Origin: a virus | Virus record (IMG/VR): IMGVR_UViG_3300047476_001680 | Location: 1 to 64,000 of that record | DNA: 64,000 bases | Reading direction: 5' to 3' (one strand) | Shown: in pieces, positions 1-64,000 of the stretch | Position numbering within the stretch: position 1 is the first letter of the stretch | Layout of the letters: each line of letters opens with the position of its first letter | Notes under the pieces: generated by a model | Databases searched by the model: none | The model's input: the letters and a program-made list of their open reading frames with translations, nothing else | Told to the model about the DNA's origin: nothing | Translations under genes and position numbers: made by a program

Positions 1-771
1 GACTGGATACACTATCTGGGAACCAGTAAACTTGAATGGGCTATGTTGTTTACCGACGTACAACGTGCAGTGAGAAAGTACCATAACCCCAGTTTGACTG
101 TGAGTTTTGACTGTGCTAGTCCTTTCCTGGCCACAGCCAACGGACAAGTGTATTGGAAAAATAATCTGGAAGACCGTGCCAAATGGTCCTACAAGATGAA
201 AAAATGCGTGGACGATAAAAAGTATGCCAACGACAGTCGTTACTTCCGTGACGCAGTCGTACAAGATGGCATATTTGAAGAATTTATCCCCAGTCCCATA
301 ATCGATCGTACCAAAATTTCTGATATTTGCTGGTACGGCCCTGGCGACCTAAATAAAATCGGCAAAGAAGGCAAGACTTCCTGGGATAGCTTTGCCTATG
401 CTATCTTGATGGGCCACAATGTCTATGCACACCTTAAAGCAGTACAGGATGGCAACGAACGCTACGATGCTGGTGTAATTCCTGAAATGTTGGTGCGCGA
501 AGTCACAGTGCGTGAAACATTCAGACAGGTCACTGATGATATTTTCAGTGCACCCACACACGCTGATGCAATGCGCCGTATCGATGAATTTGACAAGTGG
601 TATACTTGTATTGTAGGATCAAGTGCCAATGGATTCCTGGGTAAAAGAGCTGTAAATGCCCATACTAAATTGGAGGAACATTTCGAAATGGAGGGCAGCG
701 GGCCAGAAATCGAAGCTGCTGAACGTAAAAAAACCGAAGTTGTATTAAACCCTGATCTTTTTGAGGAGTAA
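1..771 (+). CDS. dpdA: TGT-like DNA 7-deazaguanine transglycosylase (DpdA-like), C-terminal part, truncated by window start
   Basis: Frame is open from base 1 (DWIHYLGTSK...). Shows TGT-like HYLG, SFDCASP and late GHN motifs, and lies near queD-like, folE, queD and queE. Confidence 0.7.
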   Translation, partial: DWIHYLGTSKLEWAMLFTDVQRAVRKYHNPSLTVSFDCASPFLATANGQVYWKNNLEDRAKWSYKMKKCVDDKKYANDSRYFRDAVVQDGIFEEFIPSPIIDRTKISDICWYGPGDLNKIGKEGKTSWDSFAYAILMGHNVYAHLKAVQDGNERYDAGVIPEMLVREVTVRETFRQVTDDIFSAPTHADAMRRIDEFDKWYTCIVGSSANGFLGKRAVNAHTKLEEHFEMEGSGPEIEAAERKKTEVVLNPDLFEE

Positions 772-772
772 T

Positions 773-982
773 ATGTACAAGGAAAAAATTCGCCATCTGG
801 AGGAAATGCATCGAGTGCTTAACAAACAAATCGACGATATGGAAAGAAATCATCCCCACGTTGAAAAAGAAAAATTGGCCGAGATGAAAAAGCGTAAACT
901 TTCTATTAGGGACGAAGTATCTCGTCTAAATAGATTGCAATGGGAGTACGACCATAATACTGTACAAGGTGAAGATTATTAA
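773..982 (+). CDS. Small coiled-coil protein, DUF465/YdcH-like
   Basis: HRVLNKQI...LAEMKKRKLSIRDEV pattern; GAGGAG before ATG 773. Confidence 0.6.
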   Translation: MYKEKIRHLEEMHRVLNKQIDDMERNHPHVEKEKLAEMKKRKLSIRDEVSRLNRLQWEYDHNTVQGEDY

Positions 983-1024
983 TTATAATATCACTACAAA
1001 CAACAATCTTAAATTTTAATTATT

Positions 1025-1453
1025 ATGAATCAAGAACAACGCGAAACTGTAGATAGGGTGATGGAAAATGCATCTAGACAAATTTGGGTTACCTTTCAGA
1101 AAGAAGGCGTTCATTTGTATCCAGCGGCTGGCACAGATCCTAAATTACAGGATGTTAGTTTTCTCAGCCATCCTCATCGTCACATTTTCCACTTCAGGGT
1201 GTACATTGATGTGTTCCATAATGACCGGGACATTGAATTCATCCAATTCAAAAGATGGTTACAAGGGCTGTATGATAATGCAGTTCTAGAACTGAATTTT
1301 AAATCCTGCGAGATGATTGCCGACGATCTTTACCTCAAGATATCTGAAAAGTATCCCAATAGGAATGTCACAATCGAAGTCAGTGAAGATAACGAAAATG
1401 GTTGTTCAATCAACTACGCCCTACACAAGCCAGCAATGTCAATTAAAGTTTAA
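1025..1453 (+). CDS. QueD-like T-fold protein
   Basis: HPHRHIFHFRV, DRDIEF, SCEMIA and VSEDNENG motifs; deazaguanine gene context. Confidence 0.65.
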   Translation: MNQEQRETVDRVMENASRQIWVTFQKEGVHLYPAAGTDPKLQDVSFLSHPHRHIFHFRVYIDVFHNDRDIEFIQFKRWLQGLYDNAVLELNFKSCEMIADDLYLKISEKYPNRNVTIEVSEDNENGCSINYALHKPAMSIKV

Positions 1454-1463
1454 GGAGAACAAA

Positions 1464-1670
1464 ATGGTAGCTGCATATATTAAAAAACATTTTAAAATGA
1501 AACCCGAAGTTTCCAAGATCTTTGATGATCTTGAAGCTTATAAAGATTACTGCCGTAATTATATGTTAAAATTTGACGAGAAGGATTTGTATAAATCCGA
1601 GCAGTATCGCAAATTTGAAAAACAACGTAATTGGCTGTTACGTCAACAAGCCAAGGAAAATTCTCAATGA
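1464..1670 (+). CDS. Hypothetical protein
   Basis: AAGGAG before ATG 1464; tightly packed with neighbours. Confidence 0.6.
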   Translation: MVAAYIKKHFKMKPEVSKIFDDLEAYKDYCRNYMLKFDEKDLYKSEQYRKFEKQRNWLLRQQAKENSQ

Positions 1671-1933
1671 TTAATGTTGTTCAAAACTTTATCAAGTCCA
1701 ACATTCCAGCGATGGAAATGTTGGGCGTGATAATGCGTATCATCAGCTTTACCCTGGTATCCTGGTTAGGCCCAGCAAGTCCCTTTATGTTTGTCTGGGT
1801 CTTTAACACTCTGGATGCTATACTATTAACCTATTGCGCGGTCCTCAAACAAGACCGTGCCTACACTTTACTTAACGGATTCTGGATTCTGGTGGGTACC
1901 ATTGGAATAGCCAGGGCAGGAGGACTATTATGA
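1667..1933 (+). CDS. Small membrane protein (about 3 TM)
   Basis: Three hydrophobic segments; ATGA overlaps at both ends. Confidence 0.6.
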   Translation: MINVVQNFIKSNIPAMEMLGVIMRIISFTLVSWLGPASPFMFVWVFNTLDAILLTYCAVLKQDRAYTLLNGFWILVGTIGIARAGGLL

Positions 1934-2421
1934 GCGAAGCAATGCGTGAAAAAGACAGTGCAGACTACGACCTAGAACGTTTTATTGAAATGTTTGACAC
2001 GGCGATGACTAGCAACGACCCACGAGTGCAGAATGCACTGCGTCAACTTATGATGATGGTAATTTTGACTGACAATAGTCACGAAAACAGAGAGAGAAAA
2101 CTGGGCGGGCGGCAGGGGCCACTGCGCAGAATCACAGAAGAACTCAATATGGTGCAGCGTCGTATGCACGACTTGGCTAATGAACTCAGCACATTGAGAT
2201 TGGCAGCAGTCAACTCTCAGGCCAGGTCAGCACTAGATCCCTACGTGGATAGAGGACACCGGTACGAAAGAGAAGGGATGGAAGTCGCTAAAAGGCCTTA
2301 CCCCAGTACACCAGAAGTGTCTATGGGTCAAGTAGCTGTGAACATTCACGGAGAACACGCAGTGCCCGAGAGTGGTAAAAAACTTGCATCACTTATACAG
2401 AGGATGTCGGGCCACAAGTAA
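1930..2421 (+). CDS. Hypothetical coiled-coil protein
   Basis: 163-aa ORF with AGGAGG SD and overlapping start/stop junctions. Confidence 0.6.
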   Translation: MSEAMREKDSADYDLERFIEMFDTAMTSNDPRVQNALRQLMMMVILTDNSHENRERKLGGRQGPLRRITEELNMVQRRMHDLANELSTLRLAAVNSQARSALDPYVDRGHRYEREGMEVAKRPYPSTPEVSMGQVAVNIHGEHAVPESGKKLASLIQRMSGHK

Positions 2422-3491
2422 TGAAAACTATCTATATAGTTCCCATTGAACCCATAGATGCTAGATATACCAAACAATGGTATGAAAACATACCAGCGAT
2501 TCTAGAATCTGAAATCACTAAACGTAATCTAGATGTAAAGGTGGTCACTGTTGATGGTGTTAGTATTCCACCCAACACCACCACTGGTGCGTTTTTAGAT
2601 TTTGGTGCTACCAATGTCTACAAAGCCAGCCAGGCTGAGCGTATCAGTCGTATGTTCAGTGAGGGCAAGATTCAGCCTGGTGACAAGTTTTTAGTAACTG
2701 ACGCCTGGAACTTTGTGATCACTCCCATCAAGTATATGAGTGACTTGTTGGATATACCCGTGGAGATACACGGCATCTGGCACGCCGGCGCCTATGACCC
2801 CAGTGACATCCTGGGCTACAAAATGAATAAGCCCTGGCCCTGGCATACTGAACGTGGGTGGTATCATAGTTGTGATTATAACTACTATGCAACCAATTTT
2901 CACAAGGATATGTTCTTGCGTAACTTGAACATCGAAGAGGACGCATACTTCAAGGCGGTGCGATCAGGTCAACCACACGACCCAATTATTGATCAATGTG
3001 GACAATATTGGAATGTTGCTAAAACTAACACGATGATCTGGCCGCATAGATACAACGCCGACAAACAACCAGAGATAGTAGAGGATCTGTCTTCATTGAT
3101 CGCTGGCGACACAATTATCACGCAGAAATTAAACTTATCCAAGGATGAGTACTACAAAACTCTTGGCGGTTGTTCAGTGATGTTTAGTTGTAGCCTACAC
3201 GAGAATCTTGGTATCAGTATGATGGAGGGTGTACTAGCTGGAGTTATCCCCATTGTGCCAGATCGTTGCTCGTACAAGGAAATGTATCTAGATGAATTCA
3301 AATATCCCTCGGAATGGACTGAAAGTGTTGATGCGTATAAACAACACCGCGATGATCTGGTAGAATTTGTAAACCGAAGAATCAATAATAGAGATCAGTT
3401 TATAGGTGCATTACAGCGCCAAAAAAATATTTTGGTACAAAACTACCTAAATGCCACGGTGATGATTGACAAGTTGCTGTTAAACATTTAA
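2421..3491 (+). CDS. GT-B (GT4-like) glycosyltransferase, candidate DNA-base glycosyltransferase
   Basis: HGIWHAGAYD motif and ENLGISMME (E-x7-E) motif; lies between the dpdA-like gene and folE. Confidence 0.75.
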   Translation: MKTIYIVPIEPIDARYTKQWYENIPAILESEITKRNLDVKVVTVDGVSIPPNTTTGAFLDFGATNVYKASQAERISRMFSEGKIQPGDKFLVTDAWNFVITPIKYMSDLLDIPVEIHGIWHAGAYDPSDILGYKMNKPWPWHTERGWYHSCDYNYYATNFHKDMFLRNLNIEEDAYFKAVRSGQPHDPIIDQCGQYWNVAKTNTMIWPHRYNADKQPEIVEDLSSLIAGDTIITQKLNLSKDEYYKTLGGCSVMFSCSLHENLGISMMEGVLAGVIPIVPDRCSYKEMYLDEFKYPSEWTESVDAYKQHRDDLVEFVNRRINNRDQFIGALQRQKNILVQNYLNATVMIDKLLLNI

Positions 3492-3494
3492 AAT
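3466..3494 (+). promoter_or_regulatory. Sigma70-type promoter
   Basis: TTGACA-17 nt-TAAAAT upstream of AAGGAG and ATG 3516. Confidence 0.65.
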
Positions 3495-3515
3495 GACAAA
3501 ATCAAGGAGAGTAAA

Positions 3516-3707
3516 ATGAAAGTATCTAACAAACTAAGCAAAGTAAGCGACAGTTACACTGTCAATATGTATGACAATGGGTTTATGGTGGAAATAAGCG
3601 GTCGCAACGAAGAAAATGACTGGGCTACAGCCAAAATTCTATGTGGCGATTTGAACGATGTTCTAGAGCTGGTCAAAGAAATCGCCGATATGCCACGTGA
3701 CAATTAA
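3516..3707 (+). CDS. Hypothetical protein
   Basis: Good SD and upstream promoter; 63 aa. Confidence 0.65.
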   Translation: MKVSNKLSKVSDSYTVNMYDNGFMVEISGRNEENDWATAKILCGDLNDVLELVKEIADMPRDN

Positions 3708-3720
3708 TTTTAGGAAAACG

Positions 3721-4401
3721 ATGAAACAACCTATCAGTGAAGAAATTAGAAAGCGTGTGGAAGCTGCTGGTGTGCGTTACCACAGCAACGACAACATTTC
3801 TGAATTTATTAAAGAAGGTGAACTAGAAGCACTGCAACAAGAGGTCGCCTACAAGATGGAAGATGTCCTGCAGAGTTTGGTCATTGATACTACACACGAT
3901 CATAACACGCAGGACACAGCCAATCGCGTGGCCAAGATGTTTATTCAGGAAACGTTCAGTGGTCGCTATCGTCCAGTGCCCAAGGTTACTGCCTTTCCCA
4001 ATATGGGATATAAGAGTCTGTACACCACTGGACCAATTACTATTCGCAGCACTTGTGCACATCACTTTCAGAATATCGTGGGTAAATGCTGGGTGGGTAT
4101 TGTTCCTGAAGACGAAGTCATTGGCCTGAGCAAGTTTAACCGCATAGTTCATCATATCTGCGAGCGTCCACAAATTCAGGAAGAAATGACCACGCAAATT
4201 GCAGAAGCATTAAAGAAGTATGCCAAGACTGAAAACATTGCAGTAGTGGTTAAAGCCGAGCATCACTGTATGACACATCGTGGTGTTCGTGAACACGAAA
4301 GTGATATGACCACTGCAATTATGCTGGGTAGATTCCTGGAAGATCCGGCTCTTAAGAAAGAGTTCTACGACATCTGTATGAGTATGAAGGGACATAACTA
4401 A
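3721..4401 (+). CDS. folE: GTP cyclohydrolase I
   Basis: TANRVAKMF, STCAHH, GLSKFNR, PQIQE and HHCMTHRG motifs. Confidence 0.95.
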   Translation: MKQPISEEIRKRVEAAGVRYHSNDNISEFIKEGELEALQQEVAYKMEDVLQSLVIDTTHDHNTQDTANRVAKMFIQETFSGRYRPVPKVTAFPNMGYKSLYTTGPITIRSTCAHHFQNIVGKCWVGIVPEDEVIGLSKFNRIVHHICERPQIQEEMTTQIAEALKKYAKTENIAVVVKAEHHCMTHRGVREHESDMTTAIMLGRFLEDPALKKEFYDICMSMKGHN

Positions 4402-5015
4402 TGGCTATCTGGAGGGTTTCTACCTATTACAAAAAATCCTGTGAGGAGCACGAGTATTATTACAAGGACGGGCAAACAATTGTCCGTAAAACAGGATTTC
4501 GATGGGGAAGTTTTTTTGTAGAAACAGATGATGACAACCCGCCAAAGTTTGAATTTGACTATGTTCCCGGTGGTGATGGCAGACTGGATAGTATTAATAT
4601 GTATGACTGTTGTGTTAATAACATTGTGGGTTCCGAACTAGAACATATGAGTGACGGCTGCTGGGAAGACATAGAGTTTCCAGAAGAAATGGATGACGAG
4701 GAACAGGAAAGATTAACTGAACTGTTTGATGAATCCAGTATTTACGAAGTTCTTGAAGAAAGTGAAGGCTGGAGTCAAAACGACACTGAAGCCTGGGTCT
4801 GGGGTCCTATACTCATCGAGGATGAAGCAGGTAACCGAGTCAGAATTATCTGCGCTGACAGTCAAGGTAATGTGATTGATTTTAAAGAAGACGAAGAAGA
4901 CGATGAAGATGAGGAAGTTACCTTTGAAGAACTTGCTAAAATTAATCCAGAGACAGAAGAAGATGTAATTAAATCTATGCCTGTATGGCCATTTCCTGAC
5001 ATCAAGGACAAATAA
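4401..5015 (+). CDS. Acidic hypothetical protein
   Basis: 204-aa D/E-rich ORF; TAATG coupling at both ends. Confidence 0.65.
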   Translation: MAIWRVSTYYKKSCEEHEYYYKDGQTIVRKTGFRWGSFFVETDDDNPPKFEFDYVPGGDGRLDSINMYDCCVNNIVGSELEHMSDGCWEDIEFPEEMDDEEQERLTELFDESSIYEVLEESEGWSQNDTEAWVWGPILIEDEAGNRVRIICADSQGNVIDFKEDEEDDEDEEVTFEELAKINPETEEDVIKSMPVWPFPDIKDK

Positions 5016-5239
5016 TGAACCACAAAGAACTTGTTGACAATATTATTTTTCGAGCAAAAAACATTCAGGAATTTACTGTGATCACCGCAGTACCTCAAGG
5101 CTTTATGTTCAATGGCCCAGTGCCTTTTGATATACGAATTGCCGGAGGCTATATCGAGGCAGATATTCTAGCAATGGATTTTGACGAAGCCACCAAGATG
5201 TTCCACAATTGGCTGGAAGGATTAAAAGAAAATGATTAA
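5015..5239 (+). CDS. Hypothetical protein
   Basis: Translationally coupled ORF, AAGGA SD. Confidence 0.6.
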   Translation: MNHKELVDNIIFRAKNIQEFTVITAVPQGFMFNGPVPFDIRIAGGYIEADILAMDFDEATKMFHNWLEGLKEND

Positions 5240-5525
5240 GTTAAAACGCTGGATCCGCAATTGGTTAACCAGTGACGATATTCAATTAGGTCATATTGCA
5301 GAAAAAGAACCAAGAAACTATCCCAGAGCAGTGGACACTGTGGATTCTGGAGACAACCTTAAGTTTACTGTGACATCAGCCACGGGTGGCATAATTATCA
5401 CTAGTAACTATTTTGACAAGCACCGCGGTGAAAATAAACATAACATTTATCTAATACACGATGACGACGAAGTAGCCGAAAATATTACTAAAATAATAAC
5501 ACTAGAGTTGCTAAAAAAGCAATAA
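5232..5525 (+). CDS. Hypothetical protein
   Basis: Overlaps upstream gene in the same operon. Confidence 0.6.
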   Translation: MIKLKRWIRNWLTSDDIQLGHIAEKEPRNYPRAVDTVDSGDNLKFTVTSATGGIIITSNYFDKHRGENKHNIYLIHDDDEVAENITKIITLELLKKQ

Positions 5526-5534
5526 TATTATCAC

Positions 5535-5578
5535 TTGACCTTAAAGTAATATACTGTTATTATACGGTATATTACTTT
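5535..5578 (+). promoter_or_regulatory. Sigma70 promoter whose -10 box is the loop of a 15-bp inverted repeat (possibly also a terminator)
   Basis: TTGACC-17-TATTAT with extended TG; stem AAAGTAATATACTGT/ACGGTATATTACTTT. Confidence 0.6.
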
Positions 5579-5593
5579 CTTCTTGAGGGAACT

Positions 5594-8143
5594 ATGAAAA
5601 CTAAACAAACAAATTTAAGTATAATCTCGTTTTTGATTATGGCGCTGTTTTCCACTACTGCTTGCACTCAAACTCTTGGCGGCTTTACTAGATCCCCATT
5701 AAATGCGTCAATCACCAAATCTTCTGCAAGTTCCCCAGTAAACACTGCTCCCATAACGTCATTTACTCTAGCAAATTCTTTTAGTCCAGTAGATTCTACT
5801 AATAGATCATACGTTGTGCACGATTTATTCGCACGTGATTTAAACAAAGACAGAGTAGATGAGATTATATATGCAGGGCGTGTTTCTAATTATTCCGGGG
5901 CGATCTATGAAGAAGTAAATCTTAATATTTTTGGTTGGAACGTAAACAAGTCAAAATTAACCAATGAAACCACTCGTTGGTTCTCTCCCGGTGAAAATAA
6001 AATCAAAGGTACAGAACCCACTGTTTTATTTGGTAATTTTACTGGTGGTGGTACTGACATTTTCCTAGCACAAAGCACAGACAGACCTGACGAGAACACA
6101 ATGGGTCCGGCAGTTATTTTCAAGAACACTGGCAAAAACAAATTAACTAGAATAGAACTGCCCGGAACTACTTCTTGGTCACACGGCTCAGCCACGTTCG
6201 ACATTAATGGTGACGGAAAAATGGATATTATGGCTGTGAGCTATAATAACAATTCATTCACAGTGTTGGGTGGCGTCACCCCTAAAGTTTTCAGTGACGC
6301 TAACTCTAATTCCTCAGGGACTGACTCTCAGGGTCGTGCGGTTGCTGGAGTATTTGGTAGTGGCCTAACTATTGGCAAATTTCTCAATAACAATAAAGTC
6401 TACGCTATTGTGGCGGACAGTCCTTATATTGATGGTGTGCCAGGAAGCTGGGGGCGTGTGGCTATGATGGAAGTTTACGCTGGTTTTCATTATGAAAACG
6501 GTGTAAAAACTACCAAAGAGATTGCTGGTGTGATACCTTCTACTGCTAAACTATTACCATTACCTCACCTGGAGGCTGAGAAAGCTAGTAGTATGGGGAT
6601 GACTGAATTAGATTACATACAACGTGGAGATAGTAACATCAGCCACGATACCCGTGTTATCACACTAAAAGTTAATAATGATAAATTCTCTGACATTGCA
6701 GTTATCAGTCGTCCAAATGCGCCTGATAATAACTGGGGTGCAGTTAAAGGTGATAGTTATGTAACATTTTACAAAAACAATGGTGATGGTACTTTTAGTC
6801 GTGTAGGTCTTTTCTTTAAAGAAAATGCTCGTTTTTATAATGTAGAAACACGTGACATTAATGGTGACGGTAGAGCAGACCTAATTCTCAGTGCACAACA
6901 AGGTAATACATCTATCCTTATAGCTAAACAACAAAAAAATGGTGATATAGTTTATGTCGAAGCAGGTTCTAATGTCATCAAGGCTTTTGAAGATAAAATT
7001 CGAGCCAATACAGGAGGTGGATGCACAGAAACAGATAACTGGTGTGTGGGTGCGACAAATATTGTCCGCGGCCCTGGTGGTAAAAACTACGTAGTTGGTA
7101 TTCACAATGAGTACCCTATGACTGGGGGCCAAATTTCACATACTTACTACAGTATCATTGGCAACAAGGGAACACTGACACTCAATGGTGCAATACAAAC
7201 TCTTATGTCGCAGTGGAATCTCACTGAAAAACAAGCTACAGAAATTTTGAAGTTAACTGGCACAAACTATGCTGATGGCACTGTTATTAATATTGATGCT
7301 GCGATGCAGCCTGTCAGGGGTCTATGGTTTCCAATGAATGGCAAGATGGTAGCACTGCAAGGTGGTGTTTCGGGCATTGCACCCAATGAAGCTATCAAGA
7401 ATTTTACGGGTGTTGATTATTATAACCGTAATTTTAGTTTAGACATTGGGCAGAGATTAAGTTCTTCCGATTACTGGAGTCAACGATCCTATCAAGCCAT
7501 CAATCACGGGCTTGCTAGTATGCAATTACAGAATACTGATATAATTACTATTGGTAATTTCAAATTTAATAGTACTAACGATCCAATGGAAGGTGCTAAA
7601 TCTTGGGCGATGGGTGTAAGTGGTATCGCTATCAATGACAACACTGAAATGTCAATGAGTATTAGCAAGGTACCATTCAATCCTTGGTTCTCTATGTCAG
7701 GCACCTGGGGGCAGTTACAAAATTCTTCTATCATTGAAAGTAGTATATTACACACAACTGGCCCTTGGTCCTACCGTGGAGGTTTGATGCAAGTTACCAG
7801 TGAATATACACCTGGGTTGGTGACCGCAGTAAAACCAATCTATGCTGGCTGGGCTGATGTAGAGTATATGGTAAATGATAATTTAAAGGTTGCCACGGGT
7901 GTTCTTCCCTATGCATTTGCTGGCTCAGTGAGTATGACTTTACCCACTGGTATTGACAATCAAGGCCAATTCTCTTATACTAGTTCCAGTGCAAGTATCA
8001 AGGATACTATGCGCGGATATGCTCGGATTAACTACACTGGACTGGTTGAAAATCACAAAAATATATCATATAGTTTTACAGGCTTAATAACTGACCACGG
8101 TGTGCCAGCTGGTCGCGCAACGCTTAATTACAGCTTTAAATAA
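5594..8143 (+). CDS. Exported FG-GAP/VCBS-repeat protein with probable C-terminal beta-barrel
   Basis: Signal peptide, possibly lipoprotein type (TTAC). DLNKDRVDEI, DINGDGKMDI and DINGDGRADL loops. Ends LNYSFK. Confidence 0.7.
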   Translation: MKTKQTNLSIISFLIMALFSTTACTQTLGGFTRSPLNASITKSSASSPVNTAPITSFTLANSFSPVDSTNRSYVVHDLFARDLNKDRVDEIIYAGRVSNYSGAIYEEVNLNIFGWNVNKSKLTNETTRWFSPGENKIKGTEPTVLFGNFTGGGTDIFLAQSTDRPDENTMGPAVIFKNTGKNKLTRIELPGTTSWSHGSATFDINGDGKMDIMAVSYNNNSFTVLGGVTPKVFSDANSNSSGTDSQGRAVAGVFGSGLTIGKFLNNNKVYAIVADSPYIDGVPGSWGRVAMMEVYAGFHYENGVKTTKEIAGVIPSTAKLLPLPHLEAEKASSMGMTELDYIQRGDSNISHDTRVITLKVNNDKFSDIAVISRPNAPDNNWGAVKGDSYVTFYKNNGDGTFSRVGLFFKENARFYNVETRDINGDGRADLILSAQQGNTSILIAKQQKNGDIVYVEAGSNVIKAFEDKIRANTGGGCTETDNWCVGATNIVRGPGGKNYVVGIHNEYPMTGGQISHTYYSIIGNKGTLTLNGAIQTLMSQWNLTEKQATEILKLTGTNYADGTVINIDAAMQPVRGLWFPMNGKMVALQGGVSGIAPNEAIKNFTGVDYYNRNFSLDIGQRLSSSDYWSQRSYQAINHGLASMQLQNTDIITIGNFKFNSTNDPMEGAKSWAMGVSGIAINDNTEMSMSISKVPFNPWFSMSGTWGQLQNSSIIESSILHTTGPWSYRGGLMQVTSEYTPGLVTAVKPIYAGWADVEYMVNDNLKVATGVLPYAFAGSVSMTLPTGIDNQGQFSYTSSSASIKDTMRGYARINYTGLVENHKNISYSFTGLITDHGVPAGRATLNYSFK

Positions 8144-8147
8144 TAAA

Positions 8148-8672
8148 ATGAAAAAATTTATTTTAGATAACAACCAATTTAAATCGCTAGTGGCGGGTCT
8201 TGCAAGAGACATTACGCTGTCAGGCTGGCGACCAGATTATATTGTAGGGATCACAAGAGGCGGATTACTACCGGCTGTTATGCTTAGTCATTATTTTGAT
8301 ATACCTTGTGAAACCTTAAAGGTCAGTTTGCGTGATGGTGGTGAGCCCGAAAGTAATCTCTGGATGGCTGAAGATGCTTTTGGTTATGACCAGGGTAAGA
8401 GTGTTCCGCACCTCTGCAAAAATATCTTAGTAGTGGACGACATCAATGACAGTGGCGCAACCATTAACTGGATTATGGAGGACTGGCGGTCTGGGTGTAT
8501 GCCCAACGATGCTGCCTGGAACACAGTCTGGGGAAGGAATGTACGATTTGCGGTGCTGGTGGATAATACTGCTAGCCAATGCCAGACCTCAATGAGTTAT
8601 TTTGGTATGGAAGTTAACAAATCTGAAGAAGACGTTTGGATAGAATTTCCTTATGAAAAATGGTGGACTTAA
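8148..8672 (+). CDS. Type I phosphoribosyltransferase (Gpt-like)
   Basis: IVGITRGG and PRPP loop ILVVDDINDSGAT. Confidence 0.85.
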   Translation: MKKFILDNNQFKSLVAGLARDITLSGWRPDYIVGITRGGLLPAVMLSHYFDIPCETLKVSLRDGGEPESNLWMAEDAFGYDQGKSVPHLCKNILVVDDINDSGATINWIMEDWRSGCMPNDAAWNTVWGRNVRFAVLVDNTASQCQTSMSYFGMEVNKSEEDVWIEFPYEKWWT

Positions 8673-9195
8673 TTTAAGCATTTCTGTTTTCGGAAGTAAA
8701 GTAAATTCTTGGCCCACTCTCTTAATCAGTATCAATGATTGCATTGTCTATGATAAAGAAGTATCCGGGAGCAAAACAATATCTATCGATGTTGACGCAA
8801 TAAAAGTTTACAATATTAAAGTTTCTGGAATAGGGAAAAAGTTTGGTGAAGATGGCGTCTACGATACCATCGTTGACTCGCAGGGAAATATAATACAAGA
8901 TAAAAGTCTTATTATAACTGATATATCAGTAAATGGCATAGCTATGGATGATCACTGGATAAGATCTTTACCATTCTTCACTGATAATTTTACTAATTTT
9001 TCTGCAAAGGGATTCTATACTAACGGTGAATTAAGATTCAGTATTACTGAACCTGTATTAGACTGGGTCATTAATGAAAGATTTATTAAACATAAAACAC
9101 AAAATACACAAATATTTGGTGGTGGAGACAAGTTTGAATATACAGAAATATTAAATAAGATTGATCATATTAAAAAAACATACTTTAATGACTAA
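8653..9195 (+). CDS. Hypothetical protein coupled to a radical SAM gene
   Basis: 180-aa AT-rich ORF overlapping both neighbours. Confidence 0.6.
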   Translation: MKNGGLNLSISVFGSKVNSWPTLLISINDCIVYDKEVSGSKTISIDVDAIKVYNIKVSGIGKKFGEDGVYDTIVDSQGNIIQDKSLIITDISVNGIAMDDHWIRSLPFFTDNFTNFSAKGFYTNGELRFSITEPVLDWVINERFIKHKTQNTQIFGGGDKFEYTEILNKIDHIKKTYFND

Positions 9196-10678
9196 AACAC
9201 TAATATGCAATCTCCCACCGTTAGATAACACTAGGCCCCCACTCAGTGGGGCTATTTTGACAAGTATTTGTAAATCTCAAAGGCACGACGTCGTGGCAAG
9301 AGACGTCAACGTTGATCTAAGGAAATATCTACATATTAGGCAATTAGATTTATCTTTTTTTGATGACGTTTTTTATGAAATGTCTGACGATTACTCAGAA
9401 AATCAAAAAAAAGTTATTAATGAATTTTTACTTAATTACTTCGAGTATTTAAATGTCAAAGAATTTGATTACATAGTAGTCAGTCTTTTTTCTTTTCTTG
9501 CACAGTCATTTGCTAATATATTTTTGCCTGAACTACGTAAAGTATCTAAAGCAAAAATAATTATTGGTGGTGCTGGCCTCACTAAACTTGTAAGTGACCC
9601 TACTTATATAGGATATGGACAAGAATTAAAAAACAAAAATTTAATTGACGAATTTATTACCGGCGAAGCCGAAGAAGCATTGATACAATATTTTAGCACG
9701 GGCTCTGGCCCAGGAATAGGTAATTCAAATTTTATACAATTAGATGATCTGGATCGATACCCATTTCCTGACTACTCTGAGTACGATTTGTCAAATTACC
9801 GAACCCAAGATGGGTCGCTAGAGCTTAATATCATTGGTAGTCGTGGTTGTGTTCGCGACTGTACTTTTTGTGATGTAAGGAAAACTTCCCCCAAGTATAG
9901 ATTTAGATCAGGAAAAAACATTGCTGATGAAATTATTCATCATTATGAAAATTATGGTGTTACTGATTTTTATTTTGCTGATAGCCTAGTAAATGGTAGT
10001 TACAAAGCTTTTGATGATATGTGCAATGCACTAACAAATTATAAATTTCACAAACCAATATCTTGGTCTGGTCAATATATTATACGAACTAAAGAAACTA
10101 CACCCAAGAACCATTTTGATTTGTTAGCTGCGAGCGGTGCGAAAAATCTTTACGTAGGTATAGAATCAGGATGTGATAAAATAAGATTTGAAATTGGAAA
10201 AAAATTTACCAATAATGATATTGACTTTTATTTAGAAAACTTTTATAAACATAATATCAAGATACTATTTTTGTTTTTTACTGGGTACATTACAGAGACC
10301 CTTGATGATTACAAAGAAACCTTAAAAATGTTTCCACGTTGGCAAAAGTTTGTTGCATCTGGAACCATAATTGGTGTGGAAACTTTAAATTTGTTAAGTA
10401 TTTTACCTGGCACACACCTAGAATCACTGGCAATGAATAACAATTTTGTATTTAAACAAAATGATGATAATGGACATCTTAATACCAAATTTTGGATAGA
10501 CCCTGGTCAGCCCACTTATGACTATCTTGAAAGAGTAAAACGTCATCTAGGTGTTATGGAAGAAGCAATTAAGTACAAATGGCCAGTTTGGAACGCATCC
10601 ATTTCGTTAAACCTTATTGAACAAAGTTTAATTAGTTTTAACAATCCTAAAAATCGATATATTAAATTAAAAGGATAA
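9188..10678 (+). CDS. B12-binding-domain radical SAM protein
   Basis: IIIGG and GEAE in the N-domain; GSRGCVRDCTFC (CxxxCxxC); GIESG. Confidence 0.85.
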   Translation: MTKTLICNLPPLDNTRPPLSGAILTSICKSQRHDVVARDVNVDLRKYLHIRQLDLSFFDDVFYEMSDDYSENQKKVINEFLLNYFEYLNVKEFDYIVVSLFSFLAQSFANIFLPELRKVSKAKIIIGGAGLTKLVSDPTYIGYGQELKNKNLIDEFITGEAEEALIQYFSTGSGPGIGNSNFIQLDDLDRYPFPDYSEYDLSNYRTQDGSLELNIIGSRGCVRDCTFCDVRKTSPKYRFRSGKNIADEIIHHYENYGVTDFYFADSLVNGSYKAFDDMCNALTNYKFHKPISWSGQYIIRTKETTPKNHFDLLAASGAKNLYVGIESGCDKIRFEIGKKFTNNDIDFYLENFYKHNIKILFLFFTGYITETLDDYKETLKMFPRWQKFVASGTIIGVETLNLLSILPGTHLESLAMNNNFVFKQNDDNGHLNTKFWIDPGQPTYDYLERVKRHLGVMEEAIKYKWPVWNASISLNLIEQSLISFNNPKNRYIKLKG

Positions 10679-10681
10679 AGT

Positions 10682-11023
10682 ATGATAGCATTGCCACCTG
10701 GTGTGAAACTTAATTTCAGCATCTATATTGATGTGCAAAATCTCACTCAAGATATGATAGAGTGGTATCGCACTGTGGGTGGTGAAGTATCCCAGGACAC
10801 TGTCTACGATCATCGTGGCAGGCAATTAGATACAACCTATGTTAAGTACGGTCGTGGTAAACGTAGCTATAAATATACTAATTCCACACAGACAAAATTG
10901 CATTTTAATGGTGAGGACGCCTCGGTGGCCAGTCTTTTTGTTCTCAAATATCTAGACTTGATTATAAACACCAACTTGCAGGAACAAATGGAAAGATTTG
11001 AACGAGAGGATGCGATTAATTGA
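10682..11023 (+). CDS. Hypothetical protein
   Basis: AAGGA SD; 113 aa. Confidence 0.6.
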   Translation: MIALPPGVKLNFSIYIDVQNLTQDMIEWYRTVGGEVSQDTVYDHRGRQLDTTYVKYGRGKRSYKYTNSTQTKLHFNGEDASVASLFVLKYLDLIINTNLQEQMERFEREDAIN

Positions 11024-11310
11024 ACGACATACTAGCAGATATTTTTAAATGGATTAAAAGTGACTTTAATTCTTACCGTTTTCGTTTTATTGTTGAGCTT
11101 TTGGCTTGGGCTATCTCTATTTGTTGCAGTGTCACGATGGCACTCACTGTACCTAACCCGCCTCTACTTGTCCTATATCCTATTTGGATTTGTGGTTGTG
11201 CTATGTATTCGTGGGCTGCTTGGACTCGTAGGAGTTTTGGAATGCTTGCCAATTACCTACTGCTCGTGACAATTGACACTATTGGCTTGATGCGAATGCT
11301 ACTAAACTAA
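11020..11310 (+). CDS. Small membrane protein (about 3 TM)
   Basis: Three hydrophobic segments; GAGGA SD with TTG start. Confidence 0.6.
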   Translation: MNDILADIFKWIKSDFNSYRFRFIVELLAWAISICCSVTMALTVPNPPLLVLYPIWICGCAMYSWAAWTRRSFGMLANYLLLVTIDTIGLMRMLLN

Positions 11311-11313
11311 ATA
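11307..11313 (+). promoter_or_regulatory. Candidate late promoter CTAAATA
   Basis: TAAATA core just upstream of the structured queD leader. Confidence 0.4.
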
Positions 11314-11324
11314 ATATTCTACAC

Positions 11325-11393
11325 AGCGGCCTTCCTGGCTCTTCATCCCGCTTTACAAATTCTGCAGGCCTATGTTAACATTTAATATAGGAG
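11325..11393 (+). ncRNA. Candidate cis-regulatory RNA leader of queD
   Basis: AGCGG/CCGCT stem; alternative GGCCT/AGGCC pairing; 10-bp hairpin CCTATGTTAA-cat-TTAATATAGG covering AGG of the AGGAG SD. Confidence 0.45.
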
Positions 11394-11399
11394 AAGATA

Positions 11400-11918
11400 A
11401 TGTTATACCTTAAAGAAACTAACCCCCCAAGAACTTATAAATTTGTAAGTACTAAAGAATACCACGACGCTTTTCCCTGTGCCTACAGGCAATGGCGTGC
11501 AGATAGTCACTGTAACCTAATCCACGGTTATAGTTTTAGTATGAAGTTTTACTTTGGTACTGATAGTCTAGATGTGCGCAACTGGGCTGCTGATTATGGC
11601 GGCCTAAAAGAACTTAAAAAGGTACTAGAAGATCAATTCGATCACACTTTACTAGTGGCACAAGATGATCCAGAACTGGAAACATTTAAAATGCTACAAG
11701 AACGTAAAATGGCTAAGTTAACCATCCTACCCAGATTGGGCTGTGAGGGTTTAGCCGATATGCTTTACAAATATGTCAATGGTGTGTATATTCCTGATAT
11801 GTGGGGGCCGGGCGAAGCAGAACGTCTCTGGTGCTTCCGTGTGGAAGTTCGTGAAACTCAGGCTAATATGGCGTTCCGTGAAGGCCATCGTGAATGGGAC
11901 GAAGATCTATTTGCGTGA
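11400..11918 (+). CDS. queD: 6-carboxy-tetrahydropterin synthase
   Basis: HCNLIHGYS, DYGGLK, FDHTLL, GCEGLA and VEVRET motifs. Confidence 0.85.
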   Translation: MLYLKETNPPRTYKFVSTKEYHDAFPCAYRQWRADSHCNLIHGYSFSMKFYFGTDSLDVRNWAADYGGLKELKKVLEDQFDHTLLVAQDDPELETFKMLQERKMAKLTILPRLGCEGLADMLYKYVNGVYIPDMWGPGEAERLWCFRVEVRETQANMAFREGHREWDEDLFA

Positions 11919-11928
11919 TTGATTTTTT

Positions 11929-12117
11929 ATGAAAACTCGAGAACAAATCATCACTGATATGTGTTACACTTATCGCCACGATTACGGTCTTGACAAGACC
12001 AATGATACTGGTATATTTTCTTCAGGCACTACTGAAGAAGAACGAAGATGGCTCTGGGCAGTGATGGCGCAGATTTTCGACAACAACATAGCACCACATA
12101 TGGAATTCAAAAAATGA
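11929..12117 (+). CDS. Hypothetical protein
   Basis: 62-aa ORF between queD and queE, ATGA overlap. Confidence 0.55.
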   Translation: MKTREQIITDMCYTYRHDYGLDKTNDTGIFSSGTTEEERRWLWAVMAQIFDNNIAPHMEFKK

Positions 12118-12962
12118 GTAAATTAAAAGTAGCAGAACTATTCTACAGTATACAAGGAGAAGGACGCTTTATGGGTGTTCCTTCTATTTTCTTACGTACA
12201 TTCGGTTGTAACTTTACCTGTGCAGGCTTTGGTATGCCACGTGGAGAGCGTAGTACAGCTAATGACCAAGTAGCACAAGAAATCAATAAGTTCGAGAAAT
12301 ATGAAGACCTTCCAGTAGTGTCAACTGGTTGCGATAGCTATGCCAGCTGGGACGCTAGATTTAAGGATCTTAGTCCTGTACTAACAGTGGATGCCATTGC
12401 TGATAGGATGATGGAAATACTTCCTGATAACAAATGGCGAGGTGTTCATTTGGTTATTACTGGCGGCGAGCCTCTACTGGGCTGGCAGCGTAGCTATCCA
12501 GACTTGTTAAATCACGAAAAGCTTAAAAAGTTAAAAGATCTAACATTTGAGACCAATGGTACTCAAGAACTCACTAAGGATTTTAAACTATATCTTTATA
12601 AATGGACACACAAACAAGGTTATCATAATTTAACATTCAGTGTTAGTCCTAAATTAAGTGTCAGTGGAGAAAAGAGAGAAGATGCTATTCGTCCGGACAT
12701 TGTTCGCGAGTACGAAGACCTAGGCCATACATACTTAAAATTTGTTGTGGCAACGGAAGATGATGTCACAGAAGCACTGGAAGTGATTGACATATACAAG
12801 AAAGAAGGGTTTAGTGGACACGTCTATCTGATGCCCGTGGGTGGTGTGGAAAGTGTGTATACTCTAAATAATCGAAGAGTAGCAGAACTAGCAATGAAAC
12901 ACGGACTACGATACTCCGACAGGCTGCAGGTTCCATTGTTTAAAAACGCCTGGGGGACCTAA
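12114..12962 (+). CDS. queE: 7-carboxy-7-deazaguanine synthase (radical SAM)
   Basis: ELFYSIQGEG, FLRTFGCNFTC...CDS, ITGGEP, ETNGT and SVSPK motifs. Confidence 0.9.
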   Translation: MSKLKVAELFYSIQGEGRFMGVPSIFLRTFGCNFTCAGFGMPRGERSTANDQVAQEINKFEKYEDLPVVSTGCDSYASWDARFKDLSPVLTVDAIADRMMEILPDNKWRGVHLVITGGEPLLGWQRSYPDLLNHEKLKKLKDLTFETNGTQELTKDFKLYLYKWTHKQGYHNLTFSVSPKLSVSGEKREDAIRPDIVREYEDLGHTYLKFVVATEDDVTEALEVIDIYKKEGFSGHVYLMPVGGVESVYTLNNRRVAELAMKHGLRYSDRLQVPLFKNAWGT

Positions 12963-13159
12963 TGACAGAAACACATAAACGAACTATAGCCAGGGCCATT
13001 ACCTGGCGGATCACTGCCACAGTAATCACCGGTATCTACACCGGGCTGGCTGGTGCCATCATAATTAATATCTGGATGACCTTGGCGCACTATATACACG
13101 AAAGGCTCTGGCTTAGATTAAAATGGGGGACCAGTACAGATGACGACGGAAGTAGCTAG
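12962..13159 (+). CDS. DUF2061-like small membrane protein
   Basis: ETHKRTIARAITWR...YIHERLW pattern. Confidence 0.65.
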   Translation: MTETHKRTIARAITWRITATVITGIYTGLAGAIIINIWMTLAHYIHERLWLRLKWGTSTDDDGSS

Positions 13160-13550
13160 TCCTTGTATCAATATTTGCAAACTAGAAAAAGAAGTCTGTA
13201 TTGGTTGTTTCAGAACTCTAGATGAAATAGCCAGCTGGACAACTTATACAGACGTGGAAAAGAAAATGGTCATAGAATTAAGTAACATACGACGTGAACA
13301 AAATTTCAAGGGCAATATGAGAGATAATACTGAGTCGTTTTTAACTGACAAATATTTTTTACAAGATGCAGTAACAGAAGAAAAATTTATGTGGACACCG
13401 CGAAGATGCAATCTTAGCAATAAATTGCTTTGGATGACTTTTGCAATTCGTGGCCACCGTAGATTACTAGGACCGGGTGGTCTTCGTAATGAATATAGAT
13501 TTTACCACCCAGAAGATTTTATTATGATGAGGTTAAAAGATGGTTGCTAA
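13140..13550 (+). CDS. DUF1289-like Cys-rich domain fused to an unknown domain
   Basis: SPCINIC...CIGCFRTLDEIASW. Confidence 0.7.
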   Translation: MTTEVASPCINICKLEKEVCIGCFRTLDEIASWTTYTDVEKKMVIELSNIRREQNFKGNMRDNTESFLTDKYFLQDAVTEEKFMWTPRRCNLSNKLLWMTFAIRGHRRLLGPGGLRNEYRFYHPEDFIMMRLKDGC

Positions 13551-13911
13551 AAAAACACCAAACACTGACACCGCACCCAAGGGCAAGACCAGGGTGAGTG
13601 CCAAATCTAAATCACCCAAGGATCTGGCTACCGAACGTGGTGAGCCCTGGGTGGGAATCCTGAGCGTAGACCTAGATCCTGAAAATATTGGCAATGGTGC
13701 CTTTGAACTGGACTGGAATGATCACTTTGTGAGTAAACTTGTACGAGCTGGTTATCAGGGTAAAGACGACAGTCAGATTGTGGAACAATGGTTTCAGACC
13801 ATCTGTCGTAATGTGGTTATGGAAACCTACGAACAATATGAAGCTAACGACACAGACAGGTTATCTCTTAATAGAAAAAACCTAGGCAACGGAAGGACTG
13901 AAGTGTCGTGA
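13540..13911 (+). CDS. Hypothetical phage protein
   Basis: 123-aa ORF, GAGG SD. Confidence 0.65.
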   Translation: MVAKKTPNTDTAPKGKTRVSAKSKSPKDLATERGEPWVGILSVDLDPENIGNGAFELDWNDHFVSKLVRAGYQGKDDSQIVEQWFQTICRNVVMETYEQYEANDTDRLSLNRKNLGNGRTEVS

Positions 13912-14390
13912 TAATCTATGTCAACGGCGACGGACACTGCTCGGCATCCTATGCTGAAGTTCCTTATGCGGTCGCCGAGGAAGATTTTGATCTCTGGCAC
14001 CAGGGCAGAGTACCACATCCTGTCAACTATGCGACCAGCTGGCCTTGTCTTCTAGCCAGTGTGTTTAAAGCGGAAATAAAGGTTGAGGCGGATATCAGAA
14101 ATACCCAAATAGATGTTCTGTATCATACCAAAAACTATGTTGATAATAATTATCAAAGGGGCGCACTCAAGGTAATACTAGGTTTCCCCATCCAGGACCG
14201 AGACCGGTTCCTACAATTATCCAATTATCTACAAGCAAGAGAAGTAAAGCATATCTTTTATCCCACCTCGGACTATATCAATTATCTTACCAAAAAGGGT
14301 CATCGACCCAATCATAAAGGTTACTTTAACGGTCAGGCTCATCGAGTTTGGTCGAATTACATTGCGGATCATTTGACAAAATTAGTGTAA
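13908..14390 (+). CDS. Degenerate SGNH-like protein
   Basis: IYVNGDGH where GDS is expected; C-terminal AHRVW helix. Confidence 0.45.
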   Translation: MIIYVNGDGHCSASYAEVPYAVAEEDFDLWHQGRVPHPVNYATSWPCLLASVFKAEIKVEADIRNTQIDVLYHTKNYVDNNYQRGALKVILGFPIQDRDRFLQLSNYLQAREVKHIFYPTSDYINYLTKKGHRPNHKGYFNGQAHRVWSNYIADHLTKLV

Positions 14391-14408
14391 TAAGCTATTA
14401 TTATACTA
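14373..14408 (+). promoter_or_regulatory. Sigma70 promoter inside an 11-bp palindrome, giving a leaderless rnh mRNA
   Basis: TTGACA-17-TATTAT; TAGTGTAATAA-gcta-TTATTATACTA; ATG 7 nt after the -10 box, no SD. Confidence 0.6.
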
Positions 14409-15400
14409 TGAAAAAATATTTGGTTGTTGACACTGCTAATACCTTTTTTAGAGCTAGACACGCTTCCCATCGAGCCAGCTCGGTCGAAGAACGTGTAGGT
14501 TTCGCTCTACATCTTACACTGGGCAGCGTATTCAAGGCCTGGCGCGACCAAAAAGCGGACCACATAGTGTTCGCTCTAGAGGGGCGCAGCTGGCGCAAGG
14601 ATTATTACAAACCCTACAAGGCCAATCGCGCTGTGGCTCGCGCCGCCCTTACAGAAAGAGAACAAGAAGAAGATGCTATGTTCTGGGAAACCTTTGATAC
14701 TCTACAGAAGTTTCTTATGGAAAAAACCAATTGCACAGTGCTTCAACATCCTGAATTAGAAGGAGATGATCTTATTGCAGGTTGGATCCAGAGTCATCCC
14801 AATGATTCCCACGTGATTGTGAGTTCAGACACGGACTTCTATCAGCTCTTGAATAAAAATGTAGTACAATACAATGGCATACAGGACGAACTACATACAC
14901 TGGGTGGCATCCTGGATAAAAAGGGTAATCTTGTCATTGATAAAAAAACGCAAAAGCCCAAGACAATACCTGATCCGCAATGGATACTTTTTGAAAAATG
15001 TATGCGTGGTGACCCCGGTGATAATATTTTTAGTGCCTATCCCGGAGTAAGGACCAAGGGCACCAAAAATAAGACAGGACTCACTGAAGCCTATGGTGAC
15101 CGAGATGCACGTGGATTTGCCTGGAATAACCTTATGTTACAGAAATGGGTAGACCACAACGGTCAGGAACATCGAGTGCTGGACGATTATAACAGAAATC
15201 GCATACTGGTGGATTTAACTGCACAGCCCGAAGATATCCGTACCAAGATAAACGAAGTTATCTCTAGTAATAGTGTGGTCAAGAAAACTCCTATGATTGG
15301 AGCACAATTTCTCAAATTTTGCGGCAAATTTGATTTAGTTAAACTAAGTGAAAGTGCCACACAGTATGCAGAAATGCTGAGTGCAGGATATACTGAATGA
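14408..15400 (+). CDS. rnh: T4-type RNase H / 5'-3' exonuclease
   Basis: LVVDTAN, YKANR, EGDDLIA, SSDTDFYQL and GDPGDNI motifs. Confidence 0.9.
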   Translation: MKKYLVVDTANTFFRARHASHRASSVEERVGFALHLTLGSVFKAWRDQKADHIVFALEGRSWRKDYYKPYKANRAVARAALTEREQEEDAMFWETFDTLQKFLMEKTNCTVLQHPELEGDDLIAGWIQSHPNDSHVIVSSDTDFYQLLNKNVVQYNGIQDELHTLGGILDKKGNLVIDKKTQKPKTIPDPQWILFEKCMRGDPGDNIFSAYPGVRTKGTKNKTGLTEAYGDRDARGFAWNNLMLQKWVDHNGQEHRVLDDYNRNRILVDLTAQPEDIRTKINEVISSNSVVKKTPMIGAQFLKFCGKFDLVKLSESATQYAEMLSAGYTE

Positions 15401-15630
15401 CCAAAAAAGACAAATACAGAATTATAAAGCATCAGGACCAAGAAGGCGTTACATTCTACACTGTACAGTTTCAGTTTGAGTGGTTCTTGGGGTTAAAGTT
15501 CTGGCGCACGTTGGAACAAGATAAACGTCCACGTATGTTTGACACATTGGAAGATACCCATAAATTTATTCGTGGATCTGTCTGGACGCACGTCGTGGTA
15601 GAAGAAGGGGAAATACCTGGGGGGATTTAA
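15397..15630 (+). CDS. Hypothetical protein
   Basis: ATGA overlap, AGGA SD. Confidence 0.6.
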   Translation: MTKKDKYRIIKHQDQEGVTFYTVQFQFEWFLGLKFWRTLEQDKRPRMFDTLEDTHKFIRGSVWTHVVVEEGEIPGGI

Positions 15631-15633
15631 CAG

Positions 15634-15810
15634 ATGGAACGACTACCGTTTGACTGGATTAAAATACTTGAGAAGCTATGGGCTTATGTTACCTATCTGG
15701 TAGCCTGCCTAGTTTTCATTTGGCTTTTTTATTTTTTAAAAAATACCTTGGAAAGTAACAATTATAAGATTATTAAAATGCAACAAGAAATTAGGAAAAT
15801 ACTAGAATGA
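15634..15810 (+). CDS. 58-aa single-TM protein, not in the supplied ORF track
   Basis: MERLPFDWIKILEKLWAYVTYLVACLVFIWLFYFLKNT...KILE; fills the gap exactly, ATGA overlap with next gene. Confidence 0.6.
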   Translation: MERLPFDWIKILEKLWAYVTYLVACLVFIWLFYFLKNTLESNNYKIIKMQQEIRKILE

Positions 15811-16307
15811 ATATCTATCTTGATATGGACGGAGTGGTGGCAGATTTCGACGAGTATGCATACAGAGCTGTGGGGGCGCCTCCAAGTACTGGGGTCTACC
15901 CTGATGAGATCTGGGACCAACTGGCCAAAAATCACAGACTATATCGTGACCTCCGGGTTAAACCTGGAGGTAAAGATCTAGTAGACTGGGTGGAATATTA
16001 TCGGTTTACACATTTTGATAAAGACATTACCATTGCTTTTTTAACTGCTATACCCAAGGACAATGATATGCCTTATTCGTTCTACGACAAGGTTCGCTGG
16101 GCAGCGGATAATTTTCCCGGACTGCCTGTGTTCTTCGGCCCTTACAGCAAGGACAAATGGCAACACTGTAAGCCTGGTGATATTCTAATCGACGATCGTG
16201 AATCTAATTGTGATGAATGGCGTGCACACGGCGGACTAGCCTTCCAGTATAAAGAATGGCCCGAGTGCAAGGCCTGGCTAGAGGAGACATTAAAATGGCA
16301 AAAATGA
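15807..16307 (+). CDS. HAD-family 5'(3')-deoxyribonucleotidase
   Basis: IYLDMDGVVADF and ILIDDR motifs. Confidence 0.85.
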   Translation: MNIYLDMDGVVADFDEYAYRAVGAPPSTGVYPDEIWDQLAKNHRLYRDLRVKPGGKDLVDWVEYYRFTHFDKDITIAFLTAIPKDNDMPYSFYDKVRWAADNFPGLPVFFGPYSKDKWQHCKPGDILIDDRESNCDEWRAHGGLAFQYKEWPECKAWLEETLKWQK

Positions 16308-16486
16308 ATGATCGTATCTACAAAATAAGTCTAGCGGCAGGCGGGTCACATTACCCTGTGATTAATCCTGAATTACAAGTGGCATTTGCTAGAATAATGC
16401 TGCAAGAGTGTATCGATGAAGCCTATCGCCACGGCGATGATATTTCTTACCTAAAGGAATATTTCAACCTTGAACAAAATGATTAA
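16295..16486 (+). CDS. Hypothetical protein
   Basis: GAGGAG before ATG 16295. Confidence 0.55.
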   Translation: MAKMNDRIYKISLAAGGSHYPVINPELQVAFARIMLQECIDEAYRHGDDISYLKEYFNLEQND

Positions 16487-17003
16487 ACTAATTGCCAAAC
16501 CAGTAGTCAAGAACAAATACTGGATCGTAGAGAATAATGGTGACAAAATAGGTACAGTACAGGCCGTGGAAGACGGTGGTTATGTTTACGTACAAGATCA
16601 AAACAGAAACAAATATGCCACCATCAAGACTCTAGGCCAGTCACACAATATAAAATTTGAAACTTCTACTAATATAGAAAAACCTAAACCACAAGCAAGG
16701 GCAATCAGTAAACCCAATAATAAAGTTCTTGATGGTTATCCTACTGATACCACGCCACACAACGTGATGCGTGAAGTACGACTGGGAGTAAGTGTCTATA
16801 CTAAGACAAAAAAAAGTAAAAGTTATTTCTGCGCAGGTTATTTTGCCATAGAAGAAAAATCCGAATGGACTGTGGAATTTTGTCCCAAACTAATCACAGT
16901 AAATCGACACAAAATTCTAGGACCCTACAAGACAAGATCTGAAGTTCTAGAAGCTATCAAGGAAATCAAACACAATGGAACATATACTAAGCCCCAACCT
17001 TAA
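16479..17003 (+). CDS. Hypothetical phage protein
   Basis: About 174-aa ORF in operon. Confidence 0.65.
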   Translation: MIKLIAKPVVKNKYWIVENNGDKIGTVQAVEDGGYVYVQDQNRNKYATIKTLGQSHNIKFETSTNIEKPKPQARAISKPNNKVLDGYPTDTTPHNVMREVRLGVSVYTKTKKSKSYFCAGYFAIEEKSEWTVEFCPKLITVNRHKILGPYKTRSEVLEAIKEIKHNGTYTKPQP

Positions 17004-17196
17004 ATCGTTTAATGATAAGATTAAAGTATTAAATCAGACCAATGGTAGACAACTTACACTGACTGCTCAGGAAGCGAAAAACCTACACGCTGAAATTTTT
17101 GATCTACTAAACCATTTTGCCACTGTGGGTAGAATAGAAACGTCTAAAAACCCTGATGAAGTTATCACAGTGGCTATGGATGGTGGTGGTTTTTAA
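16975..17196 (+). CDS. Hypothetical protein
   Basis: 73-aa ORF ending MDGGGF. Confidence 0.6.
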   Translation: MEHILSPNLKSFNDKIKVLNQTNGRQLTLTAQEAKNLHAEIFDLLNHFATVGRIETSKNPDEVITVAMDGGGF

Positions 17197-17223
17197 TATA
17201 CGTAGATTATACCTCTCCCCAGG

Positions 17224-17230
17224 ATAAATA
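17224..17230 (+). promoter_or_regulatory. Candidate late promoter ATAAATA
   Basis: Intergenic, 18 nt before ATG 17248; GGATAAATA recurs on the - strand at 50187-50195. Confidence 0.55.
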
Positions 17231-17247
17231 AACGTAGAGGATTTAAA

Positions 17248-17535
17248 ATGAGCAGACCTAAACCCACAGTACTAATCGAGCATACTGATAAAGTAACTTT
17301 CAAAAGCGAACAGATTCTGAGTAGTGAAGGTATCTGGGCAGTGTTCTACGAGGATCGCCCTATTAATTTAAAAAGCAGTAATATGTTAGTAAGTTATCCT
17401 GGGCCAAAATACAAAAAAACAAGTTTTAGTAATCCTGGCCACGCTGTCAACCTTTGCAAAAAACTCAACAATCTTTTCAAGACAGATAAATTTACCGTGG
17501 TACTACTAAGTGCCGGCAACCGCATCTACCCCTAA
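17248..17535 (+). CDS. Hypothetical phage protein
   Basis: GAGGA SD; follows the late-promoter motif. Confidence 0.7.
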   Translation: MSRPKPTVLIEHTDKVTFKSEQILSSEGIWAVFYEDRPINLKSSNMLVSYPGPKYKKTSFSNPGHAVNLCKKLNNLFKTDKFTVVLLSAGNRIYP

Positions 17536-17899
17536 GAATCACGATCAGGCTCAGCTAACTAAAAAGTATCTAGAGTTAGCTGGGTCTGCAACTGACCTCA
17601 CCTACCAAGATTTTAGAAAAACTCTATGGTGGAATTTTACAGACAATAATAGCCTACGTCTGACCTCCTACGGATATAGGTTTTTGTCGGAGATACTAAA
17701 AGTTAAACATTATAGTTTTACACTCAAGAATAGATTGGCTAACAAAAATCTTATACAACTGGAAAGATATTTTCCCGGCGTCTATTTTCTATACCGCAAC
17801 GAACTCATCATTGTGTTTGATGAAAGCGATGCCAGTATGCTGGCACTGCTAGACGGTGATCTTAAAACCTATCTCGAAAATCTAGAAGTTAACAATTAA
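17510..17899 (+). CDS. Hypothetical protein
   Basis: 129-aa ORF in operon. Confidence 0.6.
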   Translation: MPATASTPKNHDQAQLTKKYLELAGSATDLTYQDFRKTLWWNFTDNNSLRLTSYGYRFLSEILKVKHYSFTLKNRLANKNLIQLERYFPGVYFLYRNELIIVFDESDASMLALLDGDLKTYLENLEVNN

Positions 17900-17920
17900 G
17901 CAACTTCAGTTAATAAACTA

Positions 17921-17990
17921 GCAACAAAAAAATTTGGTTGACAATAACGACCAAAGATCTTATAATAGCGGTATAGTGAATAACAAGGAG
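17921..17990 (+). repeat. Promoter-RBS cassette, copy 1
   Basis: TTGACA-17-TATAAT...AAGGAG; 56/70 nt identical to 18543-18612. Confidence 0.85.
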
Positions 17991-17998
17991 CATACAAG

Positions 17999-18319
17999 AT
18001 GGCTAAATTACTTATCACCACCCAAGTCTACGAAAACTACGCCTGGCGCGAAGATGGTACTCTGGGCACTGGTGCTGATGCATACTGGAAGGCCAAAGGC
18101 GGTGACGAGTATGTGATTACTAAATTTAACGGTGACGACGACGCGGCTACTGCAATGGTAATGGCGGTGCGTGATCGGGTTGAAACGGATAATGACGGTT
18201 TCCGTGAGCATATTATTGATTGGGTAATTGTTGCTGACGACTACCTCACTGAGTTTGAGCGTGATCAGCTGGAGTACGAAGGCAAGATTACTTACCCTGC
18301 AAAAGAACTGGTAATTTAA
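17999..18319 (+). CDS. Small early hypothetical protein
   Basis: Directly behind cassette copy 1. Confidence 0.75.
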   Translation: MAKLLITTQVYENYAWREDGTLGTGADAYWKAKGGDEYVITKFNGDDDAATAMVMAVRDRVETDNDGFREHIIDWVIVADDYLTEFERDQLEYEGKITYPAKELVI

Positions 18320-18329
18320 GGAGAATATT

Positions 18330-18554
18330 ATGAGAATAGCACACGATTTTGGTTTGGTGCGCATCGTGCACGACGGTGACCCAATGTCCAAGGCATATGA
18401 CATCCGTGTAGAATGGATGCAAAATGGTCAGTGGGAATTGTATCACGGTTTCAACAGTCTGAGTGACGACTATGCCTACACTAATTCTCGCGAAGCAGCT
18501 GGCCGTGCTGTTGCTAAACTAGCAAAAGAAGTTGCTGAAACCGCAACAAAATAA
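18330..18554 (+). CDS. Small early hypothetical protein
   Basis: AAGGAG SD. Confidence 0.7.
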   Translation: MRIAHDFGLVRIVHDGDPMSKAYDIRVEWMQNGQWELYHGFNSLSDDYAYTNSREAAGRAVAKLAKEVAETATK

Positions 18555-18612
18555 TCTGGTTGACATTAACCCCCAGATCGGCTATAATGGCGGTATAGTA
18601 ACTAACAAGGAG
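18543..18612 (+). repeat. Promoter-RBS cassette, copy 2
   Basis: TTGACA-17-TATAAT...AAGGAG; ungapped alignment with copy 1. Confidence 0.85.
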
Positions 18613-18620
18613 TGTAAGAA

Positions 18621-19046
18621 ATGGCATACGTTTCCCAGGAACTCAAGGCAAAGCTGGCACCTGCTATTAAAGCAATTTGCAAGAAATACAACATCAAGGC
18701 CAGCCTGGCTGTTGGTAATCACAGTACCTTGGTTTTGAATGTCAAACAGGGTGATATCGATTTTATCGAAAACTTTATTGCCACAGACAAGGCAAAACCC
18801 TATTCAAAGTATATGGAAGACAGACAGGTTGAATTTCTGCGCAAAAATCAATCTCTGGATGTCAATGTGTACTGGTACAAAGAGCACTTCTCAGGTCGTG
18901 CACTGGAGTTTCTTGATGAGGTGATTCCTGCGATGAATGACGGTAACTGGGACAAGAGTGATATTCAGTCTGACTACTTTAACATAGGCTGGTATGTGTC
19001 CGTTAACGTGGGCAAATGGAACAAGCCCTATGCCCTGGTCAAATAA
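18621..19046 (+). CDS. Small early hypothetical protein
   Basis: Directly behind cassette copy 2. Confidence 0.75.
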   Translation: MAYVSQELKAKLAPAIKAICKKYNIKASLAVGNHSTLVLNVKQGDIDFIENFIATDKAKPYSKYMEDRQVEFLRKNQSLDVNVYWYKEHFSGRALEFLDEVIPAMNDGNWDKSDIQSDYFNIGWYVSVNVGKWNKPYALVK

Positions 19047-19060
19047 CACAAGGAAATAAA

Positions 19061-19237
19061 ATGACTCCCGATTACTCCCCCAAGTTTTATCAAAATTCTG
19101 GTTCCGGCCAGAAGGTACAAATAACCGAGCTTCTGAATAACCTAAACCAAATCCAACTTGATATGATTGATCAGGCTGTGGAATACAGTGACCTCGACAA
19201 GGCCAAGGAAGTCATTGACTATATCCGCAGTCTGTAA
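19061..19237 (+). CDS. Hypothetical protein
   Basis: AAGGA before ATG 19061. Confidence 0.55.
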   Translation: MTPDYSPKFYQNSGSGQKVQITELLNNLNQIQLDMIDQAVEYSDLDKAKEVIDYIRSL

Positions 19238-19243
19238 TATAAT
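19215..19243 (+). promoter_or_regulatory. Sigma70-type promoter
   Basis: TTGACT-17-TATAAT upstream of the MoxR gene. Confidence 0.65.
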
Positions 19244-19289
19244 TTGTCTTGTAATTACTTCAACTTAATATAGTTTTTAGGAGAGCTAG

Positions 19290-20399
19290 ATGGCTAAAGA
19301 ATCAGCAGTGACTGACCGCCGCACTGTTACCTCGGAATCAGCACGTCGCAGTATTATTACCTGTTTTAAACGTAAACGTCCGGTTTTTCTCTGGGGGCCT
19401 CCGGGTATTGGTAAATCGGAATTGGTGGCTAGTATTGCAGAGGAACTGGGCGGTGCTATGATTGACCTGCGCCTGGCGCAGATGGAACCCACAGACCTTC
19501 GTGGTATTCCTTACTTTAATAAAGACAATGGTTTGATGGACTGGGCTCCTCCCATTGATCTTCCTGACGAAGAATTTGCCAGCCAACATCCCATTGTGGT
19601 GTTGTTCCTGGATGAGATGAACTCTGCTGCACCTAGTATTCAGGCCGCGGCCTATCAGCTGGTTCTAAATCGTCGTATTGGCAAATATGTACTACCTGAC
19701 AATGTGGTCGTGATTGCTGCGGGCAACCGTGAAAGCGACAAGGGTGTTACTTATCGTATGCCTGCTCCGCTGGCCAACCGTTTTGTGCACTTGGAGATGC
19801 GTGTGGATCACGAATCCTGGCAGAACTGGGCGGTGTTGAACAAGGTGCACAAGGACGTGGTTGGTTATGTGGGTTTTGCCAAACAAGACCTCTATGACTT
19901 TGACCCACGCTCTAGCTCACGTAGTTTTGCCACACCACGTAGCTGGACCTTTGTGAGTGAGTTGCTGGAGGAAAAACTCAGCGACAGCGAAATGACTGAC
20001 CTGGTGGCTGGTGCTGTGGGCGAAGGTGTCGCAGTTAAGTTTATGGCACACCGCAAGGTCGCCGGTCAGATGCCCAAGCCCAGCGAGATTCTCAAGGGCG
20101 AAGTCACAGAGCTCAAGGTCAAGGAAATTAGTGCAATGTATTCTCTAACCATTGCAATGTGCTACGAACTACAAGAAGCTGCACTCAAGCTGGAGAACAA
20201 GCCTGATCAGAACTGGCATTCAATGGCAGATAATTTCTTTAAGTTTATGATGGATAACTTTACCACAGAGCTTACTGTTATGGGTGCGCGAGTTGCGCTT
20301 ACTACCTATAACCTGCCCTTCGTGCCTGGTAAACTCAAGAACTTTGACGAGTTCCACAAACGATTTGGTAAGTACATTGTAGCAGCAAGTCAGAAATAA
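19290..20399 (+). CDS. MoxR-family AAA+ ATPase
   Basis: GPPGIGKS, LFLDE, AAGNR, LANRF and TPRSW motifs. Confidence 0.9.
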   Translation: MAKESAVTDRRTVTSESARRSIITCFKRKRPVFLWGPPGIGKSELVASIAEELGGAMIDLRLAQMEPTDLRGIPYFNKDNGLMDWAPPIDLPDEEFASQHPIVVLFLDEMNSAAPSIQAAAYQLVLNRRIGKYVLPDNVVVIAAGNRESDKGVTYRMPAPLANRFVHLEMRVDHESWQNWAVLNKVHKDVVGYVGFAKQDLYDFDPRSSSRSFATPRSWTFVSELLEEKLSDSEMTDLVAGAVGEGVAVKFMAHRKVAGQMPKPSEILKGEVTELKVKEISAMYSLTIAMCYELQEAALKLENKPDQNWHSMADNFFKFMMDNFTTELTVMGARVALTTYNLPFVPGKLKNFDEFHKRFGKYIVAASQK

Positions 20400-20423
20400 A
20401 GTTGGGGGCGCAAGCCCCCAACT
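20400..20423. terminator. GC-rich hairpin with GCAA tetraloop (terminator or mRNA-stabilising stem)
   Basis: AGTTGGGGGC-GCAA-GCCCCCAACT right after the MoxR stop; a U-tract follows only on the - strand. Confidence 0.55.
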
Positions 20424-20430
20424 CACCTAG

Positions 20431-20736
20431 ATGAAATACAAAATAGAAACATTGGACGCTAGACACAATGGATTCGGAAGTTGGAAGTATCGAATTCGTT
20501 TTAAAGACATTAGCTCAGTCAACGTAAGAAATTTTCACAGAATTAGACGATGGTTATGGGAATGTTATGGTCCAGGCTGCGAACGTGACCTGTACCTAGA
20601 GTGGCAAATGGCCTGCAAAGGATATGAAGTGGCTGAAGCAGTGTGGGGTTGGCATTCCGACGACGGTCAAAAATTTATCTATCTCAGAGACGATGCCATA
20701 ATGAGTTCGATCATACTCCAGTTTGACCCTAATTGA
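20431..20736 (+). CDS. Hypothetical protein
   Basis: 101-aa Trp-rich ORF between MoxR and VWA genes. Confidence 0.6.
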   Translation: MKYKIETLDARHNGFGSWKYRIRFKDISSVNVRNFHRIRRWLWECYGPGCERDLYLEWQMACKGYEVAEAVWGWHSDDGQKFIYLRDDAIMSSIILQFDPN

Positions 20737-20761
20737 CATTAACCCAGAGCCGTCGTATAAT
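20733..20761 (+). promoter_or_regulatory. Sigma70-type promoter
   Basis: TTGACA-17-TATAAT; shares TTGACATTAACCC with cassette copy 2. Confidence 0.75.
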
Positions 20762-20792
20762 ACATATATAAGTTAACACAAAGGACAAACAT

Positions 20793-22079
20793 ATGAGCTC
20801 TCAAGGCACAACTGCTGCAAAAGGTTCTACTAAAAAAACTAAACCCAAAAATGGTGGTAAATTGAGTGACACCATTGACACTAGGCTGGACGCCATTGTG
20901 CGTGAAAAATTGGTCACTGCACGAATTGGTCTTCTGCTTCGTGCGCCCTTCTTCGGCAACCTGGCCACTCGTCTACAATTGGTCAACGGAGATAGCTGGC
21001 TGACTACCGCAGCCACTGACGGCCGTAACTTTTATTACAACACTGATTTTATCAACAAACTCAAGGCCAAGGAAGTAGAGTTCCTGTTTGGTCACGAGGT
21101 ATTACACAATGTCTATGACCACCTGGGTCGTGTGGGTCTTGACCGTGATCCAATGTTGTTTAATTGTGCCGCGGACTTCTGTGTCAATAGTGACCTAGTG
21201 GATCAGCGTATTGGAGACCGTATCAATCCCTGTCTGTACGACCAAAAGTATCGTGGCTGGAGCGCCGAGGAAGTCTACGACGATCTCTACGAAAAAGCAG
21301 AGAAAATTGATATCAACCAGCTAGTGGAACAGATGCTGGATGAACACCTTGACGCAGATGGTCAGGGTGACGAGGATGAAGACGGCAAAGGCCGCCCCAA
21401 GATTAGTCCTGGAGAACGTGATGCTATTCGTGACGAAATTCGAGAGGCACTGCTACAGGCCGCCCAGGCTGTGGGTGCAGGTAATCTACCAGCTGGGGTT
21501 AAACGTCTAATCAAGGACCTTACCAAGCCTGTGGTTAACTGGCGTGAACTTCTGGAACAACAGATCCAGAGTACTATTAAAGATGACTTTAGCTGGATGA
21601 AGCCCAATCGTCGTGGTTGGCATATGGATGCAGTGATGCCCGGTCTAAAACCCGGCACACAGATTGATATCTGCGTGGCCATTGACACATCTGGTAGTAT
21701 TGGTGAGGCAGACATCAAGGCCTTTATGAGCGAGATCAAGGGCATTATGGAATCCTACGATGAATATCGTATCCAGGTCTGGAGTTTTGATACTGCGATC
21801 TATAACCATCAAGAGTTTAGTTCGGACAATATGGACGACATCACCAGCTACGAACCCAAGGGTGGTGGTGGCACTGACTTTATGGCCAACTGGCATTATA
21901 TGAAGGAAAACAATATTGAACCCAAAAAGTTCATTATGTTTACCGACGGTATGCCCTTTGGTGAATGGGGTGATCCTGACTACTGCGACACTGTGTTTGT
22001 GATCAAGGGCAACGAAAATGCCGAACCTCCGTTTGGTGTCTGGGCTATCTATGAACGAGCCAAAGCACTTGCCAGCTGA
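20793..22079 (+). CDS. Zincin-like metallopeptidase plus VWA domain (DUF2201-like)
   Basis: TAATDG, HEVLH, MIDAS DTSGS, GGGGTDF and FTDG motifs. Confidence 0.85.
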   Translation: MSSQGTTAAKGSTKKTKPKNGGKLSDTIDTRLDAIVREKLVTARIGLLLRAPFFGNLATRLQLVNGDSWLTTAATDGRNFYYNTDFINKLKAKEVEFLFGHEVLHNVYDHLGRVGLDRDPMLFNCAADFCVNSDLVDQRIGDRINPCLYDQKYRGWSAEEVYDDLYEKAEKIDINQLVEQMLDEHLDADGQGDEDEDGKGRPKISPGERDAIRDEIREALLQAAQAVGAGNLPAGVKRLIKDLTKPVVNWRELLEQQIQSTIKDDFSWMKPNRRGWHMDAVMPGLKPGTQIDICVAIDTSGSIGEADIKAFMSEIKGIMESYDEYRIQVWSFDTAIYNHQEFSSDNMDDITSYEPKGGGGTDFMANWHYMKENNIEPKKFIMFTDGMPFGEWGDPDYCDTVFVIKGNENAEPPFGVWAIYERAKALAS

Positions 22080-22404
22080 TCTTACTGAGCAAGAACGGTT
22101 GATTGAACAACTACGTGGTGTGCGCCACGTAGTTATCAACGCCAGATATGGTGGCTATGAACTGAGTGACGAGGCCATTAGTCGTTACAAAGAACAGGCT
22201 GGTATTCAAGACCCTGATTGGTCTATCTACGATGTGCCACGGGATGACAACTATTTGGTTAATATTGTGAGAGAACTGGGCGAAGAAGCAGATGGGCGAC
22301 TTGCTCGTCTAAAAATTGTAGAAATACCTGCTGATGTAGACTGGATCATACAAGAGTATGATGGCATCGAATGGGTAGCAGAACGTCATAGAACCTGGAG
22401 TTAA
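22051..22404 (+). CDS. Hypothetical phage protein
   Basis: VVINARYGGY...IQEYDGIEWVAERHRTW. Confidence 0.65.
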   Translation: MNEPKHLPADLTEQERLIEQLRGVRHVVINARYGGYELSDEAISRYKEQAGIQDPDWSIYDVPRDDNYLVNIVRELGEEADGRLARLKIVEIPADVDWIIQEYDGIEWVAERHRTWS

Positions 22405-22405
22405 A

Positions 22406-22702
22406 TTGTTAAAACACGGAGAAATTAATCCCCTAAATGTTTTTGGTCTCAGAGAGACCGAACACTGTCCCCCTCACTTTCAACAAATCATTTTTGACAG
22501 CAAAGTTCCAGACAAGCAAATACGTGACTGGATCTATGAGAATTTGTCAGAAAGATTTTGGCTGGGAGATCTCTATACAGTGGATCAACCTGGTAGCAAA
22601 ATAGAAATTAAAAAATGCGCTGCTTTTGAGTCCCACGCCGAGGCTAGTTTTTTTGCCCTGCTACTAGACCAAATTAATACGTATGGTGGTCTTCTGTCAT
22701 AA
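22406..22702 (+). CDS. Hypothetical protein
   Basis: GGAG SD with TTG start. Confidence 0.6.
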   Translation: MLKHGEINPLNVFGLRETEHCPPHFQQIIFDSKVPDKQIRDWIYENLSERFWLGDLYTVDQPGSKIEIKKCAAFESHAEASFFALLLDQINTYGGLLS

Positions 22703-22726
22703 AAAAATTCCTAGCGGATCTAGACG

Positions 22727-22733
22727 TTAAATA
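22727..22733 (+). promoter_or_regulatory. Candidate late promoter TTAAATA
   Basis: Intergenic, 25 nt before ATG 22758. Confidence 0.5.
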
Positions 22734-22757
22734 ATAGTACATAATCAAGGAATTTTT

Positions 22758-23060
22758 ATGGTGTACGAAAAAATGTATGAGAATCACGATCAAGAATCTG
22801 CGCAGGATACTCAACAACCTGCGGCAGGTAATACCCCAGCTTCTTTGCAGATCAACGATCTAGTCAAGGTATTAGAGATACTAGATGTTGTCAGCAAGCG
22901 CGGTGCCATCAAGGCGGACGAATTTGAAATCGTGGGCGGTGTGTATGCTCGTATTTTTGAGTTTTTAAAAAATACAGGTGTAATTCAAGAAAGAAATTCA
23001 GATGAGTCAGCTATAGCTGAAGGTGGCACTGAAGAGCAAGAATCAAATCAGGAAGGATAA
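22758..23060 (+). CDS. Hypothetical protein
   Basis: AAGGA SD; 100 aa. Confidence 0.65.
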   Translation: MVYEKMYENHDQESAQDTQQPAAGNTPASLQINDLVKVLEILDVVSKRGAIKADEFEIVGGVYARIFEFLKNTGVIQERNSDESAIAEGGTEEQESNQEG

Positions 23061-23064
23061 TATT

Positions 23065-23745
23065 ATGATCAAGCACGTAGGCAGACACGGAAATCGTCGC
23101 TGTGTGGTTTTATTTAGACAAGTACCAGGAGAAGACCATATGTGTTTAGTCTTTTATCCTGATATGCTACCTCAAAATGTGCACGATGACATTATGAAGG
23201 CACTGGAAAGCGAAGCCGGTCAACAGGCAAAACAATTCAGCGACTATCTTTTTAGAGTGACTCTAATAGATGGTACCAATGCCCTGACTAAACTTCACAG
23301 TGAAGGCTGGATTAAAAAAGTGGCCACAAACCAAGTAATTGTCACACCCAATGCCAAGAGCAATGTTCGTCTAGATGAACTCAACAATATCTTGAACACA
23401 ATGGAACAGGGTGACGAGGCAGTGAAAAAACTCGCAGAGCTAGATAAAAATGCTGGGTTTAAAGACTCTAAGTCTCAGTCAAGAGATCTAGGAGAAGTAA
23501 GAGCACCACAAGGTAGCAGTCAACCAGCTGTAGTCGAAAATAACATAAGTATTAGTGATGTGCTAACAGACGAGCAACTAGCCAGTCAACGTTTAGCTCA
23601 AGCACAAAGAATGACTACAGAAGCTAAACAACTTTTAGCAGAAGCGGCACGTCTGCAAAAGGAGGCGGCGGAACTACAAGGGGCTACTACAGAAAATGTC
23701 ACAACAAAAACCAAAAAAACCAAAGCAGACCAAGTTAAATCTTAA
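23065..23745 (+). CDS. Hypothetical phage protein with C-terminal coiled coil
   Basis: AAGGA before ATG 23065. Confidence 0.7.
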   Translation: MIKHVGRHGNRRCVVLFRQVPGEDHMCLVFYPDMLPQNVHDDIMKALESEAGQQAKQFSDYLFRVTLIDGTNALTKLHSEGWIKKVATNQVIVTPNAKSNVRLDELNNILNTMEQGDEAVKKLAELDKNAGFKDSKSQSRDLGEVRAPQGSSQPAVVENNISISDVLTDEQLASQRLAQAQRMTTEAKQLLAEAARLQKEAAELQGATTENVTTKTKKTKADQVKS

Positions 23746-24031
23746 TAGCAAAAATCAGTGGAGAGCTATTCTTAAAGATGTAGACAAGCGTGAGGTGCCC
23801 ATACATATACTGGAAAGTTTAACTGTTCATCTTAAAGATGGCAGCAAGGTAGTTGTAGACATCAAACGCTTGTTGTCTGAAGGCGCAGATCCAGACGAAG
23901 TTGAACAAGAAGTCAATCAACGTCTTAAAGAGCTAGACCATTACATTGATAATGTAGATTTTTTTGTAGATATTGGTCTAGTGGAAGCAACTGTACAACC
24001 AATCACTGATAAAATTCTAGGTAAACTGTAA
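23696..24031 (+). CDS. Hypothetical protein
   Basis: 111-aa ORF in operon. Confidence 0.6.
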   Translation: MSQQKPKKPKQTKLNLNSKNQWRAILKDVDKREVPIHILESLTVHLKDGSKVVVDIKRLLSEGADPDEVEQEVNQRLKELDHYIDNVDFFVDIGLVEATVQPITDKILGKL

Positions 24032-24034
24032 TAA

Positions 24035-24544
24035 ATGATCAAAGCAATATTTGCTGTTGATGTCTGGGGTGGTATGGGCTATCAGGGCCATCTACCCTGG
24101 CCTCACCATCGTGAAGATATGAAATACTTTCAGGGACACACAATGAACAACATTGTGGTGATGGGTAGACGTACCTGGGACGATCCGCAATTACCCAAGC
24201 CGCTTAACGGCAGAATCTGCTACGTGGCCACCAATAGAAGTATGGTGGGCCAACCAGCCAATGTTATATCTGGTGACCTTAATTATCAGATCAAACAGCT
24301 AGCAGATAATAACCCTGACAAGACTGTCTGGATTATTGGCGGTCCTGATATACTGATGGAAACTCGAGAGATCACTGATGAAGTTCATATTACTCATTTT
24401 AAAGGCCAATACAGAACTGACCGCAGCATAGATCTCAGAAAGTACTTGACTCTATTCAGAGTCACCAGTGCCAAGCCCAGTGTGGATGGACGTTGTAACT
24501 GGATGACATACAAAAACATTGACATTTTTAGGTCAGCACTTTAA
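24035..24544 (+). CDS. folA: Dihydrofolate reductase
   Basis: LPWP, DMKYF, VVMGRRTW, PLNGR and WIIGG motifs. Confidence 0.92.
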   Translation: MIKAIFAVDVWGGMGYQGHLPWPHHREDMKYFQGHTMNNIVVMGRRTWDDPQLPKPLNGRICYVATNRSMVGQPANVISGDLNYQIKQLADNNPDKTVWIIGGPDILMETREITDEVHITHFKGQYRTDRSIDLRKYLTLFRVTSAKPSVDGRCNWMTYKNIDIFRSAL

Positions 24545-24547
24545 AAT
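24519..24547 (+). promoter_or_regulatory. Sigma70 promoter giving a leaderless thyA mRNA
   Basis: TTGACA-17-TAAAAT; ATG 7 nt downstream, no SD. Confidence 0.6.
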
Positions 24548-24553
24548 TACACT

Positions 24554-25468
24554 ATGGACATTTATTTAAACGCTCTACGGCACGTACTAGAGAACGGCAA
24601 ACCACGAGCTGATCGCACAGGCGTGGGCACCATTGGTGTATTTGGTATGCAACAAAGATATAATCTTGCTGACGGCTTCCCCGCAGTTACTACAAAGAAA
24701 CTTGCCTGGAAAGCCTGTGTGGGAGAACTCCTTTGGTTTATAGAAGGTTCAGGTGATGAACGCAGACTTGCAGAGATCACCCACGGTACTAGGGATGGCA
24801 CAGTGACTATCTGGACTCCCAATGCCCTGGCACCTTACTGGCGGCCGAAAGCCAAATACGAAGGCGACCTAGGCCGTGTATACGGTGTGCAATGGCGCCA
24901 CTGGCGTAAGCTTAAACCCAGAGAGGCTGATGGAACATTTAAAGATGGTTTTGGTACTTCATATCGTAGAATAGGTAATAATGTAGAAGTAGTTGAGGTA
25001 GATCAACTTAAGAATCTAATCGAGGGCATCAAAACAGATCCATACGGCAGGCGACATATATTAACAGCCTGGAACCCCGGGGAGCTAGACTCAATGGCAC
25101 TGCCTCCCTGTCATTGCTTTGCACAGTTTTATGTAGAAGATGGCAAACTAAGTTGCCAGATGTATCAGCGTAGCTGCGATATGTTTCTGGGAGTGCCTTT
25201 CAACATTGCAAGTTACTCATTACTCACGCATATGATTGCACAGGTTTGTGGTTTGGGAGTGGGCGAGTTTGTTCACGTTCTCGGAGACGCACATATATAC
25301 AGTAATCATCTCGAGCAGGTAAAGGAACAACTGGAACGTGAGTCTCTGCCTGCCCCAGTTCTTAGACTTAATCCCGAGATAAAAGATATCACCAAATTCA
25401 CTATGGATGATATCTATCTAGGCAATTACAAATCGCACACCCCACTCAAGGCACCAATGGCAGTATGA
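24554..25468 (+). CDS. thyA: Thymidylate synthase
   Basis: DRTGVGT, ELLWF, MALPPCH, QRSCDMFLGVPFN and DAHIY motifs. Confidence 0.96.
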   Translation: MDIYLNALRHVLENGKPRADRTGVGTIGVFGMQQRYNLADGFPAVTTKKLAWKACVGELLWFIEGSGDERRLAEITHGTRDGTVTIWTPNALAPYWRPKAKYEGDLGRVYGVQWRHWRKLKPREADGTFKDGFGTSYRRIGNNVEVVEVDQLKNLIEGIKTDPYGRRHILTAWNPGELDSMALPPCHCFAQFYVEDGKLSCQMYQRSCDMFLGVPFNIASYSLLTHMIAQVCGLGVGEFVHVLGDAHIYSNHLEQVKEQLERESLPAPVLRLNPEIKDITKFTMDDIYLGNYKSHTPLKAPMAV

Positions 25469-25737
25469 CAAACAGTTCATCTTCATCTAATAGAGTCAAG
25501 GTAGTATTTGCTACTCTTAGACTGGCTGATGTTGAAGACCCGGAAATATACGCGGCAGGTCCTTTGATGGATTGGCAAAAAACAGAAATGGGACAATGGT
25601 GTATGGAGAATTCTCTAGATCAACCCCATTATACTATAATACAGGACTATGCTACCTGGGGGTATACTATCAAGGTATCGGGAATACTAATGGAAAAAGA
25701 CTTCACTTATTTTTCCCTGAAATGGGGGCAACAATGA
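25465..25737 (+). CDS. Hypothetical protein
   Basis: ATGA overlaps at both ends. Confidence 0.6.
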   Translation: MTNSSSSSNRVKVVFATLRLADVEDPEIYAAGPLMDWQKTEMGQWCMENSLDQPHYTIIQDYATWGYTIKVSGILMEKDFTYFSLKWGQQ

Positions 25738-26702
25738 AATTTATTGTAACTGGTGGTGCTGGTTTTATAGGTCATAATGTTGTTCGTCAACTTGAGGATC
25801 AAGGTCATAATTGTTTTATTGTTGACAATGTCACTGACTATGGTTTTTTAAACAATCAAGAACTTGAGTATCTTTATCGAGCAAGATCTAATAGAACTCG
25901 AGCTGGCGCTCATCACATTGATATAAGAGATTATAAATCACTTAGAGGATTTTTTAGTACTTTCGCTGTTGATTGCCACGCTGTAATACATCTAGCTAGT
26001 TTTCCAAGACAAAAAGTTGTTGGAAAAAATCCTATCTGGGGTAGTGAAGTGATGAGTACTGCACTTATTAATTTGCTGGAATTAACCAAGAGTTACCGTA
26101 TACCTAAATTTGTTTATATAAGCTCTAGTATGGTTTATGGAGACTTCAAGGACGATGTGAAAGAGGATGCTATATGTCGCCCACAGGGACAGTATGGTAT
26201 TATGAAACTTATGGGCGAGCATCTTGTACGTGACTATACAAGACAAGGACATTTTGATCACGTTATCATTAGGCCTAGTGCAGTCTACGGAGAATATGAC
26301 GTGGAGGATCGTGTGGTAAGTAAGTTTATGTTAAGTGCTCTACGTGGAGAGACTTTAAAAGTTAATGGGGCTGGTGAAACTCTTGACTTTACCTACGTGG
26401 AAGATGCTGCCAGTGGCATCGTGGCGGCTGCCACTAAACAAGCTGCCAATAATAAAACATATAACATCACAAAGAGTCACAGTTATAGTCTACTGGACGC
26501 GGCACGTATTGCTGTCGAGATCGCTGGTCGTGGTGAAATAGAGGTGCGTGACAGAGATCTAGACTTTCCCAGTCGCGGTGCCTTAAACATTGACGCAGCA
26601 CGTAGAGATCTTGGCTTTGACCCCAAGGTTGATGTGCGTGAGGGGTTTCAACGATATGCTGATTGGTTTAGGAGTAGTCCATATTGGAAAAACCTGATCT
26701 AA
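25734..26702 (+). CDS. NAD-dependent NDP-sugar epimerase/dehydratase
   Basis: TGGAGFIG, SSSMVYG, YGIMK (YxxxK) and DFTYVED motifs. Confidence 0.92.
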   Translation: MKFIVTGGAGFIGHNVVRQLEDQGHNCFIVDNVTDYGFLNNQELEYLYRARSNRTRAGAHHIDIRDYKSLRGFFSTFAVDCHAVIHLASFPRQKVVGKNPIWGSEVMSTALINLLELTKSYRIPKFVYISSSMVYGDFKDDVKEDAICRPQGQYGIMKLMGEHLVRDYTRQGHFDHVIIRPSAVYGEYDVEDRVVSKFMLSALRGETLKVNGAGETLDFTYVEDAASGIVAAATKQAANNKTYNITKSHSYSLLDAARIAVEIAGRGEIEVRDRDLDFPSRGALNIDAARRDLGFDPKVDVREGFQRYADWFRSSPYWKNLI

Positions 26703-27832
26703 TTAAGTTTATTGATCTAAAAAGGCAATATCAGGGAATTCGCGAACAAGTTTTAGATGCAGTGGACTCTGTGTTGTCCACTGGGCAGGTTCTAGATGGT
26801 GCTAATATAGAACACCTAGAAGGCGCTATAGCGAGAATGACCAATCGCCGTTATGCGGTGGCTGTAAATTCGGGAACGCAGGCACTCATCTTTGCCGTCA
26901 GAGCTCTTGAAGAAACAAATAAAACAGGTAATGTCAGAAACAAAATATTGATACCTTGTATAAGTTTTGTAGCAACGTTAAACTCTGTTCTAGAGACTCA
27001 TAATAATCCAGTTTTTTGTGATGTAGACTATCAGGGTCTCCTGGATATTACTACATTAACCAAGCCCTTTGATCGATCATCAGACAGGCGCCCTTTTGAT
27101 ATTGTAATGTATGTTAATATTTTTGGTAACACCATTGACTACGACAAGTTCTACACTGCGGTTAAGTTTTTTGGTGACCAAGACATACCCATCATTGAAG
27201 ATGCTGCACAGAGTTTAGGTGCAAAATACAAAGGTATACCCAGTGGCAAACTGGGTGATATTAGCATACTAAGTTTTGACCCTACCAAAAATTTGCCTAA
27301 CTATGGTTCGGGCGGTATGATACTCACCGACGATGCAGCAGAGTATGCTTTGCTACGAGATCTAAGAGATAACGGCAAATACGATAACTATTCTAGAACT
27401 GGAATCAATAGCAAGATGAGTGAGCTAGATGCAGCCGTGATGCTAGTAAAGCTAGAGCATTTCCCCAAGTGGCAGAAAAGACGCACTGATATAGCTAATT
27501 ACTATACACAAGAGCTACAAGACTATGTACAAGTGCCCAAGATCACGCAGGATTGTGAGCCAGCCTGGCACAAGTATGTTATAAGATATGCTGACCGCAG
27601 TATTCTCAAAGCTCACTTAATGCGTGAAAATATTGAAACAAAAATACACTACGACACGCCACTTTTTGACCTACCGCTGGGATTTAGTTACGCTGATTTT
27701 AAATCAACTATGTATACCAATGCTATGATGTTTAGTCGTAGCTGCCTCAGCTTACCCATATATCCCGAGCTAAGTGACCTAGAAGTAGAGCGAATAGTTA
27801 ACAGTGTCAAAAGTGGTGCCGCAAGGACCTAG
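26684..27832 (+). CDS. DegT/DnrJ/EryC1/StrS PLP sugar aminotransferase
   Basis: NSGTQAL, IEDAAQS, SFDPTKNL and LSLPIYP motifs. Confidence 0.92.
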   Translation: MEKPDLIKFIDLKRQYQGIREQVLDAVDSVLSTGQVLDGANIEHLEGAIARMTNRRYAVAVNSGTQALIFAVRALEETNKTGNVRNKILIPCISFVATLNSVLETHNNPVFCDVDYQGLLDITTLTKPFDRSSDRRPFDIVMYVNIFGNTIDYDKFYTAVKFFGDQDIPIIEDAAQSLGAKYKGIPSGKLGDISILSFDPTKNLPNYGSGGMILTDDAAEYALLRDLRDNGKYDNYSRTGINSKMSELDAAVMLVKLEHFPKWQKRRTDIANYYTQELQDYVQVPKITQDCEPAWHKYVIRYADRSILKAHLMRENIETKIHYDTPLFDLPLGFSYADFKSTMYTNAMMFSRSCLSLPIYPELSDLEVERIVNSVKSGAART

Positions 27833-30191
27833 CGTAGTCTGCTAGCCAGGCCCAGTCAAAACTTAATTTAATCTTGTCGTAATCACCAGCCACTTGCTCG
27901 TAGTAATCAAGAGCATCCTGTGCCCCCTGAAGGCACCAGTCGGCATTCTCTCCCTCAGCCCTCGTAGTCCAGACTTTTAGTCTGTGACTAGTCTCTATGG
28001 TTTCAGTCTGACTATTAAAGTGTTTGAGCTTTAGTACTTCACGAAATGCTGTACGCCAGGTCATCCAGGGATTTTGATTGAAATGTGCCACACCGGAAAG
28101 CACAGGCACACTCTCGTGAGCTTGGCTTAGAGTAAAATCTATGCCGGGTTGGTTATTCTCTAGTACTAACTTTTTATTATAGGCGATAAGACCCTGATGA
28201 CCATACTCCAGTCCATTAAGAATATTCTTACTGTTAAAAATATAATGTTTAGGCTGCTGGAAATAATCTGGTTGCCAATAAAAATTAAAATCTGGAGTTA
28301 TCTCTAGTTTAGCAAACACTGCAAAGAACCAGGGAGTATGGCTTAACTCCGCGGCTGCTTGATAGGCGGCTGTCCTGCCATTGACATTTTGTACTCTACG
28401 CACCTTTTTACTGGCAATGTTCGCAAGATGATTGTACCAATGCTCAGCATCAGGTTCCCCGTTACTGATATAGATTATATCCAGAGGTTGATCAATACTT
28501 AGTTTATTTTTTGTTTTGTTGATATAGGGATAATCGTAGATCTGTGTGTTGATGTGACCCTTGGCGTCACGTGGCACATAGCAAACACTGTTACTGGGAC
28601 AGAAGCTGACTAACTCTCTGTCTTTATGTGACCATAGACAGACATTGTCCATTATATGTGTATGTGATCGGTTGGTAAACAGTGCGTAGGGAGTTTTAAA
28701 CTGATGCTTGCTTATTTCTTCAGTGAGATTGTCTGAATCATACTTAACAATATCCTGAGGAAAACGTAATACTATTTGATCTTCACAGTAGTTTATGATA
28801 TTAAACCAATCCAGCAGTTCAAGATCATACATCTGTTGTTTAAAGCTGGGCACGTGAATATAAAATGTATCACCACGTTTCAACACACCCGTGGGGAAAC
28901 AATGTATCATTTCTCTCTGACTGCCGTCAGGATGCCAGGTAAAATCAAATTTACTGTAATCACAAATGCTGCTAACGATCCAGACGAACTCAGTGTCAGC
29001 CAGGCTCATTATGCGCTTAAAAACATTGAGATGGTTGTCCACGTACCTGGTGCTTTTGATATCCGGAAAACGTTCTTTTAATTCTTCCAGTTGTCGCTTG
29101 CTTTCTGGATTTAGGAAATCCATATAGAATATCTGCGTGGCATTGGTGCGTATTTTCTGGCCGGCCACATATTTGATGCCGGCGGTGCCATTGTATATGG
29201 GCCCGCCTTCTCTCTGCCACTGAGTGGGGAATCTGTATTCGTAATCTGGCTCAAATCTAGAAGGGTGCCAACTAAAATCAAAGCCTGTAGTATCTATGCC
29301 AGCGGGCACTGTCCACCGTGACATATCAGGCAATGCTGTGGCAGTGGGAGTATATACAATTTTAACTCCAGCAGTTCCACGATAGATTGGCCCACCAGAA
29401 CTTTGCCATTGGGTACCAAAATGATATTCGTAGTCTAGGTCCCTAAAGTCAGGATGCCAACTAAAATCAAAGCTTGCTTGGTCAATATTGTCGGGCACTG
29501 ACCACCGGGACATATCAGGAAGTGCTCGGGCTGTTTGTGCCGTTTCTAGTTTTATGCCAGCTACTCCCTGGTATATTGGTCCACCCGTTTTTTGCCACTG
29601 GGTACCAAAATGGTATTCATAGGCAGGTTCCCTTATATCAGGATGCCAACTAAAGTCAAAATTGCTAGTATCTATGTTAGCTGGTATTTTCCACCGAGAT
29701 AAGTCAGCAAGAGCGTGTGCACGTTGCTCGCTGGCTAACTTTGTACCCTTGGTGCCTGGGTATATTGGTCCACCAGTGTCTTGCCATTGCGTGCCAAAAT
29801 AATGCTCGTAATCACCATCAGTAAAGTCTGGGTGCCAGCTAAAATCAAATTTTTCTTCGTCTATATGTACAGGTATACGCCATACAGACTTTACACTTTG
29901 TCTAATTACTCGTTGATCGCTTCTAAAATTATACTGTAATTGAGCAGCGGAACCTTTTCTAGCAAAATAAGTTCCACCATTGCGCTGATGCTGCGAAGGA
30001 AAAACGTGCACGTGGTCTCGTTCCCAGGGTGGTGGTTGCCAGAAAAAATTGAAACCAGTGTAATCATTATGGCCATCAAGGAACCAGAAGAATTCAGTTC
30101 GCGACAGTTCAGCAGCTTCAGCTAAACTGTTAGCAGAACGCTCAAAGGCGAATAATCCTGTGGGTTGGTTTTTATAGAAAACGTCAAACAT
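27807..30191 (-). CDS. Glycosyltransferase-like protein with tandem 63-aa Trp-rich repeats
   Basis: Four FDFSWHP...TQWQ..GGPIY repeats; C-domain (DIIYISNGEP, WRTAFRE) resembles the 44393-45328 protein. Confidence 0.65.
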   Translation of the reverse strand: MFDVFYKNQPTGLFAFERSANSLAEAAELSRTEFFWFLDGHNDYTGFNFFWQPPPWERDHVHVFPSQHQRNGGTYFARKGSAAQLQYNFRSDQRVIRQSVKSVWRIPVHIDEEKFDFSWHPDFTDGDYEHYFGTQWQDTGGPIYPGTKGTKLASEQRAHALADLSRWKIPANIDTSNFDFSWHPDIREPAYEYHFGTQWQKTGGPIYQGVAGIKLETAQTARALPDMSRWSVPDNIDQASFDFSWHPDFRDLDYEYHFGTQWQSSGGPIYRGTAGVKIVYTPTATALPDMSRWTVPAGIDTTGFDFSWHPSRFEPDYEYRFPTQWQREGGPIYNGTAGIKYVAGQKIRTNATQIFYMDFLNPESKRQLEELKERFPDIKSTRYVDNHLNVFKRIMSLADTEFVWIVSSICDYSKFDFTWHPDGSQREMIHCFPTGVLKRGDTFYIHVPSFKQQMYDLELLDWFNIINYCEDQIVLRFPQDIVKYDSDNLTEEISKHQFKTPYALFTNRSHTHIMDNVCLWSHKDRELVSFCPSNSVCYVPRDAKGHINTQIYDYPYINKTKNKLSIDQPLDIIYISNGEPDAEHWYNHLANIASKKVRRVQNVNGRTAAYQAAAELSHTPWFFAVFAKLEITPDFNFYWQPDYFQQPKHYIFNSKNILNGLEYGHQGLIAYNKKLVLENNQPGIDFTLSQAHESVPVLSGVAHFNQNPWMTWRTAFREVLKLKHFNSQTETIETSHRLKVWTTRAEGENADWCLQGAQDALDYYEQVAGDYDKIKLSFDWAWLADYARSLRHHF
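29150..29890 (-). repeat. Four 189-bp coding tandem repeats (ends approximate)
   Basis: Equivalent GG(A/G)TGCCA(A/G)CTAAA blocks at about 29263, 29452, 29641 and 29830. Confidence 0.85.
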
Positions 30192-30699
30192 CTAAAATCT
30201 GTTCTACTTGAATACCTGAAGCTTTGAGAAACTTGATGCCAGCATCATCACGATAGTTGGCACCGTAGAAAACTCTCTTAATACCTGATTGATAAATTAG
30301 TTTTGCACAGTCAATGCAGGGGCTATGGGTAACAAAAATATCAGCACCATCCCCACTTTCACTGGACTTGGCTAATTTAGAGATAGCATTGGACTCGGCG
30401 TGCAGTACTTCGGGTCTAGTCACTAACTTGTATCTACCCACTGATACATTTTCAGTATATTCTTCCAAGGGCCATAGTTCCTCAACCTCTGGCAGACTTA
30501 ACCACCCGCCCGCATCCTGCGGCATCCATTCACGTGTTTCACAATTATTGTCCCAGCCAGCCGGCATACCATTGTACCCAATAGAGATAATTCTATCGTC
30601 TTTGACCACAATGGCGCCCACTTGGAGACGTTTGGCGTAACTAAGTCCAGCAAATGTCTTGGCTGTGGACATATAAGCCCGCTTAAATTTTTCTTTCAT
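30184..30699 (-). CDS. dCMP deaminase
   Basis: GYNG, HAESNA and PCIDC motifs. Confidence 0.92.
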   Translation of the reverse strand: MKEKFKRAYMSTAKTFAGLSYAKRLQVGAIVVKDDRIISIGYNGMPAGWDNNCETREWMPQDAGGWLSLPEVEELWPLEEYTENVSVGRYKLVTRPEVLHAESNAISKLAKSSESGDGADIFVTHSPCIDCAKLIYQSGIKRVFYGANYRDDAGIKFLKASGIQVEQILDV

Positions 30700-31808
30700 T
30701 ATTCACACATTTCTAAAAAAGGGTAAACTAGGTCGTTCACTAGTCTATATTCTACTACGTCTGCATTAAAAAATAAATGATAATTATGTTCAATTTTACC
30801 TTCAGTGATTCTATCATATAAAAATTTTGATGATTTTTTGTTCGAATACACATTGCCTTGCAATTTTTTCACATTTTCAACAATCTGGTCTAATCGCACA
30901 TACGCATCATCTGTCTCATCATAGCTTTCATCAAATAGGTTATCATAAGTTTCAAATCCCAAACTCTTTAAATGTTTCACAATGCCCGGCTGGCCGTGTA
31001 TTATAAAAGGATGCCCGTACATTATGGGTTTATAAGTTTTTTCTGTTATAAACAGTGGAGAATCAAAATTATTTTTATTATGGAGAAAAGGCTGCCTTAT
31101 TACACAGGTTTCCGATACCAAGCTAAAATATGTATCATTGTACCAATCTGGATTAAAATACCTGTCGTTAATTATTCCCAGGTTTTCATATTCCCATAAA
31201 TTATATTGATTTTCAAAATTGATATTTCTAGGAAGGTATATATTTTCCTTCATACAACTATACAATACGTCAGGCAATAACGGTTCCATTTTCTTCAAGA
31301 GTTCTTCTCTATGATTTCTTAATCTACCGATGGGCATTAATGCCAGTTTATTTCTATTTGCTTCGCGAGGATAGGAGAACTTGTGAAAGATTAGTTTCTT
31401 GTCACCCCTGAAACTTTCCCAGCCATTCAAATGTCTAAATACTTCGTTGAACCAAAACCAATTAGTTACATTGAATATTTCAAATTGATTATAAATTTCC
31501 GGATGGTGTTCGGGATAATATTCTGTAAAATGCCATATAATAACCTTAAACCCGTCATTTCGAAGTGACGCATAAAGTGGTAAATTATTTAAAAATTGTT
31601 CTTGATTATAAATGTCACAAATTACAAAGATATGTTGAGTTTTATCATAGGATTTTGTTTCATCATATATTTCTATATTAAAAAAATTTTCAAAAAAAGG
31701 CCGCATATTCAAGCCGAAATATGCTGTAGATGATTTTTCATAAAAATCTTTTCGACGGAACCAATATTTTTCAGTTGCCCAATCCAATAAAACAATAGTT
31801 TTCTTCAT
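30699..31808 (-). CDS. Putative glycosyltransferase (GT10-like C-domain)
   Basis: SLVSET...FITEKTYKPI...HPFII resembles the fucosyltransferase TEK motif; AT-rich. Confidence 0.45.
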   Translation of the reverse strand: MKKTIVLLDWATEKYWFRRKDFYEKSSTAYFGLNMRPFFENFFNIEIYDETKSYDKTQHIFVICDIYNQEQFLNNLPLYASLRNDGFKVIIWHFTEYYPEHHPEIYNQFEIFNVTNWFWFNEVFRHLNGWESFRGDKKLIFHKFSYPREANRNKLALMPIGRLRNHREELLKKMEPLLPDVLYSCMKENIYLPRNINFENQYNLWEYENLGIINDRYFNPDWYNDTYFSLVSETCVIRQPFLHNKNNFDSPLFITEKTYKPIMYGHPFIIHGQPGIVKHLKSLGFETYDNLFDESYDETDDAYVRLDQIVENVKKLQGNVYSNKKSSKFLYDRITEGKIEHNYHLFFNADVVEYRLVNDLVYPFLEMCE

Positions 31809-32032
31809 TATTTTTTATTTCTATTGGCCACTGCGTCCTTGAGCATAGCCTTAACCATTAATATGACTCTATTTTTTTCTTTCTCGGCTAACAATTTTAC
31901 TAGCACTTGTTTATCTTCGTAACTTTTAGCATTGTCCAAAAACTCGGGAGGAACAGTTAGCTTGGGTTTTTTGGGTTTAAATTTTTTAAAATCATTTGCG
32001 TCGTCATCGTTCATTTTATTATTATTCTCCAC
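31808..32032 (-). CDS. Hypothetical protein
   Basis: 74-aa basic ORF, TAATG coupling. Confidence 0.55.
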   Translation of the reverse strand: MENNNKMNDDDANDFKKFKPKKPKLTVPPEFLDNAKSYEDKQVLVKLLAEKEKNRVILMVKAMLKDAVANRNKK

Positions 32033-32045
32033 GATATTTTTATTT

Positions 32046-33524
32046 TTAACTACACACTTTTACACCATACATTTTTTCGAACCTGTCTGCATCCAGGCGA
32101 TCATTGACTATCGGCTCGCCACGTACATTCAAGCTAGTATTTAACAGCATAGGACAGTCTGTGATCTCGTACCAACGTTCCAGTAAAGATCTGATGCCTG
32201 AATTGGAATCTTTACCGACTGTCTGCACTCTACTAGTACCGTCCACGTGTACTATGGCAGGAAAGAGATCAGGTTGTTTACATTTTGCCACCACTTGCAT
32301 ATAGGGGCTTGATTTCCACCCACGCGGCATTTCAAAATAATTGTCCACAAGTTCCTCTAGAATTACTGGGGCGAAAGGTCTGAATTTTTGTCTACGCTTT
32401 ATTTCGTTAACTCGATCCTTGATATCGGTACCTCTTGGATCTGCTAATAAACTTCTATTGCCCAATGCCCTGGGTCCAAATTCTGCGCGACCGCTAGCAA
32501 CGCCCACAATGCCATCAACCAGTAAACTATCAAGAAGGTCATCAACAGGGTATGGACCAGGTATATTATTCCCAATATAAGCGTTAGTCCAATTAAGCTG
32601 ACTCCCATAAGCGAGGGCCGCAGCACCAAGGCTACTACCAGCATCGCCGGGATTAGGCATAATCCAAATATTCTCAAAGTATTCTCCTAAATTTCTATTG
32701 GCTAGACAGTTCAACGCCACCCCGCCACTGTAAACTAAATTATTACTATTGTTTAGATTTCGAGCTCTTGAAAAAACTTTTTTCAGAATTCTTTCTGTCA
32801 CTTTTTGTGCACAAGCGGCTATTTCTTCTTTTTCAAAAAAAGCTAGTTCATTTTCAGAGATTCCCAAATGTAAATTTAGTTTAAAAGAAGACTCGGCAAT
32901 ATCGTCAATGTATTTGCGTTCTAAAATACTATAATGGTAAGGACGAGCATAGGCGCTCATCCCCATCAATATATATTCTTCTTCGTTGGGTTTTAGCCCC
33001 ACTCTTTTGGTCATTGCACTATAAAATAAACCAATACTATGTGGATACTTTTTTGACCAAAGCTTTTCATATCGGGCACGGCCGCCTACGAGTGAAGCAT
33101 TCCAGATTGATATAGTATCAAACTCCCCAATGGCATCAATGACCACAACAGTGGCGCGGTCGAATCCACTGGTTTGGAATCCCGCAGCGGCGTGACTGAG
33201 ATGATGTCCGTAGGTTTTTATTTTAAAATTATTTAAATTGATGGGGAGTTGTTGCTGTAGTATTTGTCTAGTAGTAAACTTGTCCAGTTCTAGACCTTGT
33301 CCACTATATAAGCGACGTAATTGTTTAAGCCAAGGTCGTTCAAAATAAGCTAGGGTATTGATGGGAAATGCAAAAGCATCACTTATTAAAGACTTATGTA
33401 AGTTGGGGTCGTTTTTTATTTTGCTGTAACGTTCACTGTGCCCAGCAAACAGTATGTCCCCTTGTGGACTAACGACACTAAGAGCAGCATCGTGATCACC
33501 CGCCGATATACCTAATATGTTCAT
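32046..33524 (-). CDS. Carbamoyltransferase (NodU/CmcH/TobZ family)
   Basis: HDAA, HHLSHAA, DAIGE, GGVALNC, EFGPRALGNRS, RPFAP and LNTSLN motifs. Confidence 0.93.
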   Translation of the reverse strand: MNILGISAGDHDAALSVVSPQGDILFAGHSERYSKIKNDPNLHKSLISDAFAFPINTLAYFERPWLKQLRRLYSGQGLELDKFTTRQILQQQLPINLNNFKIKTYGHHLSHAAAGFQTSGFDRATVVVIDAIGEFDTISIWNASLVGGRARYEKLWSKKYPHSIGLFYSAMTKRVGLKPNEEEYILMGMSAYARPYHYSILERKYIDDIAESSFKLNLHLGISENELAFFEKEEIAACAQKVTERILKKVFSRARNLNNSNNLVYSGGVALNCLANRNLGEYFENIWIMPNPGDAGSSLGAAALAYGSQLNWTNAYIGNNIPGPYPVDDLLDSLLVDGIVGVASGRAEFGPRALGNRSLLADPRGTDIKDRVNEIKRRQKFRPFAPVILEELVDNYFEMPRGWKSSPYMQVVAKCKQPDLFPAIVHVDGTSRVQTVGKDSNSGIRSLLERWYEITDCPMLLNTSLNVRGEPIVNDRLDADRFEKMYGVKVCS

Positions 33525-34140
33525 AAACTTTATTAGCAATTAATTTATGCCCTTCGGGATTGGGATGACCCCGAGGCATTTTGGATAATTTGTTAGTCCA
33601 CTCATCGGTACTATCAAACATTGTTTTATCTACAAACATATCCATATCAATATTTTTTACAAGATCTTGATGTAAATGATTAAATTTCATATGCAATTTA
33701 TTTGCATTATGACTGATAAACATCACGCAGGGTATTTGTTTTAACTTACACATACCTTGTATTAAAATTATCTGTCTCAGCCAATTGGTATAATAGTACT
33801 CAGGCTGATCGTGCAATACAGTATACTTAATTAAATCTACTCTGTGCTGTAAATTGTGATCATTGACCCAGGGACTAATCCGTCCTCCCCAAACATCATA
33901 TATTCCGTAGTTATCAGCTAATTCCATTCTTCCGGGATTGGTCCAGGAAATTACTAATAATTTGCAATCAGACAAAACTACATCTAGGGCTCTTTTTACT
34001 ATCCTGGTATTTCCGCAAGCTTCTTTACCAAGATTCGTGACTTCTCGTCCCAATAAATTTTGCAATACACTGGGCCAGGCGTCTGCCCTATCTGCCAGTT
34101 CAGCACCGTACGTAAAGCTACAACCCACTGCATATATCAT
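33496..34140 (-). CDS. SGNH/GDSL-like hydrolase or acyltransferase
   Basis: GCSFTYG at the N-terminus; GHPNPEGH at the C-terminus. Confidence 0.7.
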   Translation of the reverse strand: MIYAVGCSFTYGAELADRADAWPSVLQNLLGREVTNLGKEACGNTRIVKRALDVVLSDCKLLVISWTNPGRMELADNYGIYDVWGGRISPWVNDHNLQHRVDLIKYTVLHDQPEYYYTNWLRQIILIQGMCKLKQIPCVMFISHNANKLHMKFNHLHQDLVKNIDMDMFVDKTMFDSTDEWTNKLSKMPRGHPNPEGHKLIANKVYEHIRYIGG

Positions 34141-34143
34141 AAT

Positions 34144-34242
34144 TTAATAGATAAAAGGGTCGCGCTTTCGTAGTTCTTTGAGTTTTCGTCTATACTTAAT
34201 TTCTAGTTTAATTCTATTATATAAGTTTACTAACCATTTCAT
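34144..34242 (-). CDS. 32-aa basic microprotein, not in the supplied ORF track
   Basis: MKWLVNLYNRIKLEIKYRRKLKELRKRDPFIY; fills the intergenic gap; GGGGA upstream and TAAATA about 20 nt upstream. Confidence 0.65.
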   Translation of the reverse strand: MKWLVNLYNRIKLEIKYRRKLKELRKRDPFIY

Positions 34243-34244
34243 TT

Positions 34245-35351
34245 TTATGTCCCCACTGAGTATTTACTACTGAAGTCGTAGCCGGGTTTCATCATTTCTA
34301 TTTGCTGCATTTCATAATCTGAATCTGACCAGCAGTAATCATATTCTTGTCGCACGCCATCAACTTCAATTGCCTGAATGTTTAGATGATTTCCCAATAT
34401 TTTCCATATTTGCTGTGCATCAGTGGTACCAAAGCTTCCCATCAAATCCACTTGACCAATGGGTAAATACCCTAAACTTAATTTTGGATCATTAAGGGCT
34501 CTACCATTGCGGGTCAACCACTCCTTGAATTTATCCTGCTGTTCAGTATGCCAGTAGGCTGGTCCACCATAGACCACATCATTGCCCCATTCTACGTCGA
34601 ACTCGCCACTGTAGAATTTTAGCTCAGTTATCGCCTCACAGACGGTGTCAGTTAAATCAGGAGCACCCTCATCTCTAAAAACTTCAAACAATGTTTTTCC
34701 AATCTGTGTCCAGTGCATATACACCCCACCTAGCACTCTATCGTAACCATTGATGGAAAATAACTCCCTGTGCTCATCAGTTAATAGATATCTTGGCGCT
34801 TGTAGAAAGGTAGTTATCTGGCTGGGTCTAATCCAGAAAGGAACAGTTTGTAATTTTCTCTGACTTAAAACATAGCTTTCTAATTCGTGACAGATATTAT
34901 TAAGTTGCCTTATGGCATACTTGGTCTCGTAGTTTGCCTTCTTATAATAATCACTTAACTCCCAAACAGTACCTTGTAACACTTCAAAGTGATTGTGAAG
35001 CAAGTTAAAGACTTCGTGATTGGGACCTAGATCCTGATCATCGGTCCAGAGATCTTTTGTGTACTTTTCTGAAATTGTATAGGAATCTTTAAAAAAATTA
35101 TTGATAGTATCAATGTGTTTGTTTAAATTCTCGGTAAGATATCCCAGATTCCTAGCAGTATAAGGGAATCCCATAAAGCAATAATTTTTTTCTAGGTGCT
35201 TATTATTATGTAATAGTTCTTTAAGTGCAAAGAGCCAATCCCGTGCAAGAACGTTGTCTGCAGGAATTATATTGTATTCTATAGTGTCTTTTTTATTCCA
35301 GGGATTGGATAATATTACTTTAACTAATTGTTTTGTACCAGTCATAGACAT
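34245..35351 (-). CDS. Hypothetical protein at the end of the radical SAM array
   Basis: 368 aa; LHNHFE and HELE His/Glu motifs suggest metal binding. Confidence 0.7.
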   Translation of the reverse strand: MSMTGTKQLVKVILSNPWNKKDTIEYNIIPADNVLARDWLFALKELLHNNKHLEKNYCFMGFPYTARNLGYLTENLNKHIDTINNFFKDSYTISEKYTKDLWTDDQDLGPNHEVFNLLHNHFEVLQGTVWELSDYYKKANYETKYAIRQLNNICHELESYVLSQRKLQTVPFWIRPSQITTFLQAPRYLLTDEHRELFSINGYDRVLGGVYMHWTQIGKTLFEVFRDEGAPDLTDTVCEAITELKFYSGEFDVEWGNDVVYGGPAYWHTEQQDKFKEWLTRNGRALNDPKLSLGYLPIGQVDLMGSFGTTDAQQIWKILGNHLNIQAIEVDGVRQEYDYCWSDSDYEMQQIEMMKPGYDFSSKYSVGT

Positions 35352-36612
35352 CTTTTCTTGTTGATAATATTTCTTCCAGGCAAGTACTAGCCTTGCGTCT
35401 TGATTCCATTTTTAATATTTGGTTTTTACCAGATGCTAGGTGCTTGATATAATCGTCACCATACTGTTCCTGATAGGTAGGTCTGTTTTTAAGTTGTACC
35501 AGTATATCTTTTAGTGACCCTGAAACTTGTGGTACAAGTTCATCTACCCAGGGGTCTAAAATTTCCCTGGGCAGAGCCAAGGGCGATAAGATTATATCTG
35601 GACTAAAACTAAAAATGACCTTGGATAGCACATCTACCCCTAGCGTTTGCGCGAGCTGCTGTATTTTGACAACTTCAAACATTCCGGGCAGAGTGAGCGT
35701 AAAGTCAATTCTGAGCTGACGTGAGTGAGTTCTGATCTCAAGTCCTTGACGGAAGTTCTCAAGCCACTGGTCGTAGTCAAGACCTGTTCTAATGTATTCT
35801 CCAATTGCTCCTGTACCGTCGAGGCTCGCACATATCTGCCAATCACGAAGCCCAGTAAGAATGTCACGGTAAAGATTAATACCGCGATAATTAATTCTAG
35901 ATAAATTTGTGTTGTATCTTGCATAAACACGATGGCCGTCTCCTAATTCTATTATTCTTGCCATATAACGCCAATGTTGTTCATACATTAGTGGCTCACC
36001 ACCCACCCAGTAGACCTCTTCCACTCGGTGCTCTTCTACAGCTCTTCTGAATTCTTCTTCGATTTGTGTGTCCTGAAAACTTTCTATTTTAACTCTGTTT
36101 TCAGATTTCATCCAATTGTTTTTCGGATTGGACCAGTCAATATCATTAAACTGTCGGCGTTCTGATTCCCAACTACTACTTAGCATATCGCCACACATAC
36201 GACACTTAAAATTACATAGGTTACTGAACCTATAATCCCAACTAACAGGCTGCATAGTGGTGTAACCAGTGTTGTCTGTTTTAGCCATTGCCTCCGAATA
36301 CTTATGCCCAAACAGTTGATTAAAATAACTACGGTAAACGTCGGTGTTAAGAAGTTTGTGGTTGCAGACTTCGCACTCAGGCAATTCTTGTCCTGACATC
36401 ATACGACGTCTCACAGACTTCATATGTTCACTGTTCCAGTGTTCTTCTAGTGTTAGTGGACGATATTCTCCCGTGCCCGCATCAGTATCAATGTATTGTT
36501 GAAAGTTTTGCGCAGGTTCACGGCTAGCACAGCACATTCTTCGTTCAGTCTGCGGGCTTAGGTAGGTATGTACCCAGGGGGCCATACATAAAGTTTTGGG
36601 TTTATCTGACAT
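35320..36612 (-). CDS. Radical SAM protein with N-terminal SPASM/twitch-like domain (7th in transcription order)
   Basis: CMAPW, MCC, CEVC; CNFKCRMC; GGEP. Confidence 0.88.
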   Translation of the reverse strand: MSDKPKTLCMAPWVHTYLSPQTERRMCCASREPAQNFQQYIDTDAGTGEYRPLTLEEHWNSEHMKSVRRRMMSGQELPECEVCNHKLLNTDVYRSYFNQLFGHKYSEAMAKTDNTGYTTMQPVSWDYRFSNLCNFKCRMCGDMLSSSWESERRQFNDIDWSNPKNNWMKSENRVKIESFQDTQIEEEFRRAVEEHRVEEVYWVGGEPLMYEQHWRYMARIIELGDGHRVYARYNTNLSRINYRGINLYRDILTGLRDWQICASLDGTGAIGEYIRTGLDYDQWLENFRQGLEIRTHSRQLRIDFTLTLPGMFEVVKIQQLAQTLGVDVLSKVIFSFSPDIILSPLALPREILDPWVDELVPQVSGSLKDILVQLKNRPTYQEQYGDDYIKHLASGKNQILKMESRRKASTCLEEILSTRKDVYDWYKTIS

Positions 36613-37723
36613 AAGGGGTTAATTCAGGAAATACAGTTAACAAGTCTGTGCCACGATGTTGATCGTGGCGTTTGAAGAAACCTAAACTTTCCGCGAAACC
36701 ACTTTCGTCTAGGTTAGTTGCATAACCCGTAGCGGCCTCAATTGACATTTTAGTAGTATTATTAACTGATAAGTTTTGTAGCATTTCGTATTTTTTATGC
36801 AAATGGTCACTTAACCCCAGTGGTAACCTCTGCGGATTCATAATTTCAGGATCATCCACGGAGCATAGATACAGATTTTCTATATCATTCTGTAGTGCCC
36901 AGGTGATTAAATCAGGATATCTTAATAGGGATAGATTACTAAACGCAGTCCTAATATTAAATTGTTGATCGCAGTTTTTTAAGATATCAATACCCGTTAA
37001 TATCTGTTCCCAACGAGAAGGGTAGCGTAAATAATCGTTGACTTCGTTGACACCATCTATGCTAACATCTATATCAAAATCTTTAAAGTTTTCTTGTATC
37101 CGTGTCACTCGATCTGCTTTAATATTAGTGGCATTTGTAGTGAAATATAATTTTATTTTTTTAGAAAGACCACGTTGAATTAATTCTTCTATAAATTGAA
37201 ACGTTACTTTATCATAAAACGGCTCTCCACCCAGCAAACTAACTGTGGAAAAATTATACTGCTCAATAATCTCTAAAATTTTATCTCTTTTATCTTGAGA
37301 TATATCAATGAGCCCAATGTCTTGGTTTTTGTTTAATACTTTTATTTCTATTAGTTCTTTTATTCTGGGAAAGCTACTGTAACTACAGGGCAGACATTTT
37401 AAATTACAAGCATTGCTAGTAGAGATTAGAATTGTGCCATCATCAAAATCTCCCACTTCATAGTTTTTATCTTTTATGTTTTTACTAAATCTTAAACTGC
37501 TACCATATTTTTCTTCATTAGTTTTGCAGACTCTGCACTGATAGGGCAATTCTCCATCTTCCAGGTGAGCTCTTTGTAGTTCCAAAATTTCAGGATGTGT
37601 GAAATAATTATATATATTAATGTCAGAGGAAGACGGCAAATAGGGAGGGCAGGGTTTAGATCTACCATACTCATCTATTATCATACCTTCATAAGGATTT
37701 ACACAAAGTGGTTTCTTATTCAT
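36602..37723 (-). CDS. Radical SAM/twitch protein (6th, divergent)
   Basis: CVNPY, CRVC; CNLKCLPC; GGEP; SIDG. Confidence 0.85.
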   Translation of the reverse strand: MNKKPLCVNPYEGMIIDEYGRSKPCPPYLPSSSDINIYNYFTHPEILELQRAHLEDGELPYQCRVCKTNEEKYGSSLRFSKNIKDKNYEVGDFDDGTILISTSNACNLKCLPCSYSSFPRIKELIEIKVLNKNQDIGLIDISQDKRDKILEIIEQYNFSTVSLLGGEPFYDKVTFQFIEELIQRGLSKKIKLYFTTNATNIKADRVTRIQENFKDFDIDVSIDGVNEVNDYLRYPSRWEQILTGIDILKNCDQQFNIRTAFSNLSLLRYPDLITWALQNDIENLYLCSVDDPEIMNPQRLPLGLSDHLHKKYEMLQNLSVNNTTKMSIEAATGYATNLDESGFAESLGFFKRHDQHRGTDLLTVFPELTPYVR

Positions 37724-38930
37724 ATCCCATTGCCTTTGCTATTTCATAGTGTGTGTCTTTGAAGTTTTGATTTCTATATTGATCTGTTTGCTTCATACGA
37801 CGCAAAAATTCTCTGCCATCACTACCTGACCCGTTCTCTATAAAGCGTATGACATTTTCTATTTCTCTTTGATAAAACTTACTAGACCAGAAAGTTGTTT
37901 TTAACTTGTTTAGGACTAACTCTTGAGCAGTGGGGGTCATTTGTTGTATACTCATATGATCTGGACTATGTAACATATTAAAATAAACATTATCAAAACC
38001 CTTTTTGTCAGCCCAGTCCAGTAATTCATCTAGGTAATAGACATTTTGTATGTTAACTGTAAAGCACAGCTGAGTGGTCAAATGAACACCGTCGTGTTGC
38101 TTGTAAGAACTGATAGCCATAATGTTATCATTCACCTCCTGCCATTTAGCACCGTAACGCTCATATTCGAATCGTTTGCCGACATTGTCAATGCTAAATG
38201 CAATATCCACACGACCAAAATGTTGCCAGACCCAGGAATCCAAATTAGGGTCAACTGTACCATTGGTGTTATAATGAATATCAATATTTTTACTATAGCC
38301 CTGATCCACGGCAAACTTTAATAGATCAAAATGTTCTTGAATTAGGAAGGGCTCACCACCAGTGAATTCCATATACTTTATGTTAGGCAATAACTCTTTA
38401 AGATTATTCCAAAAATTTGTATCCTTGTCCCTGGGCCAGGCGCCCTGTTTGAGCCATTGGTAGGCTACGTGCTTCTCCTTGGGTACATTGGGTGTATATT
38501 TTAATTCTTCATCAGCCCACTTACTGCTGCTCCAGCTTCCGCAGATTCTGCATTTTAGGTTACAGATATTACCCAACTTTAAGTCAACAAACCATAATTG
38601 ATCTGGTACTAAGTTTTCCCAATCAACATTTTTGTAAAGCTCTTTCAGTCGTATTCTGCTATTAATTCTTTTGCTAGTCCTACCCGCGGCCTCTTCCTCC
38701 CAGCATAACTGGCAAGTACTGGGCTTTTCTCCCTGTAGCATTTGTTTTCTCAAGCCTTGCATATATGAACTCTTATATGCAGTCACTAAATCAGAAGTGC
38801 GCAAATTTATTTTTTGTCCATTATCATCCGTAATTTCTTCCCGGGCCAGACAACAAGGCCTCACTGTGCCCATAGGACTAGTCTCTATACTGACCCAGGG
38901 CAACATACAAATTGTTTCAGGTAGTTTCAT
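37716..38930 (-). CDS. Radical SAM/twitch protein (5th)
   Basis: CMLPW, PCC, CQLC; CNLKCRIC; GGEP. Confidence 0.88.
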   Translation of the reverse strand: MKLPETICMLPWVSIETSPMGTVRPCCLAREEITDDNGQKINLRTSDLVTAYKSSYMQGLRKQMLQGEKPSTCQLCWEEEAAGRTSKRINSRIRLKELYKNVDWENLVPDQLWFVDLKLGNICNLKCRICGSWSSSKWADEELKYTPNVPKEKHVAYQWLKQGAWPRDKDTNFWNNLKELLPNIKYMEFTGGEPFLIQEHFDLLKFAVDQGYSKNIDIHYNTNGTVDPNLDSWVWQHFGRVDIAFSIDNVGKRFEYERYGAKWQEVNDNIMAISSYKQHDGVHLTTQLCFTVNIQNVYYLDELLDWADKKGFDNVYFNMLHSPDHMSIQQMTPTAQELVLNKLKTTFWSSKFYQREIENVIRFIENGSGSDGREFLRRMKQTDQYRNQNFKDTHYEIAKAMGYE

Positions 38931-40263
38931 ATTTTTTTAACTCTTGTAATTCAGGAAAAACTTCAAAAAAGTTTTCACCACGTGTGGTATCCAATAATTT
39001 TACTTCATTTAGGAATCTAGGAAGTAAATGCTCGGCATTGTTTCCGTTGATAAAGTTTAAAAGTCCACGATATCCAGAAGTAGCACGTTTCAATGGGTCT
39101 ATGGGCTCAAGCCAGGCCAAATGTTCGTTATATTTTTGAGTCAATTGAACTTTGATATCCGCTGGCAATATGTCTGCACGGTACCAATCAGGACCCTGGC
39201 AGACGTTTATGTTAAAATCTTTGGCATTGATTAGTCCCAGATCAGTCCATTCTCTATGAAAGTCAGGAACGTGAAAGGCATTCATAGAACTCACAGTGGC
39301 CGCAATATAAAAATCCACGTGCGGTACCTCTTGTATCATTCTCTGTCTATTATCCACAGTTTGATGCCATTTGGTACCTTTGCGCATAAGCTCTGCCCTT
39401 GCGCCGCTGGCATCTAGGCTAGCACCCACACTGACGTTTTTAAAATGTTTCCAAAATTCAAATACGTGCTTGTCCTTGAAGGCTAACTCACTAAAGTTAG
39501 TATTGTACTGTATTCTAATATCTGTTTTTCCGTGCTCCAATAACTTCTCCAGCATAAAATAATGCTCTTTCATTATCAGTGGTTCACCTCCAGCAAAATA
39601 CACTTGTTCAAGATAGGGAATATGCGGCAACATTTGATCTAACATCGACTGTTCATCACCAGCAGCATATTCTATCCGCATCATTTCTCTACCCAATACA
39701 TCTGGTTTTTTACCGTACTGTTTGACGTGTTCGTTATACCAGTTACTGCTAAAGATTGGCCCACAGGTTCTGCAACTAAAATTGCATAGATTACTAAATC
39801 GTACGTCCCAGTATCTAATCTTGAAATCTTGAACTGTGCCGTCGAGAGCTGTCTTTTCTACATCGTCAATATGGTGCCCATAGTTTCTATTACTGTCATA
39901 TCTCATACTGAACAGTCCATTTTTTTCCTGTTCATAACATTTTTTGCACTGAACGCTGGGTTTTCCCTCCAGCATATTTTTTCGCATTTTGCGTAGAGGT
40001 CGCTGATTCCAGACTTCCTGCATAGAATTTTTTCTAAGATCTCCTATAGGATGCCAGTAATCAGCAAGGCAGCAGGGGTAGGCGCGACCGTCAGGAAAGG
40101 CGTGCATATGAACCCAGGGTAACATACAAAAAGTGTCGCTTTCGGTCAGCAAATGTTTTTGCTTATCAGTGAGCTTTTCTTCGCTTACAAAGAAAGGTTT
40201 GCGATCGTTATACTTGTAACCTTTATTATAAAAACCCTTTACTCCTTGATCTTCCTTATCCAT
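38917..40263 (-). CDS. Radical SAM/twitch protein (4th)
   Basis: CMLPW, PCC, CKKC; CNFSCRTC; GGEP. Confidence 0.88.
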   Translation of the reverse strand: MDKEDQGVKGFYNKGYKYNDRKPFFVSEEKLTDKQKHLLTESDTFCMLPWVHMHAFPDGRAYPCCLADYWHPIGDLRKNSMQEVWNQRPLRKMRKNMLEGKPSVQCKKCYEQEKNGLFSMRYDSNRNYGHHIDDVEKTALDGTVQDFKIRYWDVRFSNLCNFSCRTCGPIFSSNWYNEHVKQYGKKPDVLGREMMRIEYAAGDEQSMLDQMLPHIPYLEQVYFAGGEPLIMKEHYFMLEKLLEHGKTDIRIQYNTNFSELAFKDKHVFEFWKHFKNVSVGASLDASGARAELMRKGTKWHQTVDNRQRMIQEVPHVDFYIAATVSSMNAFHVPDFHREWTDLGLINAKDFNINVCQGPDWYRADILPADIKVQLTQKYNEHLAWLEPIDPLKRATSGYRGLLNFINGNNAEHLLPRFLNEVKLLDTTRGENFFEVFPELQELKKYETT

Positions 40264-41669
40264 TATATGCCCCTGTACCATTCTGCCAAGTCGGGAAACG
40301 TTTTTTCAAAATCTCTACCCCTTCTTTTATCAAACTGCACAAAGAAATTTTTAAAATCTTGCGCAAGATCTGATTTAATATATGTGACGTTTTGTTTGTC
40401 GTAATCTTGTTCTTCAAAAGTAATACCCTTGTGTGGAACTTCCACAGTCTTTAAGTATTCTGCCAAACGTTTTATTTGTACAATATCATCAGCATTAAAG
40501 TATTTTGAATTATCTGGATTGTCTATAAATTCCATTATATCATCACTGTACTTTACTCTTTTTTCCATTGGTAAAATAAAAATATTTTGAAAAGCTGGGA
40601 ATCTCACAAAATTAATATATGAACTTAATTTTCTTTTACTGCGTGTTTCTTGTCTAAAATTTTTGGACCATATTAAGTATTCTAAATATCCATCTATGCT
40701 CACAGCACTTATTGTGCTTTGTAGATGAATTTTATCCACTACTTTTTCTTTTATAAGTCTACGTAGATTTTTTTCAAATTGCACACTGTCTAGACCATCT
40801 CTCACATACTCTGCTTTGGTGCCAATATTTTCTATACTCACCAACATAAATATTTCTTTTAATCTTGGTTTAGTTCGTTTTAAATGATCTATTAACTTAT
40901 CCATAACATCGTCATCGTAGGATAAATTTGTAATAATACCTATTTTTTCTAAACTAGTATTTTCTTGTTCTGCACACCAATCCAGGAATCGCCATAGATA
41001 ACCACCCATCGTGGGCTCGCCGCCAGTGAACAATATAAGTTTGAGGTGTTTATGGAGTTCCGTTTCCCACCACTTAAAGAAAGCTTCTATATAGGGATTA
41101 TTTTCACGATCATTGTAGTCATACTTTACAGTATGATCCTGTGCACTGGCATATTGATCGCTACCATTGGTAGTTAAATTAGTATATGGGCCGTTATTTC
41201 TCACATCCTTGGCCCAACTGCTGCTGATATAGGGACTACAATAGGTGCAGGCCAGCTGACAGGTTCTATCGAAGGCTATTTCTAGTTCTCGTAATTGTAC
41301 GTCTGAATCAGGGTCAGCATCAAAAGCTAATTTTAACTCCTCGGGACTGTAGTTCATACTATATCGCATCCTATCGGATATAGCTTCTGGATTTGCTTCT
41401 TCAATGACCCAACAAAACTGACAATTGATGGGCTTCTCACCGCGAAGCATCTGCGCTCTTTCAACCTTTTTTAATTTGGTATTATGAATAGCTGAGGGAT
41501 TGGTTTTAATTTCTTCAGGGTCAATACTGTGTCCTGGATTGTGAAAGCAGCTCTGTGTGCCTCCCATCCAGAGTTGTATGGTAGCATAATACCACTTGTG
41601 CCCACAAAAGCTAGCTGACTTGGTGTCCAGATGTTTCTTTTTAAAAAATTTTATTTTCTGTTCATTCAT
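40263..41669 (-). CDS. Radical SAM/twitch protein (3rd, close paralog of the 2nd)
   Basis: CGHKW, SCFH, CQFC; CQLACTYC; GGEP. Confidence 0.88.
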   Translation of the reverse strand: MNEQKIKFFKKKHLDTKSASFCGHKWYYATIQLWMGGTQSCFHNPGHSIDPEEIKTNPSAIHNTKLKKVERAQMLRGEKPINCQFCWVIEEANPEAISDRMRYSMNYSPEELKLAFDADPDSDVQLRELEIAFDRTCQLACTYCSPYISSSWAKDVRNNGPYTNLTTNGSDQYASAQDHTVKYDYNDRENNPYIEAFFKWWETELHKHLKLILFTGGEPTMGGYLWRFLDWCAEQENTSLEKIGIITNLSYDDDVMDKLIDHLKRTKPRLKEIFMLVSIENIGTKAEYVRDGLDSVQFEKNLRRLIKEKVVDKIHLQSTISAVSIDGYLEYLIWSKNFRQETRSKRKLSSYINFVRFPAFQNIFILPMEKRVKYSDDIMEFIDNPDNSKYFNADDIVQIKRLAEYLKTVEVPHKGITFEEQDYDKQNVTYIKSDLAQDFKNFFVQFDKRRGRDFEKTFPDLAEWYRGI

Positions 41670-43021
41670 AGAGTGTTATACCATTCCACCAAGGAGGGGA
41701 AACTAACCGCAAAGTCTTTTCCTCTACGTTGATCATACTGGCTATAAAAGTTTTTAAAGTCCATACGCAATTTTGAAAGTTCAAATGCTTCACTATGTGG
41801 AGTTTCCACTCGATCAAGATAATTTATCAATCTTTTCACGTGGGCGATTTCGTGCTCGTGCAGTCCTACGTGATTTTGCCAGATATCCAACCAATGCTGG
41901 AGCCTGCCTTTATATTTTGACTTGATGTCATCAGGCAATACTAGGGCACTCTGGAAGCTGGGAAACCTTAGTATATTTAAGGTAAAGTTTATACTGTCTT
42001 TACCAAAGTTACTTTTAAATTCCAACAATTTAGTTAAAAAATCTGGCAATGAATCCAGGCACAATGCATTGATAGTGCACATAACGTGCACCCCCTTGAT
42101 TGTTTTATTGCGCACAAGTAATTCTAGATTTTTAAGCCATTGGTTGTAGTCCAACCCATCTCTAATGTACTCCGCTTGTGGGCCCACACTTTCATTGCTG
42201 GTGTAAATTTCTAAATGTGGTATTCCCTCGACCTTGTCTAAAAATTCTTTCAGTCTTCCTTCATCGAATCCCAGATTGCTGTTTATGGCCAGCTTGGTTG
42301 AGCTCTTGTTGTCGTTACTAGTATACCAGTCTAATAGTTTCCAGGTGTAACCAGACATAAGAGGCTCACCGCCGGTAATTCTTAACTCCTTTAGGCTCTT
42401 GTGTAAATCTGATTCCCACCAGTTAAAAAACGCAGTAATATAAGGGTTTTCTTCGCCGAACTTATAAAGTTGACTACTATCGTGAGTATGAGTAAAGTGG
42501 TTCCTACCATCACTAACCAAATTGACATAGGGTCCATTATTTTTAATGTCTCTAACCCAGGTGCTACTAAAGGCAGGATTACAATAAGAACAAGCAAATT
42601 GACAAGTGCGGTCAAAAGATATTTCAAGAGTCTGTAGGTTAACGTCACTATCCGACGGTAAATTAAATGCATATTCGAGATCCTTATCATCGTAAATAAC
42701 TGTTTTGTAAACACGATCACTGACATTATTAACATCAGCGTCTTCAATCTTCCAGCAATACTCGCAGCCACGAGGTCTTTCTCCCTGTTGCATCTGTTTA
42801 CGTTCTGCTTTTTTATGACTAGTATTATGCAGAGCACGTGGATTACTCATTACTTCTTGTTCAGACACGTGATGTGGTAAAGGATGATGGCAGCTAGTAG
42901 TCTGGCCACTGCCCAACCAAATGGTGGCATTATACCACTTGGCCGCGCACCAACTTTCACTCTTGATATCTATTACACGCTTTTTATAGTCTAAATAGGT
43001 TTCGTTATTTTGTTTTGGCAT
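41666..43021 (-). CDS. Radical SAM/twitch protein (2nd)
   Basis: CAAKW, SCHH, CEYC; CQFACSYC; GGEP. Confidence 0.88.
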   Translation of the reverse strand: MPKQNNETYLDYKKRVIDIKSESWCAAKWYNATIWLGSGQTTSCHHPLPHHVSEQEVMSNPRALHNTSHKKAERKQMQQGERPRGCEYCWKIEDADVNNVSDRVYKTVIYDDKDLEYAFNLPSDSDVNLQTLEISFDRTCQFACSYCNPAFSSTWVRDIKNNGPYVNLVSDGRNHFTHTHDSSQLYKFGEENPYITAFFNWWESDLHKSLKELRITGGEPLMSGYTWKLLDWYTSNDNKSSTKLAINSNLGFDEGRLKEFLDKVEGIPHLEIYTSNESVGPQAEYIRDGLDYNQWLKNLELLVRNKTIKGVHVMCTINALCLDSLPDFLTKLLEFKSNFGKDSINFTLNILRFPSFQSALVLPDDIKSKYKGRLQHWLDIWQNHVGLHEHEIAHVKRLINYLDRVETPHSEAFELSKLRMDFKNFYSQYDQRRGKDFAVSFPSLVEWYNTL

Positions 43022-44393
43022 AATATTCGCATTGGCGCCAAAATTCAGACATTTCTGGAAATGATTTTAGAAAGTCTGTCCCCCGGCGGCGATCGTGTTC
43101 GTTAAAAAACTTATAAAAGTCAGCTTGTTGCATTGTAACATAATCTGGATCAAGATTGCGACCTTCATTCATCCAATCTATCACACGCTGTAATCTCTGT
43201 AACTCATAATCTTTGAATCCTTTAAATGGCCTAGTTGGATCTTCCAGATTCTTCATTATGAACACCCAGCTTTCCTCTAGAAGATCAGAATACACTTCTG
43301 GTAAAATTTGTAGACTCTGATGTGTGGGCTGCCTAAGTATGGGCGTATCAAACCAAACTCTCTGATAGGTTTTGCTATATATCTCTCTAAGTCCCATAAT
43401 GGCATTAAACAACTCACGGACACCAGTTACATTTAGAGCATTCATTGTGATAATAAATGTAAGGCTGCTTCTATTGGGAACTTCATTTAAAAATCTATTT
43501 ACATTATCCCAGAGCCTGTTAAAATCCAACCCATTTCTACCATATTCAGCTTTTCCCCCCACACAGTCCAAACTCACATACTGCATAAAGTGCTGTAGGT
43601 GTTTGGGTTCGTTGGTAGTTAATCTCTTTACATAGTCCAGATATTTTTCAAACAACTCTGGTTCTACACTGAAGTTACTGGTCACATCAAGATGTAGATC
43701 AGGACTGGGATTTTCCAGAACGTAATCAAATACTCTATAGGTATTGCGATCCATCAAGGGCTCGCCACCAGTCATCCTAAAGTGTTTTAGTTTCGGGTAG
43801 AGTTCAGGCCACCAGGACCAAAAGGCATCAACATATGGATTATCTTCACGAGCGGGGATAGGTTTTCTCCGACCCAGGAAGTAACTAGGCTCGTTATGAA
43901 GATTACTAGTGGGATATGCTCCGTGCCTAGCAATTTCGTCAGCCCAACTGCTACTAAACTGAGGGCTACAATAACTACACTTAAGGTTACAAGCGTGATT
44001 AAAATTGACTTCCACATAACTTGGTATTTCATTTTCTTCTCCGGTACTATTTACAATACGATCAAAATGTTCCGCGGCCCAGGGTTCGCCGCTGCGATAG
44101 TGCCTGTCACTTAAATTACCTAGGTCTTCTTGTGTCCAGCAATAGCTGCACTCTTGTGGGCGTTCGTTGCGTAGCATAATTCGACGCTGTTCTTTTTTGT
44201 GCGGTGTATTATGTAATGCACTGGGATTGTCTTTTAGCAAGGATGCGTCTATTTCGTGTAGCGGGGGATGATAACAACTATTTGTTAATCCTGTGGGCAA
44301 GTGAAGACTAACCTGTTGCCATTTAGCTAGGCACAAACCTTCCCCCAGTTTGGATTTCATTTGTTCTGCTGCTGAAAGAAAATCGCTTGACAT
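43005..44393 (-). CDS. Radical SAM/twitch protein (1st)
   Basis: CLAKW, SCYH, CSYC; CNLKCSYC; GGEP. Confidence 0.88.
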   Translation of the reverse strand: MSSDFLSAAEQMKSKLGEGLCLAKWQQVSLHLPTGLTNSCYHPPLHEIDASLLKDNPSALHNTPHKKEQRRIMLRNERPQECSYCWTQEDLGNLSDRHYRSGEPWAAEHFDRIVNSTGEENEIPSYVEVNFNHACNLKCSYCSPQFSSSWADEIARHGAYPTSNLHNEPSYFLGRRKPIPAREDNPYVDAFWSWWPELYPKLKHFRMTGGEPLMDRNTYRVFDYVLENPSPDLHLDVTSNFSVEPELFEKYLDYVKRLTTNEPKHLQHFMQYVSLDCVGGKAEYGRNGLDFNRLWDNVNRFLNEVPNRSSLTFIITMNALNVTGVRELFNAIMGLREIYSKTYQRVWFDTPILRQPTHQSLQILPEVYSDLLEESWVFIMKNLEDPTRPFKGFKDYELQRLQRVIDWMNEGRNLDPDYVTMQQADFYKFFNEHDRRRGTDFLKSFPEMSEFWRQCEYYAKTK

Positions 44394-45328
44394 TACCAAC
44401 CCTCAATTCTACGGATGACGTCTAGTTCAGTCATCATTACTTCAGTGTTTCTCTGCCCAGTACTATAATGATGCTTGAAAAATTTACTTTGTTCAGGAGA
44501 CAAAGTTGTTATAGGTAACCCCAGTCGATTTTTTAGAGAATCTTCAATGTTTTGACAGCCCACTAGTGGATCTTCCTTGCCAAAACTATCCCAGAGTTTT
44601 TCTAACATATCAAAATCTTGAACGTGATGGTGATCCCATTTTTCCAGCATAATCATATATGTGCCCAGTCTGGCTCCATACATTGCCCAGTAACCATTTT
44701 CTACATCTGCTCCCACACTCTGCCAGATGCATAGATGATCGTAATTACGATTGTTAACCTTTTGTTCGAACTCTTGTAGTGTCGGTTTGTGTCCGCGATC
44801 TAGACACATCTTCACTCCTTCACGAAACCCAGCACGCCAGGCCTGTTTGGCACTGCCGTTGGGATAGGTGGTACTATAACAATTATGCATCGCAAAATAT
44901 TTTGGATCAAAACAAAACTCCACCGATGTTTCTTCTCTGCCGTCGGAGTTTTCGTGAGTACGCATATTGTTGACAAATTCGCGGCTCCAGACACTGAGAC
45001 CACCATTACCATACCTTAAACCATTGATGACATTTCTGGCTTTCCAACGGAAGGCTGCACCCTGGTATTCTGGTTTTAATGTCAACTGTAGGTTAAAAAA
45101 TTCTGGATCAGGTAGGTTATCACCATCAATTAATACAAACCATTCAGTGTCACTGGTGTTGGCTGCGGCCTTGTGAGCAGCATCAGACCCCTTGATGCCA
45201 TCAACCCTCTTGGCCCAGGGAATCATATTTTGTATCTTAACCCAAAAGTCTTCCTTTTTGGGTTCATCATAGGTTAAGAAAATTACATCTAGGTCAGCAA
45301 TATCAAGTGTGTCGATGTGTGTAGTCAT
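44393..45328 (-). CDS. GT-A-like glycosyltransferase
   Basis: DVIFLTYDEP, VLIDGDN (DxD) and WRAGFREG motifs. Confidence 0.6.
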   Translation of the reverse strand: MTTHIDTLDIADLDVIFLTYDEPKKEDFWVKIQNMIPWAKRVDGIKGSDAAHKAAANTSDTEWFVLIDGDNLPDPEFFNLQLTLKPEYQGAAFRWKARNVINGLRYGNGGLSVWSREFVNNMRTHENSDGREETSVEFCFDPKYFAMHNCYSTTYPNGSAKQAWRAGFREGVKMCLDRGHKPTLQEFEQKVNNRNYDHLCIWQSVGADVENGYWAMYGARLGTYMIMLEKWDHHHVQDFDMLEKLWDSFGKEDPLVGCQNIEDSLKNRLGLPITTLSPEQSKFFKHHYSTGQRNTEVMMTELDVIRRIEGW

Positions 45329-45683
45329 AATAGTCAATGTGTTCAAAATCTTCAAGGTCGTTTTTTTCTAGTACCAGGGCTGCGTGTCCTGGCACTGTGG
45401 GAATACCGGTACTACTTTTTTTAAGTTTTCTTTTTAGCTCAACACTGTGCACAATGAGTTCAGCTACTCTATCCTTAATGTGATACTGGTGATAATTATG
45501 ATATATTTCTTGTTCAACAACTATATAAGGTAATTCTGTCCCAGGATGGTTTATCATACTGCACATTTTGATATCACCATTTTCATTATAGTACCATCGA
45601 TATTCAGGAATCTCAGGTCTATAATCCAGGTGCTCCTGGTAGGCTGCCATCAAGGCTTTAAATAATTCCTGCTCTGCGTTCAT
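45303..45683 (-). CDS. Hypothetical protein
   Basis: 126-aa overlapping ORF in operon. Confidence 0.6.
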   Translation of the reverse strand: MNAEQELFKALMAAYQEHLDYRPEIPEYRWYYNENGDIKMCSMINHPGTELPYIVVEQEIYHNYHQYHIKDRVAELIVHSVELKRKLKKSSTGIPTVPGHAALVLEKNDLEDFEHIDYYDYTHRHT

Positions 45684-46515
45684 AGTATTCGATTAATTCC
45701 TGTGTGGCATACTCTTTTTCGTAATAGTGAACTGGCCAATATTGATTTACACCATTAATACGTATCATATCCCCGTCACGTTCACTCATAACTGCATCAT
45801 ACCAGGGTATGCCCACATTGTAGCCATTTATTTCTGGTTTCATATGTGCAAACTTTATAAAATCCAAACTGGGCAGTGTGACATTTTCCACCCCAATCAT
45901 CTGTGCTGTCACCGCATATAATACATCAGTACTAGGCACATCTTCGCGACAATTCTTTAACACTTTATTTTTTAATTCGTCCCAGTGTTCTCGAATTTGA
46001 TTGGCTGTTCTAAAAAAATTAGCGCCAGTATGAGAAAATCTGAAATACATCAGCCCAGTGTATACATCAGGTAATGAATTACTGTCAAAAAATCTTCTGT
46101 ATTCTCTACTAGTTGCTGGAATTCCCAGACTGGTTAGACAACCCAGAGGCATTAATACATCGCGAAGTCTAAAACTTGGTAACCAATGATCTATGCTGCT
46201 AGTAAAAAGAAGATCACTTTCTAACTTGATAGTTTCTTTAAAAGGCGTTAGGCTAAATGTCTGGCACTCGTTGGCCAGTCTCCATTTAGAGTCGTCAGAA
46301 TTATAATTATTTTCGATCTCAATGACGTAATCAAAAACTCTCCGATGCCGGTCAGTCAGTAACTCTGCTGTTTTTTTATCAACCACCACCGCATATTTGT
46401 TTTGCTTTTGTGTGCATTTAACATTAAGAGCCTGCAGATAAGCTAGACTCAAATAGTCTACCTCTGATGTATTTTCGGCTATGGTTAAAAAACCCAGTTG
46501 TTCTTTATGCTGCAT
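45658..46515 (-). CDS. GT-A-like glycosyltransferase (paralog of next gene)
   Basis: ENTSEVDYL and LTPFKETIKLESD (ExD). Confidence 0.55.
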   Translation of the reverse strand: MQHKEQLGFLTIAENTSEVDYLSLAYLQALNVKCTQKQNKYAVVVDKKTAELLTDRHRRVFDYVIEIENNYNSDDSKWRLANECQTFSLTPFKETIKLESDLLFTSSIDHWLPSFRLRDVLMPLGCLTSLGIPATSREYRRFFDSNSLPDVYTGLMYFRFSHTGANFFRTANQIREHWDELKNKVLKNCREDVPSTDVLYAVTAQMIGVENVTLPSLDFIKFAHMKPEINGYNVGIPWYDAVMSERDGDMIRINGVNQYWPVHYYEKEYATQELIEYYERRAGII

Positions 46516-47317
46516 TACTAATATATTGTTCTAAAAAATTATTAAAATTGTCTGATAACAAATACATCTTGTCCATAACGTGTATGTCCTGTATGGGAGA
46601 TATCAATGCTCTGTCCCTTGTTCGTATTACTATTGAGTTATTGAGACTTTCCATTGCCTTGATTTCATTATCAAAAGTAAACATCGACCAGGGTATTCGT
46701 TTATTTTTCTCTAGTTTATACCCGTTGATAACTAGATCCGCGATGGCGAAGGCGTAATCATTTCTATAACTCTGATTAAAAATATTAAACATTGCACAGT
46801 AGTAACTATATCTATTTTCTATCCTCCTTACCAAATCAAATAAACTTTGGCTTACTGGTGTTCTATTAAAAACAATCACGGTGGCCCAGATATAGTTTAT
46901 ACTGCCGCGAGCCATTGGTTGTGTCAGTGTTTCGTACCCATTGTAACTATCTCCCATAATTTTATAGTCGAAATCAGCATCCATCAATTTGGCAAGATTA
47001 TCTGTGAGAGGCAAATAATCAGCGTCAATTAAAATAGTGGTGTCGTAAGGACTGAGCTCGTAGGCACTGTATCTGCTTTTATTCCTCCAAGCCCAGGCCT
47101 GGTTATTATAATATTTGGTATTAGAATTATCTAGTGCATCAATGTTTATAATCTTATCAAATAATGAATTTTGGTAATCTTGAGAATCAGTGATCAGAGT
47201 TACAGGAAGTGCTAGTGTATGCTGCACTAGTTGTGCACATCTCGATGCTATTTTTAGGTAATCTATTTGCTCAGTATTACTGGCAAACATAACCACTCCT
47301 TTAGACTTTTCTGACAC
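46505..47317 (-). CDS. GT-A-like glycosyltransferase
   Basis: SNTEQIDYL, LSPYDTTILIDADY (DxD) and RNDYAF motifs. Confidence 0.6.
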   Translation of the reverse strand: MSEKSKGVVMFASNTEQIDYLKIASRCAQLVQHTLALPVTLITDSQDYQNSLFDKIINIDALDNSNTKYYNNQAWAWRNKSRYSAYELSPYDTTILIDADYLPLTDNLAKLMDADFDYKIMGDSYNGYETLTQPMARGSINYIWATVIVFNRTPVSQSLFDLVRRIENRYSYYCAMFNIFNQSYRNDYAFAIADLVINGYKLEKNKRIPWSMFTFDNEIKAMESLNNSIVIRTRDRALISPIQDIHVMDKMYLLSDNFNNFLEQYISNAA

Positions 47318-47615
47318 GAGTTATTTCCTGATATTGCTGATGCCAAGCGTTCATTTGTACTTGATAGTGTTGCCGGGCTAGGTCGTAGAATTCAGTTCGA
47401 TTTACCTTTACTGGATTTTCATAAACGTCTGCCAGAAATAATTCCTCATCAGGCCAGGTTGCCACAAAGGATAATAATTCGGGAGTTGCCAAGAACATCC
47501 CGCCATTATAAGTAAAATGCAGATTGGTTTTTATTGCTTCCCTGATTAACTTTTTGTTTATCTGGATATCAGTTGCTTGTCGCACTGATTCCGCTAGCTG
47601 ACTTATTGAATTCAT
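47301..47615 (-). CDS. Hypothetical protein, first gene of the tailoring operon
   Basis: 104 aa, downstream of the promoter at 47643-47671. Confidence 0.65.
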   Translation of the reverse strand: MNSISQLAESVRQATDIQINKKLIREAIKTNLHFTYNGGMFLATPELLSFVATWPDEELFLADVYENPVKVNRTEFYDLARQHYQVQMNAWHQQYQEITRVRKV

Positions 47616-47630
47616 AATTTAAATGTGATA

Positions 47631-47671
47631 AAGGCCTACAGTAGTATACTATAGGCCTTGAGCAGTGTCAA
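47631..47671 (-). promoter_or_regulatory. Terminator-like 13-bp hairpin superimposed on a sigma70 promoter
   Basis: - strand TTGACA-17-TATACT; stem AAGGCCTATAGTA-tac-TACTGTAGGCCTT with the -10 box over the loop. Confidence 0.65.
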
Positions 47672-47691
47672 TATTTTATTGGTAATTGCTT

Positions 47692-48642
47692 TTAGGTAAT
47701 TGTTATAGTACCCCAAGTGTTTGCCAAGAAAGTTGTTTCTGGTGGTACGATATCGATTCTAGTAGTAATGGTACCAGAAATATCATCGCTAGTAGTGTCT
47801 GCACCAGATTCAGCAGACTGGAATCCTTGGTTGATTGTGTAGGTAAAAGTTAACACATTACCCACATCCAGGTAGGTGGCGTCCTGTTGGCCATTGGTTC
47901 TTAGTCTTAGGGTAACGTTACTATCAGTATATTGAGCTGTAGTGGCTGTTGCCTGGAATAAAGTAACGTTAGATGAGGTCAATTGCCAGTAGCCCACGTT
48001 AGTTGTGTCAGTGACTGAACCGCCACCAGTGCCTGATCTTGCAGAAGCATTGCCACCGCGAATAGTCTTGGCAGTCATCATTGGCTGGAAAGCCACGAAT
48101 GTCGCGCCCCTTGAGGTGGAGTCAGTTCTAGTAATTGCAGGCACATTGAAAACAATGGCGCCACCAGCATTAAAGAAGAATCTGGCTGCATCTGGACTGG
48201 CAAAGCTTACTGTCCTGGTAACGTTTACAGTGTACAGTGCAGAAGAAGTTGTAGAATAAGAAGCGTTGGCATTGGTGCCAGTAATAGTTGTACCCACTGC
48301 GCTGTAGTTATTACGATTGGTATAAGCTGTGGTTAAGTTACCAGTGACCTGACTGTAAAAAGTAATAGTGTCACCAGCAACAGGCAAAGTGGTAATAATG
48401 TTTGCACCAGAATCTTGATGTCGACGCATTTGGTTTAAATCATTAAAAAACTCTGACCATTGAGTAGCAGTAACAGTGTTGCCCACTGTTACGTTTGCAG
48501 GCACTACTTGTCCATAGCCGCTGTCACCTTTTCCTCTACCCCAGACAGTGGCAAGTTCTCCGGATATTTTGGCGCCGGCATTACTTCCTATAAAACTATT
48601 ATAGTCAGATGCTTGAATTAAACCAGTTTGTGCGTAAGTCAT
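47692..48642 (-). CDS. Virion structural protein (tail/baseplate-associated)
   Basis: T/S/G/N-rich; TVTATQW and ARFFFNAGG motifs; structural gene context. Confidence 0.65.
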   Translation of the reverse strand: MTYAQTGLIQASDYNSFIGSNAGAKISGELATVWGRGKGDSGYGQVVPANVTVGNTVTATQWSEFFNDLNQMRRHQDSGANIITTLPVAGDTITFYSQVTGNLTTAYTNRNNYSAVGTTITGTNANASYSTTSSALYTVNVTRTVSFASPDAARFFFNAGGAIVFNVPAITRTDSTSRGATFVAFQPMMTAKTIRGGNASARSGTGGGSVTDTTNVGYWQLTSSNVTLFQATATTAQYTDSNVTLRLRTNGQQDATYLDVGNVLTFTYTINQGFQSAESGADTTSDDISGTITTRIDIVPPETTFLANTWGTITIT

Positions 48643-48661
48643 ATCTTATTCCTAAAATTTC

Positions 48662-48668
48662 TATTTAA
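48662..48668 (-). promoter_or_regulatory. Candidate late promoter TTAAATA
   Basis: 20 nt before ATG 48642. Confidence 0.45.
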
Positions 48669-50164
48669 ATATTTATTCTAACGATAGCCAGCACTGTATT
48701 TTCTCCCTCGTCTTTTTTATCTTCAAGAGATCTACCTATAACGTTAAATGGGGTAACTTCCTCAGATTTGGCGGCACGGGCCAGACCGTTTCCTGCAGAT
48801 ACCAAGCGATCTCCTTTGGAGACAGCGCCAATGGCTCTTACTGGGACGCGACCTGATAGTACTACCGCAGGATGTGATTTTTCGTCACCAACTTCTGAGT
48901 TCATTAAGTATGCGGGAGCAGTACTGATTACTCCAAGAACATCTTGACTCAGTTCTTGTGTTTCCAGAGTGACTTCATAGAAACCACCCACACGCACTAA
49001 TGTGCCAGGTTGGTAAACATTATCTGCTGCAAATCTTTCGGCCAAGTCAGCGTATTCGGCTGAACTAGCTCTACCTTGGAGAGTGACTGCTGTAATAGTG
49101 TTAGCAAATACATTACTAAAGTATCTAGTACTACTACCTATTGTACCACTTATATTAGATGCAGGTATTACATTACTGGTGTTTATAGTTACATTACCAA
49201 CAACTACACTGGAAGTTGCGGCATAGGTGGCTGCTTGCACCTGTGTATTAGAGTAAATTCTCAGTGCTTCTACACTGCTACCAGAATTGACGACGTTTAC
49301 TGCAATGTCACCGCTGTTAACGGTGTTTTGTAACCTTACTAAACTGGTTGATCCGCCCACAATTCGGAACTGGCTGGCATTACCAAAACTTACACCAGCC
49401 TCATTGGTAGAAGAAAACTGTATGGCGCCGCTCAAGACTTGGCCATTGCCTGTTGTGGTGACATAGGCGTTGGCATCAATATTACCTAGTTTATCTGAAT
49501 TAGTGGCAGTTCCGACTAGTTTAACGTTGGCACTGCTAAATGTGAAACCTGTATATAAGTTGGCATTAGAACCAAAAGATGTCGTAATGTCCGTGGTTAA
49601 TGTGCTGGCATCTGACCCCATTGTGAAATCACTGCCGCTCAGGACTGCCACAACATTGCCATCAATATAGAATGCTGTGACAGTTTTACTTGCCCCCACA
49701 CTACTATCAACTGTACCAGTTACCGTGCCACTGGTGCCGGCATTACTACTAAATGTGCTTTCACCAACTTTGACCCAGGCGTTGCCATTGTAAATTTTTA
49801 GTGCTTTGTTAGCTGGATCTGTGGTCTTGTCAAACCAAAGGTCGCCTTCTTTGACAGTGGCTGAAGCTGCTACTACATTACTGATAGTCAGCTTGGCCAG
49901 ACTGTTAAATCGAGTGCCATCATATACTTTAAGTGACAAGTTGGCTTTATCGTACCATAACTGACCGGTTAAAATATTTGTGGGATTGGGCTGCGTATCG
50001 CTGGCAAAATTTTCAGTAATTCTTAGAAAATTTTGATTCAGGGCTGGGCCGTAATCTGCTGAGTTTTTACCAATGAACTGAACTACATAGTCAGTGGTAG
50101 GAGTAACTAGACCTGCACTAATTGACAGTGGGGTGCCGTCTTGTTTATTAATTGTATATGCCAT
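48665..50164 (-). CDS. Baseplate-anchored fibre protein with C-terminal chaperone/peptidase-like domain
   Basis: NQNFLRITENFA and GQLWYD N-domain; YADLAE...GVISTAPAYLMN...GRVPV C-domain. Confidence 0.7.
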   Translation of the reverse strand: MAYTINKQDGTPLSISAGLVTPTTDYVVQFIGKNSADYGPALNQNFLRITENFASDTQPNPTNILTGQLWYDKANLSLKVYDGTRFNSLAKLTISNVVAASATVKEGDLWFDKTTDPANKALKIYNGNAWVKVGESTFSSNAGTSGTVTGTVDSSVGASKTVTAFYIDGNVVAVLSGSDFTMGSDASTLTTDITTSFGSNANLYTGFTFSSANVKLVGTATNSDKLGNIDANAYVTTTGNGQVLSGAIQFSSTNEAGVSFGNASQFRIVGGSTSLVRLQNTVNSGDIAVNVVNSGSSVEALRIYSNTQVQAATYAATSSVVVGNVTINTSNVIPASNISGTIGSSTRYFSNVFANTITAVTLQGRASSAEYADLAERFAADNVYQPGTLVRVGGFYEVTLETQELSQDVLGVISTAPAYLMNSEVGDEKSHPAVVLSGRVPVRAIGAVSKGDRLVSAGNGLARAAKSEEVTPFNVIGRSLEDKKDEGENTVLAIVRINI

Positions 50165-50186
50165 TGTTCTAATCCAATAATAAGTG

Positions 50187-50193
50187 TATTTAT
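50187..50193 (-). promoter_or_regulatory. Candidate late promoter ATAAATA
   Basis: Intergenic, 23 nt before ATG 50164. Confidence 0.55.
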
Positions 50194-50202
50194 CCCTAGT
50201 CG

Positions 50203-50838
50203 TTAAGCATTGCTTGTGAGGTTAGTCAAACTTTGAATTCTTATAGTATAATCAATTTGAATTAACCTGTTCAGCGCCTTCTGAACTGGATGAAATATAA
50301 CGTGTGTGAGTAATCTTCCTGTTTTTTGCACAGAGCTTTCAGTATAGGGATCATTTGACACTATACCAAGCTCGTCAAATACGAAGTCGCCGCTTAGAGT
50401 AGCACTATTGTCAAAAGCAGCTTGTCCAGCAGGCTCTGAGTAATCCAAGAGGCAGCTGATAAAAATATCCGTGTAGACTGTGCCGTCGGTGTGGCGCACC
50501 TCTACGAAATTTTTGGCTGTATCTGTATTAAGTGGGCTGTTATTGTCCACTACTTTAAAATAGGTTTGGTTGTAGAGATCAGCGTTTCTTCCGTCGCTGG
50601 TATTTGTTTTAGTTGGCAAATACGTCACTATACCCGTGCTGTCAATGGCTGTGGCGCCGTTGCCAAAGGCCATAAGGTAAATAGTACCCAACCCTTTGTT
50701 GGCGAAGCTCTTGGCCAGGGCTTCACTCATATTTTCAAAATGAATAGCATTGGACTTGTCAACAAATACTTCCGCAGTGACAGGGTCAAATATTTTAATA
50801 TGCCCCATCATCATAGTATTATTTTTATCAAACATCAC
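50203..50838 (-). CDS. Putative baseplate/tail structural protein
   Basis: FDELG and LLTHVIFHPVQK...IDYTIRI motifs; structural gene context. Confidence 0.65.
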   Translation of the reverse strand: MMFDKNNTMMMGHIKIFDPVTAEVFVDKSNAIHFENMSEALAKSFANKGLGTIYLMAFGNGATAIDSTGIVTYLPTKTNTSDGRNADLYNQTYFKVVDNNSPLNTDTAKNFVEVRHTDGTVYTDIFISCLLDYSEPAGQAAFDNSATLSGDFVFDELGIVSNDPYTESSVQKTGRLLTHVIFHPVQKALNRLIQIDYTIRIQSLTNLTSNA

Positions 50839-50985
50839 TTAGTTTCCAGTTTCAACAATGGTTTGCCCCGATTCGGGGTCAGTTATCTTTAGAAATCCAC
50901 GAACATAGATGCCGCTAAGGTCATCTGGTTTTGTCTCGGGTGTGGGTTTTTCCTGATCTCTTTCAGTATTTTCATTATTTATCAT
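50839..50985 (-). CDS. 48-aa microprotein, not in the supplied ORF track
   Basis: MINNENTERDQEKPTPETKPDDLSGIYVRGFLKITDPESGQTIVETGN; ATGA overlap with the upstream stop. Confidence 0.6.
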   Translation of the reverse strand: MINNENTERDQEKPTPETKPDDLSGIYVRGFLKITDPESGQTIVETGN

Positions 50986-52574
50986 AATATCATAGCCCAG
51001 ATTTTATGTAATCCCTGCTGGTCACTGTTCTCTAAACTCTTGGCAAACACTGCATTGGAGTCATAACTTTCAGTTAGATTACGAACAGATACAGCGTACC
51101 CAGCTACGTCACTGGTTACAAGTAGATCACCTTTCTGCACTGGTCCTTTGACATTGACTGGGATTTTCCCACGTAGTGCAAGCGGTAGACCTTGTTCGTC
51201 ACCATTCATCAGATATGCGGGATTAGTAGATATAGCGCCAGCCACACGGGTGTCTGCGTTGATCGTTGTCACTGTAATTTCTGCACTACCTCCAAAAATT
51301 ACCACAGTGCCAGCGTCATATTGTGAGTCAGGTACATATATCTCTGCTAAGTCAGCGTACTGTGCACTGGTGGCCTTGGCGTGCAAAGTATTAAATCTAT
51401 TATCAATCTGCCCAATGTTGCCAATGTTACTAGTGCCTGTTTTAACAATCTGACTGACTGTTAAACTTGTGGCGAACTCGCCAGTGGGGGCCACTACACT
51501 TGTATTTGCATTTAAATTAGCAGCAGTGATATTTCCATTTGCAGACAAAATACCAGCACGTACATTACTGGAAATTACTGTGCCTATTAGGTTACCAGCT
51601 GTCACATTAGTAGCTATGACAAACCTTGTATTAATAGTTGAAATGTGAGCATTGCTGAACCAATTAGCTGTGTTGCCTATGTTGGCCACATTCGCCGCAG
51701 TGGGCACAATAGCGTTGGCTGTAAGTGCAAATAAATCAATATACCCGTTTCCTGCAAATATATTATTGTATCTATTAGTTGTATTACCCAAGGTCCCAGA
51801 TAGGTTTGATATGGGCGACACTTCTGCCAGTGTAGTTACATTACCAGTCAAGGTACTTGTTGTGTTAACAATGAGTTTATCAGCGGTTATGTAATTGCTT
51901 ATGGTTGCCACAGGTGTGGTCAAAGTTGTATTTGACAGTATGCTGGTTGCTGTTAACACGTTTCCATTGATATCGCCCTGTGCTGTCAAAATTCCCTGCA
52001 GATGTATGTTGCCAGCCACGCCCACGCCGCCTGCCACCCTTAGGGCACCAGTAGTACTAGATATAGAGTTAGTAGCATTACCGACCACAACCTCACCAGT
52101 GGAAAAAGTACCCAAAATACTGTTAGCACTAATTACACCATTTGCATTACTTGCTCCTGAACCGAACCAAGTTAAGTAATTTGTGTCTGGCTGTAAAACC
52201 AGTGCAGCAACATCAGGGGCAGCGTTGGCCACATAATAAAGTCTTACACCCACGCTTTTATTATTTGCTGTGATTACATTGGGCAGGGTAAGATTAGCAT
52301 CTGTTTGCACTTCGATCAAGTTGCTAGCTGAGGATACTGATGTCAGTGTTACAGTAGTTTGATTGGGGGCAAAAAGTGTTCCATTTACAGTAACATTACC
52401 AGAGTATGTAATATCCCCAGTGGTTATGAAGCTTTTTAAGTTGGTCAAACTTACCTGATAGGTCATTAGGTTACCAGTGGTAAGATTCGACGCTACCACT
52501 GGAAGACTGCCTCCCGTGGACACCAAGGTTGCAACTGATACGTCATCATTGAGTTGACTAATTTTTACTGACAT
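50982..52574 (-). CDS. Tail fibre-like protein with C-terminal chaperone/peptidase-like domain
   Basis: VKISQL start; TGALRVAGGVGVAGNI fibre motif; YADLAE C-domain. Confidence 0.7.
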   Translation of the reverse strand: MSVKISQLNDDVSVATLVSTGGSLPVVASNLTTGNLMTYQVSLTNLKSFITTGDITYSGNVTVNGTLFAPNQTTVTLTSVSSASNLIEVQTDANLTLPNVITANNKSVGVRLYYVANAAPDVAALVLQPDTNYLTWFGSGASNANGVISANSILGTFSTGEVVVGNATNSISSTTGALRVAGGVGVAGNIHLQGILTAQGDINGNVLTATSILSNTTLTTPVATISNYITADKLIVNTTSTLTGNVTTLAEVSPISNLSGTLGNTTNRYNNIFAGNGYIDLFALTANAIVPTAANVANIGNTANWFSNAHISTINTRFVIATNVTAGNLIGTVISSNVRAGILSANGNITAANLNANTSVVAPTGEFATSLTVSQIVKTGTSNIGNIGQIDNRFNTLHAKATSAQYADLAEIYVPDSQYDAGTVVIFGGSAEITVTTINADTRVAGAISTNPAYLMNGDEQGLPLALRGKIPVNVKGPVQKGDLLVTSDVAGYAVSVRNLTESYDSNAVFAKSLENSDQQGLHKIWAMIL

Positions 52575-52595
52575 TTTTTATTCCAATCGTTTCTA

Positions 52596-52602
52596 TATTT
52601 AT
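52596..52602 (-). promoter_or_regulatory. Candidate late promoter ATAAATA
   Basis: Intergenic, 22 nt before ATG 52574. Confidence 0.5.
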
Positions 52603-52624
52603 TTGTATCTATAAACTGCATATA

Positions 52625-55600
52625 TTAACTGGTTAAACCCTTGATGAATCTAATATATGGGGTATTACTATTAAATATTCCCGTATTAGACGCTGGTGCG
52701 TTGGCCAAAGTCTCAACTGTGATATTTTCCAAACTAGCTTCAGTAATTACCACCACATTGGATTCAGTTAAAATAGGACTATCAGCGTATCCTTGTTCGT
52801 TGAATACTCCAGTACGGACAGCATTATTAACTGAGGTAAACGTATAGGTAATCGGAGGACCAAAATTAGCCCCTTCAAATCGTTTCCCAAACTCAACACC
52901 AGCTACATTTACTCTCGTAAAAGCAATATTGTCTCTGTCAGCCTTGTCTACACCTTGAACTACATCAACATTGGCACCCATATCATAGACAACTGTGCCG
53001 GCACTGTGTGAGGCCATACCAGTACCAAGAGTGCCGCGACGAATGTTACTTAGTGTATGTGTAGCAGTGTCCACATTCCAGAAAGTAATGCGTTCACCAT
53101 TTATGTAAATTACCCCGGGTATTCTGCTTGTGGGTGTGTTAACTGGCAATGACAACACTGCGCTGTTTGCAACCACAATGGTGTTGGAGTTTGCAGTAAT
53201 ATCTGAAGCCAATGTGGTTCTGTCTAGCACATAGTCTGCTCTGTAATATCTATAAATGTCCTCACCGTCCTGAATCTCAGTGAATCTAGGAAGGTTTTTA
53301 TAGGACTGTATAGACTTATGAATTCTATAGCTAAACACATTGTTAGTTGTCTCCCAGTAGGGACGAGACAGTCTTGGATATATGATCGCTGGTCTTAAGT
53401 TACCACCAGTGACTGTGATCACAGGGTTATCCAGATATCGTAGACCTGGCTGACTGATGGATATTCCCACGATTGATCCCAGATTGTCCAAGATAATACC
53501 GTCTGTGGTTATTGTAGCAGTCACCAAAGCATTTCCAGAAGTTACAGTGACATTTACCGAAGAAATACCATCCTTGGTATAACCAAGACCGCCGTCTTCA
53601 ATGAATACCCCATCAAGAGTCATACCAATGGAATTATACCAGTTAGTGTACTCAGACGACAACGGGTCAACGTTCGCAGTTGTGATAGTCATTACCACGG
53701 AATCAAACATCCTACCGGGAACTAGTTCTTCTGGTGAATGGCTGTTGTAAGGATCTACGTAGTCCCCACCATCTATTTCTATAACACTGGCGTTACTTGA
53801 AAAACTAGTATCAAATGCGGTGTTGGCCAGTGGTGGCCCACCATCAATGATTCTATCCAGCAAGTCTTCATCAAATACAAAGACGCCATCTTCATTTCTA
53901 GCCTGAGCATCAAAGTTATCTTCGTCAAACTCATTAGAGCTGACATCGAATCCACCGGACTCTGAAAAATATGGACTATCTAGCAACACTCTAGGATAAT
54001 CTATTCCTGACTGCAATAATGCTAGATTTTTTCCAGGTCTTCCAATGTCAGGATTGTAGTAGGCAGTGATTCTGTCGTTAGCGTTGTCAAAATCCCCGCC
54101 GCTTAATTCAACAAGATTTTCTGAGCTAAACAGACTGGTACTCGTAAATCCAGTGCTCACACGGTAGGCAACATTATTAAATGTCACAATGTCATTCTCA
54201 CTGAATACAGTATTTGCTGACCAGGTCAACACATTGCTAGAGTAAGTTATTCTATCGTAGACTAAAGTAGTTTTAATCTTTCTCACTGTTTTATTATCTA
54301 AAACAGGATAAAGTCTAGCAGCGTTACCACCAAAACTTAAAGTGATATTTGGGGTAGTATAATAACCGCTACCAGGATATGTAACTATCACGCTGGTCAC
54401 ACTGCCATTGGCAACCAGTGCTCGAGCTCTTGCGTCGTCATTGGTCATACTACCTGAGAAGGTAATAGTGGGCGGGTCAGCATAACCAGAACCACCATCA
54501 ACCACCCTCACTTCACTCACATAGTAATCGTGATTGTTTTTCCAGTAAGAGTTAACGCTGGTATTCAGAGCATCAAGGTCCTGTGGATATACTGAACCAC
54601 CAGTGGCGAAGGACGTGGGGCTTCGGAATAATCCCAATTCACCATCATAGTAGGGCACAACATCAAAGTCTGACACATTTAAATTATTGTTTTCTGTTTT
54701 TTCGTAGTTAAAAACATATTCTCTAATAGTTGACCTATAGGGCTTAACTTCTTCAACATATTGTTTATAGTTGTCTTGATTATTTCTACGATACAGTGGA
54801 AGTTCTTCAAGGTTAGCAACTTTATGAATAATATTAATAAAGCTAGTTTTAAATGCCCAGTCCACCAGCTTCTGTTCATTGAATATGTAGTGAACAAATA
54901 CAAAGAATAACTCAGTGAATTTCTGGCTTAGTTCATTGATAAAGATGTTATTTCTTAAAGCTTCTACAATAGTTCTCATTTCCACAGTGGGAGTTCTGTC
55001 GAATGTCGAACTTTCAAAACTTCCAGTATCAAAACTATACCCGTATTTTTCGTAATCGTAAAGATTATCCTTGAATTGGATAGTTCCTGACTGTATACCA
55101 ATAATACGTAAATCTTGATCGGTCACTAGTAAAAGAATCCATTTATTTTGACCGTTATTTTTAATTTTTATTATGTCACCAGTGGTCAATCTACTGGTTA
55201 TATCGTTTAAGTTGATGGTAGCTTCAATGGTAAAGTTCGGAACTGTCAGTGCACTATAACCAACTGCGTACCAGTCAGTGTACTCCCAATAATCTGCAAC
55301 ATCATAACTCTGAATGCGCAGTAGTCTCCAACCATCAGTTCTTAGATTTTCGTACAGAGCCCAGTGATTGCCCACTGTGGAATCGTTAACTACGAGGACA
55401 CGATAGCCCAAGGGTGTTGTCAGAGGATTTACAAATCCAAATTCTAGATTGTTTTCACAGCGCAGATCGTACTCACCAAGAGTAATGTCAGGAAGTGGTT
55501 CGCCACCACTGATGGACTCCAGATCAAAACCGCGAGTAACCACGGTCTGCTTGAGTACTTCATTGACGTAGTCAACCATATTAGCAATAGCTTGCTCACG

Positions 55601-58600
55601 CTTGACGAACATAGTTTGTCTTGGTCTGTTGCTGATACCGTATTTTAACTGAACTGGCAGAGCAGCATCGGGAACAATATTATCGTAGACATCAACCCCA
55701 CTAAGACTATCAAGTAATTTATTATAGATTACTTGTGGTATGTTGGCAGGTTTGTCGCCCGTGGGTGACAACAATGAAAACTCACGATGAATAATATCTT
55801 GATTAATTTTGCTAGCATAATCAATATGAAGAATAATTTTGTCTGAAATTACATCTTCAAATATATTAAATAACGCCACTGCGTCATTACGCAGAGCGGC
55901 CAGGTACTTGATACCACTTCCCTTGGGGTTTCTAATATAATCAGTGACAGTCAAGCAAGATAATTTTCTTGAAGCAATCTGTGGCACGGAAATTTTATTT
56001 TTGACCCAGAAATAGTATTTTACCACTGCTAGGTTGGTCACTGTGTCAATGTAGTTAACAGATACATAGGTATCAGTGTACTTGACCTCACCATCACCGT
56101 TTAATGTAGCATACTGACTGGGAGGATAATCGCTTTCTACCCACTCATAGACGTCTATGCTACTACCTTCAAATTGTGCTCCCCAGTTATCTGTTCTGTA
56201 TTTTATGGATCCTTGTTCATAATCTACATATCTTACAGTGCCTAGGTCCCACCATAGCTGCCCCACTTGTTCTCGGCCCCACTGGAAATTCTGACTCAGT
56301 GTAATGTCAGATCTCACAGAGTTATTATAGACTGCTGGATCATAATCAGTTTTATAGGTGAGTTCTTGTTCGGCTTGGCCAAGTATTTTGCCCTTGATTG
56401 GGTCTATGTAGTCTAGGTAGTACACAACTTGGTTAGTATCTTTGTTATAAAGATAAGCTTTTACTATGCTGTTGATATCAACTCTGCCCTGTTTGCTTTC
56501 AACTTGATCCCAACCCTTGCTGCCAGTGTTGTTTTTAAAATAGAACACGCTACCGTGGTATTCTTGGGGATTTACTGTAGAGGTAAACGAGCTACTGTCT
56601 TGTGTGGCCCCAACGAATAGACTATCACCACGAACTGCCACAGCACTTCCAAATTTAATGTCAGTACTAAAGTCTACATTTATATCAGTGGGTATTAATT
56701 GCTGTGTTAGACTAAATTTACCTGGATATTCTATACTCTGTCTGCTGTCAGACAAATATTGCATTAACCATACTGCACCACTGTCAAAATTATCATTGAA
56801 CGTAGTGCTACCATCGTCAAAAGTAGTAGCTTGATCTAACTTATCCAAGGTAGAATCTGTGAAGTATTTTGTAGCTGGAGTAGTTTCAGCCAGCGCAGGA
56901 TATACATCAAAAGTAGTTTCTTTATAGGTCTTGGCCTCGGGACTACCCACTACTAACCCATCACTTGTGTCAGTGATAGCTATAGTATATCCGAATCTAT
57001 CGTAAGATGTTGCTGTGGGATTTTCTATAATTTCCACGTCCTTGAATATGTCCAGACCTAGATAGGTTATAGGACTGGTGCCACTATGTGTGCTTGGCAG
57101 GACTCTCAGTCTATCAGCAACGATGACTGCGTCACTGTTAATTTTTAGGTATCCGTTGTAATTAGACGCAGTGATACCCGGAATGCGTGTATTGTTTATG
57201 TCGTTGACAATATTGTTTAGAGTTGTACCTGTGAACTCCACCACAACGTCATTGATTCTAATAGTGTCCCCAATGACAGCGGTTGGGTTAACCACAGTGC
57301 CAACGATGGTACCATAGACTCTAGATTGGTTTAGTAGTCTATAAACTCTTCCCACTTCAAACTTATTGTCACTGCTAAAATAAGGCACACCAACATAGAC
57401 GCTGCAATTATAAGGGCAAATATCCACACTATAACCATATTGGTCATCTGTGGCAACATTGTCAGTTCCTTTCTTGGTACCTATTAATTCAAAGTTGTTT
57501 GATTCAACTTCAATGGTACTACCATTTGCTGGCTCAGTGATAAATGACACTGTATTACCTGACACTGTATAGTCAACATTAATTGTTTGTAGTTGTCCAG
57601 TTACATAAACCTTGTTTTTGTTGTCCAAGCTATGCAGGGAAACCACGGTGAAGCTGACATTACTGGTGGTTTTATAAAAACGTTCCACACTTCTATCTAG
57701 TATACTAATACTCCCTGAGCGTGATATACCATCAACATCATCAGCAGGAGCACCAGCCACAAGTTGTCGGCCATCAGTACTGGTAGCCACAGACCAACCA
57801 AAATTACTATTGGCGTTTCCAGACACATTAGCATAATATTCATAACCTGATTTCTGTGTTACGGTTAGATTACCATAGTTGCCAGCAGTATTAATATTAA
57901 ATGTGAATGACAATACGTTTCCAGCTAGAGTATAGTCACGATAAGGAGTATAAATGAACTCCCTATCTTGAACTACCAGGAAGTCTTGACCGGCTGGTGT
58001 AAACGGTAGAGTGAAACTATTACTGCTAACAGCAACTTGCGCTGAAGTATAGCTTGTTGACTCGTCGTCTACGTCCCTGAATTGATAGATATAGACTTTA
58101 TCTTCTCCAGGTGCACCTACATACAGCCAATTATCGTCATCACTAATAGTGATACTATGACCAAACATAGATGTTGTGTTTACTGGAGAAGCAATTATAC
58201 TACGCTGTGCCAGTGCACCACGTTCGTCCTGATCAAATACAACCACTGCCCCACGATTATTTTTAGTGTACGGAGCACTGGCAATAACGATCGCATCACC
58301 ATTGGCCACGTCGTGACCCAGCCCCACTAGATCCTTGGCATTGCTGGTTATTGAACCAGTTTCTATATATTGATCATATTTGTTTCTGGCAAAGTTAACC
58401 ACGTTGCCGGTTACACTATTTGTTCCAGGACGGCCAGCGGTCAAGTACTTACCAGTACTAGATAAACTCAAAGAACTACCTAGATAACCCTGGTTACTAA
58501 GCACACTTTGTTTTAAGTTGTTTTCCAGTACCCAGGGCTCAGATTTTTCATAGATAGACCATTCATCAGCTTGGTTACCATTCTCTATGTAAATCTTGGT

Positions 58601-61600
58601 ACTAGGAGTCCATTGCAATTTTCTACTAGGAACTTCGCTTAGATATCTAAACTTGATGCTTGAAAGTTTTAGTATTTTAACAAAATCTACCTCTGCACCG
58701 ATAAATCCAGTGAGGTCAAAATCACCAGTATATTCAATTACAAAATTTGTATCATCAGTTACAGATTTAATTTCATACAATCCAGAAAAATTATCTATTC
58801 CATTTAAAATAATGATATTTTCTTTGGCAAAATTATGCTTGTCAGAAGTGGTCACTGTAAGTTGCCCGCCAAGACTATTAGTAATGTTGACAGTAAACAC
58901 CTCTGTGTTGGTAACTTCGTAAATATCCCAAACTTGTTTATAATTTTTTGCACACCACAATGTTTTGCCAACATCCAGAATGTCCAATTGCTCTTGGGTC
59001 AGCAATGTACTACCAAGATCAAAAACCTTTACATCTATCTCATCTATCTTGGCGAAACCCACAGATTGAATATCTTCGTCGTAGTCGCTAGATTCGTTTC
59101 GATCCAGGAATATAGGGAATTCAAGAGTATGTGTTGATGTTTTATAAACACTGTTTTTGTTTGTGTACGTTTCTGAATACAGAGCACTGCCATTAGCACC
59201 AATTACCAAACTCGCTGGGTTATTTTTTAAATACTGTTCCTGTAGCTGTATTTCAATATATCTATTAGTATCCAGACTTCCATATTCGCCTACTTTGAAA
59301 GCCCAGTCTTCGTGAAGTGTTATATTGCTGGTGTTGTCTTCAAAACTCAGCTGTTTTAATGCGTCAATGGCTCGCTTGGTACCTTTTTCTCGTATAAAGC
59401 CTTGATAGAACTTTACCTGTGATGTATCATTGATACCCAGATTATCCAGATAACTTCTATTTCTATATCCTATTAGGCCCAGGCTGTACTGATCAAAAAT
59501 ATTGTCATCAGTGACAGTGTCTATATCATAGTAATTTTCAGCGAGCCCTGCCATTGTACCAAAACTGTTTAATAAACCAGTCTTGATTCTTGACTTGTCC
59601 ACTGGCAACCATTCTGTAAACTTAAATTCATCGTTGGCCACAATGTTATCTTTGGCAGCATAATAAAAGTTTTTATACTCTACGAGATCTCCACGACGAT
59701 AGTCGGTACCCGAAGTCCAGCCGGGCACAGTCTCTCGGTTATATACAAAACCTGGAATTTCAAAAGAACCAGTCCAATCCTGAGTTTTACTGCCCACTAG
59801 TTTAACTCTGAACTGGCGCTGGCCCGTGGCTGGGTCGTAGATAACATCGTTAAATTGTGATTTATTATTGAACACCATCGCGTGTTCATATTGCACAGTG
59901 TTTAACTTTGCCAGAGCAATCATTGACTGGTTGTTATCTAAAATAATATTACAGTTATTACCCACGCGAGAAATACTGTAAGCATCATAATTCAGTGTCT
60001 TGAAATTCTGATCGACGACCCTACTGTTCCAGGGATCATTAGAAATTTTGTCGACCACTGTGGCTGAATTTTCGAACTCAAGTGTATTAGCCACTGGGCT
60101 TAGAACTAAAATGCTACCCACGGACCAGCCCTGTTGAATCCAAAATAAAAATTCTTCTATACTCAGTGCCCAGTCACCCACTTTACCCAGATCTTCTCGG
60201 AACTTGGTAAATTTAAATCCTTGACTCACTAGTCCCCGTTCGTATCCAGCTATAAAATCACAGACATCCTGAGCTGTCTTAAATTCTGTGCCATAGGGCA
60301 CATCTTGAATTGTATTCTGAAATATAGTTGGATAGGTAACTGTTTCCTTTAATACTCTTATTGGGTAACTATTGGCTGATGGTGCAGGAACTGCCACTGT
60401 AAAATATGGCTGGGAAACATCATAACCCCTCAGACTCCATCCGCTGGTAGTTTTTTCCACTATTATTGCACTATATGTTGGTGTAAGTATTGGTTGAGAT
60501 TTATTTACAAAAAGCTTGTAATCATCATCAGGAATAACAACACCTTGATTTAAACTGTTGGGACTGTATTGTTCGGCTATGACTTTGATTCGACTCTTGT
60601 CACTGAAGCCTGCCATACGATAACTGAGTTGTATGGAGTAATTTTCTATAAATGATTTCAGCGGAGTTTTATCCACTACTCCCAGGCCAGTCTGTCTTTC
60701 TGCCAGCCAGTTTATGTAGCCAGCACCTCGAGTTATTGTGCCAGCGGAATCGATATACCCGTTGATCTTGATATCATTTTGTGTTATACAACGATTGGTA
60801 CCTTCTACCACATACTGATTTAATACTTCGTCGTACCTATATATGTCAGTGGCCACACCCAGACTGAAATATTCTGCTGGGTTGATGACTGCAGATAAAA
60901 TCTGGCAGGCGAAAGGATAATTTACACTCTTGCGCCAGGCTGTTTCTATTCTTCCCCACTCACCAGAAACCCAGGGTTTGTCAAAGTCTTGTTCATTGTA
61001 GCTATTGGTCAACAAACCCAATGGTGGTAATAAATTCCCTTGGTTGTCCACGGGAATGATATTGGATAATCCTGGACGGACAAAACGTGCATCATATTGC
61101 ACTGTGATGCCATCACGTATAGCACCTGCCTCGAGATCTTCCCAGAGTAGTGTGTTATCACTAGTGTAGGGTGCAGGCCCGTATTGGTCTTGCCACCATA
61201 ATGGTTCTTCACTAAATCCCAGCATTTCCCAGGGACGAAGATTGGGCGCTTCAGTGTCATAAAAATACTGGAAGCACGCTCTCCAACTTCCAGGCAGTGC
61301 CTGGTTATCCAAAACATCACCAGCCCCACCATAGTTATAGGTGTAGGGATTGTCTACGTCATAGGTGTCATTGCTAGTAAAGTTTAATCCTAGTGCCCCG
61401 GCCCAGTTCAAGAAATTTTTACTTAATGCAAATTCGATTTGCTCCAGTGTATAGTCTCTATTAAGTTCTTTTCTAAATCTACCAGGCTTGGTTGCAAACA
61501 TATCTACACTTGTTGAAGTGTAACTTACTTTGATATTATTGTAGATTCGTCTCTCTAACTCTAGAACTAAGTCGTCTCTAAAATCATTGAATGCTGGCGT

Positions 61601-64000
61601 CACTGACCCGTCGTGACCACGTATCATTTTTACAGTACCGCTTAGGTAGCTGGTGTCATCAAAAATCTCAGGCGTGAACTTGGGCCACAGGCCCAATTTA
61701 GTTGGTGTTTCTGGAATATAACAGCCGTCGGTGTTGGTATATTCAAAAATAGTAATTCTGTCGCCCACTGTGAGTTCAAAATTATCCAGGAACCTAAATG
61801 CTGGTGATGATTCGAGAAACTCGTAATCTCGTCCTAGTAGTATCTGTGTTTTATTGTAATAAATTATAACTGCTTTATTAGATAATACTGTGGGATTGAA
61901 AATTTCCGATAGCAAATAACTACGTCTTGCAGTATCTAGCACGTAATAGGTTATAATATTTTTGTCACTGCCATAGGGAACCATATCGCTGGCAAACCAG
62001 GGAAAGCTATTGTCCTTGACTGAGTTAATCTGTGATAATATTTTGTCCACTGCCACAATAGGGCTTTCTAGATCTAGATATGGCTCTGTGATGGCCATAC
62101 TTAAAAACTTGTGTCTAAATCTAGAATATTCTTTTTCTGCGTATCTCACACTGTCCACGAAGTTATACTTTTCACTGCTCAAGAACAGTGCAGGTAAACT
62201 CACTGGATTGGCGTGTTGTAGGATGGTGCCCACACCAGTGTTAAAATCAATGTCTCTACTATTGTTAACTCCCGGGAACTCACCAGTTAAATCCACCGTA
62301 CTCTGAGCTAGATTGGTTGCGTGACCACGCATCTGACCCAGGGTGATTTCATTGACAATAAAATTCTGAGCATTGTAGTTTAAGTTTTCTGGAATGATGT
62401 AAAATCCCAGCTGGCTCTGTGACTTACTATAGAAATTAATATCAATTCTATCCCCCTGCTTGATGAGTTCCGAGTCAATAGTAATGTCGTGTTTGTTTCC
62501 AATTAAGTCAGTCACAGTGTAATAATCTGCTGTGATCTCTTTGAAGTTTACCAATACACGTAGATTTTTTCTAGTTATGCTGTCTTCCATTAATACATCC
62601 ACACGGAAGACATTGTCTGTACCATCGTAGATATAGGGAATACTCTGGAATTGTGAAGTGGGCTCGTTTACTTTTCTCCAGGGTATTAGTTTTCTAAGTT
62701 CACCAGTGCTAAACTCTTGTAGAGTACCCAGTCCAATTTTTTGTGTATAAGTAACTCCATCAATTACATAGTTAAATGTTTCATTTTCAAAGGTATTTTC
62801 AAATACGATGTCGCCAGATGTAATTAGATTTTTATAAGACAGTGGGAACCCCAGCACACTGTCGTTGGCGCCTGCACCAATTTTATAGCTAAAAATTGTG
62901 GAGCCATTAAATGCAGTAGCAGAATTGTTTATGGGGTAATAGTCAAGATCCCCGAAACTGATGCCGTTGGCATCATAAACGTCAAACCTAGGTGCCTGAT
63001 TCACATTGAGTTTTTGTTGCCCCTCATTCCAGTCCACACCATCCCACCAGAAATACTTTCCATTGTTACTAGACTGTGTGGCCCGGACACTGCTAAAAGG
63101 CACCACTACATCAGTCTCTTCAATTAAATTAATGACAGGCGCAGGATTAAATGTATTGATGTCAGTGTCAATGAATGCTACTCGGTAGACTTTTTTTCTA
63201 GCTTCGGGATCAAGTTCACGTGTAAAAATAACACGCATACCATCTTCAAATTTAGTACCAGCGTTATCGTAGGCCACAGGCTGGCCTTGTATAGCCACAA
63301 AAGGGCGTTCGTGAATTTGATCCACGATGTCCACGGGCTGAAGCCCAATGTAGCCTGAATTAAACAATTTAATATCTGGGATAAACTCGATGATGGGGCG
63401 ACGTGCCTTGATGGCCTGGGTTAATTCCACATTGGTATTATTGTATCTGGCAGTGTCAAATAAAACTTGTTGGTGGAACCAACGGTTGTTTTTGCTCCAG
63501 GGATTAAAGTCTGTGCTGCTTCTGTTAATTGTAATATAATCAGGTACAGTAATATCCACTGGATCACTATCGTAGACTATCAAACTATCCACAGCAGTCA
63601 GTCTGATACCTTTGCCCACCCCGTCCACATAGAACTCTCGTTCAGAATAGGTGCTGGACTGTGCGCTGGCATCAAATCTGACTTTTAATCCATTGGTGAA
63701 TTTTACACCGTTGGGACTGGTGTAATACGTTCTTGACAAAATATCATTTTCAACGTTGATGATATTGTTTTCAACATCGATGATTCTAATATAACCCCAA
63801 GCCCCCTCACGTGATCCGTTTTGATAATATAATCTGTCAAGATTGGCAGTGATGATGGGCACACTTTCTAGTGTTTGTGTAGTAGTCTTGTACCAACTAG
63901 TTGATCTTAAAGTTTGTCCACCGGTGACAGTTATCTTGTTTAGACTAGCGATGTCAGCATAGTAACTTAACTTAAATCTATATTGCCCGTCACCAATGTC
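52625..64000 (-). CDS. Giant virion structural protein (baseplate wedge-like, at least 3790 aa), 5' end beyond window
   Basis: Frame open to base 64000; FYQGFIREKGT and VKPYRSTIREY motifs, FG/VGAP propeller repeats, GGSGY repeats. Confidence 0.75.
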   Translation of the reverse strand, partial: DIGDGQYRFKLSYYADIASLNKITVTGGQTLRSTSWYKTTTQTLESVPIITANLDRLYYQNGSREGAWGYIRIIDVENNIINVENDILSRTYYTSPNGVKFTNGLKVRFDASAQSSTYSEREFYVDGVGKGIRLTAVDSLIVYDSDPVDITVPDYITINRSSTDFNPWSKNNRWFHQQVLFDTARYNNTNVELTQAIKARRPIIEFIPDIKLFNSGYIGLQPVDIVDQIHERPFVAIQGQPVAYDNAGTKFEDGMRVIFTRELDPEARKKVYRVAFIDTDINTFNPAPVINLIEETDVVVPFSSVRATQSSNNGKYFWWDGVDWNEGQQKLNVNQAPRFDVYDANGISFGDLDYYPINNSATAFNGSTIFSYKIGAGANDSVLGFPLSYKNLITSGDIVFENTFENETFNYVIDGVTYTQKIGLGTLQEFSTGELRKLIPWRKVNEPTSQFQSIPYIYDGTDNVFRVDVLMEDSITRKNLRVLVNFKEITADYYTVTDLIGNKHDITIDSELIKQGDRIDINFYSKSQSQLGFYIIPENLNYNAQNFIVNEITLGQMRGHATNLAQSTVDLTGEFPGVNNSRDIDFNTGVGTILQHANPVSLPALFLSSEKYNFVDSVRYAEKEYSRFRHKFLSMAITEPYLDLESPIVAVDKILSQINSVKDNSFPWFASDMVPYGSDKNIITYYVLDTARRSYLLSEIFNPTVLSNKAVIIYYNKTQILLGRDYEFLESSPAFRFLDNFELTVGDRITIFEYTNTDGCYIPETPTKLGLWPKFTPEIFDDTSYLSGTVKMIRGHDGSVTPAFNDFRDDLVLELERRIYNNIKVSYTSTSVDMFATKPGRFRKELNRDYTLEQIEFALSKNFLNWAGALGLNFTSNDTYDVDNPYTYNYGGAGDVLDNQALPGSWRACFQYFYDTEAPNLRPWEMLGFSEEPLWWQDQYGPAPYTSDNTLLWEDLEAGAIRDGITVQYDARFVRPGLSNIIPVDNQGNLLPPLGLLTNSYNEQDFDKPWVSGEWGRIETAWRKSVNYPFACQILSAVINPAEYFSLGVATDIYRYDEVLNQYVVEGTNRCITQNDIKINGYIDSAGTITRGAGYINWLAERQTGLGVVDKTPLKSFIENYSIQLSYRMAGFSDKSRIKVIAEQYSPNSLNQGVVIPDDDYKLFVNKSQPILTPTYSAIIVEKTTSGWSLRGYDVSQPYFTVAVPAPSANSYPIRVLKETVTYPTIFQNTIQDVPYGTEFKTAQDVCDFIAGYERGLVSQGFKFTKFREDLGKVGDWALSIEEFLFWIQQGWSVGSILVLSPVANTLEFENSATVVDKISNDPWNSRVVDQNFKTLNYDAYSISRVGNNCNIILDNNQSMIALAKLNTVQYEHAMVFNNKSQFNDVIYDPATGQRQFRVKLVGSKTQDWTGSFEIPGFVYNRETVPGWTSGTDYRRGDLVEYKNFYYAAKDNIVANDEFKFTEWLPVDKSRIKTGLLNSFGTMAGLAENYYDIDTVTDDNIFDQYSLGLIGYRNRSYLDNLGINDTSQVKFYQGFIREKGTKRAIDALKQLSFEDNTSNITLHEDWAFKVGEYGSLDTNRYIEIQLQEQYLKNNPASLVIGANGSALYSETYTNKNSVYKTSTHTLEFPIFLDRNESSDYDEDIQSVGFAKIDEIDVKVFDLGSTLLTQEQLDILDVGKTLWCAKNYKQVWDIYEVTNTEVFTVNITNSLGGQLTVTTSDKHNFAKENIIILNGIDNFSGLYEIKSVTDDTNFVIEYTGDFDLTGFIGAEVDFVKILKLSSIKFRYLSEVPSRKLQWTPSTKIYIENGNQADEWSIYEKSEPWVLENNLKQSVLSNQGYLGSSLSLSSTGKYLTAGRPGTNSVTGNVVNFARNKYDQYIETGSITSNAKDLVGLGHDVANGDAIVIASAPYTKNNRGAVVVFDQDERGALAQRSIIASPVNTTSMFGHSITISDDDNWLYVGAPGEDKVYIYQFRDVDDESTSYTSAQVAVSSNSFTLPFTPAGQDFLVVQDREFIYTPYRDYTLAGNVLSFTFNINTAGNYGNLTVTQKSGYEYYANVSGNANSNFGWSVATSTDGRQLVAGAPADDVDGISRSGSISILDRSVERFYKTTSNVSFTVVSLHSLDNKNKVYVTGQLQTINVDYTVSGNTVSFITEPANGSTIEVESNNFELIGTKKGTDNVATDDQYGYSVDICPYNCSVYVGVPYFSSDNKFEVGRVYRLLNQSRVYGTIVGTVVNPTAVIGDTIRINDVVVEFTGTTLNNIVNDINNTRIPGITASNYNGYLKINSDAVIVADRLRVLPSTHSGTSPITYLGLDIFKDVEIIENPTATSYDRFGYTIAITDTSDGLVVGSPEAKTYKETTFDVYPALAETTPATKYFTDSTLDKLDQATTFDDGSTTFNDNFDSGAVWLMQYLSDSRQSIEYPGKFSLTQQLIPTDINVDFSTDIKFGSAVAVRGDSLFVGATQDSSSFTSTVNPQEYHGSVFYFKNNTGSKGWDQVESKQGRVDINSIVKAYLYNKDTNQVVYYLDYIDPIKGKILGQAEQELTYKTDYDPAVYNNSVRSDITLSQNFQWGREQVGQLWWDLGTVRYVDYEQGSIKYRTDNWGAQFEGSSIDVYEWVESDYPPSQYATLNGDGEVKYTDTYVSVNYIDTVTNLAVVKYYFWVKNKISVPQIASRKLSCLTVTDYIRNPKGSGIKYLAALRNDAVALFNIFEDVISDKIILHIDYASKINQDIIHREFSLLSPTGDKPANIPQVIYNKLLDSLSGVDVYDNIVPDAALPVQLKYGISNRPRQTMFVKREQAIANMVDYVNEVLKQTVVTRGFDLESISGGEPLPDITLGEYDLRCENNLEFGFVNPLTTPLGYRVLVVNDSTVGNHWALYENLRTDGWRLLRIQSYDVADYWEYTDWYAVGYSALTVPNFTIEATINLNDITSRLTTGDIIKIKNNGQNKWILLLVTDQDLRIIGIQSGTIQFKDNLYDYEKYGYSFDTGSFESSTFDRTPTVEMRTIVEALRNNIFINELSQKFTELFFVFVHYIFNEQKLVDWAFKTSFINIIHKVANLEELPLYRRNNQDNYKQYVEEVKPYRSTIREYVFNYEKTENNNLNVSDFDVVPYYDGELGLFRSPTSFATGGSVYPQDLDALNTSVNSYWKNNHDYYVSEVRVVDGGSGYADPPTITFSGSMTNDDARARALVANGSVTSVIVTYPGSGYYTTPNITLSFGGNAARLYPVLDNKTVRKIKTTLVYDRITYSSNVLTWSANTVFSENDIVTFNNVAYRVSTGFTSTSLFSSENLVELSGGDFDNANDRITAYYNPDIGRPGKNLALLQSGIDYPRVLLDSPYFSESGGFDVSSNEFDEDNFDAQARNEDGVFVFDEDLLDRIIDGGPPLANTAFDTSFSSNASVIEIDGGDYVDPYNSHSPEELVPGRMFDSVVMTITTANVDPLSSEYTNWYNSIGMTLDGVFIEDGGLGYTKDGISSVNVTVTSGNALVTATITTDGIILDNLGSIVGISISQPGLRYLDNPVITVTGGNLRPAIIYPRLSRPYWETTNNVFSYRIHKSIQSYKNLPRFTEIQDGEDIYRYYRADYVLDRTTLASDITANSNTIVVANSAVLSLPVNTPTSRIPGVIYINGERITFWNVDTATHTLSNIRRGTLGTGMASHSAGTVVYDMGANVDVVQGVDKADRDNIAFTRVNVAGVEFGKRFEGANFGPPITYTFTSVNNAVRTGVFNEQGYADSPILTESNVVVITEASLENITVETLANAPASNTGIFNSNTPYIRFIKGLTS

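What the first reader, a model, noticed from the sequence alone, without database searches (positions are those of the whole stretch)
1..64000. CATG appears to be absent from the window
Seen: in stretches I read base by base (1-2.4, 8.6-10.7, 30.7-31.8 and 53-54.7 kb, plus spot checks elsewhere) no ATG was preceded by C. His before a G-starting codon is repeatedly CAC. About 200 sites would be expected from composition (rough estimate), and GATC, CTAG, GGCC, TGCA and GTAC are common. The AT-rich inserts also lack it. Inference: strict avoidance of a host NlaIII/FatI-type nuclease not blocked by the deazaguanine modification, or the phage encodes its own CATG nuclease against host DNA.
Basis: partly seen in the sequence, partly recalled or inferred. 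Interest (0 to 1): 0.7.

Follow-up and report, generated by a model that had tools for sequence, protein, structure and literature searches.

The report
Lake jumbo phage purged of CATG
This fragment of an uncultured freshwater giant phage has removed every copy of the four-letter DNA word CATG by silent codon changes, most likely to escape a host DNA-cutting enzyme, which is a very clean example of a well-known phage trick.

Summary
CATG occurs 0 times in the 64-kb window and 0 times in the whole 88,750-bp virus record. Expected counts for the record are 249 (Markov) and 208 ± 12 (synonymous-codon shuffles, minimum 175). No other tetramer comes close; the next lowest O/E is 0.63.

The purge is made by silent codon choice:
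- His before G is CAC 126 of 126 times.
- NNY before ATG ends in T 268 of 268 times.
- NCA never precedes TGN (0 of 143).

The record is about 25% of a roughly 340-kb T4-like jumbo phage found in freshwater metagenomes of many studies.

Most relatives keep CATG. A second lineage lost it independently (G001: 0 against 247 expected in 93.9 kb; a single clade is rejected). Other relatives have purged other palindromes instead (ACGT, CTAG, AGCT, TGCA, GTAC).

This mosaic is the signature of host Type II restriction-site avoidance (Rusinov 2018, PMC6286503). The host and the enzyme are unknown. No CATG nuclease or methylase was found in the fragment.

This scan has noted CATG-free phages before on other DNA. 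The finding is a new member of a known kind and of modest interest.

The parts
1..64000 (.). CATG-free DNA. This is the whole window, and the property continues to the end of the 88,750-bp record.
   Evidence: 0 CATG against 181-306 expected in the window. 0 against 249 expected in the record. 0 against 207.6 ± 12 in synonymous-codon shuffles.
3697..4401 (+). GTP cyclohydrolase I (FolE).
   Evidence: Pfam PF01227, E 1.5e-45.
11400..11918 (+). QueD-like 6-pyruvoyl-tetrahydropterin synthase (context).
   Evidence: Pfam PF01242, E 7.3e-15. 83% identical homologue in the second CATG-free genome G001.
12048..12962 (+). QueE-like radical SAM enzyme (context).
   Evidence: PHROG 2076 'QueE-like radical SAM domain', E 9.9e-57. 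Pfam Radical_SAM, E 7.5e-06.
19290..20399 (+). MoxR/CobS-like AAA ATPase, used as a marker gene to collect and place relatives.
   Evidence: Pfam AAA families. 80 IMG/VR loci and 80 metagenome loci were retrieved with it. Tree.
52625..64000 (-). Part of a 4,155-codon ORF (52625-65092 in the record) that contains no CATG. It shows that even a 12.5-kb gene has been fully purged.
   Evidence: ORF list. Zero count.

Best explanation
The phage has eliminated the recognition site of a CATG-specific orthodox Type II restriction enzyme carried by its unknown freshwater host or hosts.

Proposed mechanism: each unmethylated CATG on entering phage DNA is a potential double-strand cut. Every site lost therefore raises the chance of a productive infection.

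CATG can always be removed without changing a protein:
- CAT|G becomes CAC|G.
- NNC|ATG becomes NNT|ATG.
- NCA|TGN becomes NCB|TGN (B = C, G or T).

Selection could therefore drive the count to zero and keep it there.

Shown here: the absence, its specificity, the silent route, its independent recurrence, and the family-wide mosaic of other purged palindromes. Inferred: that the agent is a host restriction enzyme. The enzyme and the host are not identified.
For: 1. Absolute and specific loss: 0 against 249 expected in 88,750 bp. The next lowest tetramer has O/E 0.63.

2. Silent route:
- His before G is CAC 126, CAT 0.
- NNY before ATG is T 268, C 0, whereas 41% end in C before ATH.
- NCN before TGN is A 0 of 143, whereas about 30% are A elsewhere.
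- Codon-preserving shuffles give 207.6 ± 12, minimum 175.
- At the five portal positions where 49-63 of 78 CATG-bearing relatives read CATG and the amino acids agree, this genome, L003 and L070 all read TATG.

3. The trait is lineage-specific:
- Of 80 IMG/VR loci found with the portal, only L003 (0/14; 94% identical) and L070 (0/11) lack CATG. L020 has 20/53. The other 77 have O/E 0.58-1.38.
- Of 80 loci found with the AAA ATPase, only L092 (0/35) and L116 (0/58) lack it.
- The closest relative found, L187 (88% identity), has 63/72.
- The 97%-complete relative G006 has 840/1060.

4. Convergence:
- The whole 93,878-bp record G001 (holding L116; its portal is 98.7% identical to L070's) has 0 against 247 expected.
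- A single clade of the two CATG-free lineages is rejected: AU p = 0.0012 on the portal and 0.0003 on the AAA ATPase.

5. Relatives have purged other Type II-style palindromes:
- ACGT 0/26, 0/21, 0/30
- CTAG 0/50
- AGCT 2/49, 6/70
- TGCA 13/82
- GTAC 8/42
- AATT 11/63
Partial CATG states also exist (G005 25/77; L195 13/60).

6. No cognate nuclease or methylase was found in any CATG-free record.

7. Passages of Rusinov et al. 2018 (PMC6286503; read) say the following:
- Site avoidance concerns orthodox Type II systems.
- It is stronger in non-temperate phages.
- Complete or near-complete elimination occurs in about a tenth of viral genomes.

8. The sequence is not an artefact of one assembly:
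- Runs from 15 studies hold part of it, and 7 runs hold at least half of its sampled words.
- Contigs of the same runs carry CATG in other sequence (loose ends).
Against: - The host is unknown, and no CATG restriction-modification system was linked to this phage.
- Only about 25% of the genome is available (CheckV estimate), so a phage-borne enzyme could lie in the missing part.
- Not every difference from relatives is silent. At 49 of the 59 portal alignment positions where at least one relative has CATG, this genome has other amino acids, and 5 more positions are gapped. One example is Arg-Ala where 39 relatives have His-Ala. Most of these are variable positions, so this does not contradict the reading, but it was not tested against a control word.
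- The population test for ongoing selection was uninformative. Only 40 of 731 differences were shown; 0 of them make CATG, against about 0.7 expected.
- The clade tests named their groups after the trees had been seen.
- L092 may belong with this lineage (AU p = 0.17), so only two independent purges are secure.
Confidence: 0.8

Rival explanations
1. Self-inflicted avoidance. The phage encodes, in the roughly 75% of the genome not recovered, its own CATG-cutting nuclease that it uses against host DNA. It protects itself by having no sites rather than by methylation.
For: - Earlier, unchecked notes of this scan describe giant viruses that carry a CATG-type nuclease and methylase and have lost most of their own CATG sites.
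- The fragment is only 25% of the genome.
- No DNA methylase was found in it, as this model would require.
Against: - No NlaIII/IceA-like (PF05315) or HNH (PF01844) match was found in this record or in the other CATG-free records: G001 to G004 for PF05315 and G001, G002 and G004 for PF01844.
- 60 of the 90 predicted ORFs were scanned against Pfam, and none matched a restriction enzyme family.
- The one PD-(D/E)xK protein (record 80285-80845) belongs to a resolvase-annotated family present in PA5oct, Phosso and many Listeria and Bacillus phages. It is absent from G001.
- This model needs a different private nuclease in each relative that purged ACGT, CTAG, AGCT, TGCA or GTAC. That is less economical than differing host enzymes.
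- The only ORF shared by both CATG-free genomes and missing from G006 (1930-2421, 163 aa) has no recognisable family or fold.
Confidence: 0.07
2. Avoidance of a methylation mark rather than of a cut. A host methyltransferase marks CATG, and a methylation-dependent (Type IIM/IV) nuclease in the next host cuts marked DNA. Losing the word prevents the phage from being marked.
For: It would give the same silent, word-specific purge. From my own knowledge, the known CATG methylases make N6-methyladenine, and methyl-dependent nucleases exist.
Against: In passages of Rusinov 2018, only weak avoidance was seen for sites of modification-dependent enzymes, whereas elimination was typical of orthodox Type II sites. 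Nothing here points to a methyl-dependent enzyme.
Confidence: 0.05
3. The cause is not defence. It is either a mutational bias or repair process that destroys CATG, or a phage function (packaging, replication or transcription signal) that makes stray CATG harmful.
For: TCGA is also about half of its codon-shuffle expectation, and CANTG words are over-represented. So word-level forces other than one enzyme act on this genome.
Against: - A mutational process does not give exactly zero in 88.7 kb with all three reading phases cleared only through synonymous alternatives.
- Close relatives with the same replication and packaging genes keep normal CATG counts.
- The same word was lost in a second lineage, while sister lineages lost other palindromes.
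Confidence: 0.03
4. Technical artefact of sequencing, assembly or base modification that miscalls CATG.
For: The phage may carry modified guanines (FolE, QueD and QueE are present).
Against: - Miscalls would change proteins. Instead the alternatives are synonymous in all three phases, and ORFs up to 4,155 codons are intact.
- The sequence recurs in assemblies from many studies.
- The same runs hold CATG in other contigs.
- Relatives from the same kinds of data sets have normal counts.
Confidence: 0.01

Closest known systems
Restriction-site (short palindrome) avoidance in non-temperate dsDNA phages, as surveyed by Rusinov et al. 2018 (PMC6286503; passages read)
   Same: Elimination of one short palindromic word typical of orthodox Type II enzymes. 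The elimination is complete (compositional bias below 0.1). The phage is apparently virulent and carries no matching methylase.
   Different: The host and enzyme are unknown here, so the defining host link is missing. The case is extreme in scale: 0 of about 250 sites in 88.7 kb of a genome of about 340 kb. It comes with a documented independent repeat in a sister lineage.
CATG-specific Type II enzymes NlaIII, FatI and CviAII with their N6-adenine methylases (names and specificities recalled from my own knowledge, not from a call)
   Same: Their recognition site is exactly the missing word. All 16 flanking contexts NCATGN are absent, which fits a 4-base specificity rather than a 6-base one such as NspI, SphI or NcoI.
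   Different: No such enzyme was found in the phage fragment or tied to a host. PF05315 (ICEA/NlaIII-like) has no match in the six records searched with it.
Staphylococcus phage K and kin lacking GATC (recalled from my own knowledge; not checked in a call)
   Same: A large virulent myovirus with a complete absence of one 4-base restriction site.
   Different: A different word, host and phage family. For phage K the host enzyme is known.
Marine jumbo phage purged of CATG, an earlier follow-up in this scan (e1-5973802; an unchecked AI note)
   Same: Same word, same silent route, and sister lineages that removed other words.
   Different: A different genome and habitat (ocean against lakes). I did not compare the sequences.

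Membership tests
Restriction-site avoidance (phage anti-restriction by site elimination) | The word is a short palindrome of the kind recognised by orthodox Type II enzymes | tested here: met
   CATG is its own reverse complement. It is the only one of the 16 palindromic tetramers with O/E below 0.8 in the window. That CATG is the NlaIII/FatI/CviAII site is recalled, not from a call.
Restriction-site avoidance (phage anti-restriction by site elimination) | Under-representation far beyond composition-aware expectation (eliminated: O/E below 0.1) | tested here: met
   0 observed against 249 (Markov), 306 per 64 kb (dinucleotide shuffles) and 207.6 ± 12 (synonymous-codon shuffles).
Restriction-site avoidance (phage anti-restriction by site elimination) | The depletion is specific to the word, not a general compositional effect | tested here: met
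   The next lowest tetramer has O/E 0.63 and is a non-palindrome also low in relatives. Control palindromes lie within about 20% of codon-shuffle expectation, except TCGA (133 against 252).
Restriction-site avoidance (phage anti-restriction by site elimination) | Sites are removed without altering proteins (synonymous route) | tested here: met
   Codon-context counts. TATG stands at the five conserved portal positions. At 49 of 59 positions the amino acids differ as well (variable positions; no control word was run).
Restriction-site avoidance (phage anti-restriction by site elimination) | The host encodes a restriction-modification system of that specificity | not testable with these tools
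   The host is unknown.
Restriction-site avoidance (phage anti-restriction by site elimination) | The pattern tracks lineage or host rather than phage family (relatives differ) | tested here: met
   Most relatives keep CATG. A second lineage lost it independently. Others lost ACGT, CTAG, AGCT, TGCA, GTAC or AATT.
Virus-encoded CATG restriction-modification (as R.CviAII/M.CviAII of chloroviruses; recalled) | The genome encodes a CATG-type nuclease (NlaIII/IceA-like or other) | tested here: inconclusive
   PF05315 and PF01844 have no match in the 88.7-kb record. 60 of 90 ORFs were scanned against Pfam with no restriction enzyme family. Only about 25% of the genome is present.
Virus-encoded CATG restriction-modification (as R.CviAII/M.CviAII of chloroviruses; recalled) | The genome encodes a DNA methyltransferase | tested here: inconclusive
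   PF01555, PF02086 and PF00145 have no match in the record. Among 12 long relatives, 3 have an N6_N4 match at E <= 0.001 (2 over the cut-off), 0 have a D12 match and 0 have a C5 match.
Phage 7-deazaguanine DNA modification (Dpd-type) | Biosynthetic genes FolE, QueD and QueE | tested here: met
   PF01227 at 1.5e-45 and PF01242 at 7.3e-15. PHROG 2076 QueE-like at 9.9e-57.
Phage 7-deazaguanine DNA modification (Dpd-type) | DpdA (TGT-family DNA transglycosylase) that inserts the base into DNA | tested here: inconclusive
   PF01702 has no match at E <= 1 in the record, and none at E <= 0.01 in 5 related records, 3 of them at least 90% complete. Earlier notes on related genomes report a divergent DpdA-like protein, which I did not test. 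The fragment is incomplete.

The most novel reading that the evidence does not exclude
The missing three quarters of this roughly 340-kb genome encode a CATG-cutting nuclease with no partner methylase. The phage would use it to shred host DNA, and the total absence of the word from its own DNA would be its only self-protection. That is a 'self/non-self by site absence' weapon not described for phages in the papers I searched.
Probability: 0.06. Interest if true: 0.7.

Novelty: new member of a known kind. Interest (0 to 1): 0.3.

Why it matters
On its own this is a textbook phenomenon seen in an unusually clean form. It has three practical uses.

1. The missing word predicts a property of the unknown host: a CATG-specific restriction system and CATG methylation. 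That could be matched against lake methylomes to assign hosts to an abundant, uncultured family of freshwater jumbo phages.

2. The family-wide mosaic could serve as a natural system for studying how fast and how repeatably restriction shapes large phage genomes. Different lineages have purged CATG, ACGT, CTAG, AGCT, TGCA or GTAC, partial states exist, and at least two independent CATG purges occurred.

3. DNA free of CATG would survive NlaIII or FatI digestion, which offers a simple way to enrich these genomes from viral-fraction DNA.

The finding also shows that a putative deazaguanine pathway, if it modifies the DNA at all, has not removed the need for site avoidance.

Tried and rejected
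1. A megablast of window 1-20000 against GenBank phages found nothing. The record has no close cultured relative. The best portal matches are Phosso at 53% and PA5oct-like phages at 50%.

2. Population test. I laid contigs of four runs on window 20001-40000. Only 40 of 731 differences were printed. None creates CATG, against about 0.7 expected, so the test is uninformative.

IMG/VR and JGI scans returned no further piece of this lineage beyond L003. The tools state that records very near the window may be left out.

4. Host clues. There are no tRNA genes. Papers on freshwater jumbo phages (PMC12619734, outline and abstract; PMC13573597, one passage) concern other lineages. The listing counted no occurrence of CATG in the main text of the Lake Biwa metaepigenome paper, which I did not open. 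The marine methylome paper mentions CATG only for Phycodnaviridae (PMC9516812, one passage).

5. Candidate phage nucleases:
- The PDDEXK_15 protein (record 80285-80845) is a widespread resolvase-annotated family. It had no PDB sequence match.
- ORF 1930-2421 is the only ORF shared with the other CATG-free genome but not with G006. It gave no family, no PDB match, and only low-score atlas hits.

6. L092 as a third independent purge: not established (AU p = 0.17). L211 is the same sequence as L116 (100% over 20,247 bases), so it is not independent.

7. Literature searches for a described CATG-free phage listed none by title or abstract. I did not open those papers.

8. Tools not used: structure prediction, complex prediction, Rfam and covariance models, the genome-contig scan, the search for homologous proteins, the search of protein representatives and the listing of cluster members.

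Full report
**Observation**

CATG does not occur in the 64,000-base window on either strand, while 100 dinucleotide-preserving shuffles give 306 ± 16. Base composition predicts 232 and a second-order Markov estimate predicts 181.

The window is the first 64 kb of an 88,750-bp IMG/VR virus record. The whole record also has 0 CATG against 249 expected (z = -15.8). CAT is followed by A, C, G and T 435, 358, 0 and 534 times. The only 5-mers absent from the record are the eight that contain CATG.

The effect is specific. The next lowest tetramer, TAAG (O/E 0.63), is non-palindromic and is also low in most relatives.

I called 90 ORFs covering 96.6% of the record and shuffled synonymous codons within each gene 300 times. 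These shuffles give 207.6 ± 12.0 CATG (minimum 175) against 0 observed. The 2,959 non-coding bases hold 0 against about 9.7 expected.

**How the word is avoided**

All three reading phases are cleared through synonymous alternatives:
- His followed by a G-starting codon is CAC 126 times and CAT 0 times. CAT is the commoner His codon before A, C and T.
- Two-fold NNY codons before ATG end in T 268 times and in C 0 times. Before ATH codons 41% end in C.
- NCN codons before TGN end in A 0 times of 143, against about 30% elsewhere.

In a codon alignment of the portal gene, five positions meet two conditions: 49-63 of 78 CATG-bearing relatives read CATG, and this genome has the same amino acids. 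At those positions this genome, L003 and L070 all read TATG.

Not all differences are silent. At 49 of the 59 alignment positions where some relative has CATG, this genome has other amino acids, and 5 more are gapped. Most of these are positions where few relatives have the word, and I ran no control word.

Intact ORFs up to 4,155 codons and the synonymous pattern rule out a base-calling artefact. So does the recurrence of the sequence in assemblies from many studies, together with CATG in other contigs of the same runs.

**What the genome is**

The record is linear and CheckV-estimated at 25% complete. It encodes a T4-type portal, prohead protease and baseplate protein. The portal is 50-53% identical to those of jumbo myoviruses Phosso, PA5oct and Rak2-like phages.

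Relatives in IMG/VR reach 316-343 kb at 91-100% completeness, two of them with terminal repeats. The record is syntenic with positions 192-292 kb of the 338.5-kb relative G006.

Runs from 15 studies hold part of a 10-kb stretch, and 7 runs hold at least half of its words. The runs that hold at least a fifth of the words are labelled freshwater, lake-water or aquatic metagenomes, plain 'metagenome', or carry no label.

Other genes include:
- FolE, a QueD-like PTPS and a QueE-like radical SAM
- a phosphoribosyltransferase
- ThyA, DHFR and dCMP deaminase
- a CobS/CobT-like pair
- sugar-modifying enzymes and several radical SAM proteins

There are no tRNA genes.

**Relatives**

Of 80 IMG/VR loci retrieved with the portal, only two lack CATG: L003 (0/14 expected; 94% identical portal) and L070 (0/11). 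L020 has 20/53. The other 77 have O/E 0.58-1.38.

Of 80 loci retrieved with the AAA ATPase, only L092 (0/35) and L116 (0/58) lack it.

Of 80 metagenome loci:
- L211 lacks CATG, but it is identical to L116 over 20,247 bases.
- L195 has 13/60.
- The closest relative found, L187 (88% identity), has 63/72.

The full record behind L116 (G001; 93,878 bp; 27% complete) has 0 CATG against 247 expected. Its portal is 98.7% identical to that of L070.

On the portal tree this genome and L003 form a pair (support 100). That pair sits beside CATG-bearing L016 inside a 25-row clade. G001 and L070 sit with CATG-bearing L065 and L074.

Forcing the four CATG-free rows into one clade costs 97 log-likelihood units (AU p = 0.0012). 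On the AAA tree, forcing this genome together with L116 gives p = 0.0003, while this genome with L092 is not rejected (p = 0.17). The groups were named after the trees had been seen. At least two independent purges are therefore supported.

**The family-wide pattern**

Other lineages have purged other palindromic tetramers:
- ACGT: 0/26, 0/20, 0/21, 0/15, 0/30
- CTAG: 0/50
- AGCT: 6/70, 2/49
- TGCA: 18/83, 13/82
- GTAC: 8/42, 8/48
- AATT: 11/63
- GCGC: 0/10
- TCGA: 0/9

The near-complete G006 shows only mild effects (CATG 0.79, AGCT 0.61). DNA methylases are sporadic in 12 long relatives: 3 have an N6_N4 match (2 over the cut-off), none has a D12 match and none has a C5 match.

**Explanation**

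A silent, word-specific, complete purge of a Type II-style palindrome is what selection by host restriction enzymes predicts. So are its independent repeat and a mosaic of different purged palindromes among close kin.

Passages of Rusinov et al. 2018 (PMC6286503) state three relevant points:
- Avoidance concerns orthodox Type II systems.
- Elimination is more frequent in non-temperate phages.
- Complete or almost complete elimination occurs in about a tenth of viral genomes.

I therefore read the finding as avoidance of a host CATG-specific restriction enzyme (confidence about 0.8). The enzyme class (NlaIII, FatI or CviAII-like) is named from my own knowledge. Neither the host nor the enzyme was identified.

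**Rivals**

*A phage-borne CATG nuclease.* This has no support:
- PF05315 (IceA/NlaIII-like) has no match in this record or in G001 to G005.
- PF01844 (HNH) and the three methylase families have no match in this record, G001, G002, G004 or G005.
- No restriction enzyme family matched among the 60 ORFs scanned.
- The single PD-(D/E)xK protein belongs to a resolvase-annotated family shared with PA5oct, Phosso and many Gram-positive phages, and it is absent from G001.

With 75% of the genome missing, this rival cannot be excluded.

*Avoidance of a methyl mark read by a modification-dependent nuclease.* This would look the same, but Rusinov's survey found only weak avoidance for such enzymes.

*Mutational bias or an internal signal function.* This does not fit the exact zero, the normal counts in close kin, or the differing words among sisters.

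**The deazaguanine clause**

FolE, QueD and QueE are present here, and homologues of all three are in G001. No QueC-like family appeared in my family scans, and I ran no search aimed at QueC. PF01702 finds no DpdA in this fragment or in five relatives, three of them near-complete. Earlier notes of this scan on related genomes report a divergent DpdA-like protein and a QueC-less pathway, which I did not test.

Whether the DNA is modified is therefore open. If it is, the modification has not removed the need for site avoidance.

**Novelty**

The phenomenon is known. This scan has also already recorded CATG-free phages and viruses on other DNA, including a marine jumbo phage with the same pattern (unchecked AI notes).

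My searches listed no paper whose title or abstract describes a CATG-free phage or this freshwater lineage. I opened only four papers, and supplements were closed.

I class the finding as a new member of a known kind. Its merit is its cleanness and the comparative series around it.

Noticed in passing
whole record (window 1-64000 and beyond): TCGA is about half of its synonymous-shuffle expectation (133 against 252 ± 11; Markov O/E 0.73), while ACGT is not depleted (239 against 253). This may be a second, partial site avoidance rather than simple CpG loss.
   Followed up: partly
whole record; G001 (L163-L167): The four CANTG pentamers are over-represented. Pooled O/E is 1.53 here and 1.44 in the other CATG-free genome. 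In 156 CATG-bearing related loci it is 1.19 (5-95% range 0.96-1.41, maximum 1.49). The short CATG-free loci L092 and L003 are ordinary (about 1.18). No mechanism was found.
   Followed up: partly
L024-L026, L029, L059, L098, L200, L227 (ACGT); L103 (CTAG); L018/L120, L096/L097 (AGCT, TGCA); L064, L126, L158 (GTAC); L128/L222 (AATT): Related jumbo phages have each purged different palindromic tetramers, some completely (ACGT 0/26; CTAG 0/50). The result is a mosaic across the family.
   Followed up: partly
G005 (L168-L169) and L195: Two relatives show intermediate CATG states: 25/77 in the 31.7-kb record G005 and 13/60 in L195. They may be lineages in the course of losing or regaining the word.
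   Followed up: no
window 52625-64000 (-), continuing to 65092 of the record: A single ORF of 4,155 codons lies next to tail and baseplate-like genes. Homologues are 35-43% identical in G001 and G006.
   Followed up: no
window 32046-44399 (-): The carbamoyltransferase and the run of radical SAM genes have homologues in G006 (27-77% identity) but none in G001. This glycan or tailoring block is therefore variable within the family.
   Followed up: no
window 1930-2421 (+): This 163-aa ORF is the only one of 90 shared with the other CATG-free genome G001 (41% over 120 aa) and not found in the near-complete CATG-bearing G006. It has no Pfam, PHROG or PDB match, and its atlas model has low confidence.
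   Followed up: yes
G006, G007, G008 (near-complete relatives): PF01702 (TGT/DpdA) finds nothing in three 91-99% complete relatives, although this family carries FolE, QueD and QueE genes. Either the transglycosylase is too divergent for the Pfam model or the pathway serves another purpose.
   Followed up: partly
many related loci (e.g. L056, L074, L013, L039): The non-palindromic GGTT is under-represented in many relatives (e.g. 31/77, 52/91). It is only mildly low in this genome (295/349).
   Followed up: no

Follow-up and report, generated by a model that had tools for sequence, protein, structure and literature searches.

A conserved pseudoknot in the leader of a phage queD-like gene, a candidate translational ON riboswitch

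The queD-like gene of a giant lake phage is preceded by an 89-nt gap, which runs from the stop codon of the ORF at 11020–11310 to the ATG at 11400. Does this leader carry a riboswitch, as an earlier note had proposed, and in which direction would it switch? The leader was analysed in a window of 64 000 nucleotides (the whole stretch of DNA under study), in the viral record to which the window belongs and in related phage contigs. The gap was borne out by reading positions 11101–11600 together with the ORF coordinates; the tightly packed operon in which it had been placed was borne out only partly, since queD is followed by another gap, of 129 nt (11919–12047).

Besides the queD-like gene, FolE and QueE-like genes are encoded in the window (a phage 7-deazaguanine cluster), and a second QueD paralogue (1025–1453) carries LSHPHRHIF, which fits the signature LxxxHRHxF given for DpdL (PMC10516641). 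No QueC was found above the cut-off in the phage record or in three complete relatives, so these phages probably do not make preQ0 or preQ1.

Architecture of the leader

The features of the locus are as follows.

11287–11315, + strand: sigma-70-like promoter candidate TTGATG-17-AATAAT (consensus scan, 9/12)
11308–11313, + strand: TAAATA box, 11 nt 5' of P1, overlapping the stop codon of the upstream ORF
11325–11329, + strand: P1 5' strand AGCGG, pairing with 11348–11352
11330–11336, + strand: L1 CCUUCCU, starting with the conserved YCU; the C at the second loop base is invariant (alignments A1, A2 and A3)
11337–11342, + strand: P2 5' strand (pseudoknot) GGCUCU, with two possible registers
11343–11347, + strand: L2 UCAUC, ending in the invariant C11347 directly 5' of the P1 3' strand
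11348–11352, + strand: P1 3' strand CCGCU (alignments A1, A2 and A3)
11352–11381, + strand: nested promoter-like match TTTACA-18-TAACAT with TG (9/12), overlapping L3, P2 and the hairpin loop
11353–11365, + strand: L3 UUACAAAUUCUGC, a highly conserved 13-nt single strand
11366–11370, + strand: P2 3' strand AGGCC, of which C11369 and C11370 are common to the Shine–Dalgarno (SD) hairpin
11369–11391, + strand: sequestering hairpin of 10 bp with a 3-nt loop, the predicted OFF state, its 3' arm lying over AGG of the SD
11389–11393, + strand: SD sequence AGGAG, 6 nt 5' of the ATG (read from the sequence)
11400–11918, + strand: putatively regulated QueD/PTPS-family protein, 172 aa (PF01242, E = 7.3e-15; phrog_2389 'QueD-like', E = 4e-37)

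Both helices drawn in the earlier note are present: P1 encloses a pyrimidine-rich loop of 18 nt, and in the hairpin 11369–11378 pairs with 11382–11391 (one G–U pair), so that A11389–G11391 of the SD are covered. P2 can be placed in the window with 11337–11340 on 11367–11370 (4 bp with a G–U) or, in the register of the family, with 11338–11342 on 11366–11370 (four of five positions paired, one C·C mismatch). Judged by comparison with related phage contigs, the leader element is real, though the single sequence does not rise above chance (11305–11420, MFE −19.5 kcal/mol, z = −1.14; equalled by 24 of 200 shuffles).

Conservation and distribution

Alignment A1 was taken from 600 pattern-matched viral stretches, 593 of them with a gene for a QueD relative; from the 80 best, 63 distinct leaders were aligned, with 68 % mean column identity. 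It is a QueD-selected set and was not forced by a sequence pattern. Alignments A2 and A3 (49 distinct sequences each) were made with MAFFT and were not fitted to the structure. In a second sample of 80 loci the picking pattern fixed CATCCC and TCTGC, which inflates the conservation figures for L2 and L3 in that sample. Two rows were left out, namely L055 (leader cut off) and L338 (a chance pattern match without P1), and L297, which has a G·G mismatch in P1, was omitted from the aptamer register, downstream-ORF, platform and upstream-flank counts.

P1 is paired in 99.7 % (A1), 100 % (A2) and 99.6 % (A3) of cases, and compensatory changes are present. In A1, three of the five pairs are compensatory (AU/UA, GC/CG and CG/UA/AU); the observed value was reached by none of 500 shuffles, and slid partners paired at 40–58 %. 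P1 mismatches are seen in two relatives, the G·G in L297 and a U·U in L049. In related phage contigs both P1 and the SD hairpin are conserved, with compensatory changes.

Conservation extends into the loops. The first three loop bases of 99 distinct aptamers are UCU (43), CCU (42) or ACU (13). The C directly before the P1 3' strand is invariant in A1 and is preceded by U in most sequences, and L2 reads UCAUC in 86 of the 99 aptamers, a figure partly forced by the pattern. Seven of the 13 L3 positions are invariant in A1 and three more are at least 90 % conserved; the consensus, WUAMAAAYUCYGC, consists of WUAMAAA followed by the non-A block YUCYGC.

A second helix, P2, links the P1 loop (11337–11342) to the tail (11366–11370) and is 80–85 % paired with compensatory changes: 85.2 % with three of five compensatory pairs in A2, and 79.6 % with two of four in A3. 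The P1 hairpin loop is thus paired with the 3' tail as in an H-type pseudoknot, well above slid controls, the whole structure being paired at 92.6 % (A2) and 90.7 % (A3) against 32–63 % for the controls. Among 98 distinct aptamers the first P2 pair is formed in 98 % (UA 38, AU 28, GC 17, CG 11), and the mean contiguous helix in the anchored register is 3.31 pairs against 2.06 ± 0.13 with shuffled tails, a value reached by none of 2000 shuffles. The helix is short, fewer than three contiguous pairs from the first tail base being found in 28 of the 98. In a previous anchored test, which covered 37 loop/tail combinations, the figure was 138 against 108.5 ± 5.0 (0 of 5000 shuffles). An unanchored search was noisy (cis mean 4.15 against 3.85 shuffled, reached by 1 of 2000; spurious UUU/AAG helices) and was superseded by the register-anchored count and by the pairing counts on A2 and A3.

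The earlier note had named GGCCU (11328–11332) with AGGCC (11366–11370) as the pairing that competes with both stems. The complementarity exists, but it is complete in only two of 98 distinct aptamers and was rejected as the conserved switch partner; the conserved competitor is the pseudoknot, in which loop 11337–11342 pairs with 11366–11370.

The motif is linked to QueD: in 153 of 159 instances it is followed first by a QueD-like ORF, with protein identities as low as about 30–40 %. The window contains one copy, which scores 69.3 bits where the next best match, with filters off, scores 11, and one strong copy occurs in each of five related records, three of them complete at about 360 kb, one relative having an additional weak match of 13.4 bits. 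When viral loci were picked by pattern alone, 79 of 80 scored at least 40 bits. No second leader was found before folE, where the 205-nt space holds a small ORF, and a blastn search with 10600–12200 against a phage GenBank collection gave no match. In bacterial and archaeal genomes, a 14-base pattern found at least 120 stretches, with a best R1 score of 21.5 bits among the 80 matches listed; a 17-base pattern found 85 stretches, near the chance expectation, of which the 80 listed were scored with R1. Among these 160 listed matches only L283 (17-base pattern) is a real motif (53 bits; next best 25), and it is an 8-kb contig with the same leader and QueD. On these sequence searches the motif appears essentially restricted to phage contigs.

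Expression platform and alternative readings

In all 120 distinct leaders, the P2 3' strand doubles as the 5' arm of a hairpin that covers the SD or the AUG, so the pseudoknot and the hairpin exclude each other. In the MFE folds of the 120 distinct platforms at least two of the first five tail bases pair downstream, with the SD in 84, the AUG in 31 and a helix spanning the ribosome-binding site (RBS) in five; three distinct platform architectures hold to this rule, and shuffled interiors still give a CC/GG contact in 49 % of trials. Because the P2 3' strand lies in the RBS hairpin, formation of the pseudoknot should free the ribosome site, as in an ON switch. In the window the energies are −4.9 kcal/mol for P1, −8.7 kcal/mol for the SD hairpin and at best −4.2 kcal/mol for the P2 duplex; with the hairpin as the more stable default and the pseudoknot as its competitor, a ligand should turn translation on.

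By default, then, the hairpin at 11369–11391 would form over the SD and translation would be off. Stabilisation of the pseudoknot, most probably through a small ligand whose guanine-like face is recognised by the invariant C11347, would remove the two C's that anchor the hairpin, free the SD and allow QueD to be made. We assign a probability of about 0.6 to the aptamer being a small H-type pseudoknot in the 5' UTR of the queD-like gene that acts as a translational ON riboswitch for a putative ligand. What survives of the riboswitch proposed in the earlier note is a covarying leader with two exclusive folds, one of which hides the RBS before a QueD-family gene; its switch partner and its wiring do not, as preQ1-style SD occlusion would be reversed here, the P2 3' strand being the anti-SD or anti-AUG and the hairpin the default state.

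The leader has the generic make-up of a riboswitch, namely a conserved covarying aptamer and a mutually exclusive expression platform, in what is presumably a 5' UTR, because promoter-like boxes lie upstream. From the candidate at 11287–11315, transcription would begin a few bases 5' of P1; at this position, scores of at least 9 occur in 13 % of 133 distinct flanks against 3 % of shuffles, and 12/12 is reached in three relatives. Within the 30 nt that precede P1, TAA[AG]TA is found in 103 of the 133 flanks against 9 % of shuffles, and despite differing upstream genes the end of the box mostly lies 5–11 nt from P1. In the one RNA-library run (X20, share 0.14) a single identical contig of 258 nt was found at 11839–12096, outside the leader; as transcript starts are not visible in contigs and DNA may be carried over, it does not bear on whether the leader is transcribed. 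In three DNA runs the summed contig depth of the bin 11327–11383 was 37.6, 205.3 and 52.6, against about 3–37 in most neighbouring bins, a rough sign of many related phages that share the motif.

As the evidence for P1, P2 and the platform all concerns structure, the leader might also work without a ligand, the choice between folds being set by a phage or host protein, by temperature or by the order of co-transcriptional folding, or the pseudoknot being a fixed translational enhancer. H-type pseudoknots with conserved loops are also known without ligands, and the type A hairpin is AU-rich, as are RNA thermometers. This is nevertheless judged unlikely, at somewhat better than one chance in five, since ten of the 13 L3 positions, the YCU of L1 and the invariant C are conserved well beyond the needs of pairing, these positions carry the ligand contacts described for preQ1-I (PMC11625349), and the motif is tied to a single metabolic gene family.

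The nearest known fold is preQ1-I. Its type I is described as having a UC motif, an H-type pseudoknot and an A-rich L3, and a conserved C (UC or AC) lies directly before the P1 3' strand in preQ1-I (PMC11625349). The phage leaders have this C and an A-rich L3, and like preQ1-I they form a small H-type pseudoknot within the 5' UTR of 7-deazaguanine-pathway genes. The Rfam consensus RF00522 (P1 aGuGG/CCaCu, a loop ending in UC, tail AUAAAAAAC) is matched by the 5-bp P1 (AGNGG/CCNCU; AGCGG/CCGCU in the phage, AGUGG/CCACU in some relatives), by the invariant C with U before it that adjoins the P1 3' strand and by the tail start AUA.AAA; in both, the A-rich strand 3' of P1 is followed by pairing back into the P1 loop. 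The phage motif differs in an L1 of about 5–9 nt against 2–3, in a P2 of 4–7 bp and an L3 of 13 nt ending in the conserved YUCYGC, all longer than the Rfam consensus, and in its occurrence only in phage contigs among the genomes searched. The wiring differs as well: in preQ1-I the P2 3' strand contains bases of the SD, with OFF logic, whereas the phage SD lies outside P2, about 20 nt 3' of it, and the P2 3' strand serves as anti-SD or anti-AUG, so that ON is predicted.

The Infernal/Rfam scan suggested by the earlier note was run, and the leader matched no preQ1 class and no other Rfam family. RF00522 (gathering score 39 bits) gave no match at E ≤ 10, whether to the 94-nt leader, to the 2 kb surrounding it, to the leader within the 88.7-kb record or to ten diverse relatives; for preQ1-II, preQ1-III and all other Rfam 15 families, cmscan returned chance matches of 11–21 bits in or near the leader, none of them to a riboswitch. 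A candidate for RF00522 at 69535–69576 of the record (minus strand, 17.2 bits) was rejected as a chance match, as it lies within a 654-aa ORF and its stem is broken. That the leader is a divergent but true preQ1-I riboswitch missed by the Rfam model, which binds preQ1 or preQ0 and whose logic might even be OFF through an unseen contact, is favoured by the likenesses above and by the neighbouring 7-deazaguanine genes; it is nonetheless improbable in view of the silence of RF00522, the position of the SD, the lengths of L1, P2 and L3, and the lack of QueC above the cut-off in the record and the three complete relatives, from which it also follows that the ligand may not be preQ1.

In 98 of 126 distinct leaders a candidate −10-like box, TGnTAnnnT, lies in the hairpin loop, no more than 30 nt 3' of CYGC, so some of the conservation could serve a function of the DNA itself; the nested promoter, if functional, would bypass the switch. 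P1 was rejected as an intrinsic terminator, having no U-tract and being absent from the terminator-like sites found in the scan. A reading with no RNA switch, in which the conserved block would act as a promoter (−35 TTTACA, −10 TAACAT or TATAAT with TG) and the upstream stem-loop as a weak terminator of the preceding gene, is very improbable. The nested match, the box in those 98 leaders and the UUU or AUA directly after P1 could be cited for it. Against it, compensatory changes within P1, and from the P1 loop to the 'spacer', are left unexplained by a promoter, the 28 of 126 leaders without the −10-like box (types B and C) keep P1, P2 and the RBS-sequestering helix, P1 is not terminator-like, and a separate promoter-like box lies upstream of P1.

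Related systems and meaning for the phage

Among phages, riboswitches have been called rare, and the reported ones are copies of bacterial classes, namely glutamine (glnA RNA) riboswitches in Melnitz-like phages and pelagiphages (PMC9004378). Like the candidate described here, they lie in phage genomes and are thought to control the phage's own genes (PMC9004378). The glnA RNA, however, belongs to a known bacterial class that standard scanners recognise, and it differs in fold, ligand and target gene; for the queD motif, the searched genomes yielded no bacterial counterpart.

The gene content of the window, with FolE, QueD-like and QueE-like proteins, a QueD paralogue with the DpdL signature and no QueC found, resembles the QueC-less phage 7-deazaguanine (dDG) gene set with DpdL of Cellulophaga phage phiST (Cui et al. 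2023, PMC10516641). Unlike the phage studied here, that system is described without an RNA element, and the main text of the paper, which defines the gene set, does not contain 'riboswitch', 'promoter' or 'regulat' (PMC10516641). No paper describing the queD-leader motif was found in a full-text literature search; supplements may hold more.

Taken further, the riboswitch would be a class found only in phages, derived from preQ1-I or convergent with it, which with inverted logic senses a guanine-like base and switches on QueD; to this fuller reading, which is tentative, we give slightly less than even odds. Its candidate ligands would be guanine released by the DpdA base swap in DNA, CDG or 7-deazaguanine, or a pterin substrate, and an ON switch that answers an end-product-like 7-deazapurine would make no obvious regulatory sense. 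As the aptamer measures about 46 nt and the translational platform is simple, the element should lend itself to testing and might find use as a compact ON switch.

If this reading is true, the smallest known riboswitch fold would have exchanged its OFF wiring for ON logic, and its ligand would probably be new. It would represent a riboswitch class known only from phages that controls an anti-restriction DNA-modification pathway, and through it the timing or extent of the phage's DNA hypermodification pathway would follow the substrate supply during infection.

Phage and gene neighbourhood

The window covers the initial 64 kb of the source record, an 88,750-bp IMG/VR virus rated 25 % complete by CheckV, and the runs containing the phage were freshwater metagenomes. 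Because complete relatives with the same leader (one of which has terminal repeats) measure about 360 kb, the source is a jumbo phage. The 89-nt gap reported in the earlier note is present between the stop of the ORF at 11020–11310 and the queD-like ATG at 11400. Features of the region are as follows:

1025–1453: 142-aa ORF, phrog_17812, carrying LSHPHRHIF
3697–4401: GTP cyclohydrolase I (folE), upstream of the leader
8100–8672: phosphoribosyltransferase of xanthine/guanine type, upstream of the leader, inside the deazaguanine cluster
9161–10678: B12-binding radical-SAM (methyltransferase-like) protein, 505 aa, upstream, inside the deazaguanine cluster
11020–11310: 96-aa ORF, ending at the gap
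11287–11315: sigma-70-like promoter candidate, TTGATG-17-AATAAT
11352–11381: nested promoter-like match, TTTACA-18-TAACAT with TG, overlapping L3, P2 and the hairpin loop of the leader
11400–11918, plus strand: QueD/PTPS-family gene after the gap (PF01242, E = 7.3e-15; phrog_2389 'QueD-like', E = 4e-37)
12048–12962: QueE-like radical SAM protein, downstream of the queD-like gene

In the 129-nt queD–queE spacer a terminator-like hairpin at the queD end (11889–11915) is followed by TTGACA-16-TATATT with TG (11990–12017), a promoter sequence close to consensus (11/12 matches). This arrangement could give queE a promoter of its own and may leave queD alone under control of the probable switch. Between a glycosyltransferase-like gene and folE, 3517–3708 contains a short unlisted ORF preceded by an SD of its own.

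Covariation and distribution of the candidate aptamer

Scanning viral contigs for QueD gave 600 matching stretches, of which 593 encode a QueD relative; the best 80 were kept and, with the window copy, gave 63 distinct leaders (alignment A1, mean column identity 68 %; one locus, L055, was excluded as its leader is cut off). The first stem, P1 (AGCGG 11325–11329/CCGCT 11348–11352, around an 18-nt pyrimidine-rich loop), was correctly recognised in the earlier note. It was 99.7 % paired over 58 distinct A1 rows, and both bases were exchanged in three of its five pairs (AU to UA, one row; GC to CG, seven; CG to UA or AU, four). The observed pairing or covariation score was reached by none of 500 shuffles, and slid partners were 39.7–58.3 % paired.

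A second sample was collected by DNA pattern only (at least 120 viral stretches; 80 loci among the matches listed). A covariance model built on A1 with P1 alone (R1) scored at least 40.5 bits in 79 of these 80; the remaining one, L338, was rejected as a chance pattern match. The pooled samples held 160 instances out of 162 loci, representing 99 distinct aptamers, in which P1 was AGCGG/CCGCU (78), ACCGG/CCGGU (10), AGUGG/CCACU (4) or AGAGG/CCUCU (3), with UGCGG/CCGCA, AUCGG/CCGAU and UGCGG/CCGCU (a U.U mismatch) found once each and a G.G mismatch in L297.

The P1-loop bases just 5' of a conserved UCAUC complement four to five tail bases after a conserved CYGC, forming the pseudoknot helix P2. 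Both sides co-vary: GGCAU/AUGCC, GACAU/AUGUC, GACGC/GUGUC, GGCG/CGCC, GGCA/UGCC and GGGC/GUCC were found. For 98 distinct aptamers, halved by tail length (A2 and A3, 49 each), aligned by using MAFFT independently of the structure and then scored against the supplied pseudoknot, P2 was 85.2 % paired in A2, with three of five pairs compensatory (GC/AU 15 cells; UA/CG 8; AU/UA/CG 6), and 79.6 % paired in A3, with two of four pairs compensatory. The whole structure was 92.6 % paired in A2 (32–54 % when slid; 0/500 shuffles reached the value) and 90.7 % in A3 (40–63 % when slid). Counted with the register anchored, the first P2 pair was 98 % paired (UA 38, AU 28, GC 17, CG 11), and the mean contiguous P2 helix was 3.31 pairs, against 2.06 ± 0.13 for shuffled tails (0/2000 shuffles reached the observed value). 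Fewer than three contiguous pairs were found in 28 of the 98 aptamers, which counts against P2; they come mainly from two groups, GGCAU/AAGCC, which contains an internal A.A mismatch, and GGACA/UGCC, which has a bulge. Two P2 registers are possible in the window: 11337–11340 with 11367–11370 (GC, GC, CG, UG), and the register of the family, 11338–11342 with 11366–11370, which has one C.C mismatch. The covariation analysis of phage queD leaders proposed in the earlier note thus yielded compensatory changes in both P1 and P2. Its competing helix, GGCCT (11328–11332)/AGGCC (11366–11370), is complementary in the window but fully so in only two of the 98 distinct aptamers, and would disrupt P1.

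In A1, which was not forced by a pattern, two loop bases never varied, namely C at the second position of L1 and C immediately ahead of the P1 3' strand, and seven of the 13 positions of L3, the single strand between P1 and P2, were likewise invariant; another three L3 positions were at least 90 % conserved. Judged from the alignment, this single-strand conservation exceeds what a bare pseudoknot would need. The single-sequence fold was not above chance (11305–11420, MFE –19.5 kcal/mol, z = –1.14; 24/200 shuffles fold as well).

One motif copy was detected in the window, scoring 69.3 bits, and with filters off the runner-up reached 11 bits; each of five related records has one strong copy. Among the listed loci, the first ORF after the motif was QueD-like in 153 of 159 instances, about 20 of these proteins being only 30–40 % identical to the window QueD; the six exceptions include L039 and L076, in which another gene sits between motif and QueD, and L298 is arranged similarly. 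In L298 a second, degenerate copy (positions 1–60, 26 bits, P1 ACCAG/CUGGU) is followed by a gene for a 309-aa SAM-methyltransferase-like protein (68–997) and then by the normal motif and QueD; a methyltransferase-like ORF is also the first after the motif in L039, there between motif and QueD, and in L342. Two pattern scans and R1, applied to the genomes of 185,579 species, gave one real instance among the matches listed: L283, an 8-kb contig binned with a Chitinophagales MAG, with a type B leader and QueD. It resembles a phage fragment and is at most a weak hint of a Bacteroidota host. In DNA runs X2, X3 and X5 the summed contig depth of bin 11327–11383 was 37.6, 205.3 and 52.6, several-fold that of most neighbouring bins, suggesting closer similarity between many co-occurring phage strains in the leader than in the flanking genes.

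Putative transcript start and expression platform

Upstream genes vary among relatives. Of 133 distinct flanks, 103 had a TAA[AG]TA box within the 30 nt preceding P1 (9 % of shuffles), mostly ending 5–11 nt short of it (window box, 11308–11313). Sigma-70-like promoters of at least 9/12 were found upstream of P1 in 13 % of flanks (3 % of shuffles), and a perfect TTGACA-16/18-TATAAT in three relatives. These boxes fit an aptamer that would lie at the extreme 5' end of its own transcript. The TGnTAnnnT of the nested promoter-like match recurs in 98 of 126 distinct leaders, none of them of platform types B or C. In a single RNA-library run the sole contig (258 nt) lay over 11839–12096, downstream of the leader.

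The SD-hiding hairpin of the earlier note was borne out: 10 bp (11369–11378 with 11382–11391) cover AGG of AGGAG (11389–11393), and an equivalent helix was found in 120 of 120 platforms. Platforms were of the following types, with longer helices over AUG in L041 and L068:

Type A (window): CCUAUG.../...CAUAGG, masking the SD
Type B: (U)GUCAUC/GAUGGC(A), masking AUG
Type C: AUGUCU/AGACAU, masking the 3' part of the SD

In the MFE folds of all 120 distinct platforms at least two of the first five tail bases, the P2 3' strand, were paired downstream (with the SD in 84, AUG in 31 and an RBS-spanning helix in 5), so P2 and the RBS-sequestering helix are mutually exclusive family-wide; with shuffled interiors the same contact arose in 1181 of 2400 trials (49 %). 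In the window P1 is compatible with both. The hairpin (–8.7 kcal/mol) far exceeds P2 in stability (duplex at best –4.2; P1 –4.9), and the default state is therefore predicted to be OFF. We infer from these energies that pseudoknot stabilisation would free the SD, the switching direction being ON.

Relation to preQ1 riboswitches and candidate ligands

The earlier note could not match the leader to preQ1 classes by eye; likewise, no Rfam 15 family matched it at E ≤ 10, RF00522 (PreQ1) gave no leader match in a search of the whole record, and the leaders of 10 diverse relatives matched no Rfam family. A sub-threshold RF00522 hit outside the window (17.2 bits, record 69535–69576, minus strand) lies inside a 654-aa ORF with its stem broken and was dismissed as chance. 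The motif (AGCGG/CCGCU, loop end UC, tail WUACAAA) is nevertheless strikingly like the RF00522 consensus (P1 aGuGG/CCaCu, 12-nt loop ending UC, tail AUAAAAAACUAAGg). According to a review (PMC11625349), class I folds as an H-type pseudoknot in which the C of a UC/AC preceding the P1 3' strand pairs with the ligand, L3 is A-rich and occupies the P1 minor groove, and P2 includes SD bases. Compared with that description, the motif shares the H-type pseudoknot, the UC/AC and the A-rich L3, but not the SD within P2; its P2 3' strand acts instead as anti-SD. In its mode of action the motif would parallel a preQ1-I pseudoknot, but model score and wiring place it outside that class. Full-text literature searching found no description of it and nothing combining 'riboswitch' and 'dpdA'; queD, queE and deazaguanine are all absent from the main text of a 224-motif survey (PMC5737381).

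LSHPHRHIF of the 142-aa ORF fits LxxxHRHxF, given by Cui et al. 2023 (PMC10516641) as the signature of the proposed CDG decarboxylase DpdL. Neither QueC above cut-off nor a match to the Pfam TGT model was found in the own record and three complete relatives; that model may fail to recognise divergent DpdA proteins. The DpdL-like signature and the absence of QueC point to a putative 7-deazaguanine (dDG-type) DNA modification. The window QueD-like protein has CNLIHGY in place of the QueD signature CxxxHGH quoted by the same authors (PMC10516641), the second zinc-binding His being Tyr.

The C preceding the P1 3' strand, being invariant, hints at a ligand whose Watson–Crick face is guanine-like. 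7-Deazaguanine synthesis in this phage probably bypasses QueC, so preQ1 would not be the first signal to expect. For an ON switch, sensing a by-product or a compound from the substrate side would be more sensible than sensing an end product, and candidate ligands are guanine freed by base exchange, a pterin intermediate and CDG/7-deazaguanine.

Follow-up and report, generated by a model that had tools for sequence, protein, structure and literature searches.

What does a giant phage make with seven radical SAM genes, and where is the product put? The question is raised by a 64,000-nucleotide stretch (the window) from an uncultured giant phage of fresh water, in which positions 27807-47615 of the minus strand form a single overlapping gene run. 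Adjacent genes overlap or almost touch, and the only gaps are of 13 and 104 nt. Besides the seven radical SAM genes, the run encodes a carbamoyltransferase of the NodU/TobZ type, an SGNH protein and a dCMP deaminase, and two plus-strand genes, for an SDR epimerase-like protein and a DegT aminotransferase, are transcribed towards it (Table 1).

An earlier note had proposed a virion glycosylation system lying right behind the fibre genes. Gene content and coordinates were confirmed by open reading frames, translations and family searches, and the run indeed starts (u104) 76 nt from the last fibre-like gene. The dCMP deaminase does not figure in that note. No description of such a phage module was found in the literature searched. 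Our preferred reading, held tentatively and at somewhat less than an even chance, is a self-contained cytoplasmic operon that would build a glycan and edit it with radical enzymes, the most likely acceptor being a virion protein encoded upstream.

Table 1. Features of the gene run and its surroundings in the window
Feature	Position	Strand	Description and basis
SDR	25734-26702	+	extended SDR, NDP-sugar 4-epimerase-like, 322 aa; Pfam Epimerase 1.3e-42
DegT	26684-27832	+	DegT/DnrJ/EryC1-family PLP sugar aminotransferase; Pfam DegT_DnrJ_EryC1 1.6e-73
REP794	27807-30191	-	794 aa, seven F(D/N)FxW(H/Q)P motifs; motif positions and hhalign
dCMP deaminase	30184-30699	-	within the same overlapping run; Pfam dCMP_cyt_deam_1 4.8e-22; PHROG 174 3.9e-52
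U369	30699-31808	-	variable-copy phage family, candidate GT-like; Atlas lead to GT10, 0.80-0.81
Carbamoyltransferase	32046-33539	-	NodU/TobZ/NolO-type, 497 aa; Carbam_trans_C 4.7e-51, Carbam_trans_N 4e-35, PHROG 1601 1.3e-96
SGNH	33496-34140	-	SGNH/GDSL-type esterase or acyltransferase-like protein; family profile
pep32	34144-34242	-	conserved basic 32-aa peptide ending DPFIY; translation; only sizeable operon gap
U368	34245-35351	-	cyclophilin-like barrel with helical insert; AF2 model pLDDT 85.1, pTM 0.84
R1	35320-36612	-	NF033640 radical SAM
R2	36602-37723	-	NF033640 radical SAM
R3	37716-38930	-	NF033640 radical SAM
R4	38917-40281	-	NF033640 radical SAM
R5	40263-41669	-	NF033640 radical SAM
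R6	41666-43021	-	NF033640 radical SAM
R7	43005-44399	-	NF033640 radical SAM
G320	44393-45355	-	GT-A-like, invariant DGD; AF2 model pLDDT 75.6
u126	45303-45683	-	conserved small protein of unknown function
G285	45658-46515	-	weakly GT8-like, E-S-D replacing the GT8 DxD; glycogenin-1 profile match
G270	46505-47317	-	G285 paralogue, invariant D98-x-D100; family alignment and merged profile
u104	47301-47615	-	first operon gene; conserved small protein of unknown function
Hairpin	47631-47659	-	13 bp, between last fibre gene and u104; overlaps -10 element
Promoter	47643-47671	-	sigma-70-like, TTGACA-17-TATACT, operon head; 11/12 matches
F316	47692-48642	-	fibre-like; in 42/45 full-length related loci
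F499	48665-50164	-	fibre-like; PHROG tail fibre 1.6e-6, virion structural protein 7.2e-8
u211	50203-50838	-	in fibre-like gene block
F530	50982-52574	-	fibre-like; C-terminal part 34% identical to that of F499

Enzymes of the gene run

The SDR gene is the last but one of a ThyA operon converging on the module. All NCBIfam equivalogs scored below their cut-offs (best dTDP-glucose dehydratase, 121.8 versus 365). In line with the name used in the earlier note, NDP-sugar epimerase, the protein is better described as an epimerase than as a dehydratase, because the nearest solved chain is 6zl6 ('epimerase domain-containing protein', 2.2e-26) and the active-site stretch, SSS...YGIMK, lacks T-D-E, the motif of 4,6-dehydratases. 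For DegT the best NCBIfam match was PseC, scoring 185 bits (cut-off 423.5); a sugar-nucleotide dehydratase providing its keto-sugar substrate was not found. In all five near-complete relatives the SDR adjacency and the arrangement of ThyA, SDR and DegT facing REP794 are conserved, and a DegT homologue is present in each, adjoining the module in four and 12 kb off in one. SDR and DegT would together draw on host pools to provide an amino-sugar nucleotide.

None of the five GT-like genes, REP794 and U369 included, had a match in Pfam, PHROGs or NCBIfam. The most conserved of these proteins, G320, has a GT-A-like fold: nearly all PDB rows listed by Foldseek were GT-A glycosyltransferases, the best among the matches listed being PBCV-1 A64R (2p6w, E 4e-3, prob 0.99), and D77, G78 and D79 are invariant in 23 sequences. 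VIA gave Z 6-7.8 over residues 16-165, where values below 8 are 'common' by the tool's own grading and nucleotidyltransferases sharing the fold also match. The G285 profile matched glycogenin-1 with E 0.006 in an alignment spanning the DxD position. G270, whose own profile had no PDB match, is homologous to G285 (hhalign 98.8%, E 6.7e-17), and a merged profile of the two found glycogenins only (19 of 19 matches, best E 0.027), so that the GT8-like signal of the pair lies in an E range of 0.006-0.03.

REP794 ends in a GT-A-like domain related to the G320 family (hhalign 97.7%, E 1.6e-12), which lacks a DxD and carries FAK where G320 has DGD. Its motifs start at residues 47, 115, 178, 241, 304, 415 and 635, and four of them recur exactly every 63 aa; the gene has no tandem repeat at the DNA level. 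The U369 family profile had no PDB match, and no Pfam domain occurred among the 120 homologues listed. The count of about five GT-like genes in the earlier note thus stands for G320 and weakly for G285 and G270, while REP794 is DxD-less and U369 unverified. Given the Foldseek E value, the VIA scores, the fold shared with nucleotidyltransferases and the GT8 E values, the GT evidence overall is modest.

U368 was also considered as a GT and rejected, being a cyclophilin-like barrel (VIA, cyclophilins at Z 7-8.9). Its model had no Foldseek match in the PDB, and all ten BFVD matches at E<=0.001 are to phage proteins that are uncharacterised, including one of Agrobacterium phage Atu_ph07; U368 belongs to a phage-restricted fold family.

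The radical SAM genes stand in tandem (35320-44399) and score 201.5-406 bits against NCBIfam NF033640 (cut-off 170), with 21-41.5% identity between paralogues. CxxxCxxC and four N-terminal cysteines are retained in all seven, the 4 + 3 cysteines and GGEP being invariant, and in R1, R3 and R4 a Pfam SPASM match lies N-terminal of Radical_SAM. They had been compared with the twitch enzymes BtrN and NeoN: a twitch domain is present, but it is N-terminal, which it is not in BtrN and NeoN. The nearest solved relatives are not BtrN but 8vpo (2.2e-5) and SkfB (0.0024), which are peptide-modifying or uncharacterised. We know of no NF033640 member with a known reaction, and none was found in the literature searched.

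Among 114 neighbours at 20 bacterial NF033640 loci, Radical_SAM (15), SPASM (9), PhyH (6) and ABC_tran (3) were the most frequent Pfam families, and the 25 families listed included none of glycosyltransferases. In bacteria NF033640 is therefore not mainly a glycan marker; the settings are glycolipid or natural-product-like clusters, such as an ACP/ketosynthase/GT2 cluster in Paenibacillus (L137). One locus on a Crocinitomicaceae chromosome (L129) repeats the phage enzyme set, as a cellular, independent recurrence in Bacteroidota. It encodes a UDP-sugar dehydrogenase, an SDR epimerase, a carbamoyltransferase with SxtJ and a PFIY peptide, a UbiA-GT4-SGNH fusion, three N-twitch radical SAMs, a sulfotransferase, an SGNH protein, PhyH and an ABC ATPase.

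The phage carbamoyltransferase, found in 37 of the 45 full-length related loci, scored 140.9 against the NodU equivalog (cut-off 1000). The SGNH protein is below the Pfam cut-off (22.8 versus 32.9); its family profile matched SGNH hydrolases only (9 of 9, among them the GDSL protein 4rsh at 3.9e-6), and G6, S8, N36, H192 and H198 are invariant. The best-conserved operon product is pep32, with copies of 72-91% identity in 63 of 82 loci searched. Two bacterial loci with a carbamoyltransferase, L129 and L114, encode next to SxtJ a membrane peptide of 49 aa that ends in APFIYSLF, and this would explain pep32 as a carbamoyltransferase partner; unlike this counterpart, pep32 has no membrane helix.

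Conservation and transcription of the module

The phage is a member of a large clade of jumbo phages from fresh water and soil that are related to T4, with at least 595 relatives in IMG/VR. The same gene order behind fibre genes was seen in the 80 IMG/VR loci examined and in Ralstonia phage RsoM2USA, a cultured phage that keeps the order F499-like, u104, G270, G285, G320, R7. Since G320, R7, R6 and R1 stand in the same order in all 45 full-length related loci, chance does not account for the module, and the genes are not scattered among relatives. In these 45 loci G285 occurs in 44, G270 in 43, U368 in 40, u104 in 39 (it is also in RsoM2USA) and u126 in 23; neither small protein matched a family in Pfam, PHROGs or NCBIfam. 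The R7, R6, R4, R3 and R1 types are each present in 43-45, the R5 type in one and the R2 type in none. U369-like copies number 0-5 per locus and SGNH-like copies 0-4. A conserved core with a variable periphery is the pattern that a glycan would be expected to give.

The promoter at the operon head is the joint best site within 33500-53000, and a match of at least 10/12 was found in 29 of 55 distinct regions upstream of u104 homologues versus 3.4% of 1100 control windows. A T4-late-like TAAATA, 11-50 nt upstream, occurs in 42 of 54 F499 homologues versus 0 of 55 u104 homologues. Between the two gene groups lies the hairpin, with a fold of -22.2 kcal/mol (z -5.1; equally stable shuffles 0/200) and similar hairpins in relatives; it probably serves to terminate or attenuate fibre transcripts, and is missing from the terminator-scan list because its U-tract is weak. 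The promoter in front of u104 implies that expression of the operon does not depend on that of the late fibre genes and probably precedes it. This difference in promoter class, together with the strong hairpin, weakens the fibre link, which is one of position only.

Membrane segments are absent from every cluster protein (the 19-residue Kyte-Doolittle window never reaches 1.6), and all operon products are predicted to be soluble. Nor did Pfam and family searches of the cluster find a flippase, a polymerase or a polyprenyl-phosphate transferase.

Product and acceptor

An early-type promoter and soluble products would also suit the early production of a small soluble compound as a means of manipulating the host or competitors. 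This might be a glycoside resembling an aminoglycoside or a nucleoside, the head group of a glycolipid, or an exotic sugar nucleotide. Aminoglycoside pathways use DegT enzymes, twitch radical SAMs, TobZ-type carbamoyltransferases and GTs, a set mirrored here, and bacterial family members lie among PhyH dioxygenases, a sulfotransferase, a halogenase-type enzyme, ACP/ketosynthases and ABC transporters. We nevertheless consider this unlikely, as at least 45 loci, and RsoM2USA as well, retain the adjacency to fibre genes, genes for a cyclitol synthase, an exporter or self-resistance were not seen within the window, and the core and periphery pattern is more typical of surface glycans.

Most SPASM/twitch enzymes act on a polypeptide, and the radical SAMs might cross-link or epimerise fibre residues, or process pep32, u104 or u126, with the GTs decorating the product. 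The nearest solved sequences, the weaker NCBIfam matches of R2 (mostly peptide maturases) and the conserved pep32 with its terminal Tyr, as at the end of mycofactocin and PQQ precursors, agree with this. Against it, Pfam searches of the cluster found no PqqD/RRE domain, peptidase or Cys-rich precursor, the bacterial PFIY peptide beside SxtJ has no RiPP link and the bacterial contexts are glycolipid-like rather than RiPP-like, which leaves such a role improbable.

The earlier note had named the host surface and phage DNA as alternative targets, and both look weaker. Remodelling of the host envelope (LPS, capsule or S-layer glycan), to exclude superinfecting phages or protect the infected cell, has a precedent in the well-known phage serotype conversion by GTs and acetyltransferases, would fit the early-type promoter and recalls the membrane UbiA-GT fusion and ABC transporter of the Bacteroidota cluster; the phage cluster, however, lacks membrane segments, the three transport and polymerisation functions above, an SxtJ-type membrane partner and the membrane helix of the bacterial pep32 counterpart, and we regard this as very improbable. 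Hypermodification of phage DNA, in which a modified base would be glycosylated and tailored, is slightly less probable still: the dCMP deaminase within the run, the adjoining ThyA and probable DHFR genes and an early-type promoter like that of the T4 DNA glucosyltransferases speak for it, but ThyA exceeds the thymidylate-synthase equivalog cut-off (356.5 versus 327, NCBIfam), the conserved neighbours are fibre genes, and no hydroxymethyl-pyrimidine handle is evident because the ThyA family is represented by exactly one gene in each of four complete relatives and by none in a fifth (G002), where the module is still present.

We therefore return to glycan synthesis with radical tailoring, for which the enzyme set is real and the module conserved behind fibre genes; the proposed virion acceptor follows from gene position only. 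Host RNA polymerase would start at the sigma-70-like promoter before u104. G320 and the pair G270/G285 may build a conserved core, to which the U369-like proteins would add a variable periphery. The ancient, individually conserved R7, R6, R4, R3 and R1 would each abstract H from a particular carbon, R5 and R2 being two apparent extras in the window; each enzyme may oxidise, epimerise, dehydrate or alkylate the sugar while the auxiliary cluster handles electrons. The carbamoyltransferase with pep32 would O-carbamoylate a hydroxyl, and SGNH proteins may attach or remove acyl groups.

Product, acceptor and reaction are predictions from the genes. Candidate acceptors are the fibres or the giant structural protein encoded just upstream; a published study (PMC8504454) gives the RsoM2USA homologue of the giant protein, ORF361, as a virion protein by mass spectrometry. 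If the acceptor is indeed an upstream virion protein, the operon would provide a phage-made coat on the adsorption apparatus.

Setting and gene order of the operon

The window opens a virus contig of 88,750 bases whose completeness is estimated at 25% by CheckV. A T4-type portal (Portal_T4, 4.2e-106) and a T4 baseplate protein are encoded on the contig, and its relatives are records of 338-374 kb rated 97-100% complete. These genes and relatives identify the contig as part of the genome of a T4-related jumbo phage. Near-identical DNA is found in freshwater and other aquatic metagenomes from several studies, with at least half of the words present in 10 DNA runs. No RNA run containing the stretch was listed in the sequencing-run search, and a megablast search of positions 30000-48000 against 50,697 phage records returned no match.

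The gene inventory of the earlier note was borne out by an ORF map and by family scans. A block of three + strand genes, ThyA, an extended SDR and a DegT aminotransferase, converges on a run of - strand genes, in which neighbouring genes overlap by 1-53 nt and the sole gaps are of 13 nt and 104 nt. In the direction of transcription the order of the run is u104, G270, G285, u126, G320, the tandem radical SAM genes R7 to R1, U368, a 32-aa ORF (pep32), SGNH, the carbamoyltransferase, u74, U369, a dCMP deaminase and REP794. The GT-like candidates among these are G320, G285, G270, REP794 and U369. Coordinates are collected in the table.

Positions of the features discussed, in the window except where the contig is named
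Feature	Positions	Strand	Remarks
Radical SAM gene of other type	9161-10678	+
ThyA thymidylate synthase		+	upstream of SDR; 356.5 bits, cut-off 327
Extended SDR	25734-26702	+
DegT aminotransferase	26684-27832	+
Gene run, u104 to REP794	47615 down to 27807	-
pep32	34144-34242	-	basic peptide of 32 aa ending DPFIY, in the 104-nt gap
Gap ahead of u104	47616-47691	-	76 nt
Giant structural protein	52625-63862	-	4155 aa; extends to contig position 65092
Radical SAM gene of other type	contig 79248-80261	+	same as L171:9248-10261 (fetched locus)

FG-GAP repeats (3.8e-13) were identified in the giant structural protein, together with a CBM_5_12 match that falls just short of its cut-off (26.0 bits vs 26.2). 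The two radical SAM genes of other type (Pfam Radical_SAM 2.2e-14 and 2.4e-7) have homologues within the module of the related loci L038, L046, L066, L093 and L094, and next to radical SAM genes of the N-twitch family in the bacterial loci L104 and L127.

Enzyme families encoded in the operon

All seven tandem radical SAM proteins score above the curated cut-off (170 bits) of the whole-protein HMM NF033640 (N_Twi_rSAM), with 290.9 bits for R1, 201.5 for R2, 346.1 for R3, 406 for R4, 256 for R5, 300.5 for R6 and 327.5 for R7. Seven cysteines (C52, C70, C112 and C115, together with C166, C170 and C173) and a GGEP motif are invariant among them. A four-Cys auxiliary-cluster domain precedes the CxxxCxxC core in each protein, as in the layout of NF033640, and a Pfam SPASM match lies N-terminal to Radical_SAM in R1, R3 and R4. 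Pairwise identity is 21-41.5%, with R5/R6 as the closest pair, and the seven are old paralogues. In score and domain layout they belong with NF033640, which is catalogued under no more than a general description (twitch domain-containing radical SAM protein). The phages considered here hold 4-7 such ancient paralogues each, and the family takes up a quarter to a third of the 20-kb operon. To our knowledge no reaction is assigned to NF033640, and none was found in the literature searched.

The earlier note had named BtrN and NeoN as examples of twitch radical SAM enzymes. The twitch type stands, but neither the domain position nor a detectable sequence relationship to these two does: the twitch domain is N-terminal in R1-R7 whereas it is C-terminal in BtrN, and a PDB profile search with the radical SAM proteins matched only 8vpo and SkfB, with BtrN and NeoN absent. 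BtrN and NeoN likewise combine a radical SAM core with one auxiliary [4Fe-4S] domain, and are likewise encoded among aminotransferase, GT and carbamoyltransferase genes, but their substrates are free pseudo-oligosaccharides. They are the likeliest model for the mode of action of R1-R7.

The N-twitch family is also present in phages in another context, as at 161.5-168.3 kb of Vibrio phage K566, where four such genes lie among hypothetical genes. Homologues of G320, G270, G285, U368 and the carbamoyltransferase are absent from that locus and fibre genes are not adjacent. A T4-like environmental genome with twelve radical SAM genes has been described, the genes being mentioned without a function (PMC5332604).

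Both domains of the carbamoyltransferase were recognised well above cut-off (Carbam_trans_N 122.3 bits, cut-off 24; Carbam_trans_C 173.2 bits, cut-off 27), and it matches PHROG 1601 at 1.3e-96; its score against the NodU equivalog is below cut-off (140.9 vs 1000). DegT scores 248.5 bits against a Pfam cut-off of 19.8 and covers profile positions 3-359 of 360, without reaching any NCBIfam equivalog cut-off. The SDR, previously described as an epimerase, keeps that description, as its closest solved chain is an epimerase. An RmlB-type 4,6-dehydratase was considered and rejected at 121.8 bits against 365.1; 4,6-dehydratases have a Thr-Asp-Glu catalytic stretch ahead of YxxxK, and the SDR reads SSS...YGIMK without Thr-Asp-Glu. 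The SGNH protein is below the Pfam cut-off (22.8, cut-off 32.9), and its family profile matches 4rsh at 3.9e-6, with all nine matches being SGNH enzymes. On its sequence it classifies as an SGNH/GDSL protein, with the Gly-x-Ser nucleophile, the block V His and the profile in agreement (invariant residues G6, S8, N36, H192 and H198).

None of the GT-like genes matched Pfam, PHROGs or NCBIfam. An AlphaFold2 model of G320 was built from 23 homologues (pLDDT 75.6), and nearly all Foldseek matches listed from the PDB were GT-A glycosyltransferases. The best of them was 2p6w (E 4e-3, prob 0.99), the capsid-glycosylating enzyme A64R of the chlorovirus PBCV-1; mimivirus R655 and R699 are also among the structural matches. 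VIA, a structure comparison tool, gave Z 6-7.8 over residues 16-165 (120-135 residues aligned, rmsd 3.5-4.3), a level that the tool rates as common and that is also reached by nucleotidyltransferases of the same fold. The motif DGD 77-79 is invariant and comes after the strand 72-77. G320 is thus a predicted GT-A fold with a DxD motif, an assignment at the level of fold and motif only; a PDB profile search gave only chance-level matches to DppA.

G285 and G270 are homologous (hhalign 98.8%). The G285 profile matches glycogenin-1 (E 0.006), and when both families were merged all 19 matches were glycogenins (best E 0.027); the G270 profile alone had no match in the PDB. At the DxD position G270 has D98-x-D100 and G285 has E99-x-D101. 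REP794 contains seven F(D/N)FxW(H/Q)P motifs, four of them at a 63-aa period, and these repeats are visible at the protein level only, no tandem repeats being found in the DNA. G320 has a homologue in the C-terminal domain of REP794 (97.7%), where FAK replaces DGD. For U369, Atlas pointed to GT10 (0.80-0.81), which is retained as a lead only: membership of GT10 had no HMM support, PF00852 being absent from both the protein scan and the whole contig at E<=10. The U369 family profile had no meaningful match in the PDB, and no Pfam domain was present on the 120 homologues listed. The estimate of about five GT-like genes in the earlier note is therefore reduced to one GT-A fold (G320) and two weak GT8-like proteins (G285, G270), leaving a degenerate relative (REP794) and one unverified candidate (U369).

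The model of U368, a confident one (pLDDT 85, pTM 0.84), is a cyclophilin-like barrel with a helical insert (VIA Z 7-8.9). All ten BFVD matches at E<=0.001 are uncharacterised phage proteins, one of them from the Agrobacterium jumbo phage Atu_ph07, and the family is a phage-only fold family. In the PDB, Foldseek matched nothing above the level of noise (topoisomerase, Cascade and the like), the PDB profile search gave nothing meaningful and Atlas nothing usable. The idea that the fold is new was dropped in view of the cyclophilin-like barrels, whose Z the tool rates as middling. Unassigned ORFs of ~260-290 aa in related modules might be paralogues of U368.

The peptide pep32 is the best-conserved product of the operon: copies with 72-91% identity were found by tblastn in 63 of the 82 loci searched. 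It matched no Pfam family at E<=1, the SxtK type included, and tblastn against the bacterial loci gave only rows at chance level. At the bacterial carbamoyltransferase loci L129 and L114, a membrane peptide of 49 aa ending APFIYSLF adjoins SxtJ. For this reason the likeliest role of pep32 is that of a carbamoyltransferase partner lacking a membrane segment, a suggestion made on motif and position only. The arrangement resembles the SxtI/NodU/TobZ systems with SxtJ/SxtK in that the phage enzyme has both domains and an adjacent peptide ending in PFIY. It differs in that L129 and L114 carry SxtJ (PF19588) whereas the phage does not, and in that the bacterial peptide has a membrane helix, which the shorter phage peptide lacks. 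A RiPP precursor was ranked low after PFIY-ending peptides had been seen beside bacterial carbamoyltransferases.

Conservation and transcription of the module

At least 595 relatives of R6 were found in IMG/VR, on contigs of up to 374 kb, and 6,747 relatives of R4 at E<=1e-10 among 8,000 candidates scored. The order in 45 full-length loci is F499, F316, u104, G270, G285, (u126), G320, R7, R6, R4, R3, R1, U368, (SGNH), CmT, where F499 and F316 are fibre genes and CmT is the carbamoyltransferase. G320, R7, R6 and R1 are present in all 45, G285 and R3 in 44, G270 and R4 in 43, F316 in 42, U368 in 40, u104 in 39, and CmT and F499 in 37; these counts include near-identical loci (e.g. L027/28/29, L019/20, L031/32, L033/41/44). 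R5-type genes occur in one locus and R2-type genes in none. The number of radical SAM genes per locus is 4-7, five being found in 27 of the 45, and U369-like and SGNH-like genes vary between 0-5 and 0-4 copies.

The loci were fetched with 10-kb flanks, which reach to ~31.7 kb of the window and cut off the genes beyond, and synteny of SDR and DegT was for that reason judged on five whole records. In all five, the ThyA-SDR-DegT block faces REP794, with ThyA missing in one (G002) and the block inverted in another (G005). The record without a ThyA-family gene (343,632 bases, 99% complete) has both SDR-DegT facing REP794 and the module.

Homologues of G320 or R7 occur in a single record among the 50,697 phage records, that of the Ralstonia phage RsoM2USA. 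This cultured relative has a minimal version, one radical SAM gene and GT-like genes, in the order F499-like, u104, G270, G285, G320, R7, G320-like, behind the tail sheath and the giant structural protein. With the order kept there and across the 45 loci, the genes are not scattered in relatives, in agreement with the cluster proposed earlier. In the published account of RsoM2USA the module genes are listed as hypothetical, and ORF361, the homologue of the giant protein, is reported as found in virions by mass spectrometry (PMC8504454).

A second scan, on species genomes, gave 306 relatives. At six of the loci (L093-L098) it is the phage module itself that is present, on contigs filed in MAGs; these contigs probably come from phages and were grouped with bacterial DNA in binning, or else they point to hosts. 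The MAG labels are Legionellales, Flavobacterium, Porticoccaceae, Rickettsiales and Haliscomenobacter (contigs 148 and 183 kb). The remaining loci are bacterial (Bacteroidota, Bdellovibrionota, Polyangiaceae, Paenibacillus, Hyphomicrobiales and others) with 1-5 paralogues each. Of 72 non-phage loci, 20 with long contigs were picked for a tally of neighbours, which took in ORFs of 120-700 aa within ~4.5 kb of the match. In the 114 neighbours so collected, Radical_SAM (15), SPASM (9), PhyH (6) and ABC_tran (3) led the Pfam families, PhyH being the most frequent one outside the radical SAM type. The 25 leading families included no glycosyltransferase, so the N-twitch family is not a simple marker for glycans. 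A run of genes of ~300-420 aa surrounds the N-twitch radical SAM genes at L101 and L131 (Saprospiraceae contig), and one member of the run is a PhyH-family dioxygenase.

The Crocinitomicaceae chromosome locus L129 (1068-20485) contains three N-twitch radical SAM genes, a UDP-sugar dehydrogenase, an SDR epimerase, a carbamoyltransferase, SxtJ, the PFIY peptide, a 1079-aa UbiA-GT4-SGNH fusion, a sulfotransferase, SGNH, a PhyH dioxygenase and an ABC ATPase, and the gene orders of L114 and L120 are similar. N-twitch radical SAM proteins, carbamoyltransferase, SDR epimerase, SGNH and GT are common to this locus and the phage module. The bacterial locus differs in being membrane-anchored (UbiA-GT4-SGNH fusion, SxtJ, ABC transporter), in having the sulfotransferase and PhyH, and in having no homologues of G320, G270, G285 and U368; it resembles a pathway to a glycolipid or polysaccharide, one so far uncharacterised. 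The Paenibacillus locus is an ACP/ketosynthase/FabG/GT2/ABC cluster.

Two blocks with different promoter classes meet between the fibre genes and the operon. The gap ahead of u104 holds TTGACA-17-TATACT, with 11 of 12 matches to the sigma-70 consensus. Of 55 distinct regions lying upstream of u104 homologues, 29 have a promoter with at least 10 of 12 matches, compared to 3.4% of 1,100 control windows. The T4-late-like TAAATA, located ~25 nt ahead of the fibre-gene start codons, is found upstream of 42 of 54 F499 and 13 of 56 F316 homologues and never upstream of u104 (0/55), G320 (0/61) or R7 (0/73) homologues, the control rate being 1.1%. The full T4 late promoter TATAAATA had 1 match vs 6 expected, and the shorter TAAATA was informative instead. 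A 13-bp hairpin (-22.2 kcal/mol, z -5.1) lies between the fibre gene and the operon, and this sigma-70-like promoter is embedded in it. Promoter, TAAATA distribution and hairpin together make the module a transcription unit of its own with a host-type promoter, and its expression is probably early.

Product of the operon

The analysis shows to which families the enzymes belong, that the proteins are soluble, how the operon is built, which class its promoter has and that the gene order is kept. On this basis we infer the donor sugars, the order of steps, the reaction of each radical SAM enzyme and the acceptor. The operon would synthesise a glycan in the cytoplasm and modify it by radical tailoring, carbamoylation and acyl editing, and the acceptor would most likely be the virion proteins encoded upstream. 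We give this reading somewhat less than even confidence. Gene position is the one line of evidence pointing to the virion, and the separate transcription unit weakens the argument from co-expression.

A soluble glycoside or sugar nucleotide as the end product is a less probable outcome, to which we assign a minor share. Modification of a polypeptide we consider improbable, since the contexts of L129 and of the Paenibacillus locus fit tailoring enzymes that act on a glycolipid or glycan better than ones acting on a peptide. The host envelope is a still poorer candidate: the cluster proteins have no 19-residue hydrophobic window above 1.6 and include no flippase, polymerase or lipid-carrier transferase, from which it follows that the chemistry is cytoplasmic and an envelope product unlikely. 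Phage DNA is the least probable target, as the window ThyA is a true thymidylate synthase and exactly one ThyA-family gene is present in four complete relatives and none in G002, which keeps the module, so that a hydroxymethyl-pyrimidine handle for DNA glycosylation is not evident.

Chloroviruses, giant viruses and some mycobacteriophages are known to encode glycosylation systems. PBCV-1 A64R, mimivirus fibril glycans and mycobacteriophage capsid and tail glycosylation resemble the putative virion glycosylation by the present operon in relying on soluble viral GT-A enzymes that work in the cytoplasm and need no membrane machinery of the host, and in having genes that adjoin structural genes. 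We know of no radical SAM enzyme or carbamoyltransferase in those systems, and no description of the operon system was found in the literature searched. By analogy, the operon may be a variant of virus-encoded glycosylation centred on an untested enzyme family. More tentatively, and with clear doubt, the five or more dedicated radical SAM enzymes might build, as a cascade, an undescribed sugar (for example branched, higher-carbon or multiply epimerised, and then carbamoylated), which the tail fibres would display in an abundant freshwater and soil clade of jumbo phages. If true, this would be the first virion glycan tailored by radical SAM enzymes, and would provide the first reactions for NF033640.

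Hundreds of jumbo-phage contigs retain the operon, and the cultured RsoM2USA makes the question testable at the bench. Whatever the product, the five conserved paralogues bring a series of new radical SAM reactions within reach. If the product is carried on the fibres, it would bear on host recognition and on resistance to proteases and grazers in abundant environmental phages.
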